In this document: piece after piece, positions 1-64,000 of the stretch
Position numbering within the stretch: the stretch's first letter is position 1
How the letters are laid out: each line of letters starts with the position of its first letter
From: Hyphomicrobiales bacterium
Lineage (GTDB): Bacteria; Pseudomonadota; Alphaproteobacteria; Rhizobiales; OSC116
Direction: 5' to 3'
DNA: 64,000 nt
NCBI GenBank assembly: GCA_051531935.1
Contig: JAOPTR010000007.1
Span: 283,420-347,419, forward strand
The notes under the pieces: generated by a model
The model's database searches: none
The model's input: the letters and a program-made list of their open reading frames with translations, nothing else
Told to the model about the DNA's origin: nothing
Made by a program: the position numbers and the translations under genes

Positions 1-742
1 CACTCCTGACTAGGTTTTCATCAGCAACACAATTTAATTTAATGCCTTTGTTTATTTTAATTTCTTGGGCATCATATCCAAAAATTGCAATAACTGGTAT
101 GCCTTTTAGGTTTGCATTTTCTATCGCAACTCTAATTTCTTTGGTTTTGCCTGAGTAAGAAATTCCGATTACTAAATCATCAGGTGTTAGGCTAACTAGG
201 TTTGCGAGTTGAGTGTGGCTGTCTGCACCAAACAAAACAGCTTTTCCAAATTTAGTGAGTTTTGAAGATAGATCTTGCGCCACAAGTAGTGAGCCGCCCA
301 TGCCAATGATGATAATACGATTTGCATTTTCAATTAATTCAACAGCGCCGTCTATATCATCTGAAGCGTTTAAGCGCATTGTTTCGGAAAGCGCAGAAAC
401 TTTACTATCAAATAACTTTTTGGCAACTTCGCCCATGGGGTCATCTGAAAAAATATTTCTATGAACTTGGTTTTGGGTTTCGCCTCTGGCCAACTCGGCA
501 TTGAGGGCAAGTTTTAAAGCAGTATAACCCTTATAGCCCAGTTTTTGACAAAATTTAACAATGGCAGATTGGCTAACGTTACAATTTTTTGCGAGTGCTT
601 GGGATGAATAACCCGTAACTTGTGATGGGCTTGATATTATTTCATTTGCAATGCGGGTTTCACTTGGTGAAAAGTTTTCAAGGCCAGCTTGTAGGCGCGT
701 TATTAAATTAATGTCAGTTTTGATGATTCTACTCCTCCACAC
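1..742 (-). CDS. murR: RpiR/MurR-family transcriptional regulator (HTH_6 + SIS), C-terminus cut by the window edge; start codon uncertain
   Basis: Absent from the ORF track because it runs off the left edge. My minus-strand translation reads ..IIKTDINLITRLQAGLENFSPSETRIANEIISSPSQVTGYSSQALAKNCNVSQSAIVKFCQKLGYKGYTALKLAL.. (RpiR HTH), then ..NRIIIIGMGGSLLVAQDLSSKLTKFGK..VIGISYSGKTKEI.. (SIS). It is divergent from murQ, as in E. coli murR-murQP. Confidence 0.8.
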   Translation of the reverse strand, partial: MWRSRIIKTDINLITRLQAGLENFSPSETRIANEIISSPSQVTGYSSQALAKNCNVSQSAIVKFCQKLGYKGYTALKLALNAELARGETQNQVHRNIFSDDPMGEVAKKLFDSKVSALSETMRLNASDDIDGAVELIENANRIIIIGMGGSLLVAQDLSSKLTKFGKAVLFGADSHTQLANLVSLTPDDLVIGISYSGKTKEIRVAIENANLKGIPVIAIFGYDAQEIKINKGIKLNCVADENLVRS

Positions 743-796
743 TGAGTGATTTTTAGTATAAATTATTCCATTTATCAACATGTAATAAATAATTGA

Positions 797-825
797 TTGA
801 CAGTATTAAAAAGGAATAATATATT
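797..825 (+). promoter_or_regulatory. Near-consensus sigma70-type promoter TTGACA-N17-TATATT directly upstream of murQ
   Basis: TTGACA lies at 797-802. A 17-nt spacer covers 803-819. TATATT lies at 820-825. The murQ ATG begins at 832, 7 nt after the -10 hexamer. Confidence 0.45.
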
Positions 826-827
826 CC
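813..827. promoter_or_regulatory. Inverted repeat GGAATA-ATA-TATTCC overlapping the murQ -10 region; candidate MurR operator
   Basis: Perfect 6-bp arms were read from the sequence. An extra TATTCC half-site lies at 764-769. The repeat sits in the murR-murQ divergent intergenic region. Confidence 0.35.
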
Positions 828-831
828 AAAT

Positions 832-1767
832 ATGAAATTATCAATAAACACCTTAATAGATCTAGCGGACAAATTAAAACTTCTGATTACAGAAGGGCGA
901 AACCCAGCTTCGTTTGATCTTGATAAAATGTCATCATTAGACATTGTAAAATTAATGAATTCTCAAGATGCTCTTGTGGCAGATGCAGTTGCAAAAGAAG
1001 CCACCGTTATTGGCGAAGTTGTAGAAGTATCTGCAAATGCACTACTTAATGGCGGTAGAATAATATATGTTGGTGCTGGAACCTCCGGCAGGTTAGGTGT
1101 GCTTGATGCTTCAGAATGCCCGCCAACTTTTGGAGTGTCTAGGGAACGTGTTGTTGCCGTAATGGCAGGCGGCCCAGATGCGATGTTTGTATCTCAAGAG
1201 GGATGTGAAGATGACCCTGTGCAGGGTGCTGATGATTTATCGGAGCTGAATTTAACTAAGAATGATGTTGTTATAGGCTTAGCTGTTTCTGGCCGGACAC
1301 CCTATGTAATTGGCGCTCTTAAAAAAGCAAATGAGCTAAATGTAATAACTGTTGCTTTAACCTGCAATCCAAACTCCAGCCTTGCAGACTTAGCAGATTA
1401 TTCAATTGCCCCGTTGGTTGGCCCTGAAATTTTAACAGGATCTACCCGTCTCAAATCAGGCACGGCGCAAAAAATGGTTCTGAATATGATTTCAACAGGA
1501 GCTATGATTAGAATTGGCAAATGTTATAGCAATCTGATGGTTGATTTGAAGGTTTCAAATAAAAAGCTTAAGGCACGCGCACTTAAATTGGTGCAAGAAG
1601 CCACGTCAACCGATGCAGATGGAGCATTTGCGGCGCTAGAAGCAACTAACTGGAATGTTAAAACCAGTATTTTTATGATATTGGCAAAAACATCTAAAGA
1701 TCGAGCAGATGAGATCCTCAATAAACATAATGGGCGTCTTTCTGACGCTTTGTTACAGTTTGAATAG
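832..1767 (+). CDS. murQ: N-acetylmuramic acid 6-phosphate etherase
   Basis: 311 aa. SIS-domain signature GRIIYVGAGTSGRLGVLDASECPPTFG and ..LTGSTRLKSGTAQK.. are typical of MurQ. Confidence 0.9.
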   Translation: MKLSINTLIDLADKLKLLITEGRNPASFDLDKMSSLDIVKLMNSQDALVADAVAKEATVIGEVVEVSANALLNGGRIIYVGAGTSGRLGVLDASECPPTFGVSRERVVAVMAGGPDAMFVSQEGCEDDPVQGADDLSELNLTKNDVVIGLAVSGRTPYVIGALKKANELNVITVALTCNPNSSLADLADYSIAPLVGPEILTGSTRLKSGTAQKMVLNMISTGAMIRIGKCYSNLMVDLKVSNKKLKARALKLVQEATSTDADGAFAALEATNWNVKTSIFMILAKTSKDRADEILNKHNGRLSDALLQFE

Positions 1768-1808
1768 AAAAAACTTAGTCAAAATGACTTATAACAAGGG
1801 AGAGAAAA

Positions 1809-3023
1809 ATGAAAAATAAATTAAAAACCATATTAATTGGAGCTACGCTTTGTAGTGGTATACTGGCAGGGTCAATCGCCAGTGCCGCTGACCTGAGTTT
1901 TTGGAGTTGGCGCCAAGAAGATGCAAAAGCATATCAGGAAATAATTGCGGAATTTAAAAAATCCCACCCTGACATTAATGTTACATTTACAGCCCATGAA
2001 GCAACTGCTTACAACACAGTTTTGACAACAGCTTTGGCTGGTGGTGCTGGCCCAGATATTATGCACACCCGCTCTTACGGTAGTTTAGAACAAGTGGCGG
2101 CAGCAGGTTATCTTGAACCGCTAAACGACAGTGTTGATTTATCAACATTAAGCGCTGATGAGCTATTGGGCACTACTTTACGCGCTGATGGCAAAGTATA
2201 TGCTGTGCCATTTGCTTCGCAAACTGTTTTGGTTTACGTGAACAAAGATCTTTTTGAAACACACGATGTTGCGATACCTACAAATTATGCTGAATTTATT
2301 GCAGCAGCGAAAAAACTAAAAGCAGCAGGTGTTACACCGCTTGCTAACGGTAGCTCTGCGGGTTGGACTATGGAAATTATGTCAGGCGCGTTTATGCCTA
2401 ACGTATATGGAAAAGAGTTCTTTGGTGAAGTGACAGCGGGTAAAACTGATTTTGAAGACCCACGTTATATTGAAGCATTAGAAACGTTTTCTGAATTAAA
2501 AGAATTTATGCCAAACGGTTTTGAAGGCGTGGACTATGCGACGATGCAACAATTGTTTACGGCTGGACAAGCAGCTATGTTTGTTGGCGGTTCATGGGAA
2601 ATTGCTGGGTTTAAAAAGGCCGGTGTAAATTTTGATATTATGCCAGCGCCCGCAAAAGATGGCGAAGGTATGGTTGCTACATTCCTTGATGGTGGATATG
2701 CTGTTAATGCCGCATCCGAGAACAAAGAAGCTGCGCTTGAATTTATTAAATTCACTGCAACAACAGAATTTGCACAATTGTTAACTGATAAATTGGGTAA
2801 TGTTGCTGCTGTAGAAGGTGCTGTATCTTCTGATCCTATGCTACAAAAAGTGGCTGAGTTTCATGAAAATGCAACGCCATATATGATGTTGGTTGCTTAT
2901 CGCTTCAACACGCCAACAGGCTCTACATTGCTACAAAATGGTTTGCAAGAATTGTTTGCTGGTAAAAAATCAGCAGCGGAAGTTGCAAAAGAAATTAATG
3001 AGGGCATTAAGAACTCTAAATAA
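1809..3023 (+). CDS. ABC sugar-binding periplasmic protein (family 1 / CUT1), probable MurNAc or muropeptide binder
   Basis: 404 aa. N-terminal signal peptide MKNKLKTILIGATLCSGILAGSIASA. SBP_bac_1-like composition. First transporter gene after murQ. Confidence 0.8.
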   Translation: MKNKLKTILIGATLCSGILAGSIASAADLSFWSWRQEDAKAYQEIIAEFKKSHPDINVTFTAHEATAYNTVLTTALAGGAGPDIMHTRSYGSLEQVAAAGYLEPLNDSVDLSTLSADELLGTTLRADGKVYAVPFASQTVLVYVNKDLFETHDVAIPTNYAEFIAAAKKLKAAGVTPLANGSSAGWTMEIMSGAFMPNVYGKEFFGEVTAGKTDFEDPRYIEALETFSELKEFMPNGFEGVDYATMQQLFTAGQAAMFVGGSWEIAGFKKAGVNFDIMPAPAKDGEGMVATFLDGGYAVNAASENKEAALEFIKFTATTEFAQLLTDKLGNVAAVEGAVSSDPMLQKVAEFHENATPYMMLVAYRFNTPTGSTLLQNGLQELFAGKKSAAEVAKEINEGIKNSK

Positions 3024-3032
3024 ACGATATTT

Positions 3033-3066
3033 TGAGAGCGACTGTTGGTCGCTCTCAATTTTTTTA
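3033..3066 (+). terminator. Rho-independent terminator/attenuator between the SBP and ATPase genes
   Basis: The stem is TGAGAGCGAC / GTCGCTCTCA (10 bp) with loop TGTTG. The hairpin is followed by AATTTTTTT. Confidence 0.75.
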
Positions 3067-3079
3067 ATGGAATGAAGTT

Positions 3080-4165
3080 ATGGCAGATATTGAAATAAAA
3101 GGTTTAGATAAACAATTTGGTAAAGTCAGTGTTATCAAAAATGTCGACCTTTCAATAAAAGATAAAGAATTTGTTGTTTTTGTGGGTCCGTCAGGTTGCG
3201 GTAAGTCAACTCTTTTGAGGCTTATTTCTGGCTTAGAAGAGCTTAGTGGCGGCGAAATTCACATTGATGGTGAAAGAATTGACCAATTGCCACCTTCAAA
3301 ACGTGGTATTTCGATGGTTTTTCAGTCTTACGCGTTATACCCGCATATGACGGTGAAGCAAAATATGTCATATTCACTTAAAGTGGCAAAATTATCCAAA
3401 TCTGTAATAGATGAAAAAGTTGGGCATGCAGCCAATATTCTGCAACTGACTGAATTATTAAACCGTAAGCCAAAAGAACTCTCTGGTGGGCAACGCCAAA
3501 GGGTTGCTATCGGGCGCGCGATTGTAAGAAACCCAAAATTATTTTTATTTGATGAACCATTGTCTAATTTAGATGCCAAATTACGTGTGCAAATGCGCCT
3601 TGAGCTGACTAAGTTGCACAGAGATCTAAATGCGACGATGATTTATGTAACCCATGACCAAGTTGAAGCCATGACAATGGCTGACAAGATCGTTGTCATT
3701 AAAGACGGTGTGATTGAACAAGTTGGAGCGCCGCTTGATCTATATAACAACCCTAAAAATATATTTGTAGCGGGCTTTATTGGCTCACCAGCAATGAATT
3801 TTTTAGAAGGAAATATAGTCGAAAAAGCAGAAAATCTATTAAAGATCAAATTGAAAAATGGAAAATTAGTTAATTTTCCATGCAAAAATGTGGACCAAGT
3901 AAACTCTGGTGACAAAGTGAACTTAGGTGTGCGCCCAGAAATTTTACATATTACTGATGATCCCGAAAACCAAATCCAAGGTGAAGTGTTTGCCGTTGAG
4001 CGTTTGGGTAATGAAACATATATTTATATGCGCAACGAAATAAATGAAGAAATTGTTTTACATTCTGCTGGTGATAAATCCGTAAATGTAGGCCAAGCTA
4101 TATCTGCTGGTTTTAATGTCCAAGACAGCCATCTTTTTGGTAGCAATGGCGCTGTTGTTCTTTAG
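3080..4165 (+). CDS. ABC transporter ATP-binding protein, MalK/UgpC type with C-terminal TOBE-like domain
   Basis: 361 aa. Walker A GPSGCGKST, signature LSGGQRQRVAIGRA, Walker B LFLFDEPLSNLD. Confidence 0.9.
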   Translation: MADIEIKGLDKQFGKVSVIKNVDLSIKDKEFVVFVGPSGCGKSTLLRLISGLEELSGGEIHIDGERIDQLPPSKRGISMVFQSYALYPHMTVKQNMSYSLKVAKLSKSVIDEKVGHAANILQLTELLNRKPKELSGGQRQRVAIGRAIVRNPKLFLFDEPLSNLDAKLRVQMRLELTKLHRDLNATMIYVTHDQVEAMTMADKIVVIKDGVIEQVGAPLDLYNNPKNIFVAGFIGSPAMNFLEGNIVEKAENLLKIKLKNGKLVNFPCKNVDQVNSGDKVNLGVRPEILHITDDPENQIQGEVFAVERLGNETYIYMRNEINEEIVLHSAGDKSVNVGQAISAGFNVQDSHLFGSNGAVVL

Positions 4166-4174
4166 GAGGAAATT

Positions 4175-5131
4175 ATGTCCGAAATGACTGATTTAGAATA
4201 TAAAAAGTCGGTAAGAAAAAGAAAAATATTGCGTAACTTATGGCTCGCTTTTTTGCTTTTGCCGCCCATGTTGATGTTGTCGATATTTGTTTTTGTTCCT
4301 ATGGCATCGGCCGTTTTGTATAGCGTTTACGAATGGAACGGGCTTGTTCGTGGAGAATTTATTGGCTTTGGTAATTATTACGAAGTGCTGTTTAATGAAA
4401 GAGAAAGTTCATTTTTAATCAATGCATTTAAAAACAACCTAATTGTATTTATTTCATTAATGGTGTTTCAAAATGGTTTGGCTCTTATCTTAGCGCTGCT
4501 ATTGGCGCGCAAGCCAAAAGGTTATCGTTTTTATCAAGTTGTAATATTTTTACCAGTGATACTTTCAACCGTCATTATTGGTTTTCAGTGGAAACTATTT
4601 TTAAACCCTATATTTGGCTTGGTAAATAATCTTCTACGTCTTGTCGGGCTTGATAGCTGGGCGTTACCGTGGTTAGGCCTGCCAGAAACTGCACTGGCCT
4701 CCATGTTGTTAGTGAATTCGTGGCACTGGGTTGGCTTTCCAACTCTAGTTTTCTTAGCCGCTATTCATAGAATCCCCAATGATTTTATTGAAGCTGCACG
4801 GCTTGATGGTGCGAGCGAATGGAGAATTGCAAGAGATATAATTTGGCCTTTAATGGCGCCAGCTGTAACCATTATTGTGGTTCTAACTTTTATCGGTTCA
4901 TTTAATTGGTTTGAAATTCCGTTTATCATGGGAAGTTTAGAAGGCTCACCTGCTTATTCTACCGACATGCTTGGCTTGTTATTTTATAGAACCGCATTTG
5001 GGTCTGTAAGCTCTGGCGGGTCTAACTTTGGGGCAGGTAGTGCGTTGGCAGTTCTTATCTTCATATTTATTTTTGTATTTTCAATAATTGTAACTAAATA
5101 CCTGACCAGCCGCGAAGTGGAAATGGGATGA
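4175..5131 (+). CDS. CUT1 ABC permease (MalF/UgpA-like)
   Basis: 318 aa, multi-TM. EAA-type loop IEAARLDGASEWRIARDIIWPL. Confidence 0.85.
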   Translation: MSEMTDLEYKKSVRKRKILRNLWLAFLLLPPMLMLSIFVFVPMASAVLYSVYEWNGLVRGEFIGFGNYYEVLFNERESSFLINAFKNNLIVFISLMVFQNGLALILALLLARKPKGYRFYQVVIFLPVILSTVIIGFQWKLFLNPIFGLVNNLLRLVGLDSWALPWLGLPETALASMLLVNSWHWVGFPTLVFLAAIHRIPNDFIEAARLDGASEWRIARDIIWPLMAPAVTIIVVLTFIGSFNWFEIPFIMGSLEGSPAYSTDMLGLLFYRTAFGSVSSGGSNFGAGSALAVLIFIFIFVFSIIVTKYLTSREVEMG

Positions 5132-5973
5132 ATAATCTAAACAAAATAAAGGCACAAAAAAAGTTCAACACGCTGTTGATGCAATTGTTTTTAGGCATAA
5201 ATGCTGTCGTCATTCTTTACCCAATTATCATGATGGTATTATCTGGCTTTAAGACAAATTCTGAAATATTTGGCGAACCATTTTCTTTGCCAAAAAGTTT
5301 TAGCCTTGATAATTTCTTGGTGATTTGGAATACAACCGATGTGCCGCGTTATTTGGTAAATTCGACCATTGTAACTGGCTTGTCCATAATATTACTATTG
5401 ACCATGGGTTCTATGGCTGCATATGCATTATCTCGCTATAAATTTAAGGGCAATATTCTAATATATTTGTTTTTTCTAAGTGGCTTAATGCTTCCTTTAA
5501 GGCTTGCAATCATTCCATTATTCATTCAATTGAAATATTTGGGTTTGGTGGATTCTTTACTGGGGTTGGTTTGTATTTATACCGCGATGAGTTTACCTGC
5601 GACGGTTTTTATTCTGACAGGGTTTTTGAAAACTCTGCCATCTGAGCTTGAAGATTCTGCAAGGATGGACGGGGCAAGTGAATTTAGAATTATGGTTCAA
5701 ATTATGGTTCCATTAATATCACCAGCCTTGGTAATTGCAGGCATATATAACGCTGTTCCCATTTGGAACGATTTCTTCTTCCCGCTTATTTTCATCCAGT
5801 CACCTGAGTGGAAAACATTGGCTCAAGGGCTCACCACATTCTTTGGTGAATATAGTATCAATTACGGTGTGTTATATGCAGGCTTAACGCTAGCAGCATT
5901 GCCTGTGGTGACTATATTTATTTTGCAATCCAAACGTTTCATTGCAGGCATGACTGCTGGAGCCGTTAAATAA
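5128..5973 (+). CDS. CUT1 ABC permease (MalG/UgpE-like)
   Basis: 281 aa. EAA loop LEDSARMDGASEFRIMVQIMVPL. 4-nt overlap with the upstream permease gene. Confidence 0.85.
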   Translation: MNNLNKIKAQKKFNTLLMQLFLGINAVVILYPIIMMVLSGFKTNSEIFGEPFSLPKSFSLDNFLVIWNTTDVPRYLVNSTIVTGLSIILLLTMGSMAAYALSRYKFKGNILIYLFFLSGLMLPLRLAIIPLFIQLKYLGLVDSLLGLVCIYTAMSLPATVFILTGFLKTLPSELEDSARMDGASEFRIMVQIMVPLISPALVIAGIYNAVPIWNDFFFPLIFIQSPEWKTLAQGLTTFFGEYSINYGVLYAGLTLAALPVVTIFILQSKRFIAGMTAGAVK

Positions 5974-7064
5974 TGAGTTTGATTTCTAACCAAGTTACCT
6001 CTCCTGATGTGGCACATGCGCCAGATCAGGCGTCATCTGTGCAAGAGCTTGTATTTCAAGGCTTTGCAGATGGCGTGTTTAAAACAGCGGAAATATTGTA
6101 TGCAAGAGACGGAAAAATTGTATTACATATGGCTTGGCGTAAAGATGTTGATGACTTTAAAACAGGCAATTTATTTGATTTAGCGTCTCTTACAAAGCCT
6201 TTAGCGATCGCTTCACTTATGGCTATTTTGGCAGAGCGCAATGAATTGGACTTGGATGAAAAAGTAAAGAAATACATTCCTGAATTCTGGGGCGTAGGTA
6301 AAGAAAATATTACATTAAGGCAGTTAACCTCCCATGTAAGTGGGCTACCTGCCACTGTTGAACTATACCATAAAAGTGAAAATAGCAGTGCGGCTAGGCA
6401 TTATTTATATAATCTTCCGCTAGAGTATGAGCCTGGCACAAAAATGATTTATAGTTGCTTGGGATATTTAATACTTACCGACATAATTGTTAAAATTACG
6501 GGCAAATCACTGGCCGCGCTTTTTAAAGCAGAAATTGCAATCCCGTTGGGGTTGCAACATTCCGTATTTTCACCACGAAAATTGGGAATTAATGTTGATG
6601 ATATTGTGGCAACATCATTCGAACCTAACGAAATTGGCATTGTGCATGATGGCAATAGTCGCTTTTTCGGCGGGCAGGGCGGCAATGCAGGGTTGTTTTC
6701 TAACGCTTTTGATTTGAATGAATTTGCCCAAATGCTGCTAAACGGTGGTTTTGCCAACCAAAAGCAAATTTTGCCAAAGCGATTTCTTAAAAAAATGTTT
6801 CTGAACCAAAACACAACAGGCATTCACCCCAGAAGTTTGGGTTGGGAAATTAAACAAAATGATGATTTTATGTATAGCTGCGGAACTGATTTTCCGGATA
6901 ATTCAATAGGCCATACAGGTTTTACAGGCACTTCGCTTTGGATGAACCCTATGTCAAAACAAGTGGTGATTGCATTGACAGACCGTGTTTTATTCTCGCA
7001 TGAAAAAGACAATCTGGATAAGATGATTATGTTTCGAAAGAAACTACACAATATTTTTGTTTAA
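5973..7064 (+). CDS. Beta-lactamase-fold serine hydrolase (class C / family VIII-like), no signal peptide; candidate AmiE-like MurNAc-L-Ala amidase
   Basis: 363 aa. S-x-x-K motif ASLTKPLA, Y-S-x element MIYSCLGY, and HTG (KTG-equivalent) in IGHTGFTGTSLW. The N-terminus MSLISNQVTSPDVAHAPDQ is hydrophilic. TAATG 1-nt overlap with the permease gene. Confidence 0.7.
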   Translation: MSLISNQVTSPDVAHAPDQASSVQELVFQGFADGVFKTAEILYARDGKIVLHMAWRKDVDDFKTGNLFDLASLTKPLAIASLMAILAERNELDLDEKVKKYIPEFWGVGKENITLRQLTSHVSGLPATVELYHKSENSSAARHYLYNLPLEYEPGTKMIYSCLGYLILTDIIVKITGKSLAALFKAEIAIPLGLQHSVFSPRKLGINVDDIVATSFEPNEIGIVHDGNSRFFGGQGGNAGLFSNAFDLNEFAQMLLNGGFANQKQILPKRFLKKMFLNQNTTGIHPRSLGWEIKQNDDFMYSCGTDFPDNSIGHTGFTGTSLWMNPMSKQVVIALTDRVLFSHEKDNLDKMIMFRKKLHNIFV

Positions 7065-7079
7065 ATTTTGGTATTATTT

Positions 7080-7958
7080 ATGGACAATAGACAATCAGAG
7101 TTAGTGATACTCGTGGATGCTGGCGGCAGCACTTGCAGGGTAAATATTTGTAACTTTGAGGGTGAAGTTTTAGCCCAAGCGCGGGGCAAAGAAGCAAATT
7201 TCACCACAGAACCAGATAAATCAATTGCCCATATAAATGCTGCAATTGATGATGCGTATTCGTTAATTCCGCAATTTGAAGCTGAACAGAATAGCCACTA
7301 CGCGGTGCTTGGGCTTGCTGGTTTTGAAGGTAGCAATGCTAGCCAAACGATTAAACAAAAGCTTAGGTTTAAGAATTGCGAGATTACATCTGACCTTATG
7401 ATTAGTTTAAAAGGTGCCGTTGGAAATTCTAATGGGACAGTGATTAGCATTGGCACGGGGTCTTTTTTTGCCACTCAAATTGATGGTGAAATTAAGCGTT
7501 ATGGCGGTTGGGGTATGCAATTAGGGGATGAAATGAGCGGGGCGGTGATTGGCCGTAGTTTGCTTTCACATGTTTTGCATGCGCATGACGGGATAATTGA
7601 GCATAGTCATTTAACCAGCCAAGTGATGAAAAAGTTTGATGGCAACCCTAGAAAGTTGGTTTCATTTGCCCTAACAGCTTCTCCAAAGGATTATGGTGCA
7701 TTTGCGCCCGACATTATTTCGGCGTGGAAAAACAAGGATGCGGTTGCTCTGGACATAATGAAGCAAGCCGGCGAAAAACTAAATTTCTTTTTGGACCGTA
7801 TCATAGACGATAAATCAGGTGATATTTATTTGCTTGGTGGGCTTGGAAACCAATATTCTGAATTATTGTTGCCAAAATATAAAAAATTACTCAAAATTGC
7901 TAAAGGTGATGCGCTGGAAGGTGCTTTATTGATGGCTCAAAATAAGTGGTTGAAGTAA
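7080..7958 (+). CDS. BadF/BadG/BcrA/BcrD-type ATPase, probable GlcNAc/MurNAc kinase
   Basis: The ORF track starts at TTG 7068. ATG 7080 (MDNRQSELVILVDAGGSTCRV..) is the more likely start. Sugar-kinase phosphate-1 motif DAGGS. Positioned between the hydrolase gene and nagA. Confidence 0.7.
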   Translation: MDNRQSELVILVDAGGSTCRVNICNFEGEVLAQARGKEANFTTEPDKSIAHINAAIDDAYSLIPQFEAEQNSHYAVLGLAGFEGSNASQTIKQKLRFKNCEITSDLMISLKGAVGNSNGTVISIGTGSFFATQIDGEIKRYGGWGMQLGDEMSGAVIGRSLLSHVLHAHDGIIEHSHLTSQVMKKFDGNPRKLVSFALTASPKDYGAFAPDIISAWKNKDAVALDIMKQAGEKLNFFLDRIIDDKSGDIYLLGGLGNQYSELLLPKYKKLLKIAKGDALEGALLMAQNKWLK

Positions 7959-9137
7959 ATGTTATTACAAAATAAGTTCTCGCCAGAAAAAATAGAAAAA
8001 TTCAAAGATGACTGGTGGTTAATTCCCAAGAAACTGTTTGATGGCAGGTCATTTATGGACAATCAGGCGCTTCATATTCAAAATGGTAAAATTGCGAATA
8101 TATTACCTATCACCGACGTCGCCAATGATGAAAATGTTTTCCATACTAGCAAATTGGTTTGCCCTGGTTTTTTTGATATTCAGGTGAATGGTGGTGGGGG
8201 TATTATGTTTAATAATGATCCTTCAGTTAAGGGGCTTGAAACTATTTTTAATGCTCATCTGCCTTTTGGCACCACATCTTGGCTACCGACGCTCATAACA
8301 GATAGTGATGAGAAAATGCACCAAGGAGTTGATGCGGTTATAAGCTGTAAGGGCAAGTATGGTGTTTCTGGAATACATTTGGAAGGGCCGTATTTAAACC
8401 CAATAAAAAAAGGCACTCATAATTTAGAATTTATCAGGAAAATGGACAATACGATTGTTGAACTGGTTCAAAAACTAACCAAAGCCGACATCCCAACTTT
8501 AATTACATTAGCGCCAGAGTGCGTGCCAGAAGGCAGTATTTCGAAACTTGTTAGCCATGGCGCGAAGATTTCTATTGGCCATACCAATGCAACAGCTAGC
8601 CAAGCACAGAGCGGTTTAAGTGAAGGAGCGACTTGCTTCACTCATTTATTTAACGCCATGCCCCAAATGCTATCACGCGACCCAGGAGTGGTTGCAGAAG
8701 CTATAGAAAGCAATGCCTATTGTGGAATAATTGCAGACGGGCACCATGTGGCCTATCAAATGTTATCGCTAGCCATTCGGGCACGTACAGAAGAAAACAA
8801 AATGATTGTGGTTACGGATGCAATGTCTAGCGTTGGCGGGCCTGACCACTTTAACCTATATGGCGAAAAAATTGAGGTGAATGCAGGTAAGTTGATTAAC
8901 AAAAACGGCGATCTCGCAGGCGCTCATATTGATATGATTTCAAGTGTTCAAAATTTAATTTCTGGTGTTGGCCTTGTGGCTGAAAGCGCTTTGTCCATGG
9001 CGACTAAAAACCCAGCAGAAATGATGGGATTGTCGGAAAAAATTGGCTCTATTTCCACTGGTTGTGACGCTAATTTATTGTTGTTGAATGATGACTTTGA
9101 AATTTCGGATATTATCTTTAATGGTCAGGTTTGTTAG
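7959..9137 (+). CDS. nagA: N-acetylglucosamine-6-phosphate deacetylase
   Basis: 392 aa. Amidohydrolase motifs GFFDIQVNGGGG, ..GIHLEGPYL.., ..ISIGHTNA.., ..THLFNAM... Confidence 0.9.
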   Translation: MLLQNKFSPEKIEKFKDDWWLIPKKLFDGRSFMDNQALHIQNGKIANILPITDVANDENVFHTSKLVCPGFFDIQVNGGGGIMFNNDPSVKGLETIFNAHLPFGTTSWLPTLITDSDEKMHQGVDAVISCKGKYGVSGIHLEGPYLNPIKKGTHNLEFIRKMDNTIVELVQKLTKADIPTLITLAPECVPEGSISKLVSHGAKISIGHTNATASQAQSGLSEGATCFTHLFNAMPQMLSRDPGVVAEAIESNAYCGIIADGHHVAYQMLSLAIRARTEENKMIVVTDAMSSVGGPDHFNLYGEKIEVNAGKLINKNGDLAGAHIDMISSVQNLISGVGLVAESALSMATKNPAEMMGLSEKIGSISTGCDANLLLLNDDFEISDIIFNGQVC

Positions 9138-9141
9138 TTAG

Positions 9142-9921
9142 ATGAAGATATTGATTACTGAAAATGAAGAATTGGCATCGCAAAAAGCGGCTAGTCTTTT
9201 AAAACAAGCGGTGGTGGAAAAACCAAATGCAATTTTAGGATTGGCGACAGGCGGAACTATGCTTAGCGTTTATGAACGATTGATTGGAATGTATAGGCTT
9301 GGTGGCTTTTCATTTGAGAATATTATGAGTTTTAATTTGGATGAATATGTGGGGGTGGCTGAAGAACATCATGCAAGCTACAGACATTATATGAATTCAA
9401 ATTTATTCGACCATATAGACATCCAAATTAAAAACACACATTTACCCAATGGCAATGAGTTGAATGTCGAGCAAAATGCCAAAAAATACGAAGAGAAAAT
9501 TCAAGGAAGCTCAGGCATTGATTTGATTTTACTTGGCATCGGAAAAAATGGCCATATTGGTTTTAATGAACCTACATCGAGCTTAGCATCTCGAACACGT
9601 GTGAAAACACTGACACAAAGCACGCGGAACCAAAATTTGAAATATTTTGACAAGATAGAAGATGTGCCTAAATATGCTGTAACCATGGGTTTGCAAACTA
9701 TTTTGGATGCAAAAAAATGTTTATTAGTCGCAACAGGTGCAGCAAAAGCTCAAGCCGTTGCAAAAATGGTTGAGGGCGGTGTTTCGGCCTCTTGTCCGGC
9801 CTCTATTTTGCAACATCACGAAAAAACGACAATTATTATTGATAAAGCGGCGGCAAGTGAGTTGAAGCTTTTGGATTATTATGAAAATGTTCACCCCAAT
9901 GGCGAAGAGGTTTATTTTTAA
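9142..9921 (+). CDS. nagB: Glucosamine-6-phosphate deaminase
   Basis: 259 aa. LGLATGGTM.., FNLDEYVG, LLGIGKNGHIGFNEP are typical of NagB. Confidence 0.9.
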   Translation: MKILITENEELASQKAASLLKQAVVEKPNAILGLATGGTMLSVYERLIGMYRLGGFSFENIMSFNLDEYVGVAEEHHASYRHYMNSNLFDHIDIQIKNTHLPNGNELNVEQNAKKYEEKIQGSSGIDLILLGIGKNGHIGFNEPTSSLASRTRVKTLTQSTRNQNLKYFDKIEDVPKYAVTMGLQTILDAKKCLLVATGAAKAQAVAKMVEGGVSASCPASILQHHEKTTIIIDKAAASELKLLDYYENVHPNGEEVYF

Positions 9922-9963
9922 CTGGCTTAACATACGACTAGTAAATCGGCGGGAATCCGAGCC

Positions 9964-11160
9964 TCACATTTCTACAGATGTGCCAAATATCGCAATAATA
10001 AAACCCAAACTACTTAGTGAAATATATAACAACAATCTATATTTGTTTGATTGTGATTTATAGGCATATACCGCGGCAATGGCTGCCTGCAATGCGTAAT
10101 AAAGAGCAAAAGCACGTGAAGCATAGCTAATAATTCCAAATATATTCACACTCCAAGTTAAGGCTAAACCAACTAGAACCAACAGAAGATACGCTTGTTT
10201 TTGCGTTATTCTGCTATGGCTAAGCTCTTCAATCAACCCGCCAGAACCGCCTGTATCCGCCAAAGCCGCGCTGAATTGAGCGCTTAATGCGGCCGCAATT
10301 AACATGGCAGGTAATATCGGTGAAACAACCACCATCATGTCTATAATGGCGGTTTCAGAAAAACCAAAGTCTGTGGGTTTAAACATATAAGCAATTAAAA
10401 CTATGTAGATAATGTATATGAGGGATGCAATATATTGCGCCAAACGCATGGACTGAATGCGTGTTTTAGCAGAATATTTTTGGCCTAGGTAACGCGAAGT
10501 TTCAAAACCCTGAATGGTGACAATTAATCCAAATGTAAGCGTTATCAGAGACCAATTAAATGGCTTTGATGGAGTGAGAACTAATTCTTTGGCGCTGATT
10601 TGATTTAGATTAAATAATATTAGCCCAACAATGAGCCCCACAATGATTGATATTTTGAGACTGACGGTAATTTGTTCTAGTCGTTCTAAAGCCGAGAATC
10701 CTTTGCTCCAACCGACAATAAGTATAACGATAAATATTGCGCTGGTTAGAAATTGAGCATGATTTGTATCAGTGAGAGATACCAACCTTGCGCCAAATGC
10801 GCCAAATAAGTTTAAATAGTAAGCCACAGAAACAATATATGCAAATGCGAGCACCCAAGAGGATATCTGCTCGAGCCACTGCACTATATTTTGTTGATTG
10901 GCTATTTCGCGTGCTTTTATATTATAGCGAATGGCCGAGCCAAATAAAAACCCGACCAGACATAATACGGCCATCACAACGGGTGCATACATCCCAAAAT
11001 TCTGAATTAATATTGGCCCCAAAATTAAAAAGCCACTGCCAATAATTGAAGCAAGTGGAGTAATGGTTGCACTCCACAATATGTTGCGCGTAAGACGAGG
11101 CAAAAATAATATAATGCCTGCAATAAGAGAGAACATTATAATGGTAATATTGGTTGTCAT
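9964..11160 (-). CDS. Uncharacterised polytopic inner-membrane protein (about 11-12 TM), possibly an APC-fold transporter
   Basis: 398 aa and almost entirely hydrophobic helices. A GSGF element in the first helices (ASIIGSGFLILGP) resembles the APC-superfamily TM1 motif. I recognise no family signature. Confidence 0.5.
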   Translation of the reverse strand: MTTNITIIMFSLIAGIILFLPRLTRNILWSATITPLASIIGSGFLILGPILIQNFGMYAPVVMAVLCLVGFLFGSAIRYNIKAREIANQQNIVQWLEQISSWVLAFAYIVSVAYYLNLFGAFGARLVSLTDTNHAQFLTSAIFIVILIVGWSKGFSALERLEQITVSLKISIIVGLIVGLILFNLNQISAKELVLTPSKPFNWSLITLTFGLIVTIQGFETSRYLGQKYSAKTRIQSMRLAQYIASLIYIIYIVLIAYMFKPTDFGFSETAIIDMMVVVSPILPAMLIAAALSAQFSAALADTGGSGGLIEELSHSRITQKQAYLLLVLVGLALTWSVNIFGIISYASRAFALYYALQAAIAAVYAYKSQSNKYRLLLYISLSSLGFIIAIFGTSVEM

Positions 11161-11263
11161 GTTTTAACGATTCATCGAGTTAATTTACCACAGCTTCACA
11201 TCGGTAATGCTTTCATTTTTATTGAGTTTTAAAAATAGAACCGTGTGTGCAACTCAGTGTAAG

Positions 11264-11385
11264 TCAACGCCAGTTTTGTATTGGCATTATCCTACCCGTA
11301 GCCATGTTAGGCCTCTCATTATTATAAGTCCATAACCAGTTGATGGCTCGTGATCGTTCATCGACAAAAATCACATGTATTCTCT
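11264..11385 (-). pseudogene. C-terminal remnant of an IS3-like (rve/DDE integrase) transposase
   Basis: The minus-strand frame reads (stop)QRIHVIFVDERSRAINWLWTYNNERPNMATGRIMPIQNWR(stop). The W..YN.ERP...G..P block is the conserved tail of rve-domain transposases. No start codon and no catalytic core remain. Confidence 0.6.
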
Positions 11386-11440
11386 GTTAACTCTTAATTT
11401 GCAGGTCTTTTATTGACGAAATAGCTAGCAATTTTTACAT

Positions 11441-12511
11441 TTAAAGCACGAGCCCAGTGTTTTTATCAAATAGATATATGTGTTCGGATTTGATGTTGAT
11501 GTTGACTTCATCACCTGTTGAGACGGTTCCGCGACCTTGTTGAATGAGCATTAATTCAGGGTTGCCAGCCGTGGTGTAATAAGTTGTTGGCCCCGTTGCT
11601 TCGGTCGTGGCTATTTTAACGCTTAAGTTGGCAGGGGATTCGGAAATTTCCAAATATTCAGGCCTCATGCCGACATCTATTTTTTGCCCTGCCGTGAACT
11701 GGCGGTTAAGCGCAATAGTTTGCGGCGGATTAAAATTGAGCTGTACTGACTTACCATCATCACCAATGACACCATCGACAAAATTCATGGCAGGAGAGCC
11801 GATAAAACCTGCAACAAATTTATTGGCGGGTTTGTCGTATAAATCGAGCGGAGAGCCTTGTTGCACAATGACACCTTTGCACAATACCACGACATGATCG
11901 GCCATGGTCATCGCCTCGATTTGATCATGGGTTACATAAACCGAGGTTGCGCCCAAACGATCGTGTAATGCGCGGATTTCTTTGCGCATATGCACCCTCA
12001 ATGACGCGTCTAGATTTGACAATGGTTCATCGAACAAAAAGGCTTTAGGGTCGCGTATAATCGCACGCCCCATGGCCACACGCTGTCTTTGCCCGCCAGA
12101 TAGCTCTCGTGGGTAACGGCTTAGTAATTCTGACAGGCCTATGGTTTTTGCAATTTCTTCGGCGGCTTTATTGGCCTGTTTTTTAGGAGTGCCTTTAATG
12201 CGCAGTGAATAGGTTAAGTTGTCCAATACTGTCATATGCGGGTAGAGGGCATAGGATTGAAATACCATAGCCACATCACGTTTGCGCGGTGGTAGATTGT
12301 TCACCTCATCACCAGCAATGCTCATCGTGCCGCTAGAAATACTCTCGAGGCCTGCTATAGAACGCAAAAGGGTTGATTTGCCGCAACCCGAAGGGCCGAC
12401 AAGGGCTACGAATTGGCCTTTGGGGATGCTTAAATTAATATCTTTTAAGGCGTGGAAACTGCCATAATATTTATTGATATCATTAAGTTCGATTTGTATC
12501 ACGTCGCTCAT
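11441..12511 (-). CDS. ABC transporter ATP-binding protein, MalK/UgpC type
   Basis: The track ORF (to 12619) carries a non-homologous 36-aa extension. The start is placed at MSDVIQIELNDINKYYG (12511), which gives an ATGA overlap with the upstream permease stop. Walker A GPSGCGKST, LSGGQRQRVAMGRA. Confidence 0.88.
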   Translation of the reverse strand: MSDVIQIELNDINKYYGSFHALKDINLSIPKGQFVALVGPSGCGKSTLLRSIAGLESISSGTMSIAGDEVNNLPPRKRDVAMVFQSYALYPHMTVLDNLTYSLRIKGTPKKQANKAAEEIAKTIGLSELLSRYPRELSGGQRQRVAMGRAIIRDPKAFLFDEPLSNLDASLRVHMRKEIRALHDRLGATSVYVTHDQIEAMTMADHVVVLCKGVIVQQGSPLDLYDKPANKFVAGFIGSPAMNFVDGVIGDDGKSVQLNFNPPQTIALNRQFTAGQKIDVGMRPEYLEISESPANLSVKIATTEATGPTTYYTTAGNPELMLIQQGRGTVSTGDEVNINIKSEHIYLFDKNTGLVL

Positions 12512-13347
12512 TTTAACGCTCCTGAAGTTAGACCCGCAACGATGCGACGTTGCAATAATATAAAAATACCAAGGATGGGCATCACATACATCATGGCGAA
12601 AGCCATAATCTTGTTCCACTCATTGGTATTTGGCCCCATGAATGAATTTAACCCAACGCTGGCTGGCTGCAATTCACTGGCTTGTATCATTGATTTTGAA
12701 TAGACAAATTCGCCAAAGGCTTGCATGAAAATAAGAATAGCAGAGACCAAAATACCATTGCGCGCTAACGGCAAAACAATGTTCCAAAATGCCCCAAGGC
12801 GTGAGTTGCCATCGACCAAAGCCGCTTCTTCTAACTCATATGGCACAGACATAAAAGTAGCGCGTACCAGAATGATAAAGAATGGCATGGTTTTGGCGCT
12901 TAAAGCCAAAATGACCGCGGTGCGTGGTAGCTCTAGTAAGCCAACTTGGTTAAAGCCTACAAATAACGGCGTGACCATGAGTGAGGCAGGTAGCACTTGT
13001 AACATCAGCACTAGAAATAGGCCAATGTCTATCCAGATGTTGCGATAACGGGCTAAAACATAGGCGCAGCCTGTGCCTAAAATGGCGGTTATAGCCATTG
13101 TACCAGTGGCAATGTATAGGCTATTTCCCATGTATCGCGCCATGTTTTTGGATTGCCACACATCAGCATAAGTAGACCATTGTGGCACATCTGGCCATAA
13201 TGCTGGGGGTGTCGCAAATACATCTGAACCAGATTTTAAACTGGTCACGAACATCCAATAAAGCGGAAATAGATAGATGCCGGCAAGGCCTAATGCCACG
13301 AGTAGTAGCAGGCGGCTGGTCCAAATTTGTTGGTTATTCTCATTCAT
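12508..13347 (-). CDS. CUT1 ABC permease (MalG-like)
   Basis: 279 aa. EAA loop LEEAALVDGNSRLGAFWNIVLPL. Confidence 0.85.
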   Translation of the reverse strand: MNENNQQIWTSRLLLLVALGLAGIYLFPLYWMFVTSLKSGSDVFATPPALWPDVPQWSTYADVWQSKNMARYMGNSLYIATGTMAITAILGTGCAYVLARYRNIWIDIGLFLVLMLQVLPASLMVTPLFVGFNQVGLLELPRTAVILALSAKTMPFFIILVRATFMSVPYELEEAALVDGNSRLGAFWNIVLPLARNGILVSAILIFMQAFGEFVYSKSMIQASELQPASVGLNSFMGPNTNEWNKIMAFAMMYVMPILGIFILLQRRIVAGLTSGALK

Positions 13348-14246
13348 CCGCGTACCTCTTGTTTTGTTGAACGCACATAGATTATCGACGCAATCATCAC
13401 CACCACAATCATCAGCACGGAAATGGTAGCCCCGCGCGCAAAATCATATTCTCTAAAGCTCATTTCCCACGCTTTATATTGGGCGACATTGGATGAGTTG
13501 GCGGGCCCGCCTGATGTGATGGCGGCAAACAGATCGAATTGTTGTAGAGTGAATATAAGGCCGAGTGATACGACTGCGCCAATGGTAGCGCGCATCATAG
13601 GCAAAGTGATGGTTCTGAAGCGTTGTATGGCGGTTGCACCGTCCAATTCGGCAGCTTCATATATATCCTTGGGGATGGCAGCAAGGCCAACTGAAAGTAA
13701 TATCATATTGAATGCTGTGCCAAGCCAAATGTTGGCAATGATCACTGCCCAGAGCGAGTAATTAATATCAGAGCGCCAGAAAATATTTTCGGATATGAAG
13801 CCTATAGATTTTAGGAAGTGATTTAAAATACCAAAATCGCCTGACAATATCCAATTCCAAATGGCGCCAACCACAAGGCCTGGCATAACCCAAGAAACTA
13901 GAAACAAACCCCGCAAATAAGTTGAACCTGGGAATTTTAGGGTGAAAAATAATGCTAAACCAAAACCAACTATAAACTGCCCTGCGATTGAGCTAAATAC
14001 AAAGACAATGGTGTTCCAAAAAATGGGTAATGTTGTTGGGTCATCAAATAAGGCGCGGTAATTGTCTAGCCCGACCCATGGGCGAATGAATGTGCCAAGG
14101 TTGAAAATATCAACCTCTTGAAAGCTCATAATGGCGTTGTAAATTAACGGTGCGCCAGAAAACAATATAAGAAATACCATGGCGATGGCAATGAGGCTAA
14201 TGTCAAACCCTTTGCCATCTCTTAAACTAGAGAATAATGCGCGCAT
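13344..14246 (-). CDS. CUT1 ABC permease (MalF-like)
   Basis: 300 aa. EAA loop YEAAELDGATAIQRFRTITLPMM. 4-nt overlap with the downstream permease gene. Confidence 0.85.
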   Translation of the reverse strand: MRALFSSLRDGKGFDISLIAIAMVFLILFSGAPLIYNAIMSFQEVDIFNLGTFIRPWVGLDNYRALFDDPTTLPIFWNTIVFVFSSIAGQFIVGFGLALFFTLKFPGSTYLRGLFLVSWVMPGLVVGAIWNWILSGDFGILNHFLKSIGFISENIFWRSDINYSLWAVIIANIWLGTAFNMILLSVGLAAIPKDIYEAAELDGATAIQRFRTITLPMMRATIGAVVSLGLIFTLQQFDLFAAITSGGPANSSNVAQYKAWEMSFREYDFARGATISVLMIVVVMIASIIYVRSTKQEVRG

Positions 14247-14268
14247 GATCTCTCCTTATGGGGTGCTT

Positions 14269-14296
14269 GACTGCTCGATATTTCTATCGAACAGTC
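14269..14296 (-). other. Intercistronic stem-loop immediately 3' of the SBP gene
   Basis: GACTGCTCGATA-TTTC-TATCGAACAGTC forms a 12-bp stem with one mismatch. No U-tract follows on the transcribed (minus) strand. Confidence 0.5.
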
Positions 14297-14306
14297 CTGG
14301 GGGAAG

Positions 14307-15530
14307 TTATTTTAAGATGGTCTCAATTTTAGCAGCGGCTTGATCTAAAGCCTCTTTTGAGGTCGCGCCACCTGTAAGAGCGGTTTGAATGGCATCTTGA
14401 ATGGCTTTTGAAATTTTTGGCCATTCTGGGTGCGGTCCGCGAGCTTGAGCATATTGCAATTGTTCTTGGAACACTTTAAGTGCCGCATCTTTAAGCGCAA
14501 TGCCTGTTGGAGGCAACGCAATGTCGGAACGTGCAGGCAATTGCCCAAATTCGGGGAATAAGCGATCATCTTGCGATGCAAAATATTCCAAAGCTTTAAA
14601 GGCTTCGTCTGGGTGTTTGGAATTTGAGAAAATCGCCCAGTTAAAATCACCCATTGCAGATGAACGTGGTGAGCCAACTTCTGGCACAGGCAATAATGCC
14701 ACACTCCAATCAAATTTGGCTTCTTCTAACATGCGGTTAAGCTCCCACGGGCCAGAGATAACCATGGCGGCATTGCCAGAGTTAAATGTGCCAGTGCTAT
14801 CCCATTGACCACGGGTAAGCGTATCGGGTGATGCGAGTTTTTCGTCCAATATAGTCTTCCATGTGTCTAGTGCTTTTACGGCACCTTGAACATTTATATT
14901 GTCATAACTACCACCCGCCATTTGCGCCCATGGTAGGAACTGGAACGTGCCTTCTTCGCTAGCTTTGGCTGAGAATGCAAGGCCGTAAACATTGTTGGTA
15001 GGGTCATTTAATTTGCGAGCAGTATCGACTAATTCTGCCCAAGTTTCAGGTGCTGTCTCAATGCCAGCTTGTTTATAAAGGTCTTTATTATAATAGAGTG
15101 CAATTGTATTGGTGGCTTTTGGCACGCCAAATAATTTACCATCCCAGCTTACCGAATTAAGTGGGCCTTTGAAATAATTGTCGGCATTGATAATTGTTGA
15201 GGCGGCAATTTTGTCGGTGATATCTAAGAATGCACCACGCCCCGCAAATAAAGCATGTTCTGGATTGTCGACCGCAATAATGTCGGGCGATTTACCAGTG
15301 GCAAAGGCGCGCATTGATTCTGAAACCACATCATCAAATTGAATTTCGCGATATTCGATCTTAATGCCGTTATCCATATCGCTAAATTCTTTGGCATAAT
15401 TAAATGCTGGTTGGTTCTCATCATCTAACGACCATACCGTGATGGTGACATCTTCGGCAAATGTTGGTGATGCCATAATGGCCGTTGATAGCAACAAGCC
15501 ACCCAGCATCAGTTTTAGTTTATTTCCCAT
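14307..15530 (-). CDS. ABC sugar-binding periplasmic protein (family 1 / CUT1), ligand unknown
   Basis: 407 aa. Signal peptide [25 protein letters not shown]. Confidence 0.8.
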
Positions 15531-15583
15531 AATATTCTCCTCCCTTTAGAGTGTTTGGGTATTCGCTCAGTATTCACTGAGAA

Positions 15584-16516
15584 TTATTTTAAAGATGGAT
15601 CGCCGCCGCCATATTGGGCTTGGATGTTGACAAAGTCTCCACCACGGCAGTGTTTTAGATAATTCATGGCATGAACTTGGCCGGTCATTTCGAGTTCGTC
15701 TTTATAGACAGGGTCATGCCAACCTTCAATGTCGATTGCGCCTGTATACCCAGCCATTCGCAATTCAGAAATTACATCTGCCCAATTGCTATCGCCAAAA
15801 CCTGGACTGCGCATAAATACAAATTCTTCTTTGCCAAATATACCATGTTCGCGGATCACTTCATGACGCACAGTGGCGTCTTTGCCATGTACATGAAAAA
15901 TCTTATCGGCCCATTTGCGAATTTGCGGCAACGGATCAATCAGATAAACAAGTTGATGACAAGGTTCCCATTCTAGCCCCATATTATCTTGCGGGGTTTC
16001 GTTAAAAATCAATTCCCAAGCATCGGGGTTATGGGCGATATTCCAATCGCCTGTTTGCCAATTGCCATCCATAGCGCAATTTTCAAATGCAATTTTAATG
16101 CCTTTATCTTCGGCACGTTTTGAAAGTTCAGTCCATACTTCTTTATATTTAGGCAGGCTATCTTCAATCGGTTTGCCACGCACACGGCCTGTAAAGCCAG
16201 CAACGCAAGTTGCGCCAAAATGGTGAGCATTGTCGATGCAATCCTTCCAACCTTGTAATGTATCCCGATCAAGTGGTTGGTCTTCAAGTGGGTTGCCAAA
16301 CATGCCTAAAGTCGAAATTGTAATGTCGCGATCACCAATGGCATCTTTGCAGCGTTTGCCAAGTTCGGCAATGTCTTGGCCGTTTGTGGTTTGCCAAAAG
16401 AATGGCTCAAAACTTTCAAACCCAAGGTCGGCAATTTCGCCGATGCGCTGTGCAGCTTCACCGCTAGATGCGCTAATCATCGTGCCAATACGAATGGCTT
16501 TTTTAGGATCTTTCAT
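15584..16516 (-). CDS. Sugar phosphate isomerase/epimerase family protein (xylose-isomerase-like TIM barrel)
   Basis: 310 aa. Metal-ligand-type blocks IAFENC, FHVHGKD, AIDIEGWHD. ATGA overlap with the upstream oxidoreductase gene. Confidence 0.75.
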   Translation of the reverse strand: MKDPKKAIRIGTMISASSGEAAQRIGEIADLGFESFEPFFWQTTNGQDIAELGKRCKDAIGDRDITISTLGMFGNPLEDQPLDRDTLQGWKDCIDNAHHFGATCVAGFTGRVRGKPIEDSLPKYKEVWTELSKRAEDKGIKIAFENCAMDGNWQTGDWNIAHNPDAWELIFNETPQDNMGLEWEPCHQLVYLIDPLPQIRKWADKIFHVHGKDATVRHEVIREHGIFGKEEFVFMRSPGFGDSNWADVISELRMAGYTGAIDIEGWHDPVYKDELEMTGQVHAMNYLKHCRGGDFVNIQAQYGGGDPSLK

Positions 16517-17571
16517 ATATTTTCCTCACTTTTAATTTCAATTCTTTGTTTGGTTTCAGCGCTTTTGATGGCAGCAAAAACCATATTTAAACTTTTGATA
16601 TTATCGCTACCCACGGTTTCGGGTTGTGTGCCGTTGTGAATGGCTTGGAAAAAATCAGTCAACACACTGGCATGACCATGTATTTCAGCATCATTCACAT
16701 CGTCAGAAACGTTTACGGTTTCGGTCAAACGAATAAACCCTTCATCATTTGTAAGTAAACTCGCTTGCATGTCATCGGAGCCATCCCAAAGCAAAGTGCC
16801 TTTTGTGCCGATCACCCGCCATGTTGATTCCCAACTGGTATTGGCACCTTCAGCACACCATGAGCCGCGATAAGTGAATGTACAATTGTCAGAAAATTCA
16901 AAAATAGCATTGGCGGCCGCACCGTGTTGATACCAAGAACCATTGGGGTTGATCTCATGGCAATAGACAGCTTCGGGGGTCTTATTCATAATAAAACGCG
17001 CAGCATCAAATGTATGCACCGCCATATCGAGCAATAAAACATGCTGCATTTTGTCTCTGAATCCACCGAAATGTGCGCCCAAAAAGAAATCACAATGAAC
17101 AGCAGTCAATTCACCTAGTGCGCCACTTTTTACAAATTTATCAATGCGTCTTATGCCAGCAATAAACCGCCTATTTTGCACTATGGCGTGAATGCGATCG
17201 GCCTTTTGAGCTAATGATAATAATTCTTGTGCTTCTTCCATGCTGTTGGCCATTGGTTTTTCGGACAAAACATGGCAACCATGTGACAATCCAATTTCCA
17301 CAACCTTGCGCCGTGCAGTGGGTATCACCACATCAAATAAAATATCTGGTTTGGTATCTGCAAGCACTTGATTTAAATCCGAACCGATAACCACCTCGGA
17401 AAGTGATAAGCGATCAGAAAACTCGGCAGCCAATGCATTTGCCACATCTAATGACAGGTCAACCAGCCCGACTATTTTGAGCCCTTGCTTGAGCATTTCT
17501 GTTTCGGCAATGGCTTTTAGCCACCCTTTGGCCATAGCTCCGCATCCGACTAAAACCACTGTTTTTGTCAC
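16513..17571 (-). CDS. Gfo/Idh/MocA-family NAD(P)-dependent oxidoreductase
   Basis: 352 aa. GTG start preceded by GGGAGA. N-terminal Rossmann element VVLVGCGAMAKGW and the EKP motif (LSEKPMA). Confidence 0.8.
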   Translation of the reverse strand: MTKTVVLVGCGAMAKGWLKAIAETEMLKQGLKIVGLVDLSLDVANALAAEFSDRLSLSEVVIGSDLNQVLADTKPDILFDVVIPTARRKVVEIGLSHGCHVLSEKPMANSMEEAQELLSLAQKADRIHAIVQNRRFIAGIRRIDKFVKSGALGELTAVHCDFFLGAHFGGFRDKMQHVLLLDMAVHTFDAARFIMNKTPEAVYCHEINPNGSWYQHGAAANAIFEFSDNCTFTYRGSWCAEGANTSWESTWRVIGTKGTLLWDGSDDMQASLLTNDEGFIRLTETVNVSDDVNDAEIHGHASVLTDFFQAIHNGTQPETVGSDNIKSLNMVFAAIKSAETKQRIEIKSEENI

Positions 17572-17627
17572 TGTAATCTCCCTGAAACGTTCAGCTAACT
17601 TGATTTGTTTAGTTTTATTGGTTATTT

Positions 17628-17643
17628 CCGTAAACGTTTACGG
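17628..17643. promoter_or_regulatory. Perfect 16-bp palindrome CCGTAAACGTTTACGG, LacI-family operator
   Basis: Self-complementary as read from the sequence. It has the central CG typical of LacI/GalR operators. It lies in the divergent region between the oxidoreductase operon and the LacI gene. Confidence 0.7.
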
Positions 17644-17728
17644 TACTATACATGACGTCAAAAATGTGTCAATAGTTCCGAAGTTAAATTTTCACAATAA
17701 ATTCGAATCGGCACGGGATCATCCCAAA

Positions 17729-18769
17729 ATGGTAAGTATAAAAGACCTAGCTAAACGACTAGATATATCAATTGGCACTGTTTCTCGAGCGTTAAACGAT
17801 AAGCCTGATGTGAACAAACAAACACGTGCAAAAGTATTGCAAGCTGCCGATGAAATGGGATATGTCGCCAATCAATCTGGCCGTAGTTTAAGGCAAGGGA
17901 CAACCAACGCCATCGGATTTATGATCGGTTCTGGCACTGATTCATCTGCCAATAGCGACAATTTTTTCTTGGGTGTTATGGATGGTTTGCAAAGTGCTTT
18001 GTCGAAACATCGTTTAGATTTAGTGGTTTTGCCTTGTTCTACCGACGAAAACCCCGAAGATTATTTAAAGAGAATGGTGGCGCGTCAATTGGTTGATGGC
18101 ATGATCATCACTGCGACCCATACTGTTGACAAGCGTATAGACTTTTTAAGCAAATCAAAACTGCCATTTGTGGCACTTGGGCAAAGTGAAACAGGCAAAA
18201 ACCACCCGTGGATTGATCTGGACTTTGAAGGCGTTGCACAAGTGTCTATAGATAGGTTTGTGAAGGCAGGGCACAAACGGATCGCCATTGCATTGTCAGC
18301 CGATGAGCTTAACCTTGGTTCGATTTTTTTAGCCAGTTATAAGGCGAGCCTAAAACGCCACAATATAGAGTTTGAACCTGAACTGGTGCTGCAAGCCAAT
18401 AGTAATGACAAAGGCGGCTATGCGATTGCTGATGAGTTGCTGAACATGAAAAACCAACCCACTGCCATTTTGCTGGTTCATGAGCTAATGGCGCATGGTC
18501 TTTATCGGCGGTTGGCGGAGGATGGCTTAATCGTTGGGCGTGATTTGGCGGTTATTGGTTTCCGAAATTCGGCACAAGCCCGTATGTTTTCACCAAGCCT
18601 AACAAGTTTTAAACTGTCATTGCGTGAGCTTGGCATTGCCTTGGCCGAAAGCCTATTGTCTACAATGCCAGCCTACCAAAAACATTACCCGAACAAAAGC
18701 CTTAGCCAGATTTGGCCGATGGAAATCGTTGAGGGTGAAAGTGACGCTGTGAAAACTCTCAAAATTTAA
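17729..18769 (+). CDS. LacI-family transcriptional regulator
   Basis: The track ORF starts at 17477 inside the neighbouring gene. The start is placed at MVSIKDLAKRLDISIGTVSRALNDKPDVN (LacI HTH), followed by a periplasmic-binding-fold effector domain. Confidence 0.88.
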   Translation: MVSIKDLAKRLDISIGTVSRALNDKPDVNKQTRAKVLQAADEMGYVANQSGRSLRQGTTNAIGFMIGSGTDSSANSDNFFLGVMDGLQSALSKHRLDLVVLPCSTDENPEDYLKRMVARQLVDGMIITATHTVDKRIDFLSKSKLPFVALGQSETGKNHPWIDLDFEGVAQVSIDRFVKAGHKRIAIALSADELNLGSIFLASYKASLKRHNIEFEPELVLQANSNDKGGYAIADELLNMKNQPTAILLVHELMAHGLYRRLAEDGLIVGRDLAVIGFRNSAQARMFSPSLTSFKLSLRELGIALAESLLSTMPAYQKHYPNKSLSQIWPMEIVEGESDAVKTLKI

Positions 18770-18863
18770 ACCAACCACCATTCGTAAATAATTTTTTTAT
18801 GAATGGTGGATGGCTCTGCTAAGTTGTTTTGTCTGAAGTGTTGGTTATATAAAATATCGGACC

Positions 18864-20387
18864 TTATTTTAAATCCTCTGGCAGAAGTGCTGATGGAATA
18901 TTTTGGAAACATATTGGACGCAAAAACCGTCTAATCGCCATTGTGCCAACTGATGTTGCACCAAAATTTGTTGATGCAGGGTAGGGGCCGCCATGTACCA
19001 TGGTATCCGAAACTTCAACTCCTGTAGGGAATCCGTTTGCCAATATTCTACCGGCTTTACGTTCCAAAATAGGAAGCAAAATTTTGCCAAGATTTGCATC
19101 TTCATCATCAAGATGCAAAGTGCAGGTAAGCTGCCCTTTGAGTGATGCAGCCACTTGAATCATTTGGGCTTCATCTTTCACGCTAATAATGATGCCTAAA
19201 GGTCCAAATACCTCTTCTGTGAGTTCTTCATTTTGAAGCCAAGCATCGCCAGTCGTTGCGAAAAGATAAGGTGTGGCTTCTCGAAGGTTGCAGCTGCTAG
19301 AAAATAGCTCCTGAACACCTGTAGTTGAAGCAATGGTTTTTTTGCCGTTCTGATAAGCTTCTGCAATGCCATCAGTTAACATCATTTGCGCGCCAATTGG
19401 TTCTAGTGCCTTGGTTGTTTCGGTAATGAAAGCTTTAGCATCTTCACCATCAATAACAATAGCTACACCAGGGTTTGTGCAAAATTGTCCTGCGCCCATA
19501 GTTAATGAACTTGCCCAACCTTTGGCAATTTCGGAACCACGAGAAGACAAAGCTTGAGGCAGTAAAAACATAGGGTTTACAGAGCCTAACTCCCCAAAGA
19601 ATGGAATTGGCGCATCTCTACCCGCACATAAATTAAATAAAGCACGTCCACCACCTAATGAGCCTGTAAAACCAACCGCGTTAATGAGTGGGTGCAACAC
19701 CAATGCCTGACCGACATCACGAGAATCTGCCTGAATTAGGCTAAAAACACCAGGATGAATGTTGCATTTTTTTATGGCTGCATGGATAGCCTCTGCCATT
19801 ATTTCACAGGTACCAGGATGAGCATTATGCGCTTTGACCACAACGGGGCAGCCCGCAGCTAGTGCAGACGCGGTGTCGCCACCGAGTGTAGAAAATGCGA
19901 GTGGAAAGTTTGAAGCGCCAAACACAGCAACGGGACCAATTGGGCGTTGCATCATGCGTAAATCTGGGCGCGGTAGCGGTGCGCGATCTGGCAGAGCTGC
20001 ATCGTGTCTTAAATCCAAATATTCATCGGACATAATATGAGTGGCGAACAATTTTAACTGTCCAATTGTACGGCCGCGCTCGCCTTGTAACCGCGCAGTT
20101 GGCAGTCCTGTTTCATTTGAACCAATTTCAGTAATGGCCTCGGCGCGTTTTTCAATTTCATCTGCTATGGTTTCAAGAAAAACAGAACGGTCTGAGCGGC
20201 TAGAATAACCATATGTTAAATAAGCTTCTTCTGCTGCCAATACAGCAACATTCACAAGTTCTGGCGTGCCAGCACTAAATGAGAAGCTTTCCCCTGAAGC
20301 TGGGCTAGAGGAGAATGTATTTTCACTGCTAACCCATTCACCTGCGATTAAATGTTTGCCATGTGGTTTGAAAATTGAACTATTCAA
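18864..20387 (-). CDS. Aldehyde dehydrogenase, alpha-ketoglutarate semialdehyde (2,5-dioxovalerate) dehydrogenase type
   Basis: 507 aa. ALDH fold with the catalytic Cys block GAGQFCTNPG. TTG start preceded by AAAGGAA. Last gene of the pentose oxidation operon. Confidence 0.7.
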   Translation of the reverse strand: MNSSIFKPHGKHLIAGEWVSSENTFSSSPASGESFSFSAGTPELVNVAVLAAEEAYLTYGYSSRSDRSVFLETIADEIEKRAEAITEIGSNETGLPTARLQGERGRTIGQLKLFATHIMSDEYLDLRHDAALPDRAPLPRPDLRMMQRPIGPVAVFGASNFPLAFSTLGGDTASALAAGCPVVVKAHNAHPGTCEIMAEAIHAAIKKCNIHPGVFSLIQADSRDVGQALVLHPLINAVGFTGSLGGGRALFNLCAGRDAPIPFFGELGSVNPMFLLPQALSSRGSEIAKGWASSLTMGAGQFCTNPGVAIVIDGEDAKAFITETTKALEPIGAQMMLTDGIAEAYQNGKKTIASTTGVQELFSSSCNLREATPYLFATTGDAWLQNEELTEEVFGPLGIIISVKDEAQMIQVAASLKGQLTCTLHLDDEDANLGKILLPILERKAGRILANGFPTGVEVSDTMVHGGPYPASTNFGATSVGTMAIRRFLRPICFQNIPSALLPEDLK

Positions 20388-20432
20388 GGGATGTTCCTTT
20401 GTTGTAAGGTATTAATATCGGGTTTTTAAATT

Positions 20433-20699
20433 TTAGCTCTGGTCAAATAGCTCGGACTTAATTCCATTTGCTATTTTTTGAGTTTTCTTTGCGCGTGTTT
20501 TCAATGTTTTTAAGCAATTTAACATTTGATAATTCTCATAATTTATTAGATTCAAATTTTGTTCTAATTCAGAAAATATTTCATCAAAATCAATAACTAT
20601 CTGCATGCCAAAATCATTGGCAACATTGCTGTCAATTTCTTGAGGGAACGTAGCTGAATGAAGTGGTTTTTGTTTATACAATGGGATTATTTTTGCCAT
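20433..20699 (-). CDS. Hypothetical 88-aa protein, AT-rich orphan inside the pentose operon
   Basis: MAKIIPLYKQKPLHSATFPQEID...SELFDQS. It is preceded by AGAGGTGG-N7-ATG. The 151-aa track ORF (to 20888) overlaps the dehydrogenase gene, so it was trimmed. I recognise no family. Confidence 0.5.
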   Translation of the reverse strand: MAKIIPLYKQKPLHSATFPQEIDSNVANDFGMQIVIDFDEIFSELEQNLNLINYENYQMLNCLKTLKTRAKKTQKIANGIKSELFDQS

Positions 20700-20712
20700 T
20701 TTAAAACCACCT

Positions 20713-21642
20713 CTACTCAATAAAGGGCGCTGCCGTTTCATGCCTACAGAGCATGAAACAGTCAGCCACATGCAGCAATGGAGTTGAATCCACGTCGGAG
20801 GAACCTTGCAATAGAAGTTCTGCAAAGCGTGCATATATTCGATCATATTCAGAAGCCAGAGCGTCAGCGGCAACCAATATTTCGCCATTAAGACTAACGC
20901 TAGAGCCGCCCCCAGACAAAGCTAGCAGACCTTGGTCTGTTTCAATATTGACATCCCAAGTTTGAGGCCCTGTCTGTAAAAAATCTAAAGTAAATGAAAC
21001 AGGTTTTCCGCTCGTGGTTTTGAAATTTAAGTCTGCCGCAACGGGTGTGTGTAAATTTTCTGGAATATTCAAAACACCATCGGTTAAATAGAATTTTTCA
21101 GGCAAAATTTCTGTTACAATGGAAAGCGCGTTAATACCTGGGTCAAAAACACCCAAGCCGCCAGGTTGCCAAATCCAATCTTGGCCAGGGTGCCAGCGTC
21201 TAACATCTTCTTTCCAAATCACGTCTACCGACTTTATTTCTAGTGATAAAAGCTTCTCTTTTGCAATAGAAACTCCATTGGCAAAACGGGAATGCCATGT
21301 GGCAAAAAGACTGCAATTATTCTGCTTTGCAATATCTTCTAACGCATAGACTTCTGCTAAAGTTGAGCCTGGTGGCTTTTCTAACATAACATCTAAACCA
21401 GCTTCAAGCGCAGTCTTTGCAATGTCAAAACGCACCTGGGGCGGAACACAAAGAGATACGACTTTGATGTCAGGACGGGCTGCAATTAAATCTTCGATAT
21501 TTTCAAACGCGTCAATTTCATCAATTTTTGCGTTTCTGCTCACTACAGCAGCCAACTCATATTTATCATTTCGGTTGAGCGAGGGGACATGTTGGTCCAG
21601 AGCAATTTTGCCCAAACCAACAATGGCTATTTTCGTTTTCAT
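20713..21642 (-). CDS. Gfo/Idh/MocA-family aldose 1-dehydrogenase (L-arabinose / D-galactose 1-dehydrogenase type)
   Basis: 309 aa. KIAIVGLGKIALDQHVPSL and EKPPG motifs. Size and context match the AraA-type dehydrogenase of the oxidative L-arabinose pathway. Confidence 0.65.
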   Translation of the reverse strand: MKTKIAIVGLGKIALDQHVPSLNRNDKYELAAVVSRNAKIDEIDAFENIEDLIAARPDIKVVSLCVPPQVRFDIAKTALEAGLDVMLEKPPGSTLAEVYALEDIAKQNNCSLFATWHSRFANGVSIAKEKLLSLEIKSVDVIWKEDVRRWHPGQDWIWQPGGLGVFDPGINALSIVTEILPEKFYLTDGVLNIPENLHTPVAADLNFKTTSGKPVSFTLDFLQTGPQTWDVNIETDQGLLALSGGGSSVSLNGEILVAADALASEYDRIYARFAELLLQGSSDVDSTPLLHVADCFMLCRHETAAPFIE

Positions 21643-21662
21643 AATAATCCTACAAACAATAA

Positions 21663-23405
21663 TTAATGAGAGTCTCTGCCAACATCACTTCCACGGCAGC
21701 CAACCAAGAAGTCAAAATCGGCACCTGTATCAGCCCCTTTAACATGGCTATGGAATAAGTGAGCATAACCAGATTTTGGCGCTTCAATTGGGGATTTCCA
21801 TTTGGCCAATCGTTTAGCCATTTCTTCTTCCGAAATGTCTAGGTGTAAGCTGCGTTCATGCACATTTAGGCTAATAATATCACCCGTTTGCACAATCGCC
21901 AATGGGCCACCTGCTGCGGCTTCGGGCGATGTATGCAATATCACGGTGCCGTAGGCAGTGCCAGACATTCTCGCATCAGAAATACGCACCATATCAGTGA
22001 TACCTTTGCGCAAAACTTTAGGCGGTAAACCCATATTACCAACTTCGGGCATTCCAGGATAACCTTTAGGGCCACAATATTTCATAACCATGATGCAGTT
22101 TTCATCAATGTCCAAGTCCTCATCTTCAATGCGGGCTTTATAATCATCAATATCATCAAAAACTACGGCTCGGCCTGTATGCACCAACAAATGTTCACTG
22201 GCGGCCGATGGTTTTAAAACAGCACCATTTGGTGCCAAGTTTCCACGCAATACCGCAATGCCGCCTTGTTGTGTAAGGGCCTCCTCGACGGGTAAGATGA
22301 CATCTTCATTCCAATTTTTTGCATCCTTCACTTCATCCCACATGCTTTTGCCTGAAACAGTCAAAACATCTTTATGAAGTTTGCCAGCTTCACCAAGTCG
22401 TTTAATCACAACTGGCAACCCGCCGGCATAGAAGAACTCTTCCATCAAATATTTACCAGATGGCATGAGATTCACGATTGTGGGAATGTCGCGACCAAGG
22501 CTATCCCAATCATTCAAGTTAAGCTCTATGCCAACACGGCCTGCAATTGCCAATAGATGGATAACAGCATTTGTCGAGCCACCAATTGCACCATTTGTGC
22601 GAATTGCATTTTCAAAAGCTTCTCGAGTTAAAATATCAGATGGCTTCAAATCATCTTTGACCATATCAACAATGCGGCGACCAGTAATCTGAGCCATAAC
22701 ACGACGTCGGCTATCAACCGCAGGAATTGCGGCATTGCCAGATAAGGCCATGCCCAAAGCTTCAGCCATACTTGCCATCGTGCTTGCCGTGCCCATTGTG
22801 TTGCATGAACCTGCGCTACGTGACATAGATTGTTCGGCTTCTAAAAAATCTTCTCGTGTCATTTTGCCAGCTTTAATGTCTTCTGACATTTGCCAAAGTG
22901 CTGTGCCTGAACCTACACGCTCGCCTCTAAATTGGCCGTTGAGCATGGGGCCACCTGTTACCACAATGGCAGGTAGGTCAACGCTTGCTGCACCCATTAA
23001 AAGGGCAGGGGTGGTTTTGTCGCAACCTACCATCAATACCACGCCGTCAACTGGGTTTGCGCGTAAAGCTTCTTCTACATCCATAGAACCCAAGTTGCGA
23101 TACATCATCGCCGTGGGGCGCAGGCTGCTTTCACCAACTGAAAAAACAGGGAATTCAACAGGAAAGCCGCCCGCTTCGTAAACACCACGTTTAACGCGTT
23201 CTGCAAGGTCACGTAAATGCCCATTACATGGTGTTAAGTCTGACCAAGTATTGCAAATGCCAATAACGGGGCGTCCATCAAACATATCTGCAGGATGTCC
23301 TTGGTTTTTCATCCAACTTCTATGGTAAATATTATCGCGGCTGTCACCACCATACCAAACTTGCGAGCGTAATTTGCGTGGCCATTCTGCTGGTTTGAAC
23401 GTCAT
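21663..23405 (-). CDS. IlvD/Edd-family sugar-acid dehydratase (L-arabinonate / D-xylonate dehydratase type)
   Basis: 580 aa. Fe-S cluster motif MVGCDKTTPALLMG, and ..SGTAYGTVILHTSPEAA... Strong AGGAGG RBS. Confidence 0.85.
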   Translation of the reverse strand: MTFKPAEWPRKLRSQVWYGGDSRDNIYHRSWMKNQGHPADMFDGRPVIGICNTWSDLTPCNGHLRDLAERVKRGVYEAGGFPVEFPVFSVGESSLRPTAMMYRNLGSMDVEEALRANPVDGVVLMVGCDKTTPALLMGAASVDLPAIVVTGGPMLNGQFRGERVGSGTALWQMSEDIKAGKMTREDFLEAEQSMSRSAGSCNTMGTASTMASMAEALGMALSGNAAIPAVDSRRRVMAQITGRRIVDMVKDDLKPSDILTREAFENAIRTNGAIGGSTNAVIHLLAIAGRVGIELNLNDWDSLGRDIPTIVNLMPSGKYLMEEFFYAGGLPVVIKRLGEAGKLHKDVLTVSGKSMWDEVKDAKNWNEDVILPVEEALTQQGGIAVLRGNLAPNGAVLKPSAASEHLLVHTGRAVVFDDIDDYKARIEDEDLDIDENCIMVMKYCGPKGYPGMPEVGNMGLPPKVLRKGITDMVRISDARMSGTAYGTVILHTSPEAAAGGPLAIVQTGDIISLNVHERSLHLDISEEEMAKRLAKWKSPIEAPKSGYAHLFHSHVKGADTGADFDFLVGCRGSDVGRDSH

Positions 23406-23425
23406 TATTCATGCCTCCTAAAAAA

Positions 23426-24430
23426 TTACAATTGTGTAATTTTCATCAATTGATTGGTTGAATTTTGGGGTGTTATTTTATGCGCGTTGCGCAGCGGCAA
23501 GCCAAATTCAGGTGCTTCGATCTCAAACACATCACCATCTTCTACAACTAAACCCTTAGCAAAAGACAATGTCGCCGTGCCAAACATATGAACATGCACA
23601 TCACCAGGTTGGCGAAAAATATCATATTTAAAATGATGGTGTTCTAGGTTGTGAATTGTGTGAGACATGTTTTTTTCGCCTGTTACAAAAGGCTCATCAA
23701 ATATGGCTTCGTCACTTCGCAAAATACGTGATCTGCCTTGGATGTCATCAGGTAAATCACCCAATAAAATTTCGGGTCCAAAGGATGCAGGACGCAGTTT
23801 TGAATGCGCTAAATACAGATAGTTTACCTGTTCAGTAACATGATCGGAAAACTCGTTAGCAATTGCAAAACCAACTCGAAATGGAGCGCCATCTTTGGCA
23901 ATAATATAAATACCAGCAAGCTCAGGTTCTTCCCCGCCATCTTTGGCAAATGAAGGAGAAATAAGCGCTCCACCAGGTGCAACAACCGCATTGCCATTAC
24001 CTTTGTAAAACCATTCTGGTTGCGCCCCTATTTCATCATTAGGCATTTTACCGCCCTCTAAACCCATTAAAAACATACGTTTTGTATCGGTTAATGTCTC
24101 GTCATTCGAAGTCTTCGCTTCTTGGTGCATCGTATCACGGGTGGAAGCGGAGCCTAAATGTGTGAGGCCAGTACCAGTTAAATGCAAATGAGCAGGATCG
24201 GGATGAGTGATGGGCGAAATAAGTTCGCCATCTTCATATAATTTCTCAACATCTACAGCTTGGCCTAGACCTAATTTGGATACACGGTCAGTTAATTTGT
24301 ATCCGTTATTTGCGCAATCTAAAGCCAATTCGTAGACACTGCTCACGCCGTTAACGATGTAAGCTTCTGTGCCCTCTCTAGCGATAACTGAGATACGCCC
24401 ATTTGCAGTTTTGATTTGTGAAAGTAACAT
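23426..24430 (-). CDS. gguC: GguC/AraD1-like protein (FAH-superfamily fold), candidate 2-keto-3-deoxy-pentonate dehydratase
   Basis: 334 aa. It lies immediately downstream of the gguA/gguB homologues, as gguC does in Agrobacterium. The assignment rests on position, length and remembered similarity, not on a motif I can point to. Confidence 0.5.
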   Translation of the reverse strand: MLLSQIKTANGRISVIAREGTEAYIVNGVSSVYELALDCANNGYKLTDRVSKLGLGQAVDVEKLYEDGELISPITHPDPAHLHLTGTGLTHLGSASTRDTMHQEAKTSNDETLTDTKRMFLMGLEGGKMPNDEIGAQPEWFYKGNGNAVVAPGGALISPSFAKDGGEEPELAGIYIIAKDGAPFRVGFAIANEFSDHVTEQVNYLYLAHSKLRPASFGPEILLGDLPDDIQGRSRILRSDEAIFDEPFVTGEKNMSHTIHNLEHHHFKYDIFRQPGDVHVHMFGTATLSFAKGLVVEDGDVFEIEAPEFGLPLRNAHKITPQNSTNQLMKITQL

Positions 24431-24440
24431 AATCGCGCCC

Positions 24441-25640
24441 TTAACCTTTATTTTTATTTAATACGTCGAAGATCACCGCAGCGAGCAAAACTAGGCCTTT
24501 AATCACTTGTTGCCAATCAATGCCAACGCCTAAAATCGACATTCCGTTATTCATTACGCCCATAATGAATGCGCCAATGACAGCGCCAATAATGGTGCCG
24601 ACACCGCCAGACATTGATGCGCCACCGATGAATACCGCAGCAATCACATCAAGCTCAAAAGCCAACCCAGCTTTTGGCGTGGCGGTATTAAGACGTGCAG
24701 CAAACACCATACCAGCCAAGGCAGCCAAAACCCCCATATTAACAAAGGTAAGAAACGTAAGTTTTTGGCTGTTAATGCCTGAAAGTTGTGCGGCTTTTTC
24801 ATTGCCACCAACTGCATAAATACGCCGTCCAATAGTTGTTCGGCCAGCCACAAAGCTATAAATGGCGATAAGAAATGCCATGATTATAAATACATTGGGA
24901 ATGCCTCTGAAAGTTGAAAGCAAATATGCCATATAAACAATACCACCAACAATTAGTGCATGTTTACCATAGAAGAATGCTGATGGTTCTAGTTCTGAAC
25001 CGAGCTTTTTTTGTTGCGCGCGGCCGCGTAATGCGGAGAATAATAAAAATCCTGCAACAGCCACACCCAATAGCAATGAAAATAGATTTAGGCTTTCGTT
25101 GTTAAAAATATCTGGCACAAAACCAGATGAAATGAGTTGAAACCCTTTAGGGAAAGGGCCAACTGATTGACCTTCAAGTAGCGCCAAAGTTAGTCCTTTG
25201 AACACCAACATACCCGCCAAAGTAACAATGAATGCAGGTATCCGATAATAAGCAACCCAAAAGCCCTGCAATGCGCCAATGCCGCCACCGACAATTAAGC
25301 AAATTACCCCAGCAACAATATAATTAACATCATAATTAACAATCATCACCGCTGCTAACGCGCCAGTAAAGCCCACAACTGAGCCAACTGATAAATCAAT
25401 ATGCCCGCAAACAATCACTAGCAGCATGCCGATCGCCATAATCACGATATAGCTATTTTGTAAGATAAGGTTGGTGATATTAATGGGTTTCATTAATATA
25501 CCGCCTGTGGCAACTTGAAAGAACGCCATAATGGCGATTAAGGCTAATAAAATGCCATATTCTCTGATGTGTTTTTTTACAAAATCAAGAGCTGAAGGGC
25601 TCGTTTTTGCTATTTCATTTTCTATATTCATTCTATTCAC
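24441..25640 (-). CDS. gguB: Multiple-monosaccharide ABC permease (CUT2)
   Basis: 399 aa, about 10-12 TM. BPD_transp_2 type. 8-nt overlap with the ATPase gene. Confidence 0.75.
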
Positions 25641-27159
25641 CTGACTTAATAATCATTGACATAATTTTTTCTTGAGAAGCATCTTTGGTTGGTATTTCAC
25701 CAATCATTTTGCTTTCATTCATTACATAAATGCGATCAGTAATACCCAATAGTTCAGGCATTTCCGAGCTGATAACCACGATTGATTTACCTTGAGTGGC
25801 TAAATCGCGAATGATTGTGTAGATTTCGTATTTTGCGCCCACGTCAATGCCACGGGTTGGTTCGTCCAAAATCAAAATATCTGGATTGGCAAATAACCAC
25901 TTTGACAACACAATTTTTTGTTGATTGCCACCAGATAGGTTAATTGCTTCTTGTTCAACGCTAGAGCATTTAATATTGACTAAGTTCTGGTAAAGGATGG
26001 CCACTTCGTTTTCTTTGTGATTGTCAATCACACCATTGTTAGAAATGCCAGCAAAATTAGCCAATGGAATGTTCGTTTTAATCGACTCTTCAAGAACCAA
26101 TCCATAAGTTTTTCGGTCTTCAGTGGCGTATGCCAAACCTGATGCAATGGCGCGTTCGGTCGATGAAACATCAATATCCTTGCCATTCATTTTTGCTGAA
26201 CCGCTCAGTTTTTTGCCATAACTTTGACCAAAAATACTCATGGCAAGTTCGGTACGTCCTGCACCCATTAAACCCGCAATGCCAACAACTTCACCCTTTT
26301 TCACTGAAAAACTGACATTATCGACGCTTAATAAATCAGTATATTCGGGGTTCTGAACGGTCCAATCTTCTATTTCAAAGACTATTTCACCAATTTGTGG
26401 ATCACGAACTGGATAGCGGTTAGATAATGATCTACCTACCATATCCTTTACAATATCATCTTCGGAGATTTCATTAGCATGGCAATCTAAGTGACTTACA
26501 GTCATTCCATCACGTAACACTGTTATGCTATCGGCAACCTTAGAAATTTCATTTAATTTATGCGATATTATAATCGCAGATATACCTTTATTTCTGAACC
26601 CAATTAGCAATTCGAGTAAGGCATCACTATCGGTTTCGTTCAAAGAGGAAGTTGGCTCATCCAGTATTAATAATTTCACTTCTTTGGAGAGTGCTTTTGC
26701 AATCTCAACCAATTGCTGTTTGCCTAAGCCCAAACTACCAACATGGGTATTTGGGTCTTCATTAAGCCCAACCATTTTTAACAACTCAGCAGTGCGTTTA
26801 TTGGTTTCTGACCAATCAATCACACCATTTTTAGCCACCTCATTGCCCAAAAATATATTTTCAGCAATTGATAAAAGCGGCACTAAAGCTAATTCTTGAT
26901 GGATAATAATTATGCCATCTTTTTCACTATCTACGATGCCTTTGAATTTTTTTACGTTTCCTTCGTAAGCGATTTCACCGCTATATGTACCGTGCGGGTA
27001 AACCCCGGAAAGCACTTTCATTAAAGTCGATTTTCCTGCACCATTTTCGCCGACCAAGGCGTGTATTTCTCCGCGTTTAACCTCGATATTGACATTATCA
27101 AGAGCCTTAACACCTGGAAATTCTTTTGTGATGCCGCGCATTTCAAGAATTGTATTCAT
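25633..27159 (-). CDS. gguA: Multiple-monosaccharide ABC ATPase, duplicated ABC domains (CUT2)
   Basis: Two ABC cassettes (GENGAGKST and a second, degenerate P-loop GLMGAGRTE). The start is placed at [10 protein letters not shown].., which follows AGGTGA-N8-ATG. The track start at GTG 27171 overlaps that SD. Confidence 0.8.
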
Positions 27160-27188
27160 TGATCTGTTCACCTAATTTTATAGGAAAT

Positions 27189-27220
27189 TGGTTGTCATCA
27201 TTATGCAATGATGACAACCA
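27189..27220 (-). other. Strong intercistronic stem-loop between chvE and gguA
   Basis: TGGTTGTCATCATT-ATGC-AATGATGACAACCA forms a perfect 14-bp stem. A second, weaker hairpin (TGCTGTGC..GCATAGCA) lies at 27231-27256. Confidence 0.6.
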
Positions 27221-27267
27221 GTCTATTCAATGCTGTGCTTTATAATGAGCATAGCAGGTAAATATAT

Positions 27268-28335
27268 TTATTTAATTTGGTCCATTGTGTAATAGCCAGA
27301 ACCAAGAAGAACTTCTTCCCAATTTGCAACAGTCACAGGTAATGGCTCAAGAAGATATGAAGGAACAATTTTTTCGCCGTTATCATATGTTTTTGTGTCA
27401 TTAATTTCAGGTGTTTCACCTTTAAGCAACGCATCAACCATGCCAACAGTCACGCCAGCAAGTGTGCGAGTGTCTTTAAAGATTGTTGAATATTGCTCAC
27501 CCGCAATCATTGATTTAACTGATTGAACTTCGGCATCTTGACCTGTTACGATTGGCATTTTTTCGCCATCAGAACCATAGCCAATACCTTTAAGTGAAGA
27601 AAGAATACCAATTGACAAACCATCATAAGGAGCTAAAGCACCATGTAATTTTTTATCGGTATAATTAGCTGAAAGTAGGTTATCCATACGAGCTTGTGCA
27701 ACCGCACCGTCCCAACGTAGAGTGCCCACTTTATCCATGCCAATTTGGCCAGATTGAATGACGATGTCACCAGAATCAATCATAGGCTGAAGCACTGACA
27801 TTGCACCATCATAGAAGAAGAACGCGTTGTTATCATCTGGTGAGCCACCAAATAATTCAACATTCCAAGGTTTTTGATCGCCAAAACGTTCTGTTAGACC
27901 ATTCACAAGATTGGTAGCTTGCAATACGCCTACTTTGAAATTGTCGAATGTTGCATAATAATCAACATGCTTTGAGCCTTTAATCAAACGATCATAAGCG
28001 ATGATTTTTACGCCAGCAGCAGCAGCATTTTCCAGCACATTAGATAATGTAGTGCCGTCAATAGCGCCAATAACCAAAACATTTACACCCTTAGTGACCA
28101 TGTTTTCAATTTGAGCAAGCTGATTTGGAATGTCATCTTCAGCATATTGCAAATCAGTTGTATAGCCAGCAGCAGCAAATTGCTTAACCATGCTATTGCC
28201 ATCTGCAATCCAACGGGCGGATGATTTTGTAGGCATTGAAATACCAACAAGGCCTTCAGCAACGGCAACAATTGGTGCCGCTAGCAACGAAGTACTTACG
28301 GCAGCTGCCATAAGAATTTTATTAAAGATTTTCAT
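27268..28335 (-). CDS. chvE: Periplasmic multiple-monosaccharide (arabinose/galactose/glucose/xylose) binding protein
   Basis: 355 aa. Signal peptide [26 protein letters not shown]. Peripla_BP_1 fold. Followed by gguABC homologues and divergent from a LysR regulator, as for chvE/gbpR in Agrobacterium. Confidence 0.75.
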
Positions 28336-28569
28336 AATTTTTCCCTTTTTTATGACTTCAAATACTCAAATTAAAATCTGAATATTCTCTCAGTGCGTTG
28401 AAAGTGAAATTGAAATCACCCACACCGAACGCAATTATCTAAATAGATATGCGAGCCTAATTTAAACAAGTTATGATATGCAGGTCAAATTCATAATGTG
28501 ATTGATGTTATATCAAATTGGATATATTGTGAGTTTGGACATGTTTAAATAGAATTGTAAGGTAGGGAA

Positions 28570-29547
28570 ATGGTAGACATCTCAAAGTTAAATGGCTCGA
28601 TGCAGCAAGACAATTTAATTTCAAATGGTTTGAAATTTAATCAGTTGAAATTAATTGCACTTCTTAACGAAACCAAAAAAATTAGTGCCGCTGCTGCCAT
28701 ATTACATATTTCGCAACCTTCAGCTTCTCGTCTATTGGCCGAATTAGAAAAAGTGGTAGGTAATAAATTATACATCCGAAACTCAAAAGGCATCACTTTA
28801 AATGAAGCCGGAATTGTATTTGCGAAAAGAGCCAAACAAATGCTCAAGCTGTTGGATGATACCAATCGAGAGGTGGTTGAAACTGGCGAAGGGATTAGGG
28901 GGAGAGTGAATATTGGTGCAGTCACGGGGCCAGCTTTAGAAATGTTATTACCTTTTGTTAAAAAAGCCCGTCTTCAGCACCCAAATATTGAATTATCAAT
29001 TGCGGTAGATACAAGCCCTAAATTGGCAGAAAGCATGCTAAATGGGCAGATGGATTTCTATATAGGCCGCATCACTGAAGAAATTGACCCAAGGCCATTC
29101 CAAACCAAATTAATTGGTAAAGAACCTTTTGTACTCATTGTCAGACATGACCACCCGCTTACACGGAGGAAAGAAATAGATATTAAGGACTGCACTGGTT
29201 ATGATTGGATTTTGCAAGCTCCAGGGGCGCTAATGCGGCATACGATAGAGAGATATTTTGCAGAAAATAGTTACCAAATGCCAAATCAGATTATAAACAC
29301 TTCAAGCGTTATGATGACTCTCGGAATCATCAGCCAATCAAACGCAGTTGCACCTGTTGCTCGCTCTGTTGCAGAGTTTTATGGCAATTACGATGATAAG
29401 CGTTTCCCAAGCCGCATTGCGCAATTATCCATTGCCGATGACATACATGTTTCAGATTATTCTCTGGTAAACTTATCAATGAAAGAGCTATCTCCAGCAT
29501 CCAAGATTTTATACGATATGATGAACGAACAAATATCCAGTCTATAG
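28570..29547 (+). CDS. LysR-family regulator, GbpR-like (divergent from chvE)
   Basis: 325 aa. HTH ..ISAAAAILHISQPSASRLLAELE... An alternative start lies at M11 (28600). Confidence 0.8.
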   Translation: MVDISKLNGSMQQDNLISNGLKFNQLKLIALLNETKKISAAAAILHISQPSASRLLAELEKVVGNKLYIRNSKGITLNEAGIVFAKRAKQMLKLLDDTNREVVETGEGIRGRVNIGAVTGPALEMLLPFVKKARLQHPNIELSIAVDTSPKLAESMLNGQMDFYIGRITEEIDPRPFQTKLIGKEPFVLIVRHDHPLTRRKEIDIKDCTGYDWILQAPGALMRHTIERYFAENSYQMPNQIINTSSVMMTLGIISQSNAVAPVARSVAEFYGNYDDKRFPSRIAQLSIADDIHVSDYSLVNLSMKELSPASKILYDMMNEQISSL

Positions 29548-29552
29548 AATGT

Positions 29553-30629
29553 TCAAGTTTCAGAAATAAAATGATATTCTATAATTTGGTGATATTTTTC
29601 ACCCGCCAATAAAGGACTGGTTGGAAAATGAGGAATGACAGGGCCATTTGGGTAATCTTGTGCTTCTAGACAAAAGCCTGCGTATTTTGATACGATTTTA
29701 TTATCTTGCAAATTTGTTGGCGTTAGATGTGGGCCAGAATAAAATTGATTGCACGGTTGAGTGCTAACAACTTTTAAGGCTCGGCCTGTTTTGAGAGATT
29801 TCACAAGAGCATGCGGCTTCATTTTCCCATCATTGGCACCAATAACAAAACTAATGTCATAACCATTATTTACAGCGCGCATTTCATCGTCGGGGTTCTC
29901 AGTGCCTTTTCGGATGGAAGTTAATTCTCTAAGGTCAAATGGTGTCGCGTCGACAGGTTTAATTTCACCAGTACAAAGTGTTTCAGCATCTAATGGAGTG
30001 AAAAAATTGGAGTGTATTTGTATTTCATGATCCAGTATAGACGCGCTACCGTCACTGGCGATGCCATCTAAGTTAAAGTAAGCATGGTTTGTAAGGTTTA
30101 CATAAGTATCTTGATCGCAAATTGCATCATACTCAATGGTAAGTACATTGCTGTAGCTCAGTTTGTAAGTGACGGAAACATTGAGATTGCCAGGATAGCC
30201 ACCTTCGCCATCAGGGCTAACACGCTCCAATTTTATAGCAACACCATCATCATACTCAATTTCTTTGGCTTTGAATGGTTGGAAACCAAAGCCGTTTGGG
30301 CCGCCGTGTAATTGATTATTGCCATCATTTATTTCGAGTTGATACAGTTTATCGTTTAAAGTGAATTGGCCTTTTGTTATGCGGTTTGCATAACGACCAA
30401 CAGTTGTTCCGAATGAACCCGTGCTATTTACATAATCAGGTAAATTGTTAAACCCAAGGCAAACTTCATCTAGTTTTCCATCACGATCGGGAAATTTAAT
30501 ACTGGTAATGATGGCGCCATATTCACAAATACCGACTTGGCAATTATGACCGTTATCTAAAGTGAAATGAAGAATTTTTTGGTTATTTGTTAGAGAACCA
30601 AAATCTCTAATTATCACAGATTCAGTCAT
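29553..30629 (-). CDS. galM: Aldose 1-epimerase (galactose mutarotase)
   Basis: 358 aa. Motifs NQLHGG, VNLTNHAYFNLDG, GFCLEAQ. Confidence 0.85.
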   Translation of the reverse strand: MTESVIIRDFGSLTNNQKILHFTLDNGHNCQVGICEYGAIITSIKFPDRDGKLDEVCLGFNNLPDYVNSTGSFGTTVGRYANRITKGQFTLNDKLYQLEINDGNNQLHGGPNGFGFQPFKAKEIEYDDGVAIKLERVSPDGEGGYPGNLNVSVTYKLSYSNVLTIEYDAICDQDTYVNLTNHAYFNLDGIASDGSASILDHEIQIHSNFFTPLDAETLCTGEIKPVDATPFDLRELTSIRKGTENPDDEMRAVNNGYDISFVIGANDGKMKPHALVKSLKTGRALKVVSTQPCNQFYSGPHLTPTNLQDNKIVSKYAGFCLEAQDYPNGPVIPHFPTSPLLAGEKYHQIIEYHFISET

Positions 30630-30651
30630 TGCAATGCCTTGTAAATTTAAA

Positions 30652-31380
30652 TTATTTTTTTCTGTCTAAAACACGCTCTAGGCCTATTTTAATTACATTT
30701 TCCATGGCTGCTCGCGCTTGAGCGCCATTTCCATCTGAAATAGCAAGAACAATAGCGCGATGTGCCGAAGCATTTTCAGCAACCTTTTGATAATCATCTC
30801 GCGGTGAACTTATAGCAAATATTCCCGCCAAAGCCGCCTCAATCATTGAACCCACTGAATGCATGATTGGGTTTTTTGAAGCCGTTATAACCGCTAAATG
30901 GAACTTTACGTCTACTTCGGCTCTCTTAGCACGTGTATCGGTGGCCATTCCCATAGCTTCAGCAAGATCAAACAACTCTTGAATGTCTTCCTTTTCAGCA
31001 TTTTTTGCCGCTAGTTCAGCCGCAAAAGGCTCAAAAGAAAGGCGCACTTCGCTTAGATGTTTTAAAAACTCAGTATTGACACCAGATTCAAAATGCCAAG
31101 CAATCACATCATAATCTAAAAGGTTCCAATTTGCTTTTTTCTGAACACGCGTACCAACTTTAGAACGTGGGAAAATTAGGCCCTTTGCACTTAAAGTTTT
31201 CATAGCTTCGCGAATAACAGTTCGCGAAACGCCATATTTATCCATTAAATCTAAATGGCCAGGCAATATCGATTCCAAAGGATATTCGCCTTTAATTATA
31301 GACAGACCAATTTCGTGAACCACGTAGGCGTGGCTATTACGCATTACACGACCTGAAATTATTGCTTCCATAGACCCCAT
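30652..31380 (-). CDS. GntR-family regulator, FadR/FCD subfamily
   Basis: 242 aa. Winged HTH YGVSRTVIREAMKTLSAKGLI followed by an all-helical FCD-like C-terminal domain. Confidence 0.85.
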   Translation of the reverse strand: MGSMEAIISGRVMRNSHAYVVHEIGLSIIKGEYPLESILPGHLDLMDKYGVSRTVIREAMKTLSAKGLIFPRSKVGTRVQKKANWNLLDYDVIAWHFESGVNTEFLKHLSEVRLSFEPFAAELAAKNAEKEDIQELFDLAEAMGMATDTRAKRAEVDVKFHLAVITASKNPIMHSVGSMIEAALAGIFAISSPRDDYQKVAENASAHRAIVLAISDGNGAQARAAMENVIKIGLERVLDRKK

Positions 31381-31401
31381 AGAAAGGTGCGCCTTAAGTA
31401 A

Positions 31402-32367
31402 TTATTTTTTTTGGGCTGACGCGGCTAGTAGTAAGCCCTTTTGCATAAGAATAAAAGAAAAAAGTAGAATGCCAATTACGATCTTCGTCCACCAACTAGA
31501 TAGAGTTCCATCAAAAATTATATAGGTTTGTATGAGTCCCATTATTAACACACCAATTAGTGTGCCAGCAATAAACCCACTACCACCTGTTAGCAATGCT
31601 CCGCCGATGACAACAGCGGCAATGGCATCTAACTCTACACCTACAGCGGCAAGGGAATAGCCAGCCGAGGTGTAAAGAGAAAATGTTATGCCCGCAAGCC
31701 CAGCTAGAAAACCAGAAATTGCATATATGCCAATTGTCGTACGTGCGACAGGTACACCCATTAACTTAGATGTAGGAATACCCCCACCTAATGCAAAAAC
31801 ATTGGTACCAAATTTGGTTCGATGGGCGATAATAATACCAACAAAAAAGACAACCAGCATAGCAGCGCCAATAACCGTTATTCTACCTCCGCCGGGTAAG
31901 CGATAAAAGCTATCCTGTAAAAAAGTATAAAACTCATGCTTAACAGGAACACTATCTGTGCTGATAACAAAGGCAATGCCGCGAGCTAAAAACATGCCAG
32001 CCAAGGTAACCACAAAGGGGGGCATTTCTAGATAATGAATTATTGCCCCCATAATTCCGCCAAAAATAGCGGTGATGATAAGAACTAAGGCAAACACCAC
32101 GAGCGGGTGTAATGATGTTTCTTTGAGGACAACAGCGATAAACACGCCCGTAAAAGCAATGACCGAGCCGATGGATAAATCTATCCCACCCGATAAAATA
32201 ACAAATGTCATACCTACTGCTGCAATGCCTAAAAAAGCATTATCCGTTAAAAGATTACCAACAACTCGAGTGGATAACATATAGGGAAATTGAGAATAGC
32301 ATAAAGCATAAGCAAGAATAAAAATGAGGCTTGTTGCGATTAGCGGTAAGTAACGAGATTTCATCAT
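31402..32367 (-). CDS. yjfF: Galactofuranose-type ABC permease (CUT2)
   Basis: 321 aa polytopic protein. Fourth gene of a ytfQ-ytfR-ytfT-yjfF-ordered operon. Confidence 0.65.
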   Translation of the reverse strand: MMKSRYLPLIATSLIFILAYALCYSQFPYMLSTRVVGNLLTDNAFLGIAAVGMTFVILSGGIDLSIGSVIAFTGVFIAVVLKETSLHPLVVFALVLIITAIFGGIMGAIIHYLEMPPFVVTLAGMFLARGIAFVISTDSVPVKHEFYTFLQDSFYRLPGGGRITVIGAAMLVVFFVGIIIAHRTKFGTNVFALGGGIPTSKLMGVPVARTTIGIYAISGFLAGLAGITFSLYTSAGYSLAAVGVELDAIAAVVIGGALLTGGSGFIAGTLIGVLIMGLIQTYIIFDGTLSSWWTKIVIGILLFSFILMQKGLLLAASAQKK

Positions 32368-33380
32368 GAAATAGGCTCCTTCGAATTGGTCGATTTATCT
32401 GCATCGCGACGGTCCCGATATTCTAAATATTTTGTCTGTAGAGCAGGTGATTGTATGACTAAGATGATTACAATGATTGCAGCCTTGATTATTAAATTGA
32501 ATTCTGGTGGGAAACCAGAAAGCAAAATACCCGTATTGATTGATTGAATAATCATAGCTCCAATGAGCGATCCGATAAGCGTAAAACGCCCACCTAATAA
32601 AGATGTGCCGCCAACAACAACCGCTAAGATTGCATCTAATTCTAACCACAAACCTGCATTGTTAGCATCAGCGCCTTTTATGTCTGCTGCTGCGATTGTG
32701 CCTGCTAATGCAGCGCAGATACCAGAAACTACATAAACTAAGACCAGAAGCACCTTCGCGTTTACACCAGAGAATGTACTGGCTCTATGATTAATGCCAA
32801 TTGATTCTATAAGCATTCCAAGCGCAGTTCTTCGAACAATAAAGGTGATGATAGCTCCAAAAGATATCCATATCAGTATCGGTGTGGGTATAGAAAACAC
32901 CGAGCCGCTACCAACAAAAATCAGCCCTTCATCGTTGAATGTTAGGATGGCACCTTCAGTTATTAACTGTGCAATACCACGACCTGCCACCATTAAAATC
33001 AGCGTAGCGATGATGGGTTGAATGTTTAAGAAAGAAACCAAAACACCGTTCCAAAGGCCGCAAATTAAACCAGCCAGTAGCGCTAAAGACATGGCTAAAA
33101 CCACACCGCCGCCACTGTCGACCGTGGATGCCGCAACAGCACCACAAATTGCCATAACGGCGCCGACTGATAAATCAATGCCTTTTGTGGCAATTACCAA
33201 AGTCATGCCGACACATAAGAGTGCCACTGGCGCACCGCGGTTTAAAACGTCGATCATTGTACCGTAAAATTTACCATTTGCGATTTCAATTTTAAAGAAA
33301 TCGGGAAACACGAGGTAATTTAGTAATAAAATAATAGCTAATGTCGTTAATTGTGGGGCGTAGCGTTTCAGGCTGTTCAT
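32364..33380 (-). CDS. ytfT: Galactofuranose-type ABC permease (CUT2)
   Basis: 338 aa polytopic protein. 4-nt overlaps with both neighbouring genes. Confidence 0.65.
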   Translation of the reverse strand: MNSLKRYAPQLTTLAIILLLNYLVFPDFFKIEIANGKFYGTMIDVLNRGAPVALLCVGMTLVIATKGIDLSVGAVMAICGAVAASTVDSGGGVVLAMSLALLAGLICGLWNGVLVSFLNIQPIIATLILMVAGRGIAQLITEGAILTFNDEGLIFVGSGSVFSIPTPILIWISFGAIITFIVRRTALGMLIESIGINHRASTFSGVNAKVLLVLVYVVSGICAALAGTIAAADIKGADANNAGLWLELDAILAVVVGGTSLLGGRFTLIGSLIGAMIIQSINTGILLSGFPPEFNLIIKAAIIVIILVIQSPALQTKYLEYRDRRDADKSTNSKEPIS

Positions 33381-34918
33381 GAGATAACCCCTTTTAATTC
33401 ATATCCATCATCAGCAACATTTAAATCTGCAGCAATTGTTTCGACAATATTATTGGTTGAAATTTCAGAACCCACTAATTCAGCTATGTGTTCATGGTCT
33501 CTGACTACGATTATTCTATGGCTGTATACGACCAATTCATCAAGTTCAGATGAGATAACTAATAAAGACATGCCATCGTCACATAATTCTTCAATAAGGC
33601 GAATTATCTCTGCATGAGCTCCAACGTCTATGCCGCGTGTTGGCTCGTCTAATATTAAAAATTCGGGGTTCGTTGCCAACCAGCGCGCCAAGATAACCTT
33701 TTGTTGGTTACCACCTGACAATAACCGAATTGATTTTTCGGGATCTGGCGGGCGTATATCTAGAGCCTTGATGTATTTGTTACATATTTCATTTTGTTCG
33801 GCTTTTGGCAATGGTTTCATCCAACCGCGCTGAGCTTGCAAGGCTAATATAATATTTTCTCGCACTGATAAATCGGCAATGATACCATCACTCTTTCTAT
33901 CTTCTGGGCAAAAACCAAACCTGTTTGCTATGGCCGCACGCGGTGATGATAGATTGATTGCTTTGCCCTTTAATTTTGCTGTCCCGCTATCATGTGGGGA
34001 TACACCAAATAATGTTTCGGCGGTTTCTGTACGGCCAGAACCAAGCAGGCCAGCAAAGCCTACTACTTCTCCTTTGCCAACCGTTAAGTTGAAAGGTTGT
34101 ATTGATTGTTTGCGCCCAAATTCGGTAAATTCAACCAGAGGTTCGCGTATTTCGTCAGAATATGTCTTGGTTTTGACCTCTTCACCAAGTTCATAACCCA
34201 ACATCATTGTGACCAAGTCGATACTTGAAATGTCTTCGGTGGCGACAGTTTCAATTAGTGCCCCATTTCGAAGTACAGTAATGGTGTCGCTAATTTCAAA
34301 AACTTGATCTAGAAAATGTGAGATAAATATAATGCCAATATTTTTTTCTTTTAATTTTTTTATCACACCAAACAGCATTTGAACTTCTTTGGCATCAAGG
34401 CTTGCTGTTGGTTCATCAAGAATAAGGACTTTTCCTGATAAATCGACAGCCCTGGCAATCGCAATAATTTGCTGAATTGCAACACTATATGTTGATAGCA
34501 GTTGAGCCACGTCAATTTCTAGCCCGTACTGGCTTAAAATTTCTTTGGTTTGATTATTCATCTGGCGCGTTTGAATCATGCCCCATTTTTTGGGTTGGCG
34601 GCCAATCATCATATTTTCAGCAACTGTTAAATTACCTAATAAATTGACTTCTTGGTATACAGTCCCGATTCCAAGCCCTTGGGCATTTAGTGTGTTCTTT
34701 GGGTCTATGGATTGTCCGTTTAACTTTATTTCGCCACCGTCTCGACGGTAAGCACCAGTAAGGCATTTAATTAGGGTGGATTTTCCAGCACCATTTTCAC
34801 CAAGTAAGGCGTGGACTTCGCCAGATTTTAAAGTGAAATCAACTTTATCAAGTGCAATAACACCCGGGAAAACTTTATCAATTTGACTGGCTTCTAATAA
34901 GGGATTAGCGGTATTCAT
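33377..34918 (-). CDS. ytfR: Galactofuranose-type ABC ATPase, duplicated ABC domains
   Basis: 513 aa. [18 protein letters not shown], two cassettes. Confidence 0.7.
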   Translation of the reverse strand: MNTANPLLEASQIDKVFPGVIALDKVDFTLKSGEVHALLGENGAGKSTLIKCLTGAYRRDGGEIKLNGQSIDPKNTLNAQGLGIGTVYQEVNLLGNLTVAENMMIGRQPKKWGMIQTRQMNNQTKEILSQYGLEIDVAQLLSTYSVAIQQIIAIARAVDLSGKVLILDEPTASLDAKEVQMLFGVIKKLKEKNIGIIFISHFLDQVFEISDTITVLRNGALIETVATEDISSIDLVTMMLGYELGEEVKTKTYSDEIREPLVEFTEFGRKQSIQPFNLTVGKGEVVGFAGLLGSGRTETAETLFGVSPHDSGTAKLKGKAINLSSPRAAIANRFGFCPEDRKSDGIIADLSVRENIILALQAQRGWMKPLPKAEQNEICNKYIKALDIRPPDPEKSIRLLSGGNQQKVILARWLATNPEFLILDEPTRGIDVGAHAEIIRLIEELCDDGMSLLVISSELDELVVYSHRIIVVRDHEHIAELVGSEISTNNIVETIAADLNVADDGYELKGVIS

Positions 34919-34931
34919 GACGGCCTCAAAT

Positions 34932-34961
34932 AAATTATCAATAAAAGTATTTTGATAATTT
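34932..34961 (-). other. AT-rich stem-loop in the ytfQ-ytfR spacer
   Basis: AAATTATCAA-N10-TTGATAATTT forms a 10-bp stem made almost entirely of A/T pairs, so it is weak. Confidence 0.3.
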
Positions 34962-35058
34962 TTAGATTTTATTCAAGTGAATTATAAAACATAGGCCAGC
35001 CTTGGGTTTGAACCCTAGACCAACCTATATTTTAAAGTGAAAAATTTATGACTATATC

Positions 35059-36021
35059 CTAGTAACCTAGGTCTTTTTTGTGATCATAAATTGCTTGAGC
35101 ATCATCTTCTTGAGTGTATAGGCGTGATGGTGATTGGATCCATTTAGGTGGCAGAGTGCCATCTTTAAGGAACGCATCCAACGCATCAAATGCAGGGCCA
35201 GCCATGTTTGGCGTAAGTTCGACCGTCGCATTTGCTTCGCCAGCTAGCATAGCTTTGAAAATATCCGGAACAGCATCAATTGAAACTACCAAAATTTCAG
35301 AACCTGGCTTAATACCAGCTTCTTTAATGGCTTGGATAGCACCAACCGCCATGTCGTCATTATGTGCATAAAGTGCGCAAATACCTTTGCCACCACCTTC
35401 TGCTTTTAGGAAGCTTTCCATTACTTCTTTACCTTTGGTGCGGGTAAAGTCAGCAGTTTGGCTACGGATAATTGAAATGTTGCTTGCAGAAGCGATGCCT
35501 TGCTCGAAGCCTTTTTTACGTTCAATAGCTGGTGCTGAACCTGTTGTACCTTGCAGTTCAACAACTTTACATTCTTTATCCCCAACAGCATCTGCTAACC
35601 ACTGACCAGCAACGCTACCTTCAAAAATAAAATCAGATGTAACCGCTGTAAGATATAGGTCATCTGATGCTTCAATTGTTCTATCAAGTAAAATAACTGG
35701 AATGCCAGCTTCTTTAACTTCTTTTAAAACACTGTCCCAACCTGTTGCAACAACAGGTGCAATTAAGATGGCATCAACGCCTTGGGCGATGAATGAGCGC
35801 AACGCTTTAATTTGGTTTTCTTGTTTTTGCTGAGCATCAGCAAATTTAAGAGTAATGCCGCGATCTTTGGCTTGTTGCAAAGTGATCGTGGTTTCAGCAG
35901 CACGCCAACCAGATTCAGAACCAATTTGTGAAAAACCTACAGTTAGAGCTAGAGCTGATGTTGTAGATAGAGCAACTGTAGCGAAAACCGCCGCACTTGC
36001 GAAAACTTTTTTTAGAAACAT
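35059..36021 (-). CDS. ytfQ: Periplasmic galactofuranose/arabinofuranose-type binding protein
   Basis: 320 aa. Signal peptide MFLKKVFASAAVFATVALSTTSALA. Peripla_BP_1/4 fold. First gene of the operon. Confidence 0.65.
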   Translation of the reverse strand: MFLKKVFASAAVFATVALSTTSALALTVGFSQIGSESGWRAAETTITLQQAKDRGITLKFADAQQKQENQIKALRSFIAQGVDAILIAPVVATGWDSVLKEVKEAGIPVILLDRTIEASDDLYLTAVTSDFIFEGSVAGQWLADAVGDKECKVVELQGTTGSAPAIERKKGFEQGIASASNISIIRSQTADFTRTKGKEVMESFLKAEGGGKGICALYAHNDDMAVGAIQAIKEAGIKPGSEILVVSIDAVPDIFKAMLAGEANATVELTPNMAGPAFDALDAFLKDGTLPPKWIQSPSRLYTQEDDAQAIYDHKKDLGY

Positions 36022-36046
36022 TATATTCCTCCCAAAATACTTTAAT

Positions 36047-36059
36047 ATTGTTTAACAAT
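36047..36059. promoter_or_regulatory. Palindrome ATTGTT-T-AACAAT; candidate GntR-family operator upstream of ytfQ
   Basis: Perfect 6-bp arms around a single central base. It contains the GT-N3-AC core of GntR/FadR-type operators. It lies 26 nt upstream of the ytfQ start. Confidence 0.45.
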
Positions 36060-36266
36060 TGGAATATGTCATATAGTACTACTAATGTAAATATCAATTA
36101 AATTATATTCTAACTAATATAATAATCTGATATATATCAATAGTTTATTTATGTAAAAGGAAAATAAAATGTCATTTAGTAGTATTAATTAAAAGTGGAT
36201 TATGAGTTTGTTAATCATCTATACTTATCTTTTGAGCAGATAATTTTCAAATCTGGGGGTTCAAAA

Positions 36267-38267
36267 ATGTTAGATCAAATTTCAACAATGATTAATAAAA
36301 TTTCTGTCAAAGCGCAGGTTATCTTCATAACAATTCTAAGTATAGTTGGTTTATGTGCATTAACTTTAGGTGCTTATTACACATCTACATTGGTTGCTAA
36401 TTCCACTGAAAATAGCATCGCGGCGGCAAATAAAGCCAACGGGTTAACAACAATTGATAAATATGGTTTTGAAATGCGGCAGCATGAAAAAGATTATTTA
36501 GTCAGCTTTGATGAAAAAGCTGTACTTAATTATAATGCGGCTATGAATGTAATTGATAAAGTATCAGAAAAGCTAAAGACTATGATCACCGATAAAGATA
36601 ATTTGGTGACGATGGATGGAATTTTGAACGGCTTTAAAGACCATTCAAGACAATTTGAAAAAGTAATCTCACTACGTGAATCGTTAGGCTTAAATCAAAC
36701 ATCAGGCTTTTTAGGTAAATTAAACAAATCGATCGATGATATTGATATTGGTTTTGTGGCACTTCAAAAAGAAGTATTTAATCCCAAGCAGCTAGACGGC
36801 GTGGGCACGCAATTGTTAGCACTGCGTATTTATCAAAAAGATTTTATGCTTACGGGCGAAGCAAGTCTTTTAAAGTCGTATGAAAAAGGACTTAAAGATT
36901 TAGATGGTGCCATTCGACAAGTGTTTTTAAATAAAAAACAGAAAAAAGCCCTTGCAGCCGTAATCAACGAATACAAAGTCAGTTTCAAAGCATGGAGCGT
37001 GGTTAAAGATGATTATAACAAACAAGTATCCATGCTCGAAACAATATACACTGGTTTTGCCCCTCAAATATTATCTCTCACAAATCACTATATAGAAATT
37101 AATGAACAAGCCACAGAGGCGCGGGTTGAAATGCAACAGCAATCATTGATAATGCTGGGGGTGGTTGCTGCGATCATTGGCGTGTTGATAGCTATTTTAA
37201 GTATGTTCATTGCTACGAATATTGCACAAAAAATCAAACAATTGAACGTAAGAATGTCTAGTTTAGCTAATGGTGAAACGGATGCAATTATACCCAATGT
37301 AGGTTTAAAAAATGAATTAGGAGATATGGCTAAATCTCTATTGGTGTTTAAAGACAATACAATTGCTCGTTTGCAATCAGAAGCAGAAAAGAAACGACTT
37401 GATGATGAGGAAGCGCAAAAATCCAAATTCATCGGTACATTAATTGAGAAATTTAGAGGCAGTTCACAAAATTCAATTGGTCTGGTTCAACGGGCATCCA
37501 ATCAACTTGATGATGTTTCAAAAACACTCAATAAAAATACCAATGAAATGAAAAACCAAAGTGACATTGTGAGCGAGAATGTGCAAGACACTTCAACTAA
37601 TGTAACCAGTGCAGCATCAGCTACAGAAGAAATGGTGGCATCAATTCAGGAAATTGCTGTTCAGGCGGCACATTCCACACAGATAGCTGAAGAGGCACGA
37701 GAGAAAACAAAGCAAACAGTGAGCGTCATAACCGCATTGTCTTCAAGTGCCAACCATATTGAGAATGTTGTGAAATTGATCGAAGAAATAGCTGAGCAAA
37801 CAAATTTACTGGCACTCAATGCAACCATTGAGGCGGCAAGGGCAGGTGATGCGGGTAAGGGATTTGCTGTTGTTGCCAATGAAGTCAAAAGCCTAGCAAA
37901 CCAAACAGCAAAGGCGACAGTTGAGATCGCAGACCGAGTGAGTAAAATTCAAGAAGATTCTCAAAAAGCAAATAGTTCAATTGTGGATGTTGAAAATATA
38001 ATCTCAAATTTATCCGAGGCATCTTCCGAAGTTGCCAATTCTGTCGAAGAACAAAGTAACGTCATTAATGGGATTGCGACCAATGTCATTTCGGCATCTG
38101 ATTTATCGTCAAAAAGTGCTGAGTCAATGAATGTAGTGGGTGGTTCTATTGACGATACAAAATTAGTGTCTGGTAATGTATTTGAATTATCAGGTGAGCT
38201 AAATACACAAATATCAAATTTAGAAAAAGATATTTCAGAATTTTTAAATAATGTAAAATCAGCCTAG
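36267..38267 (+). CDS. Methyl-accepting chemotaxis protein
   Basis: The start is placed at [11 protein letters not shown].. after a GGGGG run; the track start is GTG 36195. Two TM segments flank a periplasmic domain of about 290 aa, followed by a HAMP domain. Signalling hairpin [35 protein letters not shown]. Confidence 0.9.
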
Positions 38268-38356
38268 TTGATATGCTAACCATCTGATTAAATTGTCCAT
38301 AAAATTGACTAGCATTGATAGGATATTGCCTAGGTTGCTAAAAATAATAGATGTTT

Positions 38357-38386
38357 TTACAGTGAAGTTTTTATCCTTCACTGTAA
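38357..38386 (+). terminator. Stem-loop downstream of the MCP gene, probable terminator
   Basis: TTACAGTGAAG-N8-CTTCACTGTAA forms an 11-bp perfect stem. It is followed by only TTT. Confidence 0.45.
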
Positions 38387-38586
38387 TTTAGGCCAATGAG
38401 ATAAACCGAAGTCAAACATTCATGACAATTGTCCAAAACATAGAATAAAAAATTCGGTATTTCTTCCCCCCAAAAAAGTTGCACCAGTATTCACGATAAG
38501 CTATTTAAATTACTGGATTTTAGCTCTATCTCCAACGACCATCCAAACAATATTTATGGTTCAGAATTGTGCGCTTGGTTTTTAAC

Positions 38587-39435
38587 CTACTGCCAAACAT
38601 CCACATTTTGTTGTACAAATTGAGCTAGGCTGAGTGCTGGGGTGCCTGTTATATCTAGCACTGAATTAGTGGTTCGGTTCTCGGCACCATTTTTAATAAC
38701 GGCATCCATCGCGCTTAACATTTTTGCATAGTCTTCATCTAATCCAAAACCCTGCCAACGTTGGGTTAATTCTTCAATTGTAAGCTTGATATGTGAAACA
38801 GGTTTATCTATTGCATTCGAAATAATTTCGGCGGCTTGTCCGTAGCTTAAAGCCTCTGGGCCTGTTAAAATAAAGTCATCATTATATGAATTTTCAACCG
38901 TTAGCGCAAAGGCAGCAACCTTAGCAATGTCATTTGCATCAATAAATGCAATTTTGCCATCATCTGTTGCCGCATAAATTTTACCTTCATCTTTGATGGT
39001 TGGTAAATGCTGCTGTTTAGAAAAATTCTGCATGAACCAACTAGGTCTTAAAACGCACCACTCAATTTGTTTGTCTGCGGCTAGTTTTTTGTGGATTTGC
39101 CCCATGGCGGGGCCACCACAATCTATCAAAGATGCGCTCAATAATACAAATCGTTTAACGTCTGCTTTTTTGGCAACGTCAATGAAGTTAGACATAATTG
39201 CACTGGGTTCAGCAACAAGAGCGGGCGCCACTAAATATACGGCATTTATACCTTCAAGAGCTGCGGCATAAGTTTTTTCATCTAACCAATCAAATTTTAC
39301 AGATTCAACGCCTGTTATAGATGTAGTTCCAGATCGGCTTGCTACAATCGGCTCATACCCCATGTCATAAAGCTTTTTAGCGACTAGCGCGCCAGTATTG
39401 CTTGTACCGCCAGTGACAAGAATTTTTTTGTTCAT
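38587..39435 (-). CDS. NmrA-like / atypical SDR NAD(P)-binding protein
   Basis: 282 aa. N-terminal KILVTGGTSNTGALVAKKL (Rossmann GxxGxxG variant). Confidence 0.7.
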   Translation of the reverse strand: MNKKILVTGGTSNTGALVAKKLYDMGYEPIVASRSGTTSITGVESVKFDWLDEKTYAAALEGINAVYLVAPALVAEPSAIMSNFIDVAKKADVKRFVLLSASLIDCGGPAMGQIHKKLAADKQIEWCVLRPSWFMQNFSKQQHLPTIKDEGKIYAATDDGKIAFIDANDIAKVAAFALTVENSYNDDFILTGPEALSYGQAAEIISNAIDKPVSHIKLTIEELTQRWQGFGLDEDYAKMLSAMDAVIKNGAENRTTNSVLDITGTPALSLAQFVQQNVDVWQ

Positions 39436-39549
39436 TATATTTTCCTTATTTTACTTTGAGATTTCTCAATCTCAATCACAGAATAAAACTGAAAAGATGA
39501 GATGTATTTTTTCGATAGGCGCTAAATTTTAGTGAATACGATTATCAAC

Positions 39550-39565
39550 GGAACGCTATCGTTTC
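39550..39565. promoter_or_regulatory. Imperfect inverted repeat GGAACG-CTAT-CGTTTC; candidate TetR operator
   Basis: One mismatch between the arms. A second GGAACGC-containing copy (GGAACGCAAGTGTTCT) lies at 39586-39601. Both sit between the divergent NmrA-like and TetR genes. Confidence 0.3.
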
Positions 39566-39712
39566 ATATATACACAAAATACAATGGAACGCAAGTGTTC
39601 TGTTTGGAATTTTGCATTGATAAAAATTGTCTGGCTTTTTGATGTTCTGATTGCTATCTCTAAATCAAATATTTTTCTCCATGTGTTTAGATTTAGGCGG
39701 GCTATCCATTAT

Positions 39713-40273
39713 ATGCTAAGGCAAAAATTAACAAAAAGCATCATGCGCGCAGCCATTATTGAACTGGCACGAGAGGGCTATGCAGGCTTAACTATGGAAG
39801 GCGTAACCCGGCGCGCTGGCGTAGGTAAGGCGGCTTTATATCGGCGTTGGTCTGGCAAAGAAGAAATGATAATCGAAATTTTACTGGAAAGTAAATTGGT
39901 GATAATTCAAGCGCCTAATACAGGGTCATTGGGCGGTGATGTAGAGCAATATTTAACTGATGCGGTTAAATTACTCAAAAGACCGCTCTCAAAGAAAATC
40001 TTACCAGATCTTTACGCTCAAATGACCAGAGAAACTCGCCTCGGACATACCATTAAAGAGCAAGTGCAAAAGCCAAAGCTCAAAGTTATCAATCAAATTG
40101 TGAGCCAAGCAATTTCGCGCAAAGAGATGCCTGAGAGCGCAGATTATATAATGGCGTATGATTTATTGGCAGGGCCGCTTTATTGGCATGGTTTGATAAG
40201 TCAAGAAACTACAAATGATGAATATATAAACAGGCTCACGCGAGTGATAACAACCGCATTAAAGGTTTGTTAG
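39713..40273 (+). CDS. TetR-family transcriptional regulator
   Basis: The start is placed at MLRQKLTKSIMRAAIIELAREGYAGLTMEGVTRRAGVGKAALYRRW (TetR HTH). The 43-aa upstream extension in the track ORF looks non-coding. Confidence 0.85.
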   Translation: MLRQKLTKSIMRAAIIELAREGYAGLTMEGVTRRAGVGKAALYRRWSGKEEMIIEILLESKLVIIQAPNTGSLGGDVEQYLTDAVKLLKRPLSKKILPDLYAQMTRETRLGHTIKEQVQKPKLKVINQIVSQAISRKEMPESADYIMAYDLLAGPLYWHGLISQETTNDEYINRLTRVITTALKVC

Positions 40274-40371
40274 TTTCAATATTAAGTTAAAATTTATCAA
40301 CATAGCATCAGCGGTTTCTTGCTCTCATTCTCACATTAAATCGGGTGTATGGCATCGCGTTTTGGTGTGAG

Positions 40372-41262
40372 TTATCCGGCTTGCATATCCGCGCGCATTG
40401 CCATGAGTTCAGCCGCAAGAAAATCTACAAACCTACGCACGCGAACGGTGTTTTTTAAATCTGTGTGCAGCAAAATCCATAAGAAGCGATCTAAATTTAT
40501 TTCAGTTTTTGGAATTCGGCATAAATCGGGGTATATTTTTGCAAATATCACGGGCAAAAATGACATTCCGCAATGGTTTCGCAATAGGCTGAGCCGCATG
40601 GGGCCATCTTTAACAATATGGCGAATTGAGGCTTGTGGAAATGGCGTTGTAGCGAGCCAATTTGCGTTATTATCGTTTTCAGTATAGCCAAGCCAAGTTA
40701 ACCCTTGCCCTAATGACCCAGATTTCTCGAAATTGTCATTAATATATTTTTGGCTAGCATATACACCCACGGCAATGGGGTAAAGTTTACGACCAACCAC
40801 ATCATCATTCACTTCAAATGCTGCGCGCAATGAAATGTCGGTTTCATTGCGGCTAATGTTTTCGATGTCAGATGTGACATGCATTTCAATTTGTATAGCG
40901 GGGTATTTTTCTTGAAAACGTGCAATGATGGGGGCAATGATATCGTAAGCTAGTGCAGGGGTAACAGAAAATCTAATATTGCCTGCTTCGCTTTTGTCAT
41001 GCCCTTCGACCCGCCTACGTGCCGCAACAACGTTAAGCTCGGTTTGCTCGGCGATTGGCAATAGAGCGTCTCCTGCTTGGGTTAATGCGAAACCACGTTT
41101 AGAACGGCTAAAAAGTGCGCTGCCATAACTAGCTTCAAGCGCCAAAATATTGCGGTTCACTGTGCCATAATTTGCATTTAATAACGTTGCCGCAGCGCGC
41201 AAGCTGCCCGCCCTCGCGACGGCTAAAAAATAAGGTAGATATTCCCAATCCTTTGGATGCAT
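40372..41262 (-). CDS. LysR-family transcriptional regulator
   Basis: The start is placed at MHPKDWEYLPYFLAVARAGSLRAAATLLNANYGTVNRNI, preceded by GGAGAA. Confidence 0.85.
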   Translation of the reverse strand: MHPKDWEYLPYFLAVARAGSLRAAATLLNANYGTVNRNILALEASYGSALFSRSKRGFALTQAGDALLPIAEQTELNVVAARRRVEGHDKSEAGNIRFSVTPALAYDIIAPIIARFQEKYPAIQIEMHVTSDIENISRNETDISLRAAFEVNDDVVGRKLYPIAVGVYASQKYINDNFEKSGSLGQGLTWLGYTENDNNANWLATTPFPQASIRHIVKDGPMRLSLLRNHCGMSFLPVIFAKIYPDLCRIPKTEINLDRFLWILLHTDLKNTVRVRRFVDFLAAELMAMRADMQAG

Positions 41263-41274
41263 AAATTCTCCATT

Positions 41275-41301
41275 TGTTACTCCCTTGTAACACATAGTTA
41301 C
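41275..41301. promoter_or_regulatory. LysR-type binding-site candidate: TGTTAC-N6-GTAACA dyad (contains T-N11-A) plus a third GTTAC half-site
   Basis: The layout is GTTAC(41276-80)-N6-GTAAC(41287-91)-N5-GTTAC(41297-301). It lies 13 nt upstream of the LysR start, in the divergent region shared with the SRPBCC gene. Confidence 0.45.
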
Positions 41302-41424
41302 GAATTTGGGCATTCTTATTGCAATATTTATAAGTTAAGTTCTTTTTATCGACCATATTAAACGCATCACGCGTTTCAATTCGTCATTATTAGTGCCCAG
41401 TTTTGGGCTTTTAAGGAGATTAAA

Positions 41425-41943
41425 ATGAGAACGATTAATTCAGGAATTATCAACAAACCAGCGGCAGAAGTATGGGAATTATTGGGCGAAAACTTTGTAG
41501 ATGTTTCGGTGTGGATGGCAGCCACGCCAACGTCTGAACCAATTCTTGAAGGAGTTCCGATTAAAGGAGCACCCGCAATAGGCCGCAATTCATATTTGCC
41601 AGCTAAGTTTAAAGGCATGTATCAGCAAGAGATTATTACAAGCTATAGCGACAAAATGAAAACGGTTGCATTTGATGTTGTGTTGAAAAACGCTTCAAAA
41701 TTTTTGCCCATTAAAGGCTATTCTTCCATCGTTACAGTTGAGGCCGTTAACGAAACATCGTGCCGCGTCACATGGGATTCAACTACACATCTTCGTACTC
41801 TAGGCTATCTAATACCAGGCATTAAGAAAAGTTTGAAAGCTGGCTTTATCCGTAATGTTGAAGAAATAAAGCATTATATGGAAACGGGAGAGCCGCATCC
41901 TCGTAAAGCCGCAAAGTTGAAGGCAGAACTCGCAGCTGCATAA
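41425..41943 (+). CDS. SRPBCC-superfamily (polyketide cyclase/START-like) ligand-binding protein
   Basis: 172 aa. N-terminus INKPAAEVWELLGENF.. is typical of Polyketide_cyc2-type proteins. AAGGAG RBS. Confidence 0.6.
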   Translation: MRTINSGIINKPAAEVWELLGENFVDVSVWMAATPTSEPILEGVPIKGAPAIGRNSYLPAKFKGMYQQEIITSYSDKMKTVAFDVVLKNASKFLPIKGYSSIVTVEAVNETSCRVTWDSTTHLRTLGYLIPGIKKSLKAGFIRNVEEIKHYMETGEPHPRKAAKLKAELAAA

Positions 41944-41970
41944 AAGCCTTAAGGTGAGGGCTTTAAATAG

Positions 41971-42174
41971 CCCGGCCTGAAATTAGAAATCAAAAATGGT
42001 GCGATTTCAAAGAATGGCTTTACAGGTACGCTTGAAAGCATAGGGGGAGACGCTCTTACATCAAGTTCCTTAGAAGGTTCGTTCTTTGGATCAGGGGGGA
42101 CGGAAGTCGGTGGTATTGGGCAGTTTGAAGATGATGATGCAGTTGGTACGTTTGGTTTCACCGCAAAAAATTAA
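41971..42174 (+). pseudogene. Start-less C-terminal fragment of a TbpB/fHbp-like beta-barrel surface lipoprotein
   Basis: The in-frame stretch after a TAG reads PGLKLEIKNGAISKNGFTGTLESIGGDALTSSSLEGSFFGSGGTEVGGIGQFEDDDAVGTFGFTAKN(stop). The G-x-F-F-G..E-x-G-G..G-x-F-G tail resembles the last strands of transferrin-binding-protein-like barrels. No ATG, GTG or TTG is available in frame. Confidence 0.45.
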
Positions 42175-42187
42175 TAACATTAGATTT

Positions 42188-42220
42188 AAGCTTCCCAATA
42201 AATTGGGGAGCTTATTTTTT
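42188..42220 (+). terminator. Rho-independent terminator following the lipoprotein fragment
   Basis: AAGCTTCCCAAT-A-ATTGGGGAGCTT forms a 12-bp stem with one mismatch. It is followed by ATTTTTT. Confidence 0.65.
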
Positions 42221-42289
42221 CAAAATCTAAGATTATTCACGCTCACTAAAATACGCAAGCCTCTTCGCGCCACATGAAAGGTTATGATC

Positions 42290-43114
42290 TTAGCCCAATA
42301 AGCCTTCATCAAGCATCATTTGTTCAAGCTTAATGCCATCAAACCCAATTTCTGCTTTGTATGACTTATAGGTTTCGTAAAAAGAAGGCTGTTTGCCGCG
42401 TTTTTTTGTGGCGGCAATGAGAGTGTTCTTTTGTGTATGTTCAGTGGCAACAAAATCAATTACATCTACATGATAGCCTTGCGATTGTAGCAGCATCACA
42501 CGGGCATTGTCGGTAATGATATCGGCCATTTTATGCAAAAACAGGCCGTTTTTAATGTATTTCGAAAGCGATTTCTTTTCTTTTAAGCTCAGTAGAACTT
42601 CTTTTTGGCAACATGGCGCGCATAAAATCACTTTGGATTTCATTTTAAGGCCAATGAATAAAGCATCATCTGTGGCTGTATCGCAGGCATGTAATGAAAC
42701 CACGGCATCATAATAAGCCAAGCCAGAATATTGGTCGGCAAAATCGCTGACGAAAGACAGGTTTTCAAACCCGCATTTCTGGGCAGTCTCATTGCCTAGC
42801 TTCATTAAATCTTGGTTGAAATCTACAGCGTGAATTACAGGGTCAAGATTATGTTTGGCTAAATAATTATATATTGCAAAGGTCATGTATCCTTTGCCCG
42901 CGCCAATATCAATTACCTTAACGCGTTTTTGGTTGGTCGCACCAGATTGCGTAAGCTTGTCAGAAAGTATTTCTGTAAAGCGGCCAATTTGCTTATATTT
43001 TTTGTGCATTCTAGGTTTGATAACGCCCTTATTATCTGAAATACCCGTTTCGATAAGGAATTGCTCCTTAGCATCAAGTTTGTATTTAGGGCTGCTCTTT
43101 TTAACTTTGGTCAT
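42290..43114 (-). CDS. Class I SAM-dependent methyltransferase (Methyltransf_32-like)
   Basis: 274 aa. SAM-binding motif VIDIGAGKGYMT and the LHACDTATDDAL block characteristic of that family. Confidence 0.7.
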   Translation of the reverse strand: MTKVKKSSPKYKLDAKEQFLIETGISDNKGVIKPRMHKKYKQIGRFTEILSDKLTQSGATNQKRVKVIDIGAGKGYMTFAIYNYLAKHNLDPVIHAVDFNQDLMKLGNETAQKCGFENLSFVSDFADQYSGLAYYDAVVSLHACDTATDDALFIGLKMKSKVILCAPCCQKEVLLSLKEKKSLSKYIKNGLFLHKMADIITDNARVMLLQSQGYHVDVIDFVATEHTQKNTLIAATKKRGKQPSFYETYKSYKAEIGFDGIKLEQMMLDEGLLG

Positions 43115-43354
43115 GATATGGCCTGCAAATAGGTAATTCTGAAACGACTATGTTTCACCTATATAAAGAAAATTCAAAAAAATAACACCCTTATCTGTGC
43201 CTATAAATACGATTCTTTTTACTTCTGCTTTTTTTGCCAGAGCATGGTGTACTGCATTTAAGCCTATGCAATTTATCAAATTCTATCTATTGTAAGATTA
43301 CCTGCCATACTGTAGAGCTGTGGTTTCTAGACACACAATTTTGGAGAGACGTTC

Positions 43355-43603
43355 ATGAATATTTCAATACTTAACCTACACAGAAAAATAGATAAGGATG
43401 AGCTTGAAAAATTATTCACAAATTATGGCGTGGTTGATTCTTGTGAGGTTGTTCTAGATAAAACCACTGGGAAATCCAAAGGTTTTGGTTTTGTGGTGAT
43501 GAATGATGAAATTCAAGCCAGTATTGCGGTCAAGGAATTGCATGGCAAAGTGATAAGTAATCAAAAAATAAGAGTTAAAATTTCGGGTGAAGCAGCTTCA
43601 TAA
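43355..43603 (+). CDS. Small RRM-type RNA-binding protein
   Basis: 82 aa. RNP1 octamer KGFGFVVM. The RNP2 position reads ISILNL, which diverges from the usual IYVGNL. Confidence 0.8.
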   Translation: MNISILNLHRKIDKDELEKLFTNYGVVDSCEVVLDKTTGKSKGFGFVVMNDEIQASIAVKELHGKVISNQKIRVKISGEAAS

Positions 43604-43641
43604 AAGCAAGTTTCTGCATTTGAAAAATTAACACCGAAAGA

Positions 43642-44541
43642 ATGCGCATGTTTAACTGGGATGATCTGAAGTTTTTTCTGACCCTGTGCCGCACAACAAA
43701 ATTAGTGCGTGCTGCCGATACATTGCGCGTAGACCATACCACAGTTTCCAGACGGGTTGCTGCATTAGAATATTCATTAGGTGTGAAATTGGTCGAAAAA
43801 ACCGAAACTGGTTTTGTACCGACAGAAGCAGGCGAAAAGCTAATTCCCATCGCAGAAGCTATGGAAAATTCGGCACTTTTTTTGCAGGAAGACATTGGCG
43901 GTGGCGGTAGCGAGCTTGGTGGCATTGTAAGAGTTGGCGCACCAGATGGCTTTGGTAGCTTTTTCTTAGCACCCAAATTACCCAAATTAATCGCCAATCA
44001 TTCAGGGTTGGAGATAGATCTTGTGGCTGTGCCACGTTACCTCAGCCTATCGCGGCGCGAGGCCGATTTATCTATCACCCTAAGCCGCCCCACAACAGGC
44101 AGGCTTTATGCCAAAAAACTGACAGATTATCATCTGCAACTTTTCGCATCTAAAGAATATTTAGAAAAGTCGGAGCCAATTAACAGACGAAGAGACCTTA
44201 AAAAGCATTCTCTGGTTGGTTATGTGGAAGACTTGATTTTTGCGCCAGAGCTTAAATATATGTCGGCTGTGGGCAAAGACCTAACTGCAAGCTTTCGCTC
44301 TACAAGCCTGGTTGCGCAAAGACAGGCGATATTGTCTGGTGCGGGCATAGGTGTTTTACCTCGCTTTGTGGCTTATGAAGATTCAAGGTTGGTTCCTGTT
44401 TTGGAAACAGAATTCCAACTCACGAAGACCTTTTGGCTGTTGGTTCATGAAGACATTAGGAAACTTGCCAGAGTGCAAGAAACCATGAAATTTATATCCG
44501 AAAGTGTCAAAGCCTCAAAAATTATGTTTTTGAGTGATTAA
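43642..44541 (+). CDS. LysR-family transcriptional regulator
   Basis: 299 aa. HTH MFNWDDLKFFLTLCRTTKLVRAADTLRVDHTTVSRRVAALE. Confidence 0.85.
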   Translation: MRMFNWDDLKFFLTLCRTTKLVRAADTLRVDHTTVSRRVAALEYSLGVKLVEKTETGFVPTEAGEKLIPIAEAMENSALFLQEDIGGGGSELGGIVRVGAPDGFGSFFLAPKLPKLIANHSGLEIDLVAVPRYLSLSRREADLSITLSRPTTGRLYAKKLTDYHLQLFASKEYLEKSEPINRRRDLKKHSLVGYVEDLIFAPELKYMSAVGKDLTASFRSTSLVAQRQAILSGAGIGVLPRFVAYEDSRLVPVLETEFQLTKTFWLLVHEDIRKLARVQETMKFISESVKASKIMFLSD

Positions 44542-44788
44542 ATATACAGGCTTATTCTAAGGAATGAGGCCAATATATGAAAAATTTCTAATTTATAAAT
44601 TCATCCATCAATTTTATACGATTGACCGTGCTTTGCGGCATATGCCATTTGCTCTCAGGTTACGGTTGTAATGACAAGAAATACCCTTTCATTCCAACAG
44701 TTTAAAAAATATAGGCCTATTTTCAAATGCTGGAGGGCGGATGTATTTTTCTCTAACCACGTTTACCAATAAAATTATATGTGTATTT

Positions 44789-44807
44789 TTGCAGATTGAT
44801 TGTGCAA
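44789..44807. promoter_or_regulatory. Interrupted dyad TTGCA-N9-TGCAA (LTTR-box architecture) in the long leader upstream of the Liv-type operon
   Basis: Perfect 5-bp arms with a 9-nt spacer, which gives a T-N11-A arrangement. It lies about 200 nt upstream of the first ABC gene and downstream of a LysR gene. Confidence 0.3.
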
Positions 44808-45005
44808 AAATAGATATATTTGTGAATATTTGCATGTGCTAGTTTTCTTTTATTGGGTGGAGAAGATGAGCCATTGCTGCAAAATGTCTAAAATTATAAT
44901 TCAGTGCAGCAATATTCATCAGGTTAAAAGCATAAAAAAATCAATAATAACAAAATCTTGCTTTTAATTATTATCTCACTGGTAAATGAGATTAGGGAGA
45001 TTAGT

Positions 45006-45833
45006 TTGGATAAAAATACCAATGTGCTGTTGCAGGCACAGGATGTATCATTGCGGTTTGGCGGTGTGCACGCATTGTCTAATGTAAGTTATGATATTTA
45101 TGAGGGCGAGATATTTTCTATCATCGGCCCTAATGGCGCGGGTAAAACCTCTATGCTCAATTGCATATCTGGCCGCTATACACCGACATCTGGCGAAATA
45201 TCTCTCGAAGGTAAATCACTTAAAGGTTATTCGGTAAATGACCGCGCTGGCCTCGGTATTGGTCGTACTTTTCAAAATTTAGCTTTGTTTGGCCACATGA
45301 GTGTTTTGGATAACATCATGGTAGGTAGGCATCATCAGCTTAAAAATAATTTCATGAACGGCATGCTTTATTGGGCTGGTGGCGCACAAAAAGAAGAAGT
45401 GCTCGAGCGTCGCAAGGTCGAAGACATCATCGACTTTTTAGAAATTCAGCATGTGCGCAATAAACCCGCAGGTGAACTATCTTATGGTTTGCGTAAACGT
45501 GTAGAGCTAGCGCGTGCCGTAGCTCAAAGCCCTAAAATCATTCTACTAGATGAGCCAATGGCAGGCATGAATTTAGAAGAAAAAGAAGATATGGCACGCT
45601 ATATCATCGACCTAAATAAAGAATTAAACATGACAATTGTGATGATTGAGCATGATATGGGCGTTGTGATTGATATATCCGACCGTGTGATGGTGCTCGA
45701 TTTTGGCCGCCAAATTGCACTCGGCCTGCCCGAAGAAGTGATGCAGAATGAACATGTGAAAAAAGCCTATTTGGGCGAAGAAGATGATTTCATCCGCGAG
45801 TTAGAAGAAGATGACGCGGAGGTGATGCTATGA
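45006..45833 (+). CDS. HAAT-family (LivG-like) ABC ATPase
   Basis: GPNGAGKTS, LSYGLRKRVELARA, and a LivG-type C-terminal extension. The proposed start is TTG 45006, after TAGGGAGA. The track start at 44958 adds 16 hydrophobic residues. Confidence 0.85.
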   Translation: MDKNTNVLLQAQDVSLRFGGVHALSNVSYDIYEGEIFSIIGPNGAGKTSMLNCISGRYTPTSGEISLEGKSLKGYSVNDRAGLGIGRTFQNLALFGHMSVLDNIMVGRHHQLKNNFMNGMLYWAGGAQKEEVLERRKVEDIIDFLEIQHVRNKPAGELSYGLRKRVELARAVAQSPKIILLDEPMAGMNLEEKEDMARYIIDLNKELNMTIVMIEHDMGVVIDISDRVMVLDFGRQIALGLPEEVMQNEHVKKAYLGEEDDFIRELEEDDAEVML

Positions 45834-47800
45834 ACAAAATTGAAAACCTAGACCCCAATACAGACACTAACAATTTTAACCGCATGAATATGTGGCCAGA
45901 AAAAGTTGATGGTTTGTTGGATATATCGAACCTTGAAAGCCTGCCTGCTGTGCTGCTGCACAATATGAACCATCATGGTAATGAAACTGCCATGCGCGAA
46001 AAAGAATTTGGCATTTGGCAAAGCTACACTTGGGAAGATTACTATACCCATGTGCGTAATATTGGCTTGGCCTTAGCCGATTTTGGTTTTGAAAAAGGCG
46101 ATATTGTAGGCATTATTGGTGATAACCGCCCTGTGTGGATTTGGTCTGAAATTGCTTGCCAAGCCAACAGAGGTATGAGCTTGGGCATCTATCGCGATGC
46201 ACTAGAAGATGAAATCGCCTATTTGATAGATTATGCAAAACCTAAATTTATCTTTGCCGAAGACGAAGAGCAAGTTGATAAATTTCTAAACCTTGGCGAT
46301 CGCATTCCCTCAGTTCAAAAAATTATTTATGCCGATCCACGCGGTATGCGAAAATATGACGATGAGCGCCTTATAAGCCTTGCTGATTTTGAAGAAATTG
46401 GCCGCAAAATTCAAGCCAATGACAATGGCGTATTTAGACGTTTGCTGAAAAAAGTTAAAGGCAGTGACATTGCAATTTTATGTGCAACTTCAGGCACAAC
46501 AGGCAACCCAAAACTAACCATGATTAGCCATAAATCATTGCTGCATCATTGCGTAAGCTATTTGCAAGCCGACCCTAAAAATAGTGACGATGAATATGTT
46601 TCGACCTTGCCGTTAAGTTGGATTATGGAACAAATTTATGCGGTTGGTTGGTCGTTATTGGCACGGATGAAAGTAAACTTTGTCGAAGAAGCCGAAACCA
46701 TGATGAGCGATTTGCGTGAAATTGGCCCCACCTTTGTTTTATTTGCCCCGCGCCTATGGGAGCAAATTGCAGGCGATGTACGCGCACAGATAATGGATGC
46801 CGATAAATTTAAGCAATATATGTATAAATTGGGCATGGATATGGGCTTAAAAGCTGTCGATGATGGCACCAAATCCACTTTGGCACATTACTTACTATTC
46901 CGCGCTTTAAAGGATAGTTTAGGTTTAAGCCATGTCACATCTGCCGCCACTGGTGGCGCAGCATTAGGGCCCGATACATTTAAGTTTTTCTTGGCAATGG
47001 GTGTGCCTTTGCGTCAACTTTATGGCCAAACCGAAAGCCTTGGTGCCTATACTTTACACGAAACCAATGATGTGGATTATGACAGTGTTGGCCATGGGTT
47101 TAACAATGTCGAAATGGTGATTGATGAGCCAGACAAAGAAGGCATTGGTGAAGTTGTGGTGCGCCACGACAATATGATGGACGGTTATTATTTAAATGAA
47201 GAGGCAACAAAAGAAGCCTTTACTGAGAATAATTGGATGCGCACTGGCGATGCTGGCTATTATAACAAAGCTGGGCATTTGGTTATTATTGACCGTATTT
47301 CAGATCTGGCAAGCACCAGCCAAGATATTCGTTTTTCACCTGCTTATATTGAGAATAAGCTTAAATTCTCGGCTTATGTTGCCGAAGCGGTGATATTGGG
47401 TTCTGGGCAGGATTATCTAACCGCCATGATCTGTATTCGCTTCCCAATTGTTTCCAAATGGGCAGAGAAAAACCGCATTAATTTCACCACTTATACCGAT
47501 CTTTCAGCACGGCCAGAAATTTATGAAATGTTGCGTAAAGAGGTCGAGATGGTCAATAAAACTCTGCCAGATGCGCAAAAAATCAAGAAATTTATTTTGC
47601 TCTATAAAGCACTGGATGCTGATGATGGCGAGCTCACTCGCACTCTAAAAGTGCGTCGTAAGGTGATTAATCAAAAATATGCGGACATCATCGAAACGCT
47701 GTATTCGGACAATGACAAAATTGACATTGATACAGTGATTCACTTTCAAGACGGTGGCAAACAGCGCATTCAAACCACTGTTAAAGTTGAAAAAATTTAA
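45830..47800 (+). CDS. AMP-forming acyl-CoA synthetase (FadD/long-chain-type), encoded inside the ABC operon
   Basis: 656 aa. Canonical adenylation P-loop ILCATSGTTGNPKLTMISH, YGQTES, and TGDAGY..GHLVIIDR. ATGA overlap with the ATPase gene. Confidence 0.85.
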   Translation: MNKIENLDPNTDTNNFNRMNMWPEKVDGLLDISNLESLPAVLLHNMNHHGNETAMREKEFGIWQSYTWEDYYTHVRNIGLALADFGFEKGDIVGIIGDNRPVWIWSEIACQANRGMSLGIYRDALEDEIAYLIDYAKPKFIFAEDEEQVDKFLNLGDRIPSVQKIIYADPRGMRKYDDERLISLADFEEIGRKIQANDNGVFRRLLKKVKGSDIAILCATSGTTGNPKLTMISHKSLLHHCVSYLQADPKNSDDEYVSTLPLSWIMEQIYAVGWSLLARMKVNFVEEAETMMSDLREIGPTFVLFAPRLWEQIAGDVRAQIMDADKFKQYMYKLGMDMGLKAVDDGTKSTLAHYLLFRALKDSLGLSHVTSAATGGAALGPDTFKFFLAMGVPLRQLYGQTESLGAYTLHETNDVDYDSVGHGFNNVEMVIDEPDKEGIGEVVVRHDNMMDGYYLNEEATKEAFTENNWMRTGDAGYYNKAGHLVIIDRISDLASTSQDIRFSPAYIENKLKFSAYVAEAVILGSGQDYLTAMICIRFPIVSKWAEKNRINFTTYTDLSARPEIYEMLRKEVEMVNKTLPDAQKIKKFILLYKALDADDGELTRTLKVRRKVINQKYADIIETLYSDNDKIDIDTVIHFQDGGKQRIQTTVKVEKI

Positions 47801-47814
47801 AGGGAGGGCATAAT

Positions 47815-48708
47815 ATGAATTGGGATTTATTATTTCAACTGCTTATAAATGGCGTGATTGTTGGCCTATTATACGGTGTTGTGGCTATGTGTTTTGTGCT
47901 GATTTACAAATCAACACAAGTGGTTAACTTTGCCCAAGGCGAGTTCTTATTATTAGGCGCTTGGGTTTGCCTGTATTTCCTTGTCGAATATGAACTGCCA
48001 TTTTGGATAGGCTTTTTACTGACAATGGGCTTTATGGCGGTGTTTGGCGTTGTTGTGCAAATGATAATTTTGCGGCCACTCATTGGCGAGCCGATCATTT
48101 CCATCATCATGGTGACCATTGGTTTCTCTAGTTTTATGCAATCTCTAATGAGCTGGATTTTTGGCAATAGCGCTGTGAGCTTCCCTAAAATATTTGAGGT
48201 GGAAGTTGTAAATATTGGCGGGTTAAACGTCGAGACCGCCTATTTAATGTCAATCGGAATGTCGATTGCCATTATGATTATATTCTTTTTATTCTTCCGC
48301 TTTTCACGCTTTGGTTTGGCAATGCGAGCGACGGCTTATAACCAACAAATCGCGCAATCATTGGGCATATCTATCAAGCAAGTGTTTATGATGGCATGGG
48401 CAATCTCGGCAGTGGTTTCGGCTGTTGCGGGCATTATCATTGGTATGGTTTCGGCTGTTTCAACCGCGCTTTCCTTCATCGGTATTAAAGTGTTCCCCGC
48501 GGTTATTGTGGGCGGCATGGATAGCATTGTTGGCGGTGTTATTGGCGGTGTGATAATTGGCGTGTTAGAAAATTTAGCCGAATTTATCGACGGACAATAT
48601 TTGCACATTGGTAATATGTACCAAATCGCACCATTTTATATTTTGATCGTGATCTTAATGATCAAACCATACGGCTTGTTTGGCACGCCAGACATTGAAA
48701 GGGTTTAA
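47815..48708 (+). CDS. HAAT-family permease (LivH-like)
   Basis: 297 aa. N-terminus LLINGVIVGLLYGVVAMCFVLIYKSTQVVNFAQGE is typical of LivH. Confidence 0.85.
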   Translation: MNWDLLFQLLINGVIVGLLYGVVAMCFVLIYKSTQVVNFAQGEFLLLGAWVCLYFLVEYELPFWIGFLLTMGFMAVFGVVVQMIILRPLIGEPIISIIMVTIGFSSFMQSLMSWIFGNSAVSFPKIFEVEVVNIGGLNVETAYLMSIGMSIAIMIIFFLFFRFSRFGLAMRATAYNQQIAQSLGISIKQVFMMAWAISAVVSAVAGIIIGMVSAVSTALSFIGIKVFPAVIVGGMDSIVGGVIGGVIIGVLENLAEFIDGQYLHIGNMYQIAPFYILIVILMIKPYGLFGTPDIERV

Positions 48709-48710
48709 TT

Positions 48711-49769
48711 ATGGCGGGTATTTCTTCTCCACGCCCCTGCGGTGATTACCGCACGAGCTATAAATCGGATATGACGATTTTTCCTTCGAGAAATTCATTA
48801 TATGCCGCACTCATTGGGTTGTTCTTATTGCTGGCTTTCCCCATGTTTGGCAATGACTATCATCTAAGTTTGCTCATCCAAATTGGCTATTACAGCATTG
48901 CTGCCATTGGGCTGAATATATTGGTTGGTTTTACAGGGCAAATTAGCCTTGGCCATGGTGCGTTTTTTGGTTTTGGCGCTATTTTCAGTGCTTATCTAAA
49001 CAACGCTACAGGCATTCCCGTATTTTTCACCATTCCATTAGCGGGTTTTGCAACCGCAGCCGTTGGCCTATTGTTCGGCATTCCTGCCGCGCGGATTAAG
49101 GGCTTGTATTTGGCAATCGCAACATTGGCATCGCAATTTATTTTGGAAGATTTCTACGCCCGTGCCAACTGGTTCTCAGGCGGTTCATCAGGCTCATTGG
49201 CCGAAATTGTAAACTTTTTTGGCATTGATTTAGACACTGACCAAAAATATTTCTACCTCGTACTGTTTTGGCTAGTAATCGCTTTGATTGCTGCTGCTAA
49301 TTTAATACGCACAAAAGATGGCCGTGCATTGGTCGCGGTGCGTGATCATTATCTATCAGCCGAAATTATGGGCATTAATCTCACCAAGTACCGCATTTTG
49401 TCATTTGGTATCTCAAGCGCCTTTGCAGGCATTGGTGGCGCATTATATGGTCATTATCTTGGCTTTGTATCGGTCGAAGGCTTTACGCTTGGTCTGTCTA
49501 TCTCATTTTTAGCGATGATTATCATTGGTGGTTTGGGTTCTGTTATGGGCTCGGTTATGGGCGCTATATTCATTACATTATTGCCAGAGTTTACCGAAAT
49601 CATGGCCGACATTGTGCTGCCAGAATCCATCGCCGATGGCAAAGCCTATGTCAAAGAAATGAGCGTAGGCGCTGCCATCATACTATTTCTAATCTTTGAG
49701 CCAGAAGGTTTGGCGCATAGATGGAAACTCATTAAAGCTTATTGGAAGCTTTATCCATTTTCTTACTGA
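48711..49769 (+). CDS. HAAT-family permease (LivM-like)
   Basis: 352 aa. GLNILVGFTGQISLGHGAFFGFGA is typical of LivM. Confidence 0.85.
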   Translation: MAGISSPRPCGDYRTSYKSDMTIFPSRNSLYAALIGLFLLLAFPMFGNDYHLSLLIQIGYYSIAAIGLNILVGFTGQISLGHGAFFGFGAIFSAYLNNATGIPVFFTIPLAGFATAAVGLLFGIPAARIKGLYLAIATLASQFILEDFYARANWFSGGSSGSLAEIVNFFGIDLDTDQKYFYLVLFWLVIALIAAANLIRTKDGRALVAVRDHYLSAEIMGINLTKYRILSFGISSAFAGIGGALYGHYLGFVSVEGFTLGLSISFLAMIIIGGLGSVMGSVMGAIFITLLPEFTEIMADIVLPESIADGKAYVKEMSVGAAIILFLIFEPEGLAHRWKLIKAYWKLYPFSY

Positions 49770-49821
49770 CGTTGAGGGATGTTGCTAAGAAATAATAAGA
49801 CTAAACTAAAAGGGAGAAATT

Positions 49822-51048
49822 ATGTTAAAATCACTAAAAATCACACTCGCTGTAGGCGCTTTGTTAAGCAGTACAGCCGTACATGCCGATAGCATATTGG
49901 TTGGCCAATTGGTCGATTATACAGGCCCAACAGCCTTTGTTGGCAGAACTTATGGCCCAGGCATTAAAGATGCGATTGCCTATATTAACGCCAATGGCGG
50001 TATTGACGGCACAACCATCGAGCTTGATCAAATTGACTATGCTTATAAAGTGCCACAAGCTATTGCTGCATATAAAAAGTGGAAATCTCGCGGTATGGTG
50101 GCCTTGCAAGGTTGGGGAACAGGCGATACTGAAGCGCTGATTTCATTTGTTGCACGGGATGAAATTCCTGTTTGGTCAGCTTCTTATTCGGGCCATTTAA
50201 CTGACCCAACAAAGCTAAACCCAAATACTAAAAAAGCAGCTCCATATAACTATTTCTATGGCCCATCATATTCAGATGGTTGCCGTGCTATGGTACAATG
50301 GGCGGCCGCTGATGCCAAAGAAGCTGGCAACGAAAACCCTGTATTTGTATATACTGGCGATAACCATCCATACCCGAATGCACCAAAAGAAGCTTGTAAC
50401 GCCTATGCAGGTGAACTTGGCTTTAAAGTGCTAGACCCAATTGTTGTGCCAATGAAACCAGGTGATTTTAAAGCACAATGTTTGACCATTAAAGAATCTG
50501 GCGCAAATTATGCCTTTATCGGCAACTTGGGTGGTTCGGTGGTTTCATTGTTGAAATCATGTAAAACAGTGGGCACAGATGTAAGTTACATGGCTAACAT
50601 TTGGGGTGGCGATTATAAAACCATCGCAGCATCAGAAGCGGTCGATTATATCTTCCCATCTGCTTCACCATTCTGGGGTGCTGATGTACCAGGTATGAAA
50701 TTGGTAAACGCAATTGCCGACCTTTCAGGCGCAGCCGATGGCGACAAACCAACTCATCATTATATCCGTGGTATTTGTAGTACATATTACATGAAAGAAG
50801 CTATGGAATGGGCGAAAGCCAATGGTGGCATTACAGGTCCTAACATCAAAAAAGGTATGGAAACCAAAAAAGATTGGGTTCCTACTGGTCTAGAAGGTGT
50901 TTGTATGCCTTCAACTTGGACAGAGACTGACCATCGCGGAACAACAGTTGTATCTGTAAACCGTGGCTCATTTATTGATGGTAAAGTGGTTATCGAACTT
51001 CTAGAAACTGTGTCATTGCCACGTCGTGATGATTGGATTGGTTACTAG
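49822..51048 (+). CDS. Periplasmic binding protein, Peripla_BP_6 (LivK-like) family, ligand unknown
   Basis: 408 aa. Signal peptide MLKSLKITLAVGALLSSTAVHA. GGGAGA RBS. Confidence 0.8.
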   Translation: MLKSLKITLAVGALLSSTAVHADSILVGQLVDYTGPTAFVGRTYGPGIKDAIAYINANGGIDGTTIELDQIDYAYKVPQAIAAYKKWKSRGMVALQGWGTGDTEALISFVARDEIPVWSASYSGHLTDPTKLNPNTKKAAPYNYFYGPSYSDGCRAMVQWAAADAKEAGNENPVFVYTGDNHPYPNAPKEACNAYAGELGFKVLDPIVVPMKPGDFKAQCLTIKESGANYAFIGNLGGSVVSLLKSCKTVGTDVSYMANIWGGDYKTIAASEAVDYIFPSASPFWGADVPGMKLVNAIADLSGAADGDKPTHHYIRGICSTYYMKEAMEWAKANGGITGPNIKKGMETKKDWVPTGLEGVCMPSTWTETDHRGTTVVSVNRGSFIDGKVVIELLETVSLPRRDDWIGY

Positions 51049-51087
51049 TATTTAGGTACTGGTAAAAAACAATTGAAAGACATTATT

Positions 51088-51113
51088 GAGTGTGAAAAGA
51101 AATTTTCACACTC
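51088..51113 (+). other. Perfect 11-bp stem with GAAA tetraloop immediately 3' of the SBP gene
   Basis: GAGTGTGAAAA-GAAA-TTTTCACACTC. No U-tract follows. Confidence 0.6.
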
Positions 51114-51131
51114 GCCAATAGAATTAGAAAT

Positions 51132-51995
51132 TTGACTGACAATAGGATGATTGAAATGGCAGAAGCTGCTCAAAAAATAAATGCAAAAACTGACGCTGAT
51201 TATATTTTATCGGTCAATAATATCGAAGTTGTATATAGCGAAGTTATCTTGGTTTTACGTGGGTTAAGCCTTAATGTTGAACGCGGTAAAATTACGGCTT
51301 TATTGGGCGCAAATGGCGCAGGTAAATCTACAACATTAAAAGCAATCTCTGGTTTATTAAATACCGAAGATGGCGAAGTTTCACGCGGAAATATACATTT
51401 TGAAGGCGAAAATATTGCAGGCATTAGCCCCGATAAAGTGGTGCGTAAAGGCGTGTTCCAAGTGATGGAAGGCCGCGGCATTGTGCAAGATATGACAGTT
51501 TTAGAAAATTTGAAATTGGGCGCATTCACCCGCAAGAATTTTAATATGAATGATGAAATTGAAAAGGTGTTTCATTTCTTCCCCCGCCTAAAAGAGCGGA
51601 CAATTACAGGCGGCGCGGCAGGTTATTTGTCGGGTGGCGAGCAACAAATGCTAGCCATTGGTCGTGCTTTAATGGCTAAACCTAAACTAATTTTAATGGA
51701 TGAGCCATCCATGGGTCTGTCACCATTATTGGTAAAAGAAGTTTTTGGCATCATTAAGCGTATGAATGAAGAATTGGGAATTTCAATTCTTTTGGTCGAG
51801 CAAAATGCCAATATGGCACTCAATGCAGCAGATTTTGGCTATATTATGGAAAACGGCAAAATTGTATTGGATGGCACAGCCGAAGAGCTTAAAAACAATG
51901 AAGATGTAAAAGAATTTTACTTAGGCGGCGGCGGTGAAGAGCGCAAAAGCTTTAAGGACATTAAATCATTTAAACGCCGTAAGCGTTGGTTATAA
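51132..51995 (+). CDS. HAAT-family (LivF-like) ABC ATPase with basic C-terminal tail
   Basis: [23 protein letters not shown]. The C-terminus is ..KSFKRRKRWL. The start is uncertain: TTG 51132, ATG 51147 or ATG 51156. Confidence 0.85.
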   Translation: MTDNRMIEMAEAAQKINAKTDADYILSVNNIEVVYSEVILVLRGLSLNVERGKITALLGANGAGKSTTLKAISGLLNTEDGEVSRGNIHFEGENIAGISPDKVVRKGVFQVMEGRGIVQDMTVLENLKLGAFTRKNFNMNDEIEKVFHFFPRLKERTITGGAAGYLSGGEQQMLAIGRALMAKPKLILMDEPSMGLSPLLVKEVFGIIKRMNEELGISILLVEQNANMALNAADFGYIMENGKIVLDGTAEELKNNEDVKEFYLGGGGEERKSFKDIKSFKRRKRWL

Positions 51996-52006
51996 GCGAG
52001 CATATA

Positions 52007-53236
52007 ATGACTTTTTTTGACGATTTAGAACAAAGAGATCCGCAGCAAAGGCAAGCAGAGCAATTGGCGCAATTAAAAGCCCAAATTGCATATGCACGCG
52101 AGAATAGTCGCTATTTTGGCAAAAGTTTGGCCAAAAGCGCCATTGTTGAAACGCTAGAAGATTTGCAAAAACTGCCCGTGGTGCGGAAATCCGATTTAAT
52201 GGATTTGCAAACTTCTGATGCACCTTTTGCGGGTATGAACGCAGTGCCAATGGTGGGTTTGAAAAACCTATTCCTATCGCCTGGGCCAATTGCTGAACCA
52301 ATGGGGCAGCAAGAAAATGAGCATCGTCTAGCACGTGCTATGGCAGCGGCTGGTATTGATGAAAATGACAGAGTGTTAAATTGTTTTTCCTATCACCACA
52401 CCCCTGCAGGCTTAATGTTTGAAGGTGGTGCAGCCAAAGTTGGTTGCGCAGTTTATCCCGGCGGTGCAGGCCAAAGAGACGACCAAATTAAAGCCGTAGA
52501 AGCCTTTGGATTGACAAGCTATGTCGGCACGCCTGATTTTTTGAAACTCATAATTGAACGCGCGCAAGAAACGAACAAAAATGTGTCTAGCCTCACCAAA
52601 GGATTGGTTTCAGGTGGGCCATTTTTCCCGCAACTTAAAGATTTTTATGCCGCTCATAATATCGAAGTTAAAGAATGTTATGCCACAGCCGATCTAGGTT
52701 TAATTGCGTATCAAGATGATGATGCAGGCTTGGTGATTGATGAGGGTGTGATTGTTGAAATTGTAACACCAGGTACGGGTGATATACTTGCAGACGGGCA
52801 GGTGGGTGAGGTAGTAGTGACATTGTTAACCAACAGAACTTACCCGCTAATTCGCTTTGCAACGGGCGATCTGTCGATGATAATCCCGCCTAATGCAATA
52901 GCAAAACGCACCAATAAACGCCTAAAAGGTTGGCTTGGCCGTGCCGATCAAACATGTAAAATCAAAGGCATGTTTGTGCATCCAAAACAAATTGCCGAAA
53001 TTGTAAGCAGCCATAGCCAAATACAAAAAGCGCGGCTCATTGTTGCCGAGTTTGATGGCAAAGATAATGCTATGCTGCAAATCGAAACTGATGGTAGCGC
53101 ATCTGATGATTTATTGCCAAAAATTGCAGAGACGATGAAAAACCACACTAAAATTTCTGCTAATATTGAAGCCCATAATATCGGCCAATTGCCAAATGAT
53201 GGCATTGTTATTGAAGACAGACGTAGCTATGAGTGA
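52007..53236 (+). CDS. PaaK-like (phenylacetate-CoA ligase / F390-synthetase family) protein with a degenerate adenylation P-loop
   Basis: The start is placed at MTFFDDLEQRD. It is colinear with E. coli PaaK as I remember it, for example GRADQTCKIKGMFVHP against GRSDDMLIIRGVNVFP. At the SSGTTGKPT position it reads FLSPGPIAEPM. Confidence 0.65.
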   Translation: MTFFDDLEQRDPQQRQAEQLAQLKAQIAYARENSRYFGKSLAKSAIVETLEDLQKLPVVRKSDLMDLQTSDAPFAGMNAVPMVGLKNLFLSPGPIAEPMGQQENEHRLARAMAAAGIDENDRVLNCFSYHHTPAGLMFEGGAAKVGCAVYPGGAGQRDDQIKAVEAFGLTSYVGTPDFLKLIIERAQETNKNVSSLTKGLVSGGPFFPQLKDFYAAHNIEVKECYATADLGLIAYQDDDAGLVIDEGVIVEIVTPGTGDILADGQVGEVVVTLLTNRTYPLIRFATGDLSMIIPPNAIAKRTNKRLKGWLGRADQTCKIKGMFVHPKQIAEIVSSHSQIQKARLIVAEFDGKDNAMLQIETDGSASDDLLPKIAETMKNHTKISANIEAHNIGQLPNDGIVIEDRRSYE

Positions 53237-53978
53237 GGTTAGGTCATCCGCAACTATATTGCTTGTTCAAGAGGTTAATGCACTTGAAGTGCTAATGCTG
53301 AAGCGCTATCAAGGCGATGATTTTTTGTCGGGCGCGATGATGTTTCCTGGTGGAAAATTAGAAGCGCATGACCAAATTGCTGATTGGGGGCAGATTGTAA
53401 AAGGGTGGAATGCCGTGCCAGATGCGGAGCGCGGATTGCGCATTGCTGCGATACGCGAAGCGTTTGAAGAAACTGGAATTCTGTTAGGGCGGGGCCCAAA
53501 CAACATGGCGAATGACGATGAAATGTTGGCCATAAGAAAAGCCATCGAAGCCAATGAATTGAGTTTTTACGATTACGTTCAGCAGGAAAATATTGAGATA
53601 GATTTACAAGCACTCACATTATTTTCGCGGTGGCAAACACCGCCCAATATGAATAAAAGGTTTGACACGTTTTTCTATTTAGCCACTGCGCCCCAAGGCC
53701 AAATACCTGTTGCAGATGGCCGTGAAGCAGTAGAAACCGAATGGATAACGCCACATAATGCGCTTAGTTTGTCAGAAAAAAAACAACGTAAAATGTTGCT
53801 ACCAACGCGTATGAATTTAAAAATGCTTAATGAAGCAAAGCGGTTGGAAATAGCGGTGCAACAAGCTAACGACCGTAAAATACATAAGGTCGAGCCCAAG
53901 TTTGAGCAACGAGGCAATGATAAATATTTAATTTTGGATTCTAAATTTGGCTATGGTCAAGTTGAAGAATTAATCTAG
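53229..53978 (+). CDS. Nudix hydrolase with an insertion-split Nudix box
   Basis: The start is placed at MSEVRSSATILLV, giving an 8-nt overlap (ATGAGTGA) with the upstream gene. The Nudix elements FPGGKLE and AAIREAFEETGILL are separated by about 25-30 residues, where the usual spacing is x7. Confidence 0.75.
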   Translation: MSEVRSSATILLVQEVNALEVLMLKRYQGDDFLSGAMMFPGGKLEAHDQIADWGQIVKGWNAVPDAERGLRIAAIREAFEETGILLGRGPNNMANDDEMLAIRKAIEANELSFYDYVQQENIEIDLQALTLFSRWQTPPNMNKRFDTFFYLATAPQGQIPVADGREAVETEWITPHNALSLSEKKQRKMLLPTRMNLKMLNEAKRLEIAVQQANDRKIHKVEPKFEQRGNDKYLILDSKFGYGQVEELI

Positions 53979-54000
53979 CTAAATGAAGGTGGTTTAAATT

Positions 54001-55182
54001 ATGGATTTTAATTTAACAGACGATCAGCACGATTTTAAACAATTGGCAAAGAGTTTTGCTGACGATCATTTTGCGCCAAACGCCAACGAGTGGGATCAAA
54101 AAGAATTCTTCCCTGTGGATGTGATGCGCCAAGCTGCCGAGCTCGGTTTTGCAGCGCTTTATACCAGTGATGAATATGGCGGCACAGGCCTAAGCAGATT
54201 AGACACGGCGATTATTTTTGAGCAATTATCGACAGGCTGCCCTTCCACCACAGCATTTTTATCCATCCACAATATGGTGACATGGCTTATTGATAAATTT
54301 GGCGATCAAGCACAACGCAGTAAACTCATTCCAAAACTCGCAACTATGGATATTTTGGCATCATATTGCCTAACCGAGCCAAGCTCAGGCAGTGATGCGG
54401 CAGCCGCAAAAACCACGGCAGTACGCGAGGGCGATTATTATATCATCAACGGTAGTAAATCGTTTATTTCGGGTGCTGGCGCTTCAGATTTATATCTAGT
54501 CATGCTCAAAACAGGCAGTGTTGGCGATGGCGCAAAAGCCATGTCAGCAATCTTGGTCGAAAAAGGCACCGAAGGGCTTTCATTCGGAGCAAAAGAGCAA
54601 AAAATGGGTTGGAACAGCCAACCAACTGCCGAAGTGTTTTTTGACAATGTTAAAGTGCCCCTTGAAAACCTGTTAGGTGCAGAGGGTCAAGGCTTTAAAA
54701 TTGCAATGGCAGGGTTAGATGGCGGCCGCGTGAACATAGCTTCATGCTCGTTAGGCGGCGCGCAAAAAGCGGTCGAACAAGCTGCTGAATATATGACCGA
54801 ACGCCAACAATTCGGCAAACCTCTCAGCCAATTACAAGCCTTGCAATTTAAATTATCCGACATGATGACCGACCTAACGGCATCACGCTTAATGGTTTAT
54901 AATGCGGCACATAAAATAGATATTAATTCGCCAGATAAAACCGCAACTTGCGCCATGGCAAAGCAATTTGCCACCGATAAATGCTTCGAAATTGTCGATC
55001 AAGCCCTACAAATTCATGGTGGCTACGGCTATATGAAAGAATATGGCATCGAAAGAATTTTACGTGATTTACGCGTGCATAGAATTTTGGAAGGCACAAA
55101 TGAAATCATGCGTTTAATCATTTCACGTCATTCTATCGAAAAAGCCAAACTTGGCAGCTTATTTACTGAATTGAGACCCTAA
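54001..55182 (+). CDS. Acyl-CoA dehydrogenase, short/branched-chain (isobutyryl-CoA dehydrogenase-like)
   Basis: 393 aa. CLTEPSSGSDAAA, and QIHGGYGYMKEYGIERILRDLRVHRILEGTNEIM. Confidence 0.85.
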   Translation: MDFNLTDDQHDFKQLAKSFADDHFAPNANEWDQKEFFPVDVMRQAAELGFAALYTSDEYGGTGLSRLDTAIIFEQLSTGCPSTTAFLSIHNMVTWLIDKFGDQAQRSKLIPKLATMDILASYCLTEPSSGSDAAAAKTTAVREGDYYIINGSKSFISGAGASDLYLVMLKTGSVGDGAKAMSAILVEKGTEGLSFGAKEQKMGWNSQPTAEVFFDNVKVPLENLLGAEGQGFKIAMAGLDGGRVNIASCSLGGAQKAVEQAAEYMTERQQFGKPLSQLQALQFKLSDMMTDLTASRLMVYNAAHKIDINSPDKTATCAMAKQFATDKCFEIVDQALQIHGGYGYMKEYGIERILRDLRVHRILEGTNEIMRLIISRHSIEKAKLGSLFTELRP

Positions 55183-56267
55183 TGAACAGCAATTCGATTA
55201 TCCTAGAAACCGCAAATATCGCCAAAATCACCCTAAATGCGCCCGATAAATTGAACGCGCTTGATATGGATATGGTTTTGCCAATGGGCAACCAATTGGC
55301 GCAATGGCGGCTAGACCCAAATGTAAGCGCAGTCCTGATAAAAGGCGCTGGCTCAAAGGCATTTTGTGCAGGTGGCGACATTGTAAATGTTTGCAAGATG
55401 GTCAAAACAGATTTCGCGGAAGCTATTAAGTTTTTCTGGTCAGAATATCGCACAAATTGGCGCATTAAAAACTTTCCCAAGCCATATATTGCGCTTATGG
55501 ATGGCTATGTAATGGGTGGTGGCGTTGGCGTTTCTGCACATGGTTCCTATAGAATCGTAACCGAAAAAACCATGCTCGCCATGCCTGAAACCGCCATTGG
55601 GTTTTTTCCTGATGTTGGCGGTAGTTATTTTTTACCAAAACTAGCCGGAAATATGGGGCTGTATTTAGGCTTAACAGGCGCACGTTTAAAAGCCGAAGAC
55701 CTCATCGCACTAGGGCTAGCAACACATTATATTGCCTCGGCAGACATCCCAAATTTAGAAGCCGCCTTAGAAGAAGCCGATTATAGTGACGATGCGTTCG
55801 CGCAGACCGATGAAATCTTATCGCAATATTGCACTGAACCACCATTAACAAGCGCATTGCTTGAAAATGAAGCACAAATAAACCAAATTTTTAATGCAGA
55901 AAATGTCGAACAGATACTCGATAACCTGCATCAAGCAGACAATGAGTTTAGCCAGAAACAGCTTAAATTACTGTCTCGCATGTCGCCAATAAGCCTGAAA
56001 GTTACGTTTGAACAACTAAAACGCGCTAAGGGCATGAGCTTTGATGCCGCCATGCAACAAGAGCTGAGATTGTCCCATCATATGTTGCAAGATTCAGATT
56101 TTCTTGAGGGCGTGCGCGCCTTACTTATTGATAAGGATAAAAATGCAAACTGGCAGTTTAGCTCCGTTGAGCAAGTGTCCACAGCATTTGTAGAAAAATT
56201 CTTTGCCCCAATTGATAATGAATTATTTTTTGACTGGGATAAAGCCATTGATTTTGTTTCAAATTAA
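55182..56267 (+). CDS. 3-hydroxyisobutyryl-CoA hydrolase (crotonase superfamily)
   Basis: 361 aa, the long form typical of HIBCH. KAFCAGGDI, and MDGYVMGGGVGVS..ETAIGFFPDVG. Confidence 0.75.
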   Translation: MNSNSIILETANIAKITLNAPDKLNALDMDMVLPMGNQLAQWRLDPNVSAVLIKGAGSKAFCAGGDIVNVCKMVKTDFAEAIKFFWSEYRTNWRIKNFPKPYIALMDGYVMGGGVGVSAHGSYRIVTEKTMLAMPETAIGFFPDVGGSYFLPKLAGNMGLYLGLTGARLKAEDLIALGLATHYIASADIPNLEAALEEADYSDDAFAQTDEILSQYCTEPPLTSALLENEAQINQIFNAENVEQILDNLHQADNEFSQKQLKLLSRMSPISLKVTFEQLKRAKGMSFDAAMQQELRLSHHMLQDSDFLEGVRALLIDKDKNANWQFSSVEQVSTAFVEKFFAPIDNELFFDWDKAIDFVSN

Positions 56268-56288
56268 AAGCCGCCTTGAGGAGATTTT

Positions 56289-57176
56289 ATGACGGATATC
56301 GGATTTATAGGATTAGGCAATATGGGTGCGCCAATGGCAGCAAACTTATTGAAAGCAGGGCATAAAGTGACAGGTTTTGATCTGTCCGAAACCATGCTAA
56401 AAAATTTTGAAGCTGCAGGTGGTCTGGTGGCCAAAAGCGCTGCGCAAGCAGTGTCTACTGCCGAAATTGTCATCACCATGTTGCCTGCGGGAAAACATGT
56501 AGAGCAAGTTTATTGCGGCAGTGATGGCCTTATTGAAGCTTCAACAAATAATTGCGTATTTTTAGATTGCTCTACAATTGATGTGGAAACATCACGTAAA
56601 GTGGCACAAGCTGCCCAAGATGCAGGCCGCATGATGATGGATACCCCTGTTTCGGGCGGTGTAACCGCAGCCGTGGCAGGCAGCCTTACCTTTATGTGTG
56701 GCGGCAGTGAAGCGGCTTTTCAAACAGCTAAGCCTATTTTAGATGTGATCGGTGGAAACATCATCCATGCTGGTGACAGTGGCACAGGCCAAGCGGCTAA
56801 AATTTGTAATAATATGATGCTCGGCATTCAAATGATTTCGGTTTGTGAATCCTTCGCAATGGCCGATGCGCTCGGGTTAGATCGCCAAAAATTGTTCGAC
56901 ATTTCAAGCGCTGCGTCTGGCCAATGTTGGTCTCTAACCAGCTATTGCCCTGTGCCAGGTCCCATGCCAACAACTCCCGCGAATAACGACTATAAAGCAG
57001 GGTTTGCAGTGGCGATGATGTTAAAAGACATGCGCCTCGCCGCCGATGCTGCAAACGCGGCTGGTGTTGATACTATTTTGGGTCAAAAAGCCAAGGATTT
57101 ATACGCGAAAATGGATGAAGCAGGTTTAGCCGAAAAAGATTTCTCTGCCTATTTTGAATTTTTAACCAATAAATAA
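56289..57176 (+). CDS. mmsB: 3-hydroxyisobutyrate dehydrogenase
   Basis: 295 aa. IGFIGLGNMGAPMAANL, ..DTPVSGG.., ..GQAAKICNNM... Confidence 0.85.
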   Translation: MTDIGFIGLGNMGAPMAANLLKAGHKVTGFDLSETMLKNFEAAGGLVAKSAAQAVSTAEIVITMLPAGKHVEQVYCGSDGLIEASTNNCVFLDCSTIDVETSRKVAQAAQDAGRMMMDTPVSGGVTAAVAGSLTFMCGGSEAAFQTAKPILDVIGGNIIHAGDSGTGQAAKICNNMMLGIQMISVCESFAMADALGLDRQKLFDISSAASGQCWSLTSYCPVPGPMPTTPANNDYKAGFAVAMMLKDMRLAADAANAAGVDTILGQKAKDLYAKMDEAGLAEKDFSAYFEFLTNK

Positions 57177-57188
57177 AAGGGCCTCGAT

Positions 57189-57968
57189 ATGACCGAATAT
57201 AACACTATAATTACCGAAATTCATGGCCGCGTTGGGCTGATTAAGTTCAACAAACCGCAAAGCCTCAATGCCTTGGCGACCGACATTGCAAGCGAGCTTG
57301 CCGATGCCGCCCACAGCTTTGAAAATAATGACGACATTGGCGTTATTATGCTCACAGGCGAAGGCAAAGCATTTGTAGCAGGGGCAGATATTGCTGAAAT
57401 GTCTAAGCTCAATTATCAAGATATGTATAAGGCCGAATATTTTAAAGGCACTCACGATGTGGTGGCCGATTTAAGAAAACCAACCATTGCTGCTGTTAAC
57501 GGTTTTGCCTTAGGTGGTGGCTGCGAATTGGCGCTTATGTGCGATATGATAATCGCTTCTGACCGTGCTAAATTTGGACAACCCGAAATTAATTTAGGCA
57601 CAATTCCTGGCATGGGTGGCTCGCAACGTCTTGCCCGCACCATTGGCAAACAATTAACTATGGATTTATGCCTAACTGGCCGCATGATTACTGCGGCAGA
57701 AGCCAAGGAAATGGGCTTTGTCAGTAGGGTTTTTGAAAGTGATACCTTCCAAGCCGAAGCCATGAAAGTCGCGCAGGAAGTCGCCAGTAAATCTACAGTT
57801 GCAGCAATGCGGGTTAAAGAGGTGGTCAACAGAGCTTATGAAACCACCCTGCAAGAAGGATTGCTTGCCGAACAGCGACTATTTTACACCACATTCACCA
57901 CGCATGACCGCCAAGAAGGCATGCAGGCATTTTTAGACAAACGCGAAGCCAAGTGGAAGCATTGCTAA
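57189..57968 (+). CDS. Enoyl-CoA hydratase (methacrylyl-CoA hydratase role)
   Basis: 259 aa crotonase. KAFVAGADI, NGFALGGGCELALMCD. Confidence 0.85.
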   Translation: MTEYNTIITEIHGRVGLIKFNKPQSLNALATDIASELADAAHSFENNDDIGVIMLTGEGKAFVAGADIAEMSKLNYQDMYKAEYFKGTHDVVADLRKPTIAAVNGFALGGGCELALMCDMIIASDRAKFGQPEINLGTIPGMGGSQRLARTIGKQLTMDLCLTGRMITAAEAKEMGFVSRVFESDTFQAEAMKVAQEVASKSTVAAMRVKEVVNRAYETTLQEGLLAEQRLFYTTFTTHDRQEGMQAFLDKREAKWKHC

Positions 57969-58000
57969 AACCAATTACATTTTAAAAACAGGAAAATATC

Positions 58001-59497
58001 ATGCAAAAATTCAATCATTTTATCGACGGTGTCGCTGTTGACAACACATCTGGCAACAGCCAAGCGGTTTTCAACCCAAGCCTAGGCGTTCAATCTGGTG
58101 AAGTGGCATTAGCCTCCGTTGCCGAAGTAGACGCTGCGGTTGCCAGTGCGCAGGCCACTTTTCAAACTTGGCGCCACACATCTCCGCTCGTCAGAGCGCG
58201 GTTAATGAATAAGTTTCTGGCCATTTTAAATGAGCGCAAACGCGAGCTTGCAACTCTAATTTCCGAGCAACATGGTAAAACCATTTTAGATGCTGAGGGC
58301 GAGGTTATTCGGGGCATCGAAGCTGTTGAATTTGCCTGCGCTGCACCGCATTTGTTAAAAGGCGAGTTTAGCGACAATGTCTCTACTGCAATGGATATGT
58401 ATTCCATGCGCAAGCCATTGGGCGTTACGGCTGCCATCACTCCGTTTAACTTTCCTGTTATGGTGCCAATGTGGATGGTTGCCATCTCAACCGTTTGCGG
58501 TAATTGCGTGGTGTGGAAACCATCTGAACGCGACCCTGCAGCCCCATTGCGCATTGCCGAATATATGATTGAAGCTGGCTTTCCAAAAGGCGTGATGAAC
58601 GTTGTGAATGGCGACAAAGTGGCCGTCGACCGCCTCACTGAGCATGAAGACATAAAAGCCGTTAGTTTTGTGGGTTCAACACCCATTGCTAAATATGTTT
58701 ATGACCGTTCGCACATTCACAATAAAAGATGTCAAGCTATGGGCGGCGCAAAAAATCATATGGTTATCATGCCAGATGCCAATATCGAAAACACAACAAA
58801 CGCTTTGTTAGGCGCAGCTTACGGCTCTGCGGGCGAGCGCTGCATGGCTATTTCGGTTGCGGTTTGTGTGGGTGATGACACTGCCGATAAAGTGATCGCG
58901 TCGTTAACGCCAAAAATCGAAGGCCTTAACATTAATCATTCTATGGATGAAAAAGCCGACTATGGCCCATTGGTGACAAAGCAACATCGTGAAAAGGTAA
59001 TTTCATATATCGAAATGGCCGAAAAAGAAGGCGCAACATTGCTTATGGATGGCCGCGGCTTTAAGTTAAGCGATGCAAAATATTCAGACGGCTACTTTTT
59101 AGGCCCGACCTTAATTGATAATGTAACTGCGGATATGCAATCTTACAAAGAAGAGATTTTTGGCCCCACTTTGCAAATCATTCGGGTGAATAGCCTAGAG
59201 GAGGCCATTCAATTAGCCACCGACCATGAATTTGGCAACGGCACTTCAATATTTACCGAAAATGGTGCAGCAGCGCGTCAATTCTCTGACAATGTAGAGG
59301 TGGGTATGGTTGGCATTAATGTACCAATTCCAGTGCCAATGGCTTTCCATTCATTTGGTGGTTGGAAAAATTCGGCATTTAATGAGCATAATCAGCATGG
59401 GATGGAAGGCATTCGTTTTTACACCAAAGTAAAAACAGTGACCAGCCGTTGGAAAGGCGGCGAAAGCGCCGAGTTTGTCATTCCAACACTCAGCTAA
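58001..59497 (+). CDS. mmsA: CoA-acylating methylmalonate-semialdehyde dehydrogenase
   Basis: 498 aa ALDH. ITPFNFPVMVPMWM, catalytic Cys in SAGERCMAIS. Confidence 0.88.
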   Translation: MQKFNHFIDGVAVDNTSGNSQAVFNPSLGVQSGEVALASVAEVDAAVASAQATFQTWRHTSPLVRARLMNKFLAILNERKRELATLISEQHGKTILDAEGEVIRGIEAVEFACAAPHLLKGEFSDNVSTAMDMYSMRKPLGVTAAITPFNFPVMVPMWMVAISTVCGNCVVWKPSERDPAAPLRIAEYMIEAGFPKGVMNVVNGDKVAVDRLTEHEDIKAVSFVGSTPIAKYVYDRSHIHNKRCQAMGGAKNHMVIMPDANIENTTNALLGAAYGSAGERCMAISVAVCVGDDTADKVIASLTPKIEGLNINHSMDEKADYGPLVTKQHREKVISYIEMAEKEGATLLMDGRGFKLSDAKYSDGYFLGPTLIDNVTADMQSYKEEIFGPTLQIIRVNSLEEAIQLATDHEFGNGTSIFTENGAAARQFSDNVEVGMVGINVPIPVPMAFHSFGGWKNSAFNEHNQHGMEGIRFYTKVKTVTSRWKGGESAEFVIPTLS

Positions 59498-59538
59498 TAA
59501 ATGTCTTAAAAAACAAAGCCTCTATTCGAGGTGGCGTT

Positions 59539-59568
59539 GGCTTTAATGTGGTACCCCTCATTAAAGCC
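59539..59568. terminator. Stem-loop between convergent mmsA and recQ
   Basis: GGCTTTAATG-N10-CATTAAAGCC forms a perfect 10-bp stem. No clear U-tract on either strand. A smaller hairpin (GCCTC..GAGGT) lies just upstream. Confidence 0.45.
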
Positions 59569-59576
59569 ACAGGCAG

Positions 59577-61415
59577 CTAGCTTTTTTCGGCATCACTCAT
59601 TAGAACCTCTAGAAATTTCTCCCCGTATCGTTCTAGCTTGGTTTCTCCAATGCCGTTAATGGCTAGCATTGCCTCTAAAGATTGCGGCTTTTGGCTTGCC
59701 AATTCAATCAGCGTTCTGTCATGGAAAATAACATAGGCAGGTAATTTATTGGCTTTTGCAAGCTCGGCTCTGGTGTCTCTGAGTGTTTCAAAAAGATCTT
59801 TGTCTTGATCGGTTTTAAGTGCCTCACTGGCATTTTTCTTACTTTTCCCTGAGCTTTGGCCTGAACTTCGACCAGAGCTTTTGCTTGGTATGGGCGGTTT
59901 ACGCAGTTGAATTATTTGTTTTTCTTGTAAGAAAACTCTACCCTTGTCGGTAATGCTTAAGCCACCATGCCCTGCAATATCCACCTCTAATAGGTTTTGC
60001 GCAACCAATTGCCGAAAGATATTTTGCCATGCCTTCTTGTCATGCTCGGTGCCAATTCCAAAAGTAGTTTGCTCGTGGTGACCAAAGCTCTTAATGCGTT
60101 CATCGTCTTTGCCCAATAAAATATCAGTTAAATAACCAACGCCAAACCTCTGGCCAGTTCTATGCACGCAGGATAAAGCTTTTTGCGATGAAACAGTGCC
60201 GTCAAAAGTTTCGGGCTTTGTTTGGCATGTATCGCAATTTCCACATGGCTCAGATTGATCGCCAAAATATTTCAGTAAAATTTGTCGGCGACAAGTGACC
60301 GCTTCACATAACCCCAAAAGGGCATCGAGTTTTTGATGTTCTATGCGTTTTTGGTTTTGGGTGGCATCAGAATTATTAATCCACCCGCGCTGCATGCCTG
60401 CATCGTCCATACCATATATCATATAGGCCTCAGCGGGTTGCCCATCACGCCCCGCACGGCCAGTTTCTTGGTAATAAGCTTCGATGTTTTTGGGTATATT
60501 CATATGTACCACAAAGCGCACATCTGGTTTATCTATGCCCATTCCAAAAGCAATGGTCGCCACCATAATTATTTTATCTTCCCGCAGAAATCGCGTTTGG
60601 TTTTTGCTGCGAGTTGGTGTGGGCAGCCCAGCATGATAAGGCAAGGCATTCAAACCTTGCTCTTGTAACCAAGTTGCCGTTTCCTCGACTTTTTTACGCG
60701 AAATGCAGTAAATAATACCGGCATCATCGGCATGATTTTGTGTGATGAATTTATGTAATTGTTGCTTGGGATTGTTGCGGTTCGCAATGGCATAATTTAT
60801 ATTCGGGCGGTCAAAGCCATCAATAAACATATGTTCAATAGGTAGGTTTAGGCGCTCTACAATGTCTTTACGGGTTGGCTCATCGGCCGTGGCGGTTAAA
60901 GCAATGCGCGGCACATCAGGAAAACGCTCGCTAAGTAACGATAATGCAGCATAATCTGGTCTGAAATCATGCCCCCATTGCGAAACACAATGCGCTTCAT
61001 CAATGGCAAACAGCGATATATTACATTTGTCTAAAAATTCCAAAAATTCAGGCATTACAAGCCGTTCGGGCGCAACATATAGCAGGTCTAACTCACCATT
61101 TATGGCTTGCGCGCGTATATTCTGCGCTTCCTGATATGACAATGTGGAATTAATAGCCCCTGCCGAAATCTCAAGCTGCTCCAGTGCATCAATCTGATCT
61201 TGCATCAACGCAATAAGTGGTGAAACCACAATGGCAACACCTTCGCGACAAAGCGCAGGAATTTGATAACAAAGCGATTTACCACTACCTGTCGGCATTA
61301 AAACAAAGGCACTGCCACCATCAATAACATGCGAAATAACATCGGCTTGTTGCCCACGAAATGCGTCAAAACCATAACGTTGTTGCAATATTTCTAGTGG
61401 TTTGTTCATAATCAT
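59577..61415 (-). CDS. recQ: ATP-dependent DNA helicase RecQ
   Basis: 612 aa. MPTGSGKS, DEAH box FAIDEAHCVSQWGHDFRPDY, Zn-binding Cys cluster C..CGNCDTC, and a C-terminal HRDC-like region. Confidence 0.95.
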   Translation of the reverse strand: MIMNKPLEILQQRYGFDAFRGQQADVISHVIDGGSAFVLMPTGSGKSLCYQIPALCREGVAIVVSPLIALMQDQIDALEQLEISAGAINSTLSYQEAQNIRAQAINGELDLLYVAPERLVMPEFLEFLDKCNISLFAIDEAHCVSQWGHDFRPDYAALSLLSERFPDVPRIALTATADEPTRKDIVERLNLPIEHMFIDGFDRPNINYAIANRNNPKQQLHKFITQNHADDAGIIYCISRKKVEETATWLQEQGLNALPYHAGLPTPTRSKNQTRFLREDKIIMVATIAFGMGIDKPDVRFVVHMNIPKNIEAYYQETGRAGRDGQPAEAYMIYGMDDAGMQRGWINNSDATQNQKRIEHQKLDALLGLCEAVTCRRQILLKYFGDQSEPCGNCDTCQTKPETFDGTVSSQKALSCVHRTGQRFGVGYLTDILLGKDDERIKSFGHHEQTTFGIGTEHDKKAWQNIFRQLVAQNLLEVDIAGHGGLSITDKGRVFLQEKQIIQLRKPPIPSKSSGRSSGQSSGKSKKNASEALKTDQDKDLFETLRDTRAELAKANKLPAYVIFHDRTLIELASQKPQSLEAMLAINGIGETKLERYGEKFLEVLMSDAEKS

Positions 61416-61618
61416 GCCTATCTGAAAATAAAAAGCGCTTATTGCATCATTTCAAACAACAGCATTAAACAAGTTTAGCTGATTATGCAGCATTTTTTTA
61501 CCGATGCAATCACCCATTCACAACTATACCACGTGAAAGCCTCAGCATGTTTTGATTAAGCGTTTGGCTTCATATATAGTGAGGCTAAATTGGCAGAATT
61601 CAAAAAGGGAAATATATA

Positions 61619-62680
61619 ATGAGTGACCAAAAAAAACTCTCCAGACTTGCGCTTGTACTCGAAAAACAACACGAATTGAGCTTGCGTGAAATTGAACTTG
61701 CCAATGATTTAGGCGCGACAGATGTGCAGATTAAAATAGACGTTGTTGGCATTTGCGGCAGTGATGTGCATTATTACACCCATGGCGCCATTGGGCCATA
61801 TGTTGTAAATGCGCCCATGGTGCTTGGCCATGAAGCCGCAGGAACAATTGTAAAAATTGGCGACGATGTTAAAGATTTTAAAATCGGCGACCGCGTTTGT
61901 ATGGAGCCAGGTATTCCTAATCTTTCATCCCGCGAATCTAAAATGGGCAAATATAATGTCGATCAATCGGTTGAGTTTTGGGCAACACCGCCTATCCATG
62001 GATGTTTAACAGATGAGGTTATTCACCCCGCAGCTTTCACCTATAAATTGCCAGATAATGTAAGTTTTGCTCATGGCGCGATGGTCGAGCCATTTGCAAT
62101 TGGCTTACAATCAGCCAGCCAAGCTAAAATTATGCCAGGCGATATTGGTTTGGTTATGGGCGCAGGGCCCATTGGCGTGCTTACAGCGCTTGCTGCTTTG
62201 GCAGGGGGCTGCGCTAAAGTTTATATTACCGATGTGGTGCAAGAAAAACTAGATGTTGCCGCGCAATATAATGGCATCATCCCTATTTTGGTGACAGATG
62301 CCGATACGGTTAAAACCAAAATTGACGCTGATACCGATGGTTGGGGTGTGGATGTTCTGTTTGAATGCAGTGGCCATCCTTCGGCTTATAACGGTATTTT
62401 TAGCGCCATTCGGCCTGCGGGTTGCTTGGTATTTGTTGGTATGCCTGTCGAGCCAATTGCATTGGATATCGTGGCGGCACAAACCAAAGAAATACGCATG
62501 GAAACAGTGTTCAGATACGCCAATATCTATAACAGAGCCATTGATATCATTGCAGCCGATAAAATAGATTTATCACCGCTGATATCAGCCACATATGAAT
62601 TTAAAGATAGTATTGAAGCGTTCGAACGTGCAGCTGCAGGGCATGCTAGCGATGTAAAATTGCAAATAAAAATGCCATAA
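61619..62680 (+). CDS. Zn-dependent MDR-family polyol dehydrogenase (sorbitol/L-iditol dehydrogenase-like)
   Basis: 353 aa. [29 protein letters not shown]. Confidence 0.8.
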
Positions 62681-62795
62681 CAAGTCTAGATTCTGTTCGC
62701 AATAAGAACAGTTTGAGATAAAGTTTGCCATTCGCCAGTTTTTACCTATTCTGTTTGCTAATTGTACTCGGGTTGCAACCAATAAGGCTGAATAT

Positions 62796-63698
62796 ATGAT
62801 CGAGCAAACCATAATCGCTACGGATGGACATAAAATCCAAACCTATATTTGGCCAAACGAGCATGCCAAGGCATGGGTGCATATTCTACATGGCATGGCC
62901 GAACATGTTATGCGTTATGATGATTTTGCACAAAGTCTGGTTGCGGCAGGTTATAGCGTTGTGGCACATAATCATCGTGGCCATGGCTCGGGTGAAGGCA
63001 CAATTTTGGGTCAATATTCCGATCAGGTGAATTGGCAAAATTTCATACAAGACATCACAAGCGTTCGTGGCGAAATATGCAGCGATGATAGACCTTATTT
63101 TGTATTTGGCCACAGCATGGGCTCATTTATTACGCAGTCTTATTTGGTAACGCAACCCAAAGACATTGCAGGGGTAATATTATCTGGCTCTAATTATGCC
63201 GCGGTTGTCACGTCAAAATTTGCAAGGCTTGTGGCAAAAATTGAACGCTTTAGAGTGGGGCGACAAAATTCTAGCGGTGTCTTGCAATTTATCACCTTTG
63301 GCAGTTTTAACCAAAAGTTTAAACCCAATCGTACCATATGCGATTGGCTATCGCGCGATCCAGATCAGGTGGATAAATATATTGCCGATCCATTAAGTGG
63401 CGCCACAAGCAGTAGTGCCTTTTGGCATGATTTTTTTGATAGCTTTGTCGAGCTTTTTACTCCAGCGAATTTTAAAAAAATCAACGCTGATATTCCGCTT
63501 TATATAATGGGCGGCACACACGACCCTGTTGGAGAAATGGGCAAAGGCTTACCTAATTTATACAATGCCTATATAGCCAATGGTCAAAAAGACGTATCGT
63601 TAAAGCTATACGAAAATGGCCGCCATGAAATGCTGAACGAAATTAATAAAGATGAAGTTACAGCTAACATTATCAACTGGCTTCAAGCGCACAATTAA
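62796..63698 (+). CDS. Alpha/beta hydrolase (lysophospholipase / monoacylglycerol lipase-like)
   Basis: 300 aa. HGMAEH..., nucleophile elbow GHSMGS. Confidence 0.75.
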   Translation: MIEQTIIATDGHKIQTYIWPNEHAKAWVHILHGMAEHVMRYDDFAQSLVAAGYSVVAHNHRGHGSGEGTILGQYSDQVNWQNFIQDITSVRGEICSDDRPYFVFGHSMGSFITQSYLVTQPKDIAGVILSGSNYAAVVTSKFARLVAKIERFRVGRQNSSGVLQFITFGSFNQKFKPNRTICDWLSRDPDQVDKYIADPLSGATSSSAFWHDFFDSFVELFTPANFKKINADIPLYIMGGTHDPVGEMGKGLPNLYNAYIANGQKDVSLKLYENGRHEMLNEINKDEVTANIINWLQAHN

Positions 63699-63739
63699 TC
63701 CTCGTGCATAAGACATAGCCTAGTTATCAAGGAATTCTA

Positions 63740-64000
63740 ATGCCTAACCTATTGCGTAAACCTACCTCTAAAACGGGTAAATTGCACGACATTTCAGCAC
63801 AAGATGCCAATTGGCAATATGTTGGTTTTGGCCTTTATCACCTAAAAGCAGGCGAAAGCGCTGCCGAGCTTACTCAAGATAATGAAGTGATTTTAGTGTT
63901 TGTTGAAGGCAAAGCAAAAATCACCGCCAGTGGCCAAGATTTTGGTGAGCTTGGCGACAGAATGAATGTATTTGAGCAAAAACCACCTGTAAGTGTTTAT
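63740..64000 (+). CDS. iolB: 5-deoxy-glucuronate isomerase, N-terminal part (runs off the window)
   Basis: Not in the ORF track because no stop falls inside the window. My translation is MPNLLRKPTSKTGKLHDISAQDANWQYVGFGLYHLKAGESAAELTQDNEVILVFVEGKAKITASGQDFGELGDRMNVFEQKPPVSVY. It matches the IolB N-terminus pattern (LLRKP ... ERKPxxSVY). Confidence 0.8.
   Translation, partial: MPNLLRKPTSKTGKLHDISAQDANWQYVGFGLYHLKAGESAAELTQDNEVILVFVEGKAKITASGQDFGELGDRMNVFEQKPPVSVY

Follow-up and report, generated by a model that had tools for sequence, protein, structure and literature searches.

In E. coli, FadL and FadD carry out vectorial acylation, in which an imported fatty acid is trapped by immediate thioesterification, and the peroxisomal ABCD/Comatose transporters work with acyl-CoA synthetases. 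In R. palustris, HAAT binding proteins for fatty, dicarboxylic and aromatic acids adjoin CoA-ligase genes (PMC3223731); among them are the CouP (RPA1789) system with a p-coumarate-CoA ligase, and RPA3723-3725, next to pimFABCDE, for which the ligase is PimA (PMC3223731). Here we analysed a window of 64 kb (the whole stretch of DNA, 64,000 nucleotides) in which a marine bacterium appears to have joined a widespread importer-ligase cassette to genes for complete isobutyryl-CoA breakdown, an arrangement that suggests uptake of methyl-branched acids and their entry into metabolism as CoA esters. The features of the locus are as follows.

43642..44541, + strand: LysR-family regulator (Pfam HTH_1 and LysR_substrate), directly upstream of the cassette and co-directional
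44777..44819, no strand: inverted repeat with 17-nt arms, ATATGTGTATTTTTGCA-N9-TGCAAAAATAGATATAT (repeat search, 88% complementary)
45006..45833, + strand: LivG-like ABC ATPase (Pfam ABC_tran and BCA_ABC_TP_C)
45830..47800, + strand: acyl-CoA synthetase, 656 aa, FadD11/ACSL type (Pfam AMP-binding and AMP-binding_C_3)
47815..48708, + strand: LivH-like permease (Pfam BPD_transp_2)
48711..49769, + strand: LivM-like permease (Pfam BPD_transp_2)
49822..51048, + strand: periplasmic binding protein (Pfam Peripla_BP_6)
51156..51995, + strand: LivF-like ABC ATPase (Pfam ABC_tran)
52007..53236, + strand: PaaK-like ANL-fold protein (AMP-binding/AMP-binding_C_2)
53196..53978, + strand: Nudix hydrolase, NUDT19-like (Pfam NUDIX)
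54001..55182, + strand: isobutyryl-CoA dehydrogenase, ACAD8-like (three ACAD domains; PDB match 1rx0)
55182..56267, + strand: 3-hydroxyisobutyryl-CoA hydrolase, HIBCH (ECH_2; NF004127)
56289..57176, + strand: 3-hydroxyisobutyrate dehydrogenase, MmsB or HIBADH (TIGR01692)
57189..57968, + strand: short-chain enoyl-CoA hydratase, crotonase (ECH_1; PRK05862)
58001..59497, + strand: CoA-acylating methylmalonate-semialdehyde dehydrogenase, MmsA or MMSDH (TIGR01722)

An earlier, sequence-only reading had described 13 co-directional genes with short or overlapping junctions at 45006-59497, and we could verify all of these tightly packed + strand ORFs, their order and their junctions, including the ATGA overlap at 45830 and the TAATG at 55182; its family assignments were also correct by Pfam and NCBIfam. 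The overlap that it reported between the PaaK-like and Nudix genes is real, but an independent gene call places the Nudix start at 53196 (the same call starts livF at 51156 and the PaaK-like gene at 52007). Judged only by gene spacing, the 13 genes would be co-transcribed; scans of the region for terminators and promoters gave signals at chance level. The inverted repeat, which lies within the 465-bp leader and ~190 bp 5' of livG, is a candidate operator. The LysR gene is specific to this genome, with no counterpart in the other loci. At its position L001, the closest relative, carries a TetR gene in divergent orientation. Three Kiloniella genomes and one related MAG (L004-L007) have, immediately 5' of livG, a MerR regulator with 49-52% identity to the MerR beside ivd-mccB in L001.

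At least 588 relatives of the ligase were found, and 80 of these were examined. The order livG-like, 656-aa ligase, livH, livM, binding protein, livF-like, PaaK-like, for which conservation had been suggested as a check, is kept in essentially all 80 loci and on a Deinococcus plasmid; the arrangement goes beyond chance. The ligase gene, already described as wedged between the ATPase and permease genes, lies between livG and livH in all 80 relatives wherever the contig allows. In 62 of 79 loci the stop codon of livG overlaps the start codon of the ligase gene, and in 78 of 79 the two genes are no more than 20 nt apart; for most loci, translational coupling of the ligase gene to livG is predicted. 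The cassette occurs in many Alphaproteobacteria, in one gammaproteobacterial MAG and on the one Deinococcus plasmid, and on Roseibium and Pseudosulfitobacter plasmids a paralogous variant is embedded in clusters of ACAD, hydratase, acyl-CoA-carboxylase and ETF genes. A literature search found no paper characterising the ABC-importer-plus-ligase cassette, in agreement with the earlier statement that no biochemical characterisation was known. We conclude that the seven-gene cassette, as judged by sequence and gene order, is a widespread, conserved member of the HAAT-type ABC importers.

The two ATPases carry C-terminal extensions of opposite charge. On the LivG-like ORF of 291 residues the NCBIfam LivG model stops at residue 275, leaving a 16-residue acidic extension (EDDFIRELEEDDAEVML); nearly every locus examined has an acidic tail. 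The LivF-like protein is covered by its model up to residue 266 of 287, and a 21-residue basic extension follows; its end, KSFKRRKRWL, confirms the RRKRWL tail noted before. This basic tail, with a near-invariant KRRKRWL, is kept in 68 of 69 loci and is also found in Deinococcus, in the Roseibium variant, in L092 and L094 and in the second cassette of L037; it was absent from the LivF paralogues of ligase-less HAAT systems that we compared. The binding protein reached only 32 bits against the NCBIfam LivJ-type model and by this measure is far from LivJ/K. Foldseek neighbours of its AF2 model (pLDDT 88) were 3eaf, 4n03, 4ru0 and 3lkb, all at 17-24% identity; 4n03, a 'fatty acid ABC transporter SBP', was the second-best structural match (17% identity), and 3lkb was crystallised with valine. 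It can be seen that LivJ Glu226 aligns to I260 of the binding protein, but this apparent loss is weak evidence on the ligand because valine-bound 3lkb also appears to lack an acidic residue there.

The ANL motifs of the ligase (TSGTTGNPK, YGQTES, TGDAG and IIDR) are intact. It scores best with the models for FadD11 and for long-chain ligases, at 230 bits against a cut-off of 950 for NCBIfam FadD11. Characterised members of this family prefer long chains, which fits poorly with C4 acids. The sequence-only reading had counted two adenylate-forming enzymes; this was not upheld for the PaaK-like protein, which in PDB alignments to 2y4o and 4r1l has FLSPGPIAEP at the position of PaaK HASSGTTGKPT. 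The replacement of the ATP-binding P-loop (SPGP for SSGTTGKP) is family-wide, being present in 67/67 cassette-linked orthologues and, of the 150 top-ranked cluster representatives, in nearly all that are full length (at least 370 aa). Here the C-terminal A10 Lys, at a position variable in the family, is also replaced, by Ile, and the score against TIGR02155 is 123 with a cut-off of 646. A role for the PaaK-like protein as a canonical adenylate-forming enzyme is improbable.

For the ACAD at 54001..55182 the best PDB match was 1rx0, human isobutyryl-CoA dehydrogenase ACAD8, at 497 bits (next match, 331). HIBCH (NF004127, 409.6 bits, cut-off 274), MmsB (TIGR01692, 402.4, cut-off 291.6) and MmsA (TIGR01722, 646.9, cut-off 448.5) all exceeded their thresholds, and the crotonase, with PRK05862 as its best NCBIfam model (357, slightly under the 396 cut-off), is the presumed methacrylyl-CoA hydratase. 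By these matches, 54001-59497 encodes a complete predicted route from isobutyryl-CoA to propionyl-CoA. The Nudix protein has an insertion inside its Nudix box, as is documented for NUDT19 (PMC12894707), and matched a hand-entered human NUDT19 sequence by BLASTP with E = 6e-15 over 205 residues; its AF2 model has a pLDDT of 91, and the PDB entry that it matches best, 3qsj, is a bacterial Nudix protein that is itself uncharacterised. It resembles NUDT19-type enzymes and is a putative acyl-CoA diphosphatase. Among the loci examined, a Nudix gene is cassette-linked only here and in L001.

Elsewhere the cassette recurs next to genes for isovaleryl-CoA dehydrogenase (IVD), methylcrotonyl-CoA carboxylase (MCCase) alpha and beta, methylglutaconyl-CoA hydratase, HMG-CoA lyase and thiolase or, alternatively, for an ACAD8-like dehydrogenase and MmsB; the leucine/isovalerate branch is a commoner neighbour than the valine branch, to which the cassette is joined in this genome. 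Genes for keto-acid dehydrogenase (BCKDH) and transaminase were not among the recurring neighbours across cassette loci. In the window itself no liu marker genes were found, and Pfam annotation of ~1-24.9 and 35.8-57.8 kb gave no keto-acid dehydrogenase or aminotransferase families. The description of the pathway as BCKDH-less holds for these annotated parts, but it rests on one 64-kb window, where absence says little.

On balance we lean towards one catabolic unit of two modules, in which the importer-ligase cassette feeds a CoA-activated, most likely methyl-branched carboxylate into the valine-branch acyl-CoA pathway. Module 1 (45006-53236) would be a HAAT-type importer cassette with the gene for a soluble FadD11/ACSL-type ligase translationally coupled to livG. 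The periplasmic binding protein would capture the acid, most likely methyl-branched, LivHM and the two ATPases would import it, and the ligase would thioesterify it at the inner membrane face, so that it enters metabolism directly as acyl-CoA. The charged tails, acidic on LivG and basic (KRRKRWL) on LivF, may serve to keep the complex, or the ligase, together, and the P-loop-less PaaK-like protein may be a conserved accessory partner rather than another ordinary ligase. The genes of module 2 (54001-59497) would carry isobutyryl-CoA to propionyl-CoA, and the NUDT19-like enzyme (53196-53978) may trim or detoxify the acyl-CoA pool. The cassette would feed the valine branch here, and it is attached to the leucine/isovalerate branch in other lineages. 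Uptake-coupled thioesterification, as first proposed, is the best reading of the synteny, the livG-ligase coupling and the neighbours at acyl-CoA level. The isobutyrate, methacrylate or 3-hydroxyisobutyrate class named with it was not sustained, given the commoner leucine/isovalerate neighbours, the long-chain type of the ligase and the valine in 3lkb. Candidate substrates span volatile branched acids of C4-C5 at one end and iso- or isoprenoid fatty acids at the other; beta-oxidation of the latter would end in isobutyryl- or isovaleryl-CoA.

That the cassette is unrelated to the adjoining valine genes, these being a separate operon placed downstream by chance, is unlikely, although several observations favour it. 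The ligase, with its AMP-binding_C_3 domain and FadD11-like best models, and the match to 4n03 both point towards fatty acids, and most cassette loci lack valine-pathway genes. In L001 the Nudix gene is followed directly by MmsA, with liu genes upstream; it lacks the four genes in between, so that the fusion of cassette and valine genes here would be recent and there could be two adjacent operons. An importer running into an isobutyryl-CoA pathway, as first described, is indeed contiguous here, but the valine link is lineage-specific. Against a chance placement, FadB/FadE-type genes of general beta-oxidation are not recurring neighbours in the loci examined whereas terminal pathways for branched chains do recur, in five or more distinct arrangements; the Nudix-to-ACAD spacing is only 22 nt, with no terminator above chance; and identity to 4n03 is low.

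We regard as still less probable an ordinary Leu/Ile/Val importer, as the locus is publicly annotated, with the ligase genes as passengers of unrelated role and neighbours that reflect amino-acid degradation. All transporter parts belong to the HAAT family, with LivG, LivH, LivM and LivF as best NCBIfam models, the neighbours are Leu/Val catabolic genes, and 3lkb holds valine; however, no part reached an NCBIfam equivalog cut-off, the binding protein scored 32 bits against the LivJ-type model, and Leu/Ile/Val were rarely among the ligands when R. palustris COG0683 binding proteins were screened (PMC3223731). Furthermore, the ligase gene is inserted between livG and livH across phyla, with stop and start overlapping in most of 79 loci, and the recurring neighbours begin at the acyl-CoA level. 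It is very improbable that the block works on C3 compounds (propionate, acrylate, 3-hydroxypropionate) by modified beta-oxidation: the enzyme types are the same (ACAD, hydratase, hydrolase, 3-hydroxyacid dehydrogenase, malonate-semialdehyde dehydrogenase), homologues of HIBCH, MmsB and MmsA accept the C3 analogues as well, and the organism is marine, a setting where DMSP-derived acrylate is common, but the ACAD is clearly ACAD8-like, HIBADH and MMSDH match valine-pathway equivalog/subfamily models, and leucine-branch genes pair with the cassette elsewhere.

Compared with known systems, the locus has all five enzymes of the distal valine pathway (ACAD8/AcdH, crotonase, HIBCH, MmsB and MmsA), three of which pass curated cut-offs. 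Genes of the Liu type, known from the Liu/Atu pathways of pseudomonads, adjoin related cassettes. The distal valine pathway of pseudomonads is regulated by MmsR; unlike a standalone pathway under its own regulator, the genes here are fused downstream of an importer-ligase cassette. The Nudix insertion is at the same place in the Nudix box as that of mammalian NUDT19, a peroxisomal acyl-CoA diphosphatase, with similar flanking motifs, but is ~25 residues long and not 45-49. Some 350 residues of the PaaK-like protein can be aligned to PaaK (2y4n, 2y4o, 4r1l; E ~1e-30), and its A7 (TGD) and A8 (GRxD...KxxG) motifs are retained, whereas the P-loop and A10 lysine differ as described above.

Like E. 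coli LivJ/K-LivHMGF (HAAT, TC 3.A.1.4), the cassette has two BPD_transp_2 permeases, LivG- and LivF-like ATPases and a class-I binding protein; it differs in the ligase gene between livG and livH, in ATPase extensions that reach beyond the E. coli-based models and in a binding protein barely related to LivJ. With the R. palustris systems it shares COG0683/Peripla_BP_6 binding proteins and genomic linkage to a CoA ligase for the imported acid (PMC3223731). There, the ligase gene is a neighbour from the catabolic operon and does not interrupt the transporter genes, there is no P-loop-less PaaK-like partner, and the substrates are aromatic, dicarboxylic or fatty acids and not those of a branched-chain pathway. 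Trapping of an imported acid by thioesterification is the concept shared with FadL-FadD, and functional coupling of an ABC transporter to an ACSL-type ligase is shared with the peroxisomal ABCD/Comatose proteins, the coupling in the cassette being suggested by gene structure only; FadL, however, is an outer-membrane channel and not a primary pump, and the ABCD transporters accept acyl-CoA and cleave it.

The thirteen open reading frames described in the sequence-only reading were all found on the forward strand, and their family assignments were upheld by Pfam and NCBIfam. The parts of the block are as follows.

45006-59497 (+): the thirteen-gene block
45006-53236 (+): the cassette, in the order livG-like ATPase, 656-aa ligase, livH, livM, binding protein, livF-like ATPase, PaaK-like protein
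45830-47800 (+): the 656-aa ligase
49822-51048 (+): the binding protein
52007-53236 (+): the PaaK-like protein
53196-53978 (+): the Nudix protein
54001-59497 (+): ACAD, HIBCH, MmsB (HIBADH), crotonase and MmsA (MMSDH)

An independent public gene call on an identical contig gave the same genes, with starts at 51156 for livF, 52007 for the PaaK-like gene and 53196 for the Nudix gene. The tight junctions also stood up to inspection: ATGA at 45830 is common to the livG stop and the ligase start, TAATG at 55182 is common to ACAD and HIBCH, and the PaaK-like and Nudix genes overlap. The other gaps within the block are of 2-107 nt, the spacing over 45006-59497 running from -41 to about +107 nt, and on this spacing the block is a candidate operon that may be read as a single transcript. 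When 43000-60000 was scanned, terminator-like sites were at chance level relative to shuffle expectation and promoter-like sites only modestly above it; these counts therefore say nothing on operon structure. An Rfam search of the entire window gave zero matches, hence no sign of a riboswitch or leader RNA. The genome is marine and Hyphomicrobiales-like with a GC content of about 41%, and the nearest genome record is the MAG NORP94, with a ligase identity of 95%.

The transporter has all the parts of a HAAT system. There are two BPD_transp_2 permeases of the LivH/LivM type (PF02653, E = 1e-28 and 6e-44), two separate ATPases of the LivG and LivF types (ABC_tran with BCA_ABC_TP_C), and a class-I Peripla_BP_6 binding protein (PF13458, E = 1.8e-58), the AF2 model of which (pLDDT 88) resembles HAAT binding proteins in a structure search. 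The best NCBIfam models of the ATPases scored 266 bits (LivG) and 224 bits (LivF), short of the respective equivalog cut-offs (362 and 441), and the binding protein scored 32 bits against the LivJ-type model, for which the cut-off is 477. Its nearest solved relatives are all only 17-24% identical: 3eaf, an uncharacterised Aeropyrum binding protein (24%) that has the GWGT.DTE and SASYS motifs in common with it; 4n03, the binding protein of a T. curvata 'fatty acid ABC transporter'; 4ru0, an unrelated P. fluorescens entry; and 3lkb, a Thermus protein solved with valine.

A less likely rival explanation is that the system is a plain Leu/Ile/Val importer, as the family membership and the valine-bound relative would allow and the score against the LivJ-type model would not lead one to expect. 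In a profile alignment Glu226 of E. coli LivJ, which we take to be the alpha-ammonium anchor, pairs with Ile260 of the binding protein. The loss of this residue was considered as an argument for a non-amino-acid ligand and then downgraded to weak evidence, because in printed alignments the valine-bound 3lkb apparently also has no acidic residue at this position.

The ligase retains a complete ANL core, TSGTTGNPK (the P-loop, A3), YGQTES (A5), TGDAG (A7) and IIDR (A8, within IIDRISD) being read directly from its sequence, and it matches Pfam AMP-binding with E = 2.6e-61. It groups with FadD11/ACSL-like enzymes that carry AMP-binding_C_3, and it scores far under every curated cut-off (FadD11, 230 vs 950; PRK06187, 172 vs 476).

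The sequence-only reading had proposed that conservation of the gene order be checked across genomes. When a genome collection was scanned for relatives of the ligase, at least 588 came up, and the 80 best loci were mapped by tblastn with the window's proteins. It can be seen that the order livG, ligase, livH, livM, binding protein, livF, PaaK-like gene is kept wherever the contig is long enough, and that the genera concerned include Kiloniella, Xanthobacter, Azorhizobium, Azospirillum, Bradyrhizobium, Afipia, Elioraea, Aurantimonas and Maritalea, along with an Arenicellales MAG. Carriers that can be grown in culture include Azospirillum brasilense (strain Sp7), Xanthobacter autotrophicus and Kiloniella. 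A Deinococcus taeanensis plasmid is annotated with the identical architecture, its ligase being 39% identical. The synteny check was therefore passed. The cassette is widespread: its PaaK-like partner has about 300 cluster representatives (E <= 1e-30), and copies of the cassette range from Alphaproteobacteria to Deinococcus.

A paralogous variant with the order livG, ligase, livH, livM, livF and two binding-protein genes, and with no PaaK-like gene, is present on mobilizable Roseibium and Pseudosulfitobacter plasmids (loci L087, 9175-17298, and L088, 9199-17293). This roseobacter variant is surrounded by acyl-CoA dehydrogenases, hydratases, a biotin-dependent acyl-CoA carboxylase, a family-III CoA transferase and ETF, and its LivF still terminates in RRKRWLS. 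In a distant cassette (locus L094) the ligase is called as two ORFs of 351 and 302 aa (1640-3581), which reflects a frameshift, an error of assembly or a ligase that is truly split; between livF and the PaaK-like gene of this locus lies a gene for a secreted protein of 213 aa and unknown family.

Three further hallmarks accompany the gene order. In 62 of 79 loci a start codon for the ligase overlaps the livG stop (-4 or -1), and in 78 of 79 one is at most 20 nt away, figures biased toward short gaps since the candidate start closest to the livG stop was taken in each locus; what appears telling is that such close-by starts are present in nearly all loci. The LivF-like protein has the RRKRWL tail noted in the sequence-only reading. 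It ends KSFKRRKRWL and runs about 21 residues beyond where the E. coli LivF model stops, and the sequence of this basic extension, ER(K/R)SFKN(L/I)KS(F/Y)(K/R)RRKRW(L/I), is nearly invariant (68/69 loci). The tail is also present in Deinococcus, in the roseobacter variant, in two distant metagenomic cassettes and in a second ligase-containing cassette of locus L037, and it was not found in LivF paralogues of ligase-less HAAT systems from the same loci, controls that are few and mutually related. In almost all loci examined the LivG-like protein has an acidic tail, in which AYLGEEDD leads into a run rich in D and E. The start overlap and the charged tails together suggest a protein-level association within the system.

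The proposal that the cassette encodes two adenylate-forming enzymes held for the ligase, with its intact ANL motifs, but not for the PaaK-like protein, which lacks the P-loop. The latter aligns with solved PaaK structures (E around 1e-30), yet in the structure-sequence alignment the PaaK P-loop HASSGTTGKPT is replaced by FLSPGPIAEP. It scores 123 against the PaaK equivalog TIGR02155, for which the cut-off is 646, and the catalytic C-terminal lysine (A10) is absent: the position, which varies across the family, is Ile in the window (LPNDGIVIEDRR), and most orthologues have LPNDGKVI. An exhaustive search for the family gave 5340 matches at E <= 1e-3, 299 of them at E <= 1e-30. Each of the 67 orthologues linked to a cassette has SPGP at the P-loop position, as do nearly all of the full-length sequences within the best 150 representatives, and the family-specific motifs YH(L/F)TPAG, YGTADLG, RFATGDLS and GW(L/M)GRADQ..K.KGMFVHP are kept. 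From this conservation we infer that the P-loop-less site is a constrained functional site and not a product of decay. Two of the distant members lie in full or partial cassettes, one adjoins a canonical ligase, one is elsewhere and one is on a contig too short to judge. We take the PaaK-like protein to be a conserved ANL-fold accessory that probably does not catalyse ATP-dependent adenylation.

To describe the surroundings of the cassette, flanking ORFs of the 80 loci were clustered and marker proteins re-mapped. Genes of branched-chain acyl-CoA catabolism recur beside it in several independent arrangements.

Genes beside the cassette in other lineages
Xanthobacter, Azorhizobium, Aquabacter: MCCase beta, methylglutaconyl-CoA hydratase, MCCase alpha, HMG-CoA lyase; upstream, divergent
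Elioraea: IVD-MCCb-MCCa; directly downstream of the PaaK-like gene
Aurantimonas: IVD-MCCb-MCCa-HMGL; upstream, co-directional
Azospirillum: IVD and thiolase; downstream
Six Azospirillaceae loci and an Azospirillum-like locus labelled Roseomonas genomospecies 6: ACAD (57-61% identical to that of the window) and MmsB; upstream
L004-L007 (Kiloniella and a related MAG): MerR regulator immediately ahead of livG in all four; also thiolase in L004, L005 and L007, and in L004 alone HMGL and MCCa
L001 (closest relative of the window): MerR-IVD-MCCb upstream; Nudix then directly MmsA downstream

The MerR proteins of L004-L007 are 49-52% identical to that beside ivd-mccB in L001. No BCKDH or aminotransferase cluster recurred in three or more loci among the flanks of the 80. 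The link between cassette and valine catabolism drawn in the sequence-only reading therefore needs to be widened: the association with branched-chain acyl-CoA catabolism is general, but the leucine/isovalerate branch is the commoner partner and the full valine block is lineage-specific. These neighbours also bear on a second, likewise less likely rival, in which an unrelated long-chain fatty-acid system happens to lie beside a separate mms operon; the FadD11/ACSL-like grouping of the ligase would suit it, and the recurrence of branched-chain genes in independent arrangements would not.

When L001 (1-21968) was compared with the window (43000-59500), the ligases were 95% identical; L001 has a divergent TetR gene upstream, versus LysR in the window, and has no ACAD-HIBCH-MmsB-ECH between Nudix and MmsA. 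Identity falls to 76% for the PaaK-like protein and 72% for the Nudix protein, amid neighbouring proteins above 90%, a dip that suggests recent recombination at that end of the cassette.

Three of the distal valine enzymes score above their curated cut-offs (HIBCH, 409.6 vs 274; HIBADH, 402.4 vs 291.6; MMSDH, 646.9 vs 448.5), and the crotonase falls somewhat below that of PRK05862 (357, cut-off 396). No curated model exists for the ACAD, the best solved relative of which is the human isobutyryl-CoA dehydrogenase ACAD8 (497 bits; next match 331). A C3 pathway for propionate or acrylate is disfavoured because the dehydrogenase is ACAD8-like.

A Nudix fold was confirmed for the protein encoded at 53196-53978 (AF2 pLDDT 91). 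A classical CoA pyrophosphatase of the NudL/Nudt7 type was considered and rejected, the first Foldseek match and best solved one being 3qsj, an uncharacterised Nudix protein, with no preference for CoA pyrophosphatases. In the family alignment the Nudix box is split, FPGGK and AAIREAFEE.GI being separated by an insertion of about 25 residues, and the Nudix box of the mammalian acyl-CoA diphosphatase NUDT19 is likewise split by an insertion (PMC12894707). In a BLASTP comparison with an approximate human NUDT19 sequence, 205 residues aligned at E = 6e-15 and the two insertions fell in register. A putative NUDT19-type acyl-CoA diphosphatase is thus a good lead. Among cassette loci the gene occurs in the window and L001 only; of homologues elsewhere, one adjoins an AMP-ligase/ACAD/BVMO cluster and another does not. 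A homologue of 41% identity, found in 217 blocks of the assembly collection in the index, lies at 7001-7777 of loci L097-L100, on small plasmids or mobile elements, and adjoins an alpha/beta-hydrolase, Baeyer-Villiger monooxygenase, AMP-ligase, ACAD and ChsH2-like cluster.

Several candidate regulatory elements were noted. In the 465-bp leader before livG, an inverted repeat with 17-nt arms and a TGCA-N9-TGCA core (44777-44819) may serve the neighbouring LysR regulator as an operator; a LiuR-type site was searched for in this leader and not found. A site with a TTACGTAA core precedes the MerR gene in the Kiloniella-group loci L004-L007. A TTGAC-(C/T)TT(T/A)ACGTAAG element about 250 bp upstream of that gene (locus positions about 8300-8580), and the conserved palindromes ATCTGCAAATCAGCAGAT and GATCTGCTATTTTGCAGATC further upstream, are candidate regulator sites. 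In Azospirillum and Xanthobacter loci the gene divergent from livG encodes HTH_IclR fused to AMP-binding, with no AMP-binding_C (L085, 7259-8917 (-); L051, 7319-8953 (-)), and may be a ligase-derived sensor or regulator of the cassette; a plain ligase occupies the equivalent position in L086 (5371-6927 (-)), and no such fusion is encoded in the window.

Just upstream of the LysR gene, 43355-43603 (+) encodes an 82-aa protein with an RRM_1 RNA-binding domain, a domain uncommon in bacteria. The annotated parts of 1-40000 (about 1-24.9 and 35.8-40 kb) carry genes for the uptake and catabolism of sugars and amino sugars, with two SBP_bac_1-type ABC systems, an ILVD_EDD dehydratase, GFO_IDH_MocA oxidoreductases, glucosamine-6-P isomerase, BcrAD_BadFG and a LacI regulator, and have no evident link to the cassette.

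On balance we lean towards a system for ATP-driven uptake of a carboxylic acid and its immediate thioesterification by the co-translated ligase, feeding terminal branched-chain acyl-CoA pathways. In the window the pathway fed would be that from isobutyryl-CoA to propionyl-CoA, with the NUDT19-like enzyme guarding the acyl-CoA pool. Methyl-branched carboxylates are the most likely substrate class: C4-C5 acids would fit the neighbouring pathways, and longer iso- or isoprenoid acids would fit the ligase type and the Liu/Atu-like context of the roseobacter variant. Beta-oxidation of iso- and isoprenoid acids ends in isobutyryl-, isovaleryl- or methylcrotonyl-CoA.

A bolder extension, which we regard as unlikely, is a physically coupled transport-activation machine. 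The complementary tails, acidic on LivG and basic (KRRKRWL) on LivF, would recruit the ACSL-type ligase, and the imported acid would be handed over and thioesterified at the transporter, amounting to 'vectorial acylation' carried out in bacteria by an ABC pump. The P-loop-less PaaK-like protein, representing a new non-adenylating ANL class, would then be a regulatory or second-half-reaction partner. This protein and the charged tails offer concrete, testable handles. If the cassette does import and activate methyl-branched carboxylates, many genome-based metabolic reconstructions mis-assign the uptake of volatile and isoprenoid branched acids, a second, BCKDH-independent entry to the Leu/Val catabolic pathways is defined, and the cassette would provide a tractable bacterial model of transporter-ligase coupling.

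Two apparent precedents were set aside: the C7/C8 fatty-acid 'ABC transporter' RR42_RS18960-70 from RB-TnSeq (PMC12543098) bears the annotation of a 'toluene ABC transporter' system and is probably of the Mla type, not HAAT, and a B. diazoefficiens microoxia paper concerns other ligases. In keeping with the statement of the sequence-only reading that no characterisation of such an ABC-plus-ligase architecture was known, the literature searched gave no description of the cassette, and this specific, very widespread arrangement, in which the transporter genes enclose that of the ligase, the ATPases bear charged tails and the ANL partner has no P-loop, appears to be undescribed there. The principle itself is already known, since R. 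palustris has documented HAAT-family systems for carboxylate uptake that adjoin CoA ligases (PMC3223731).
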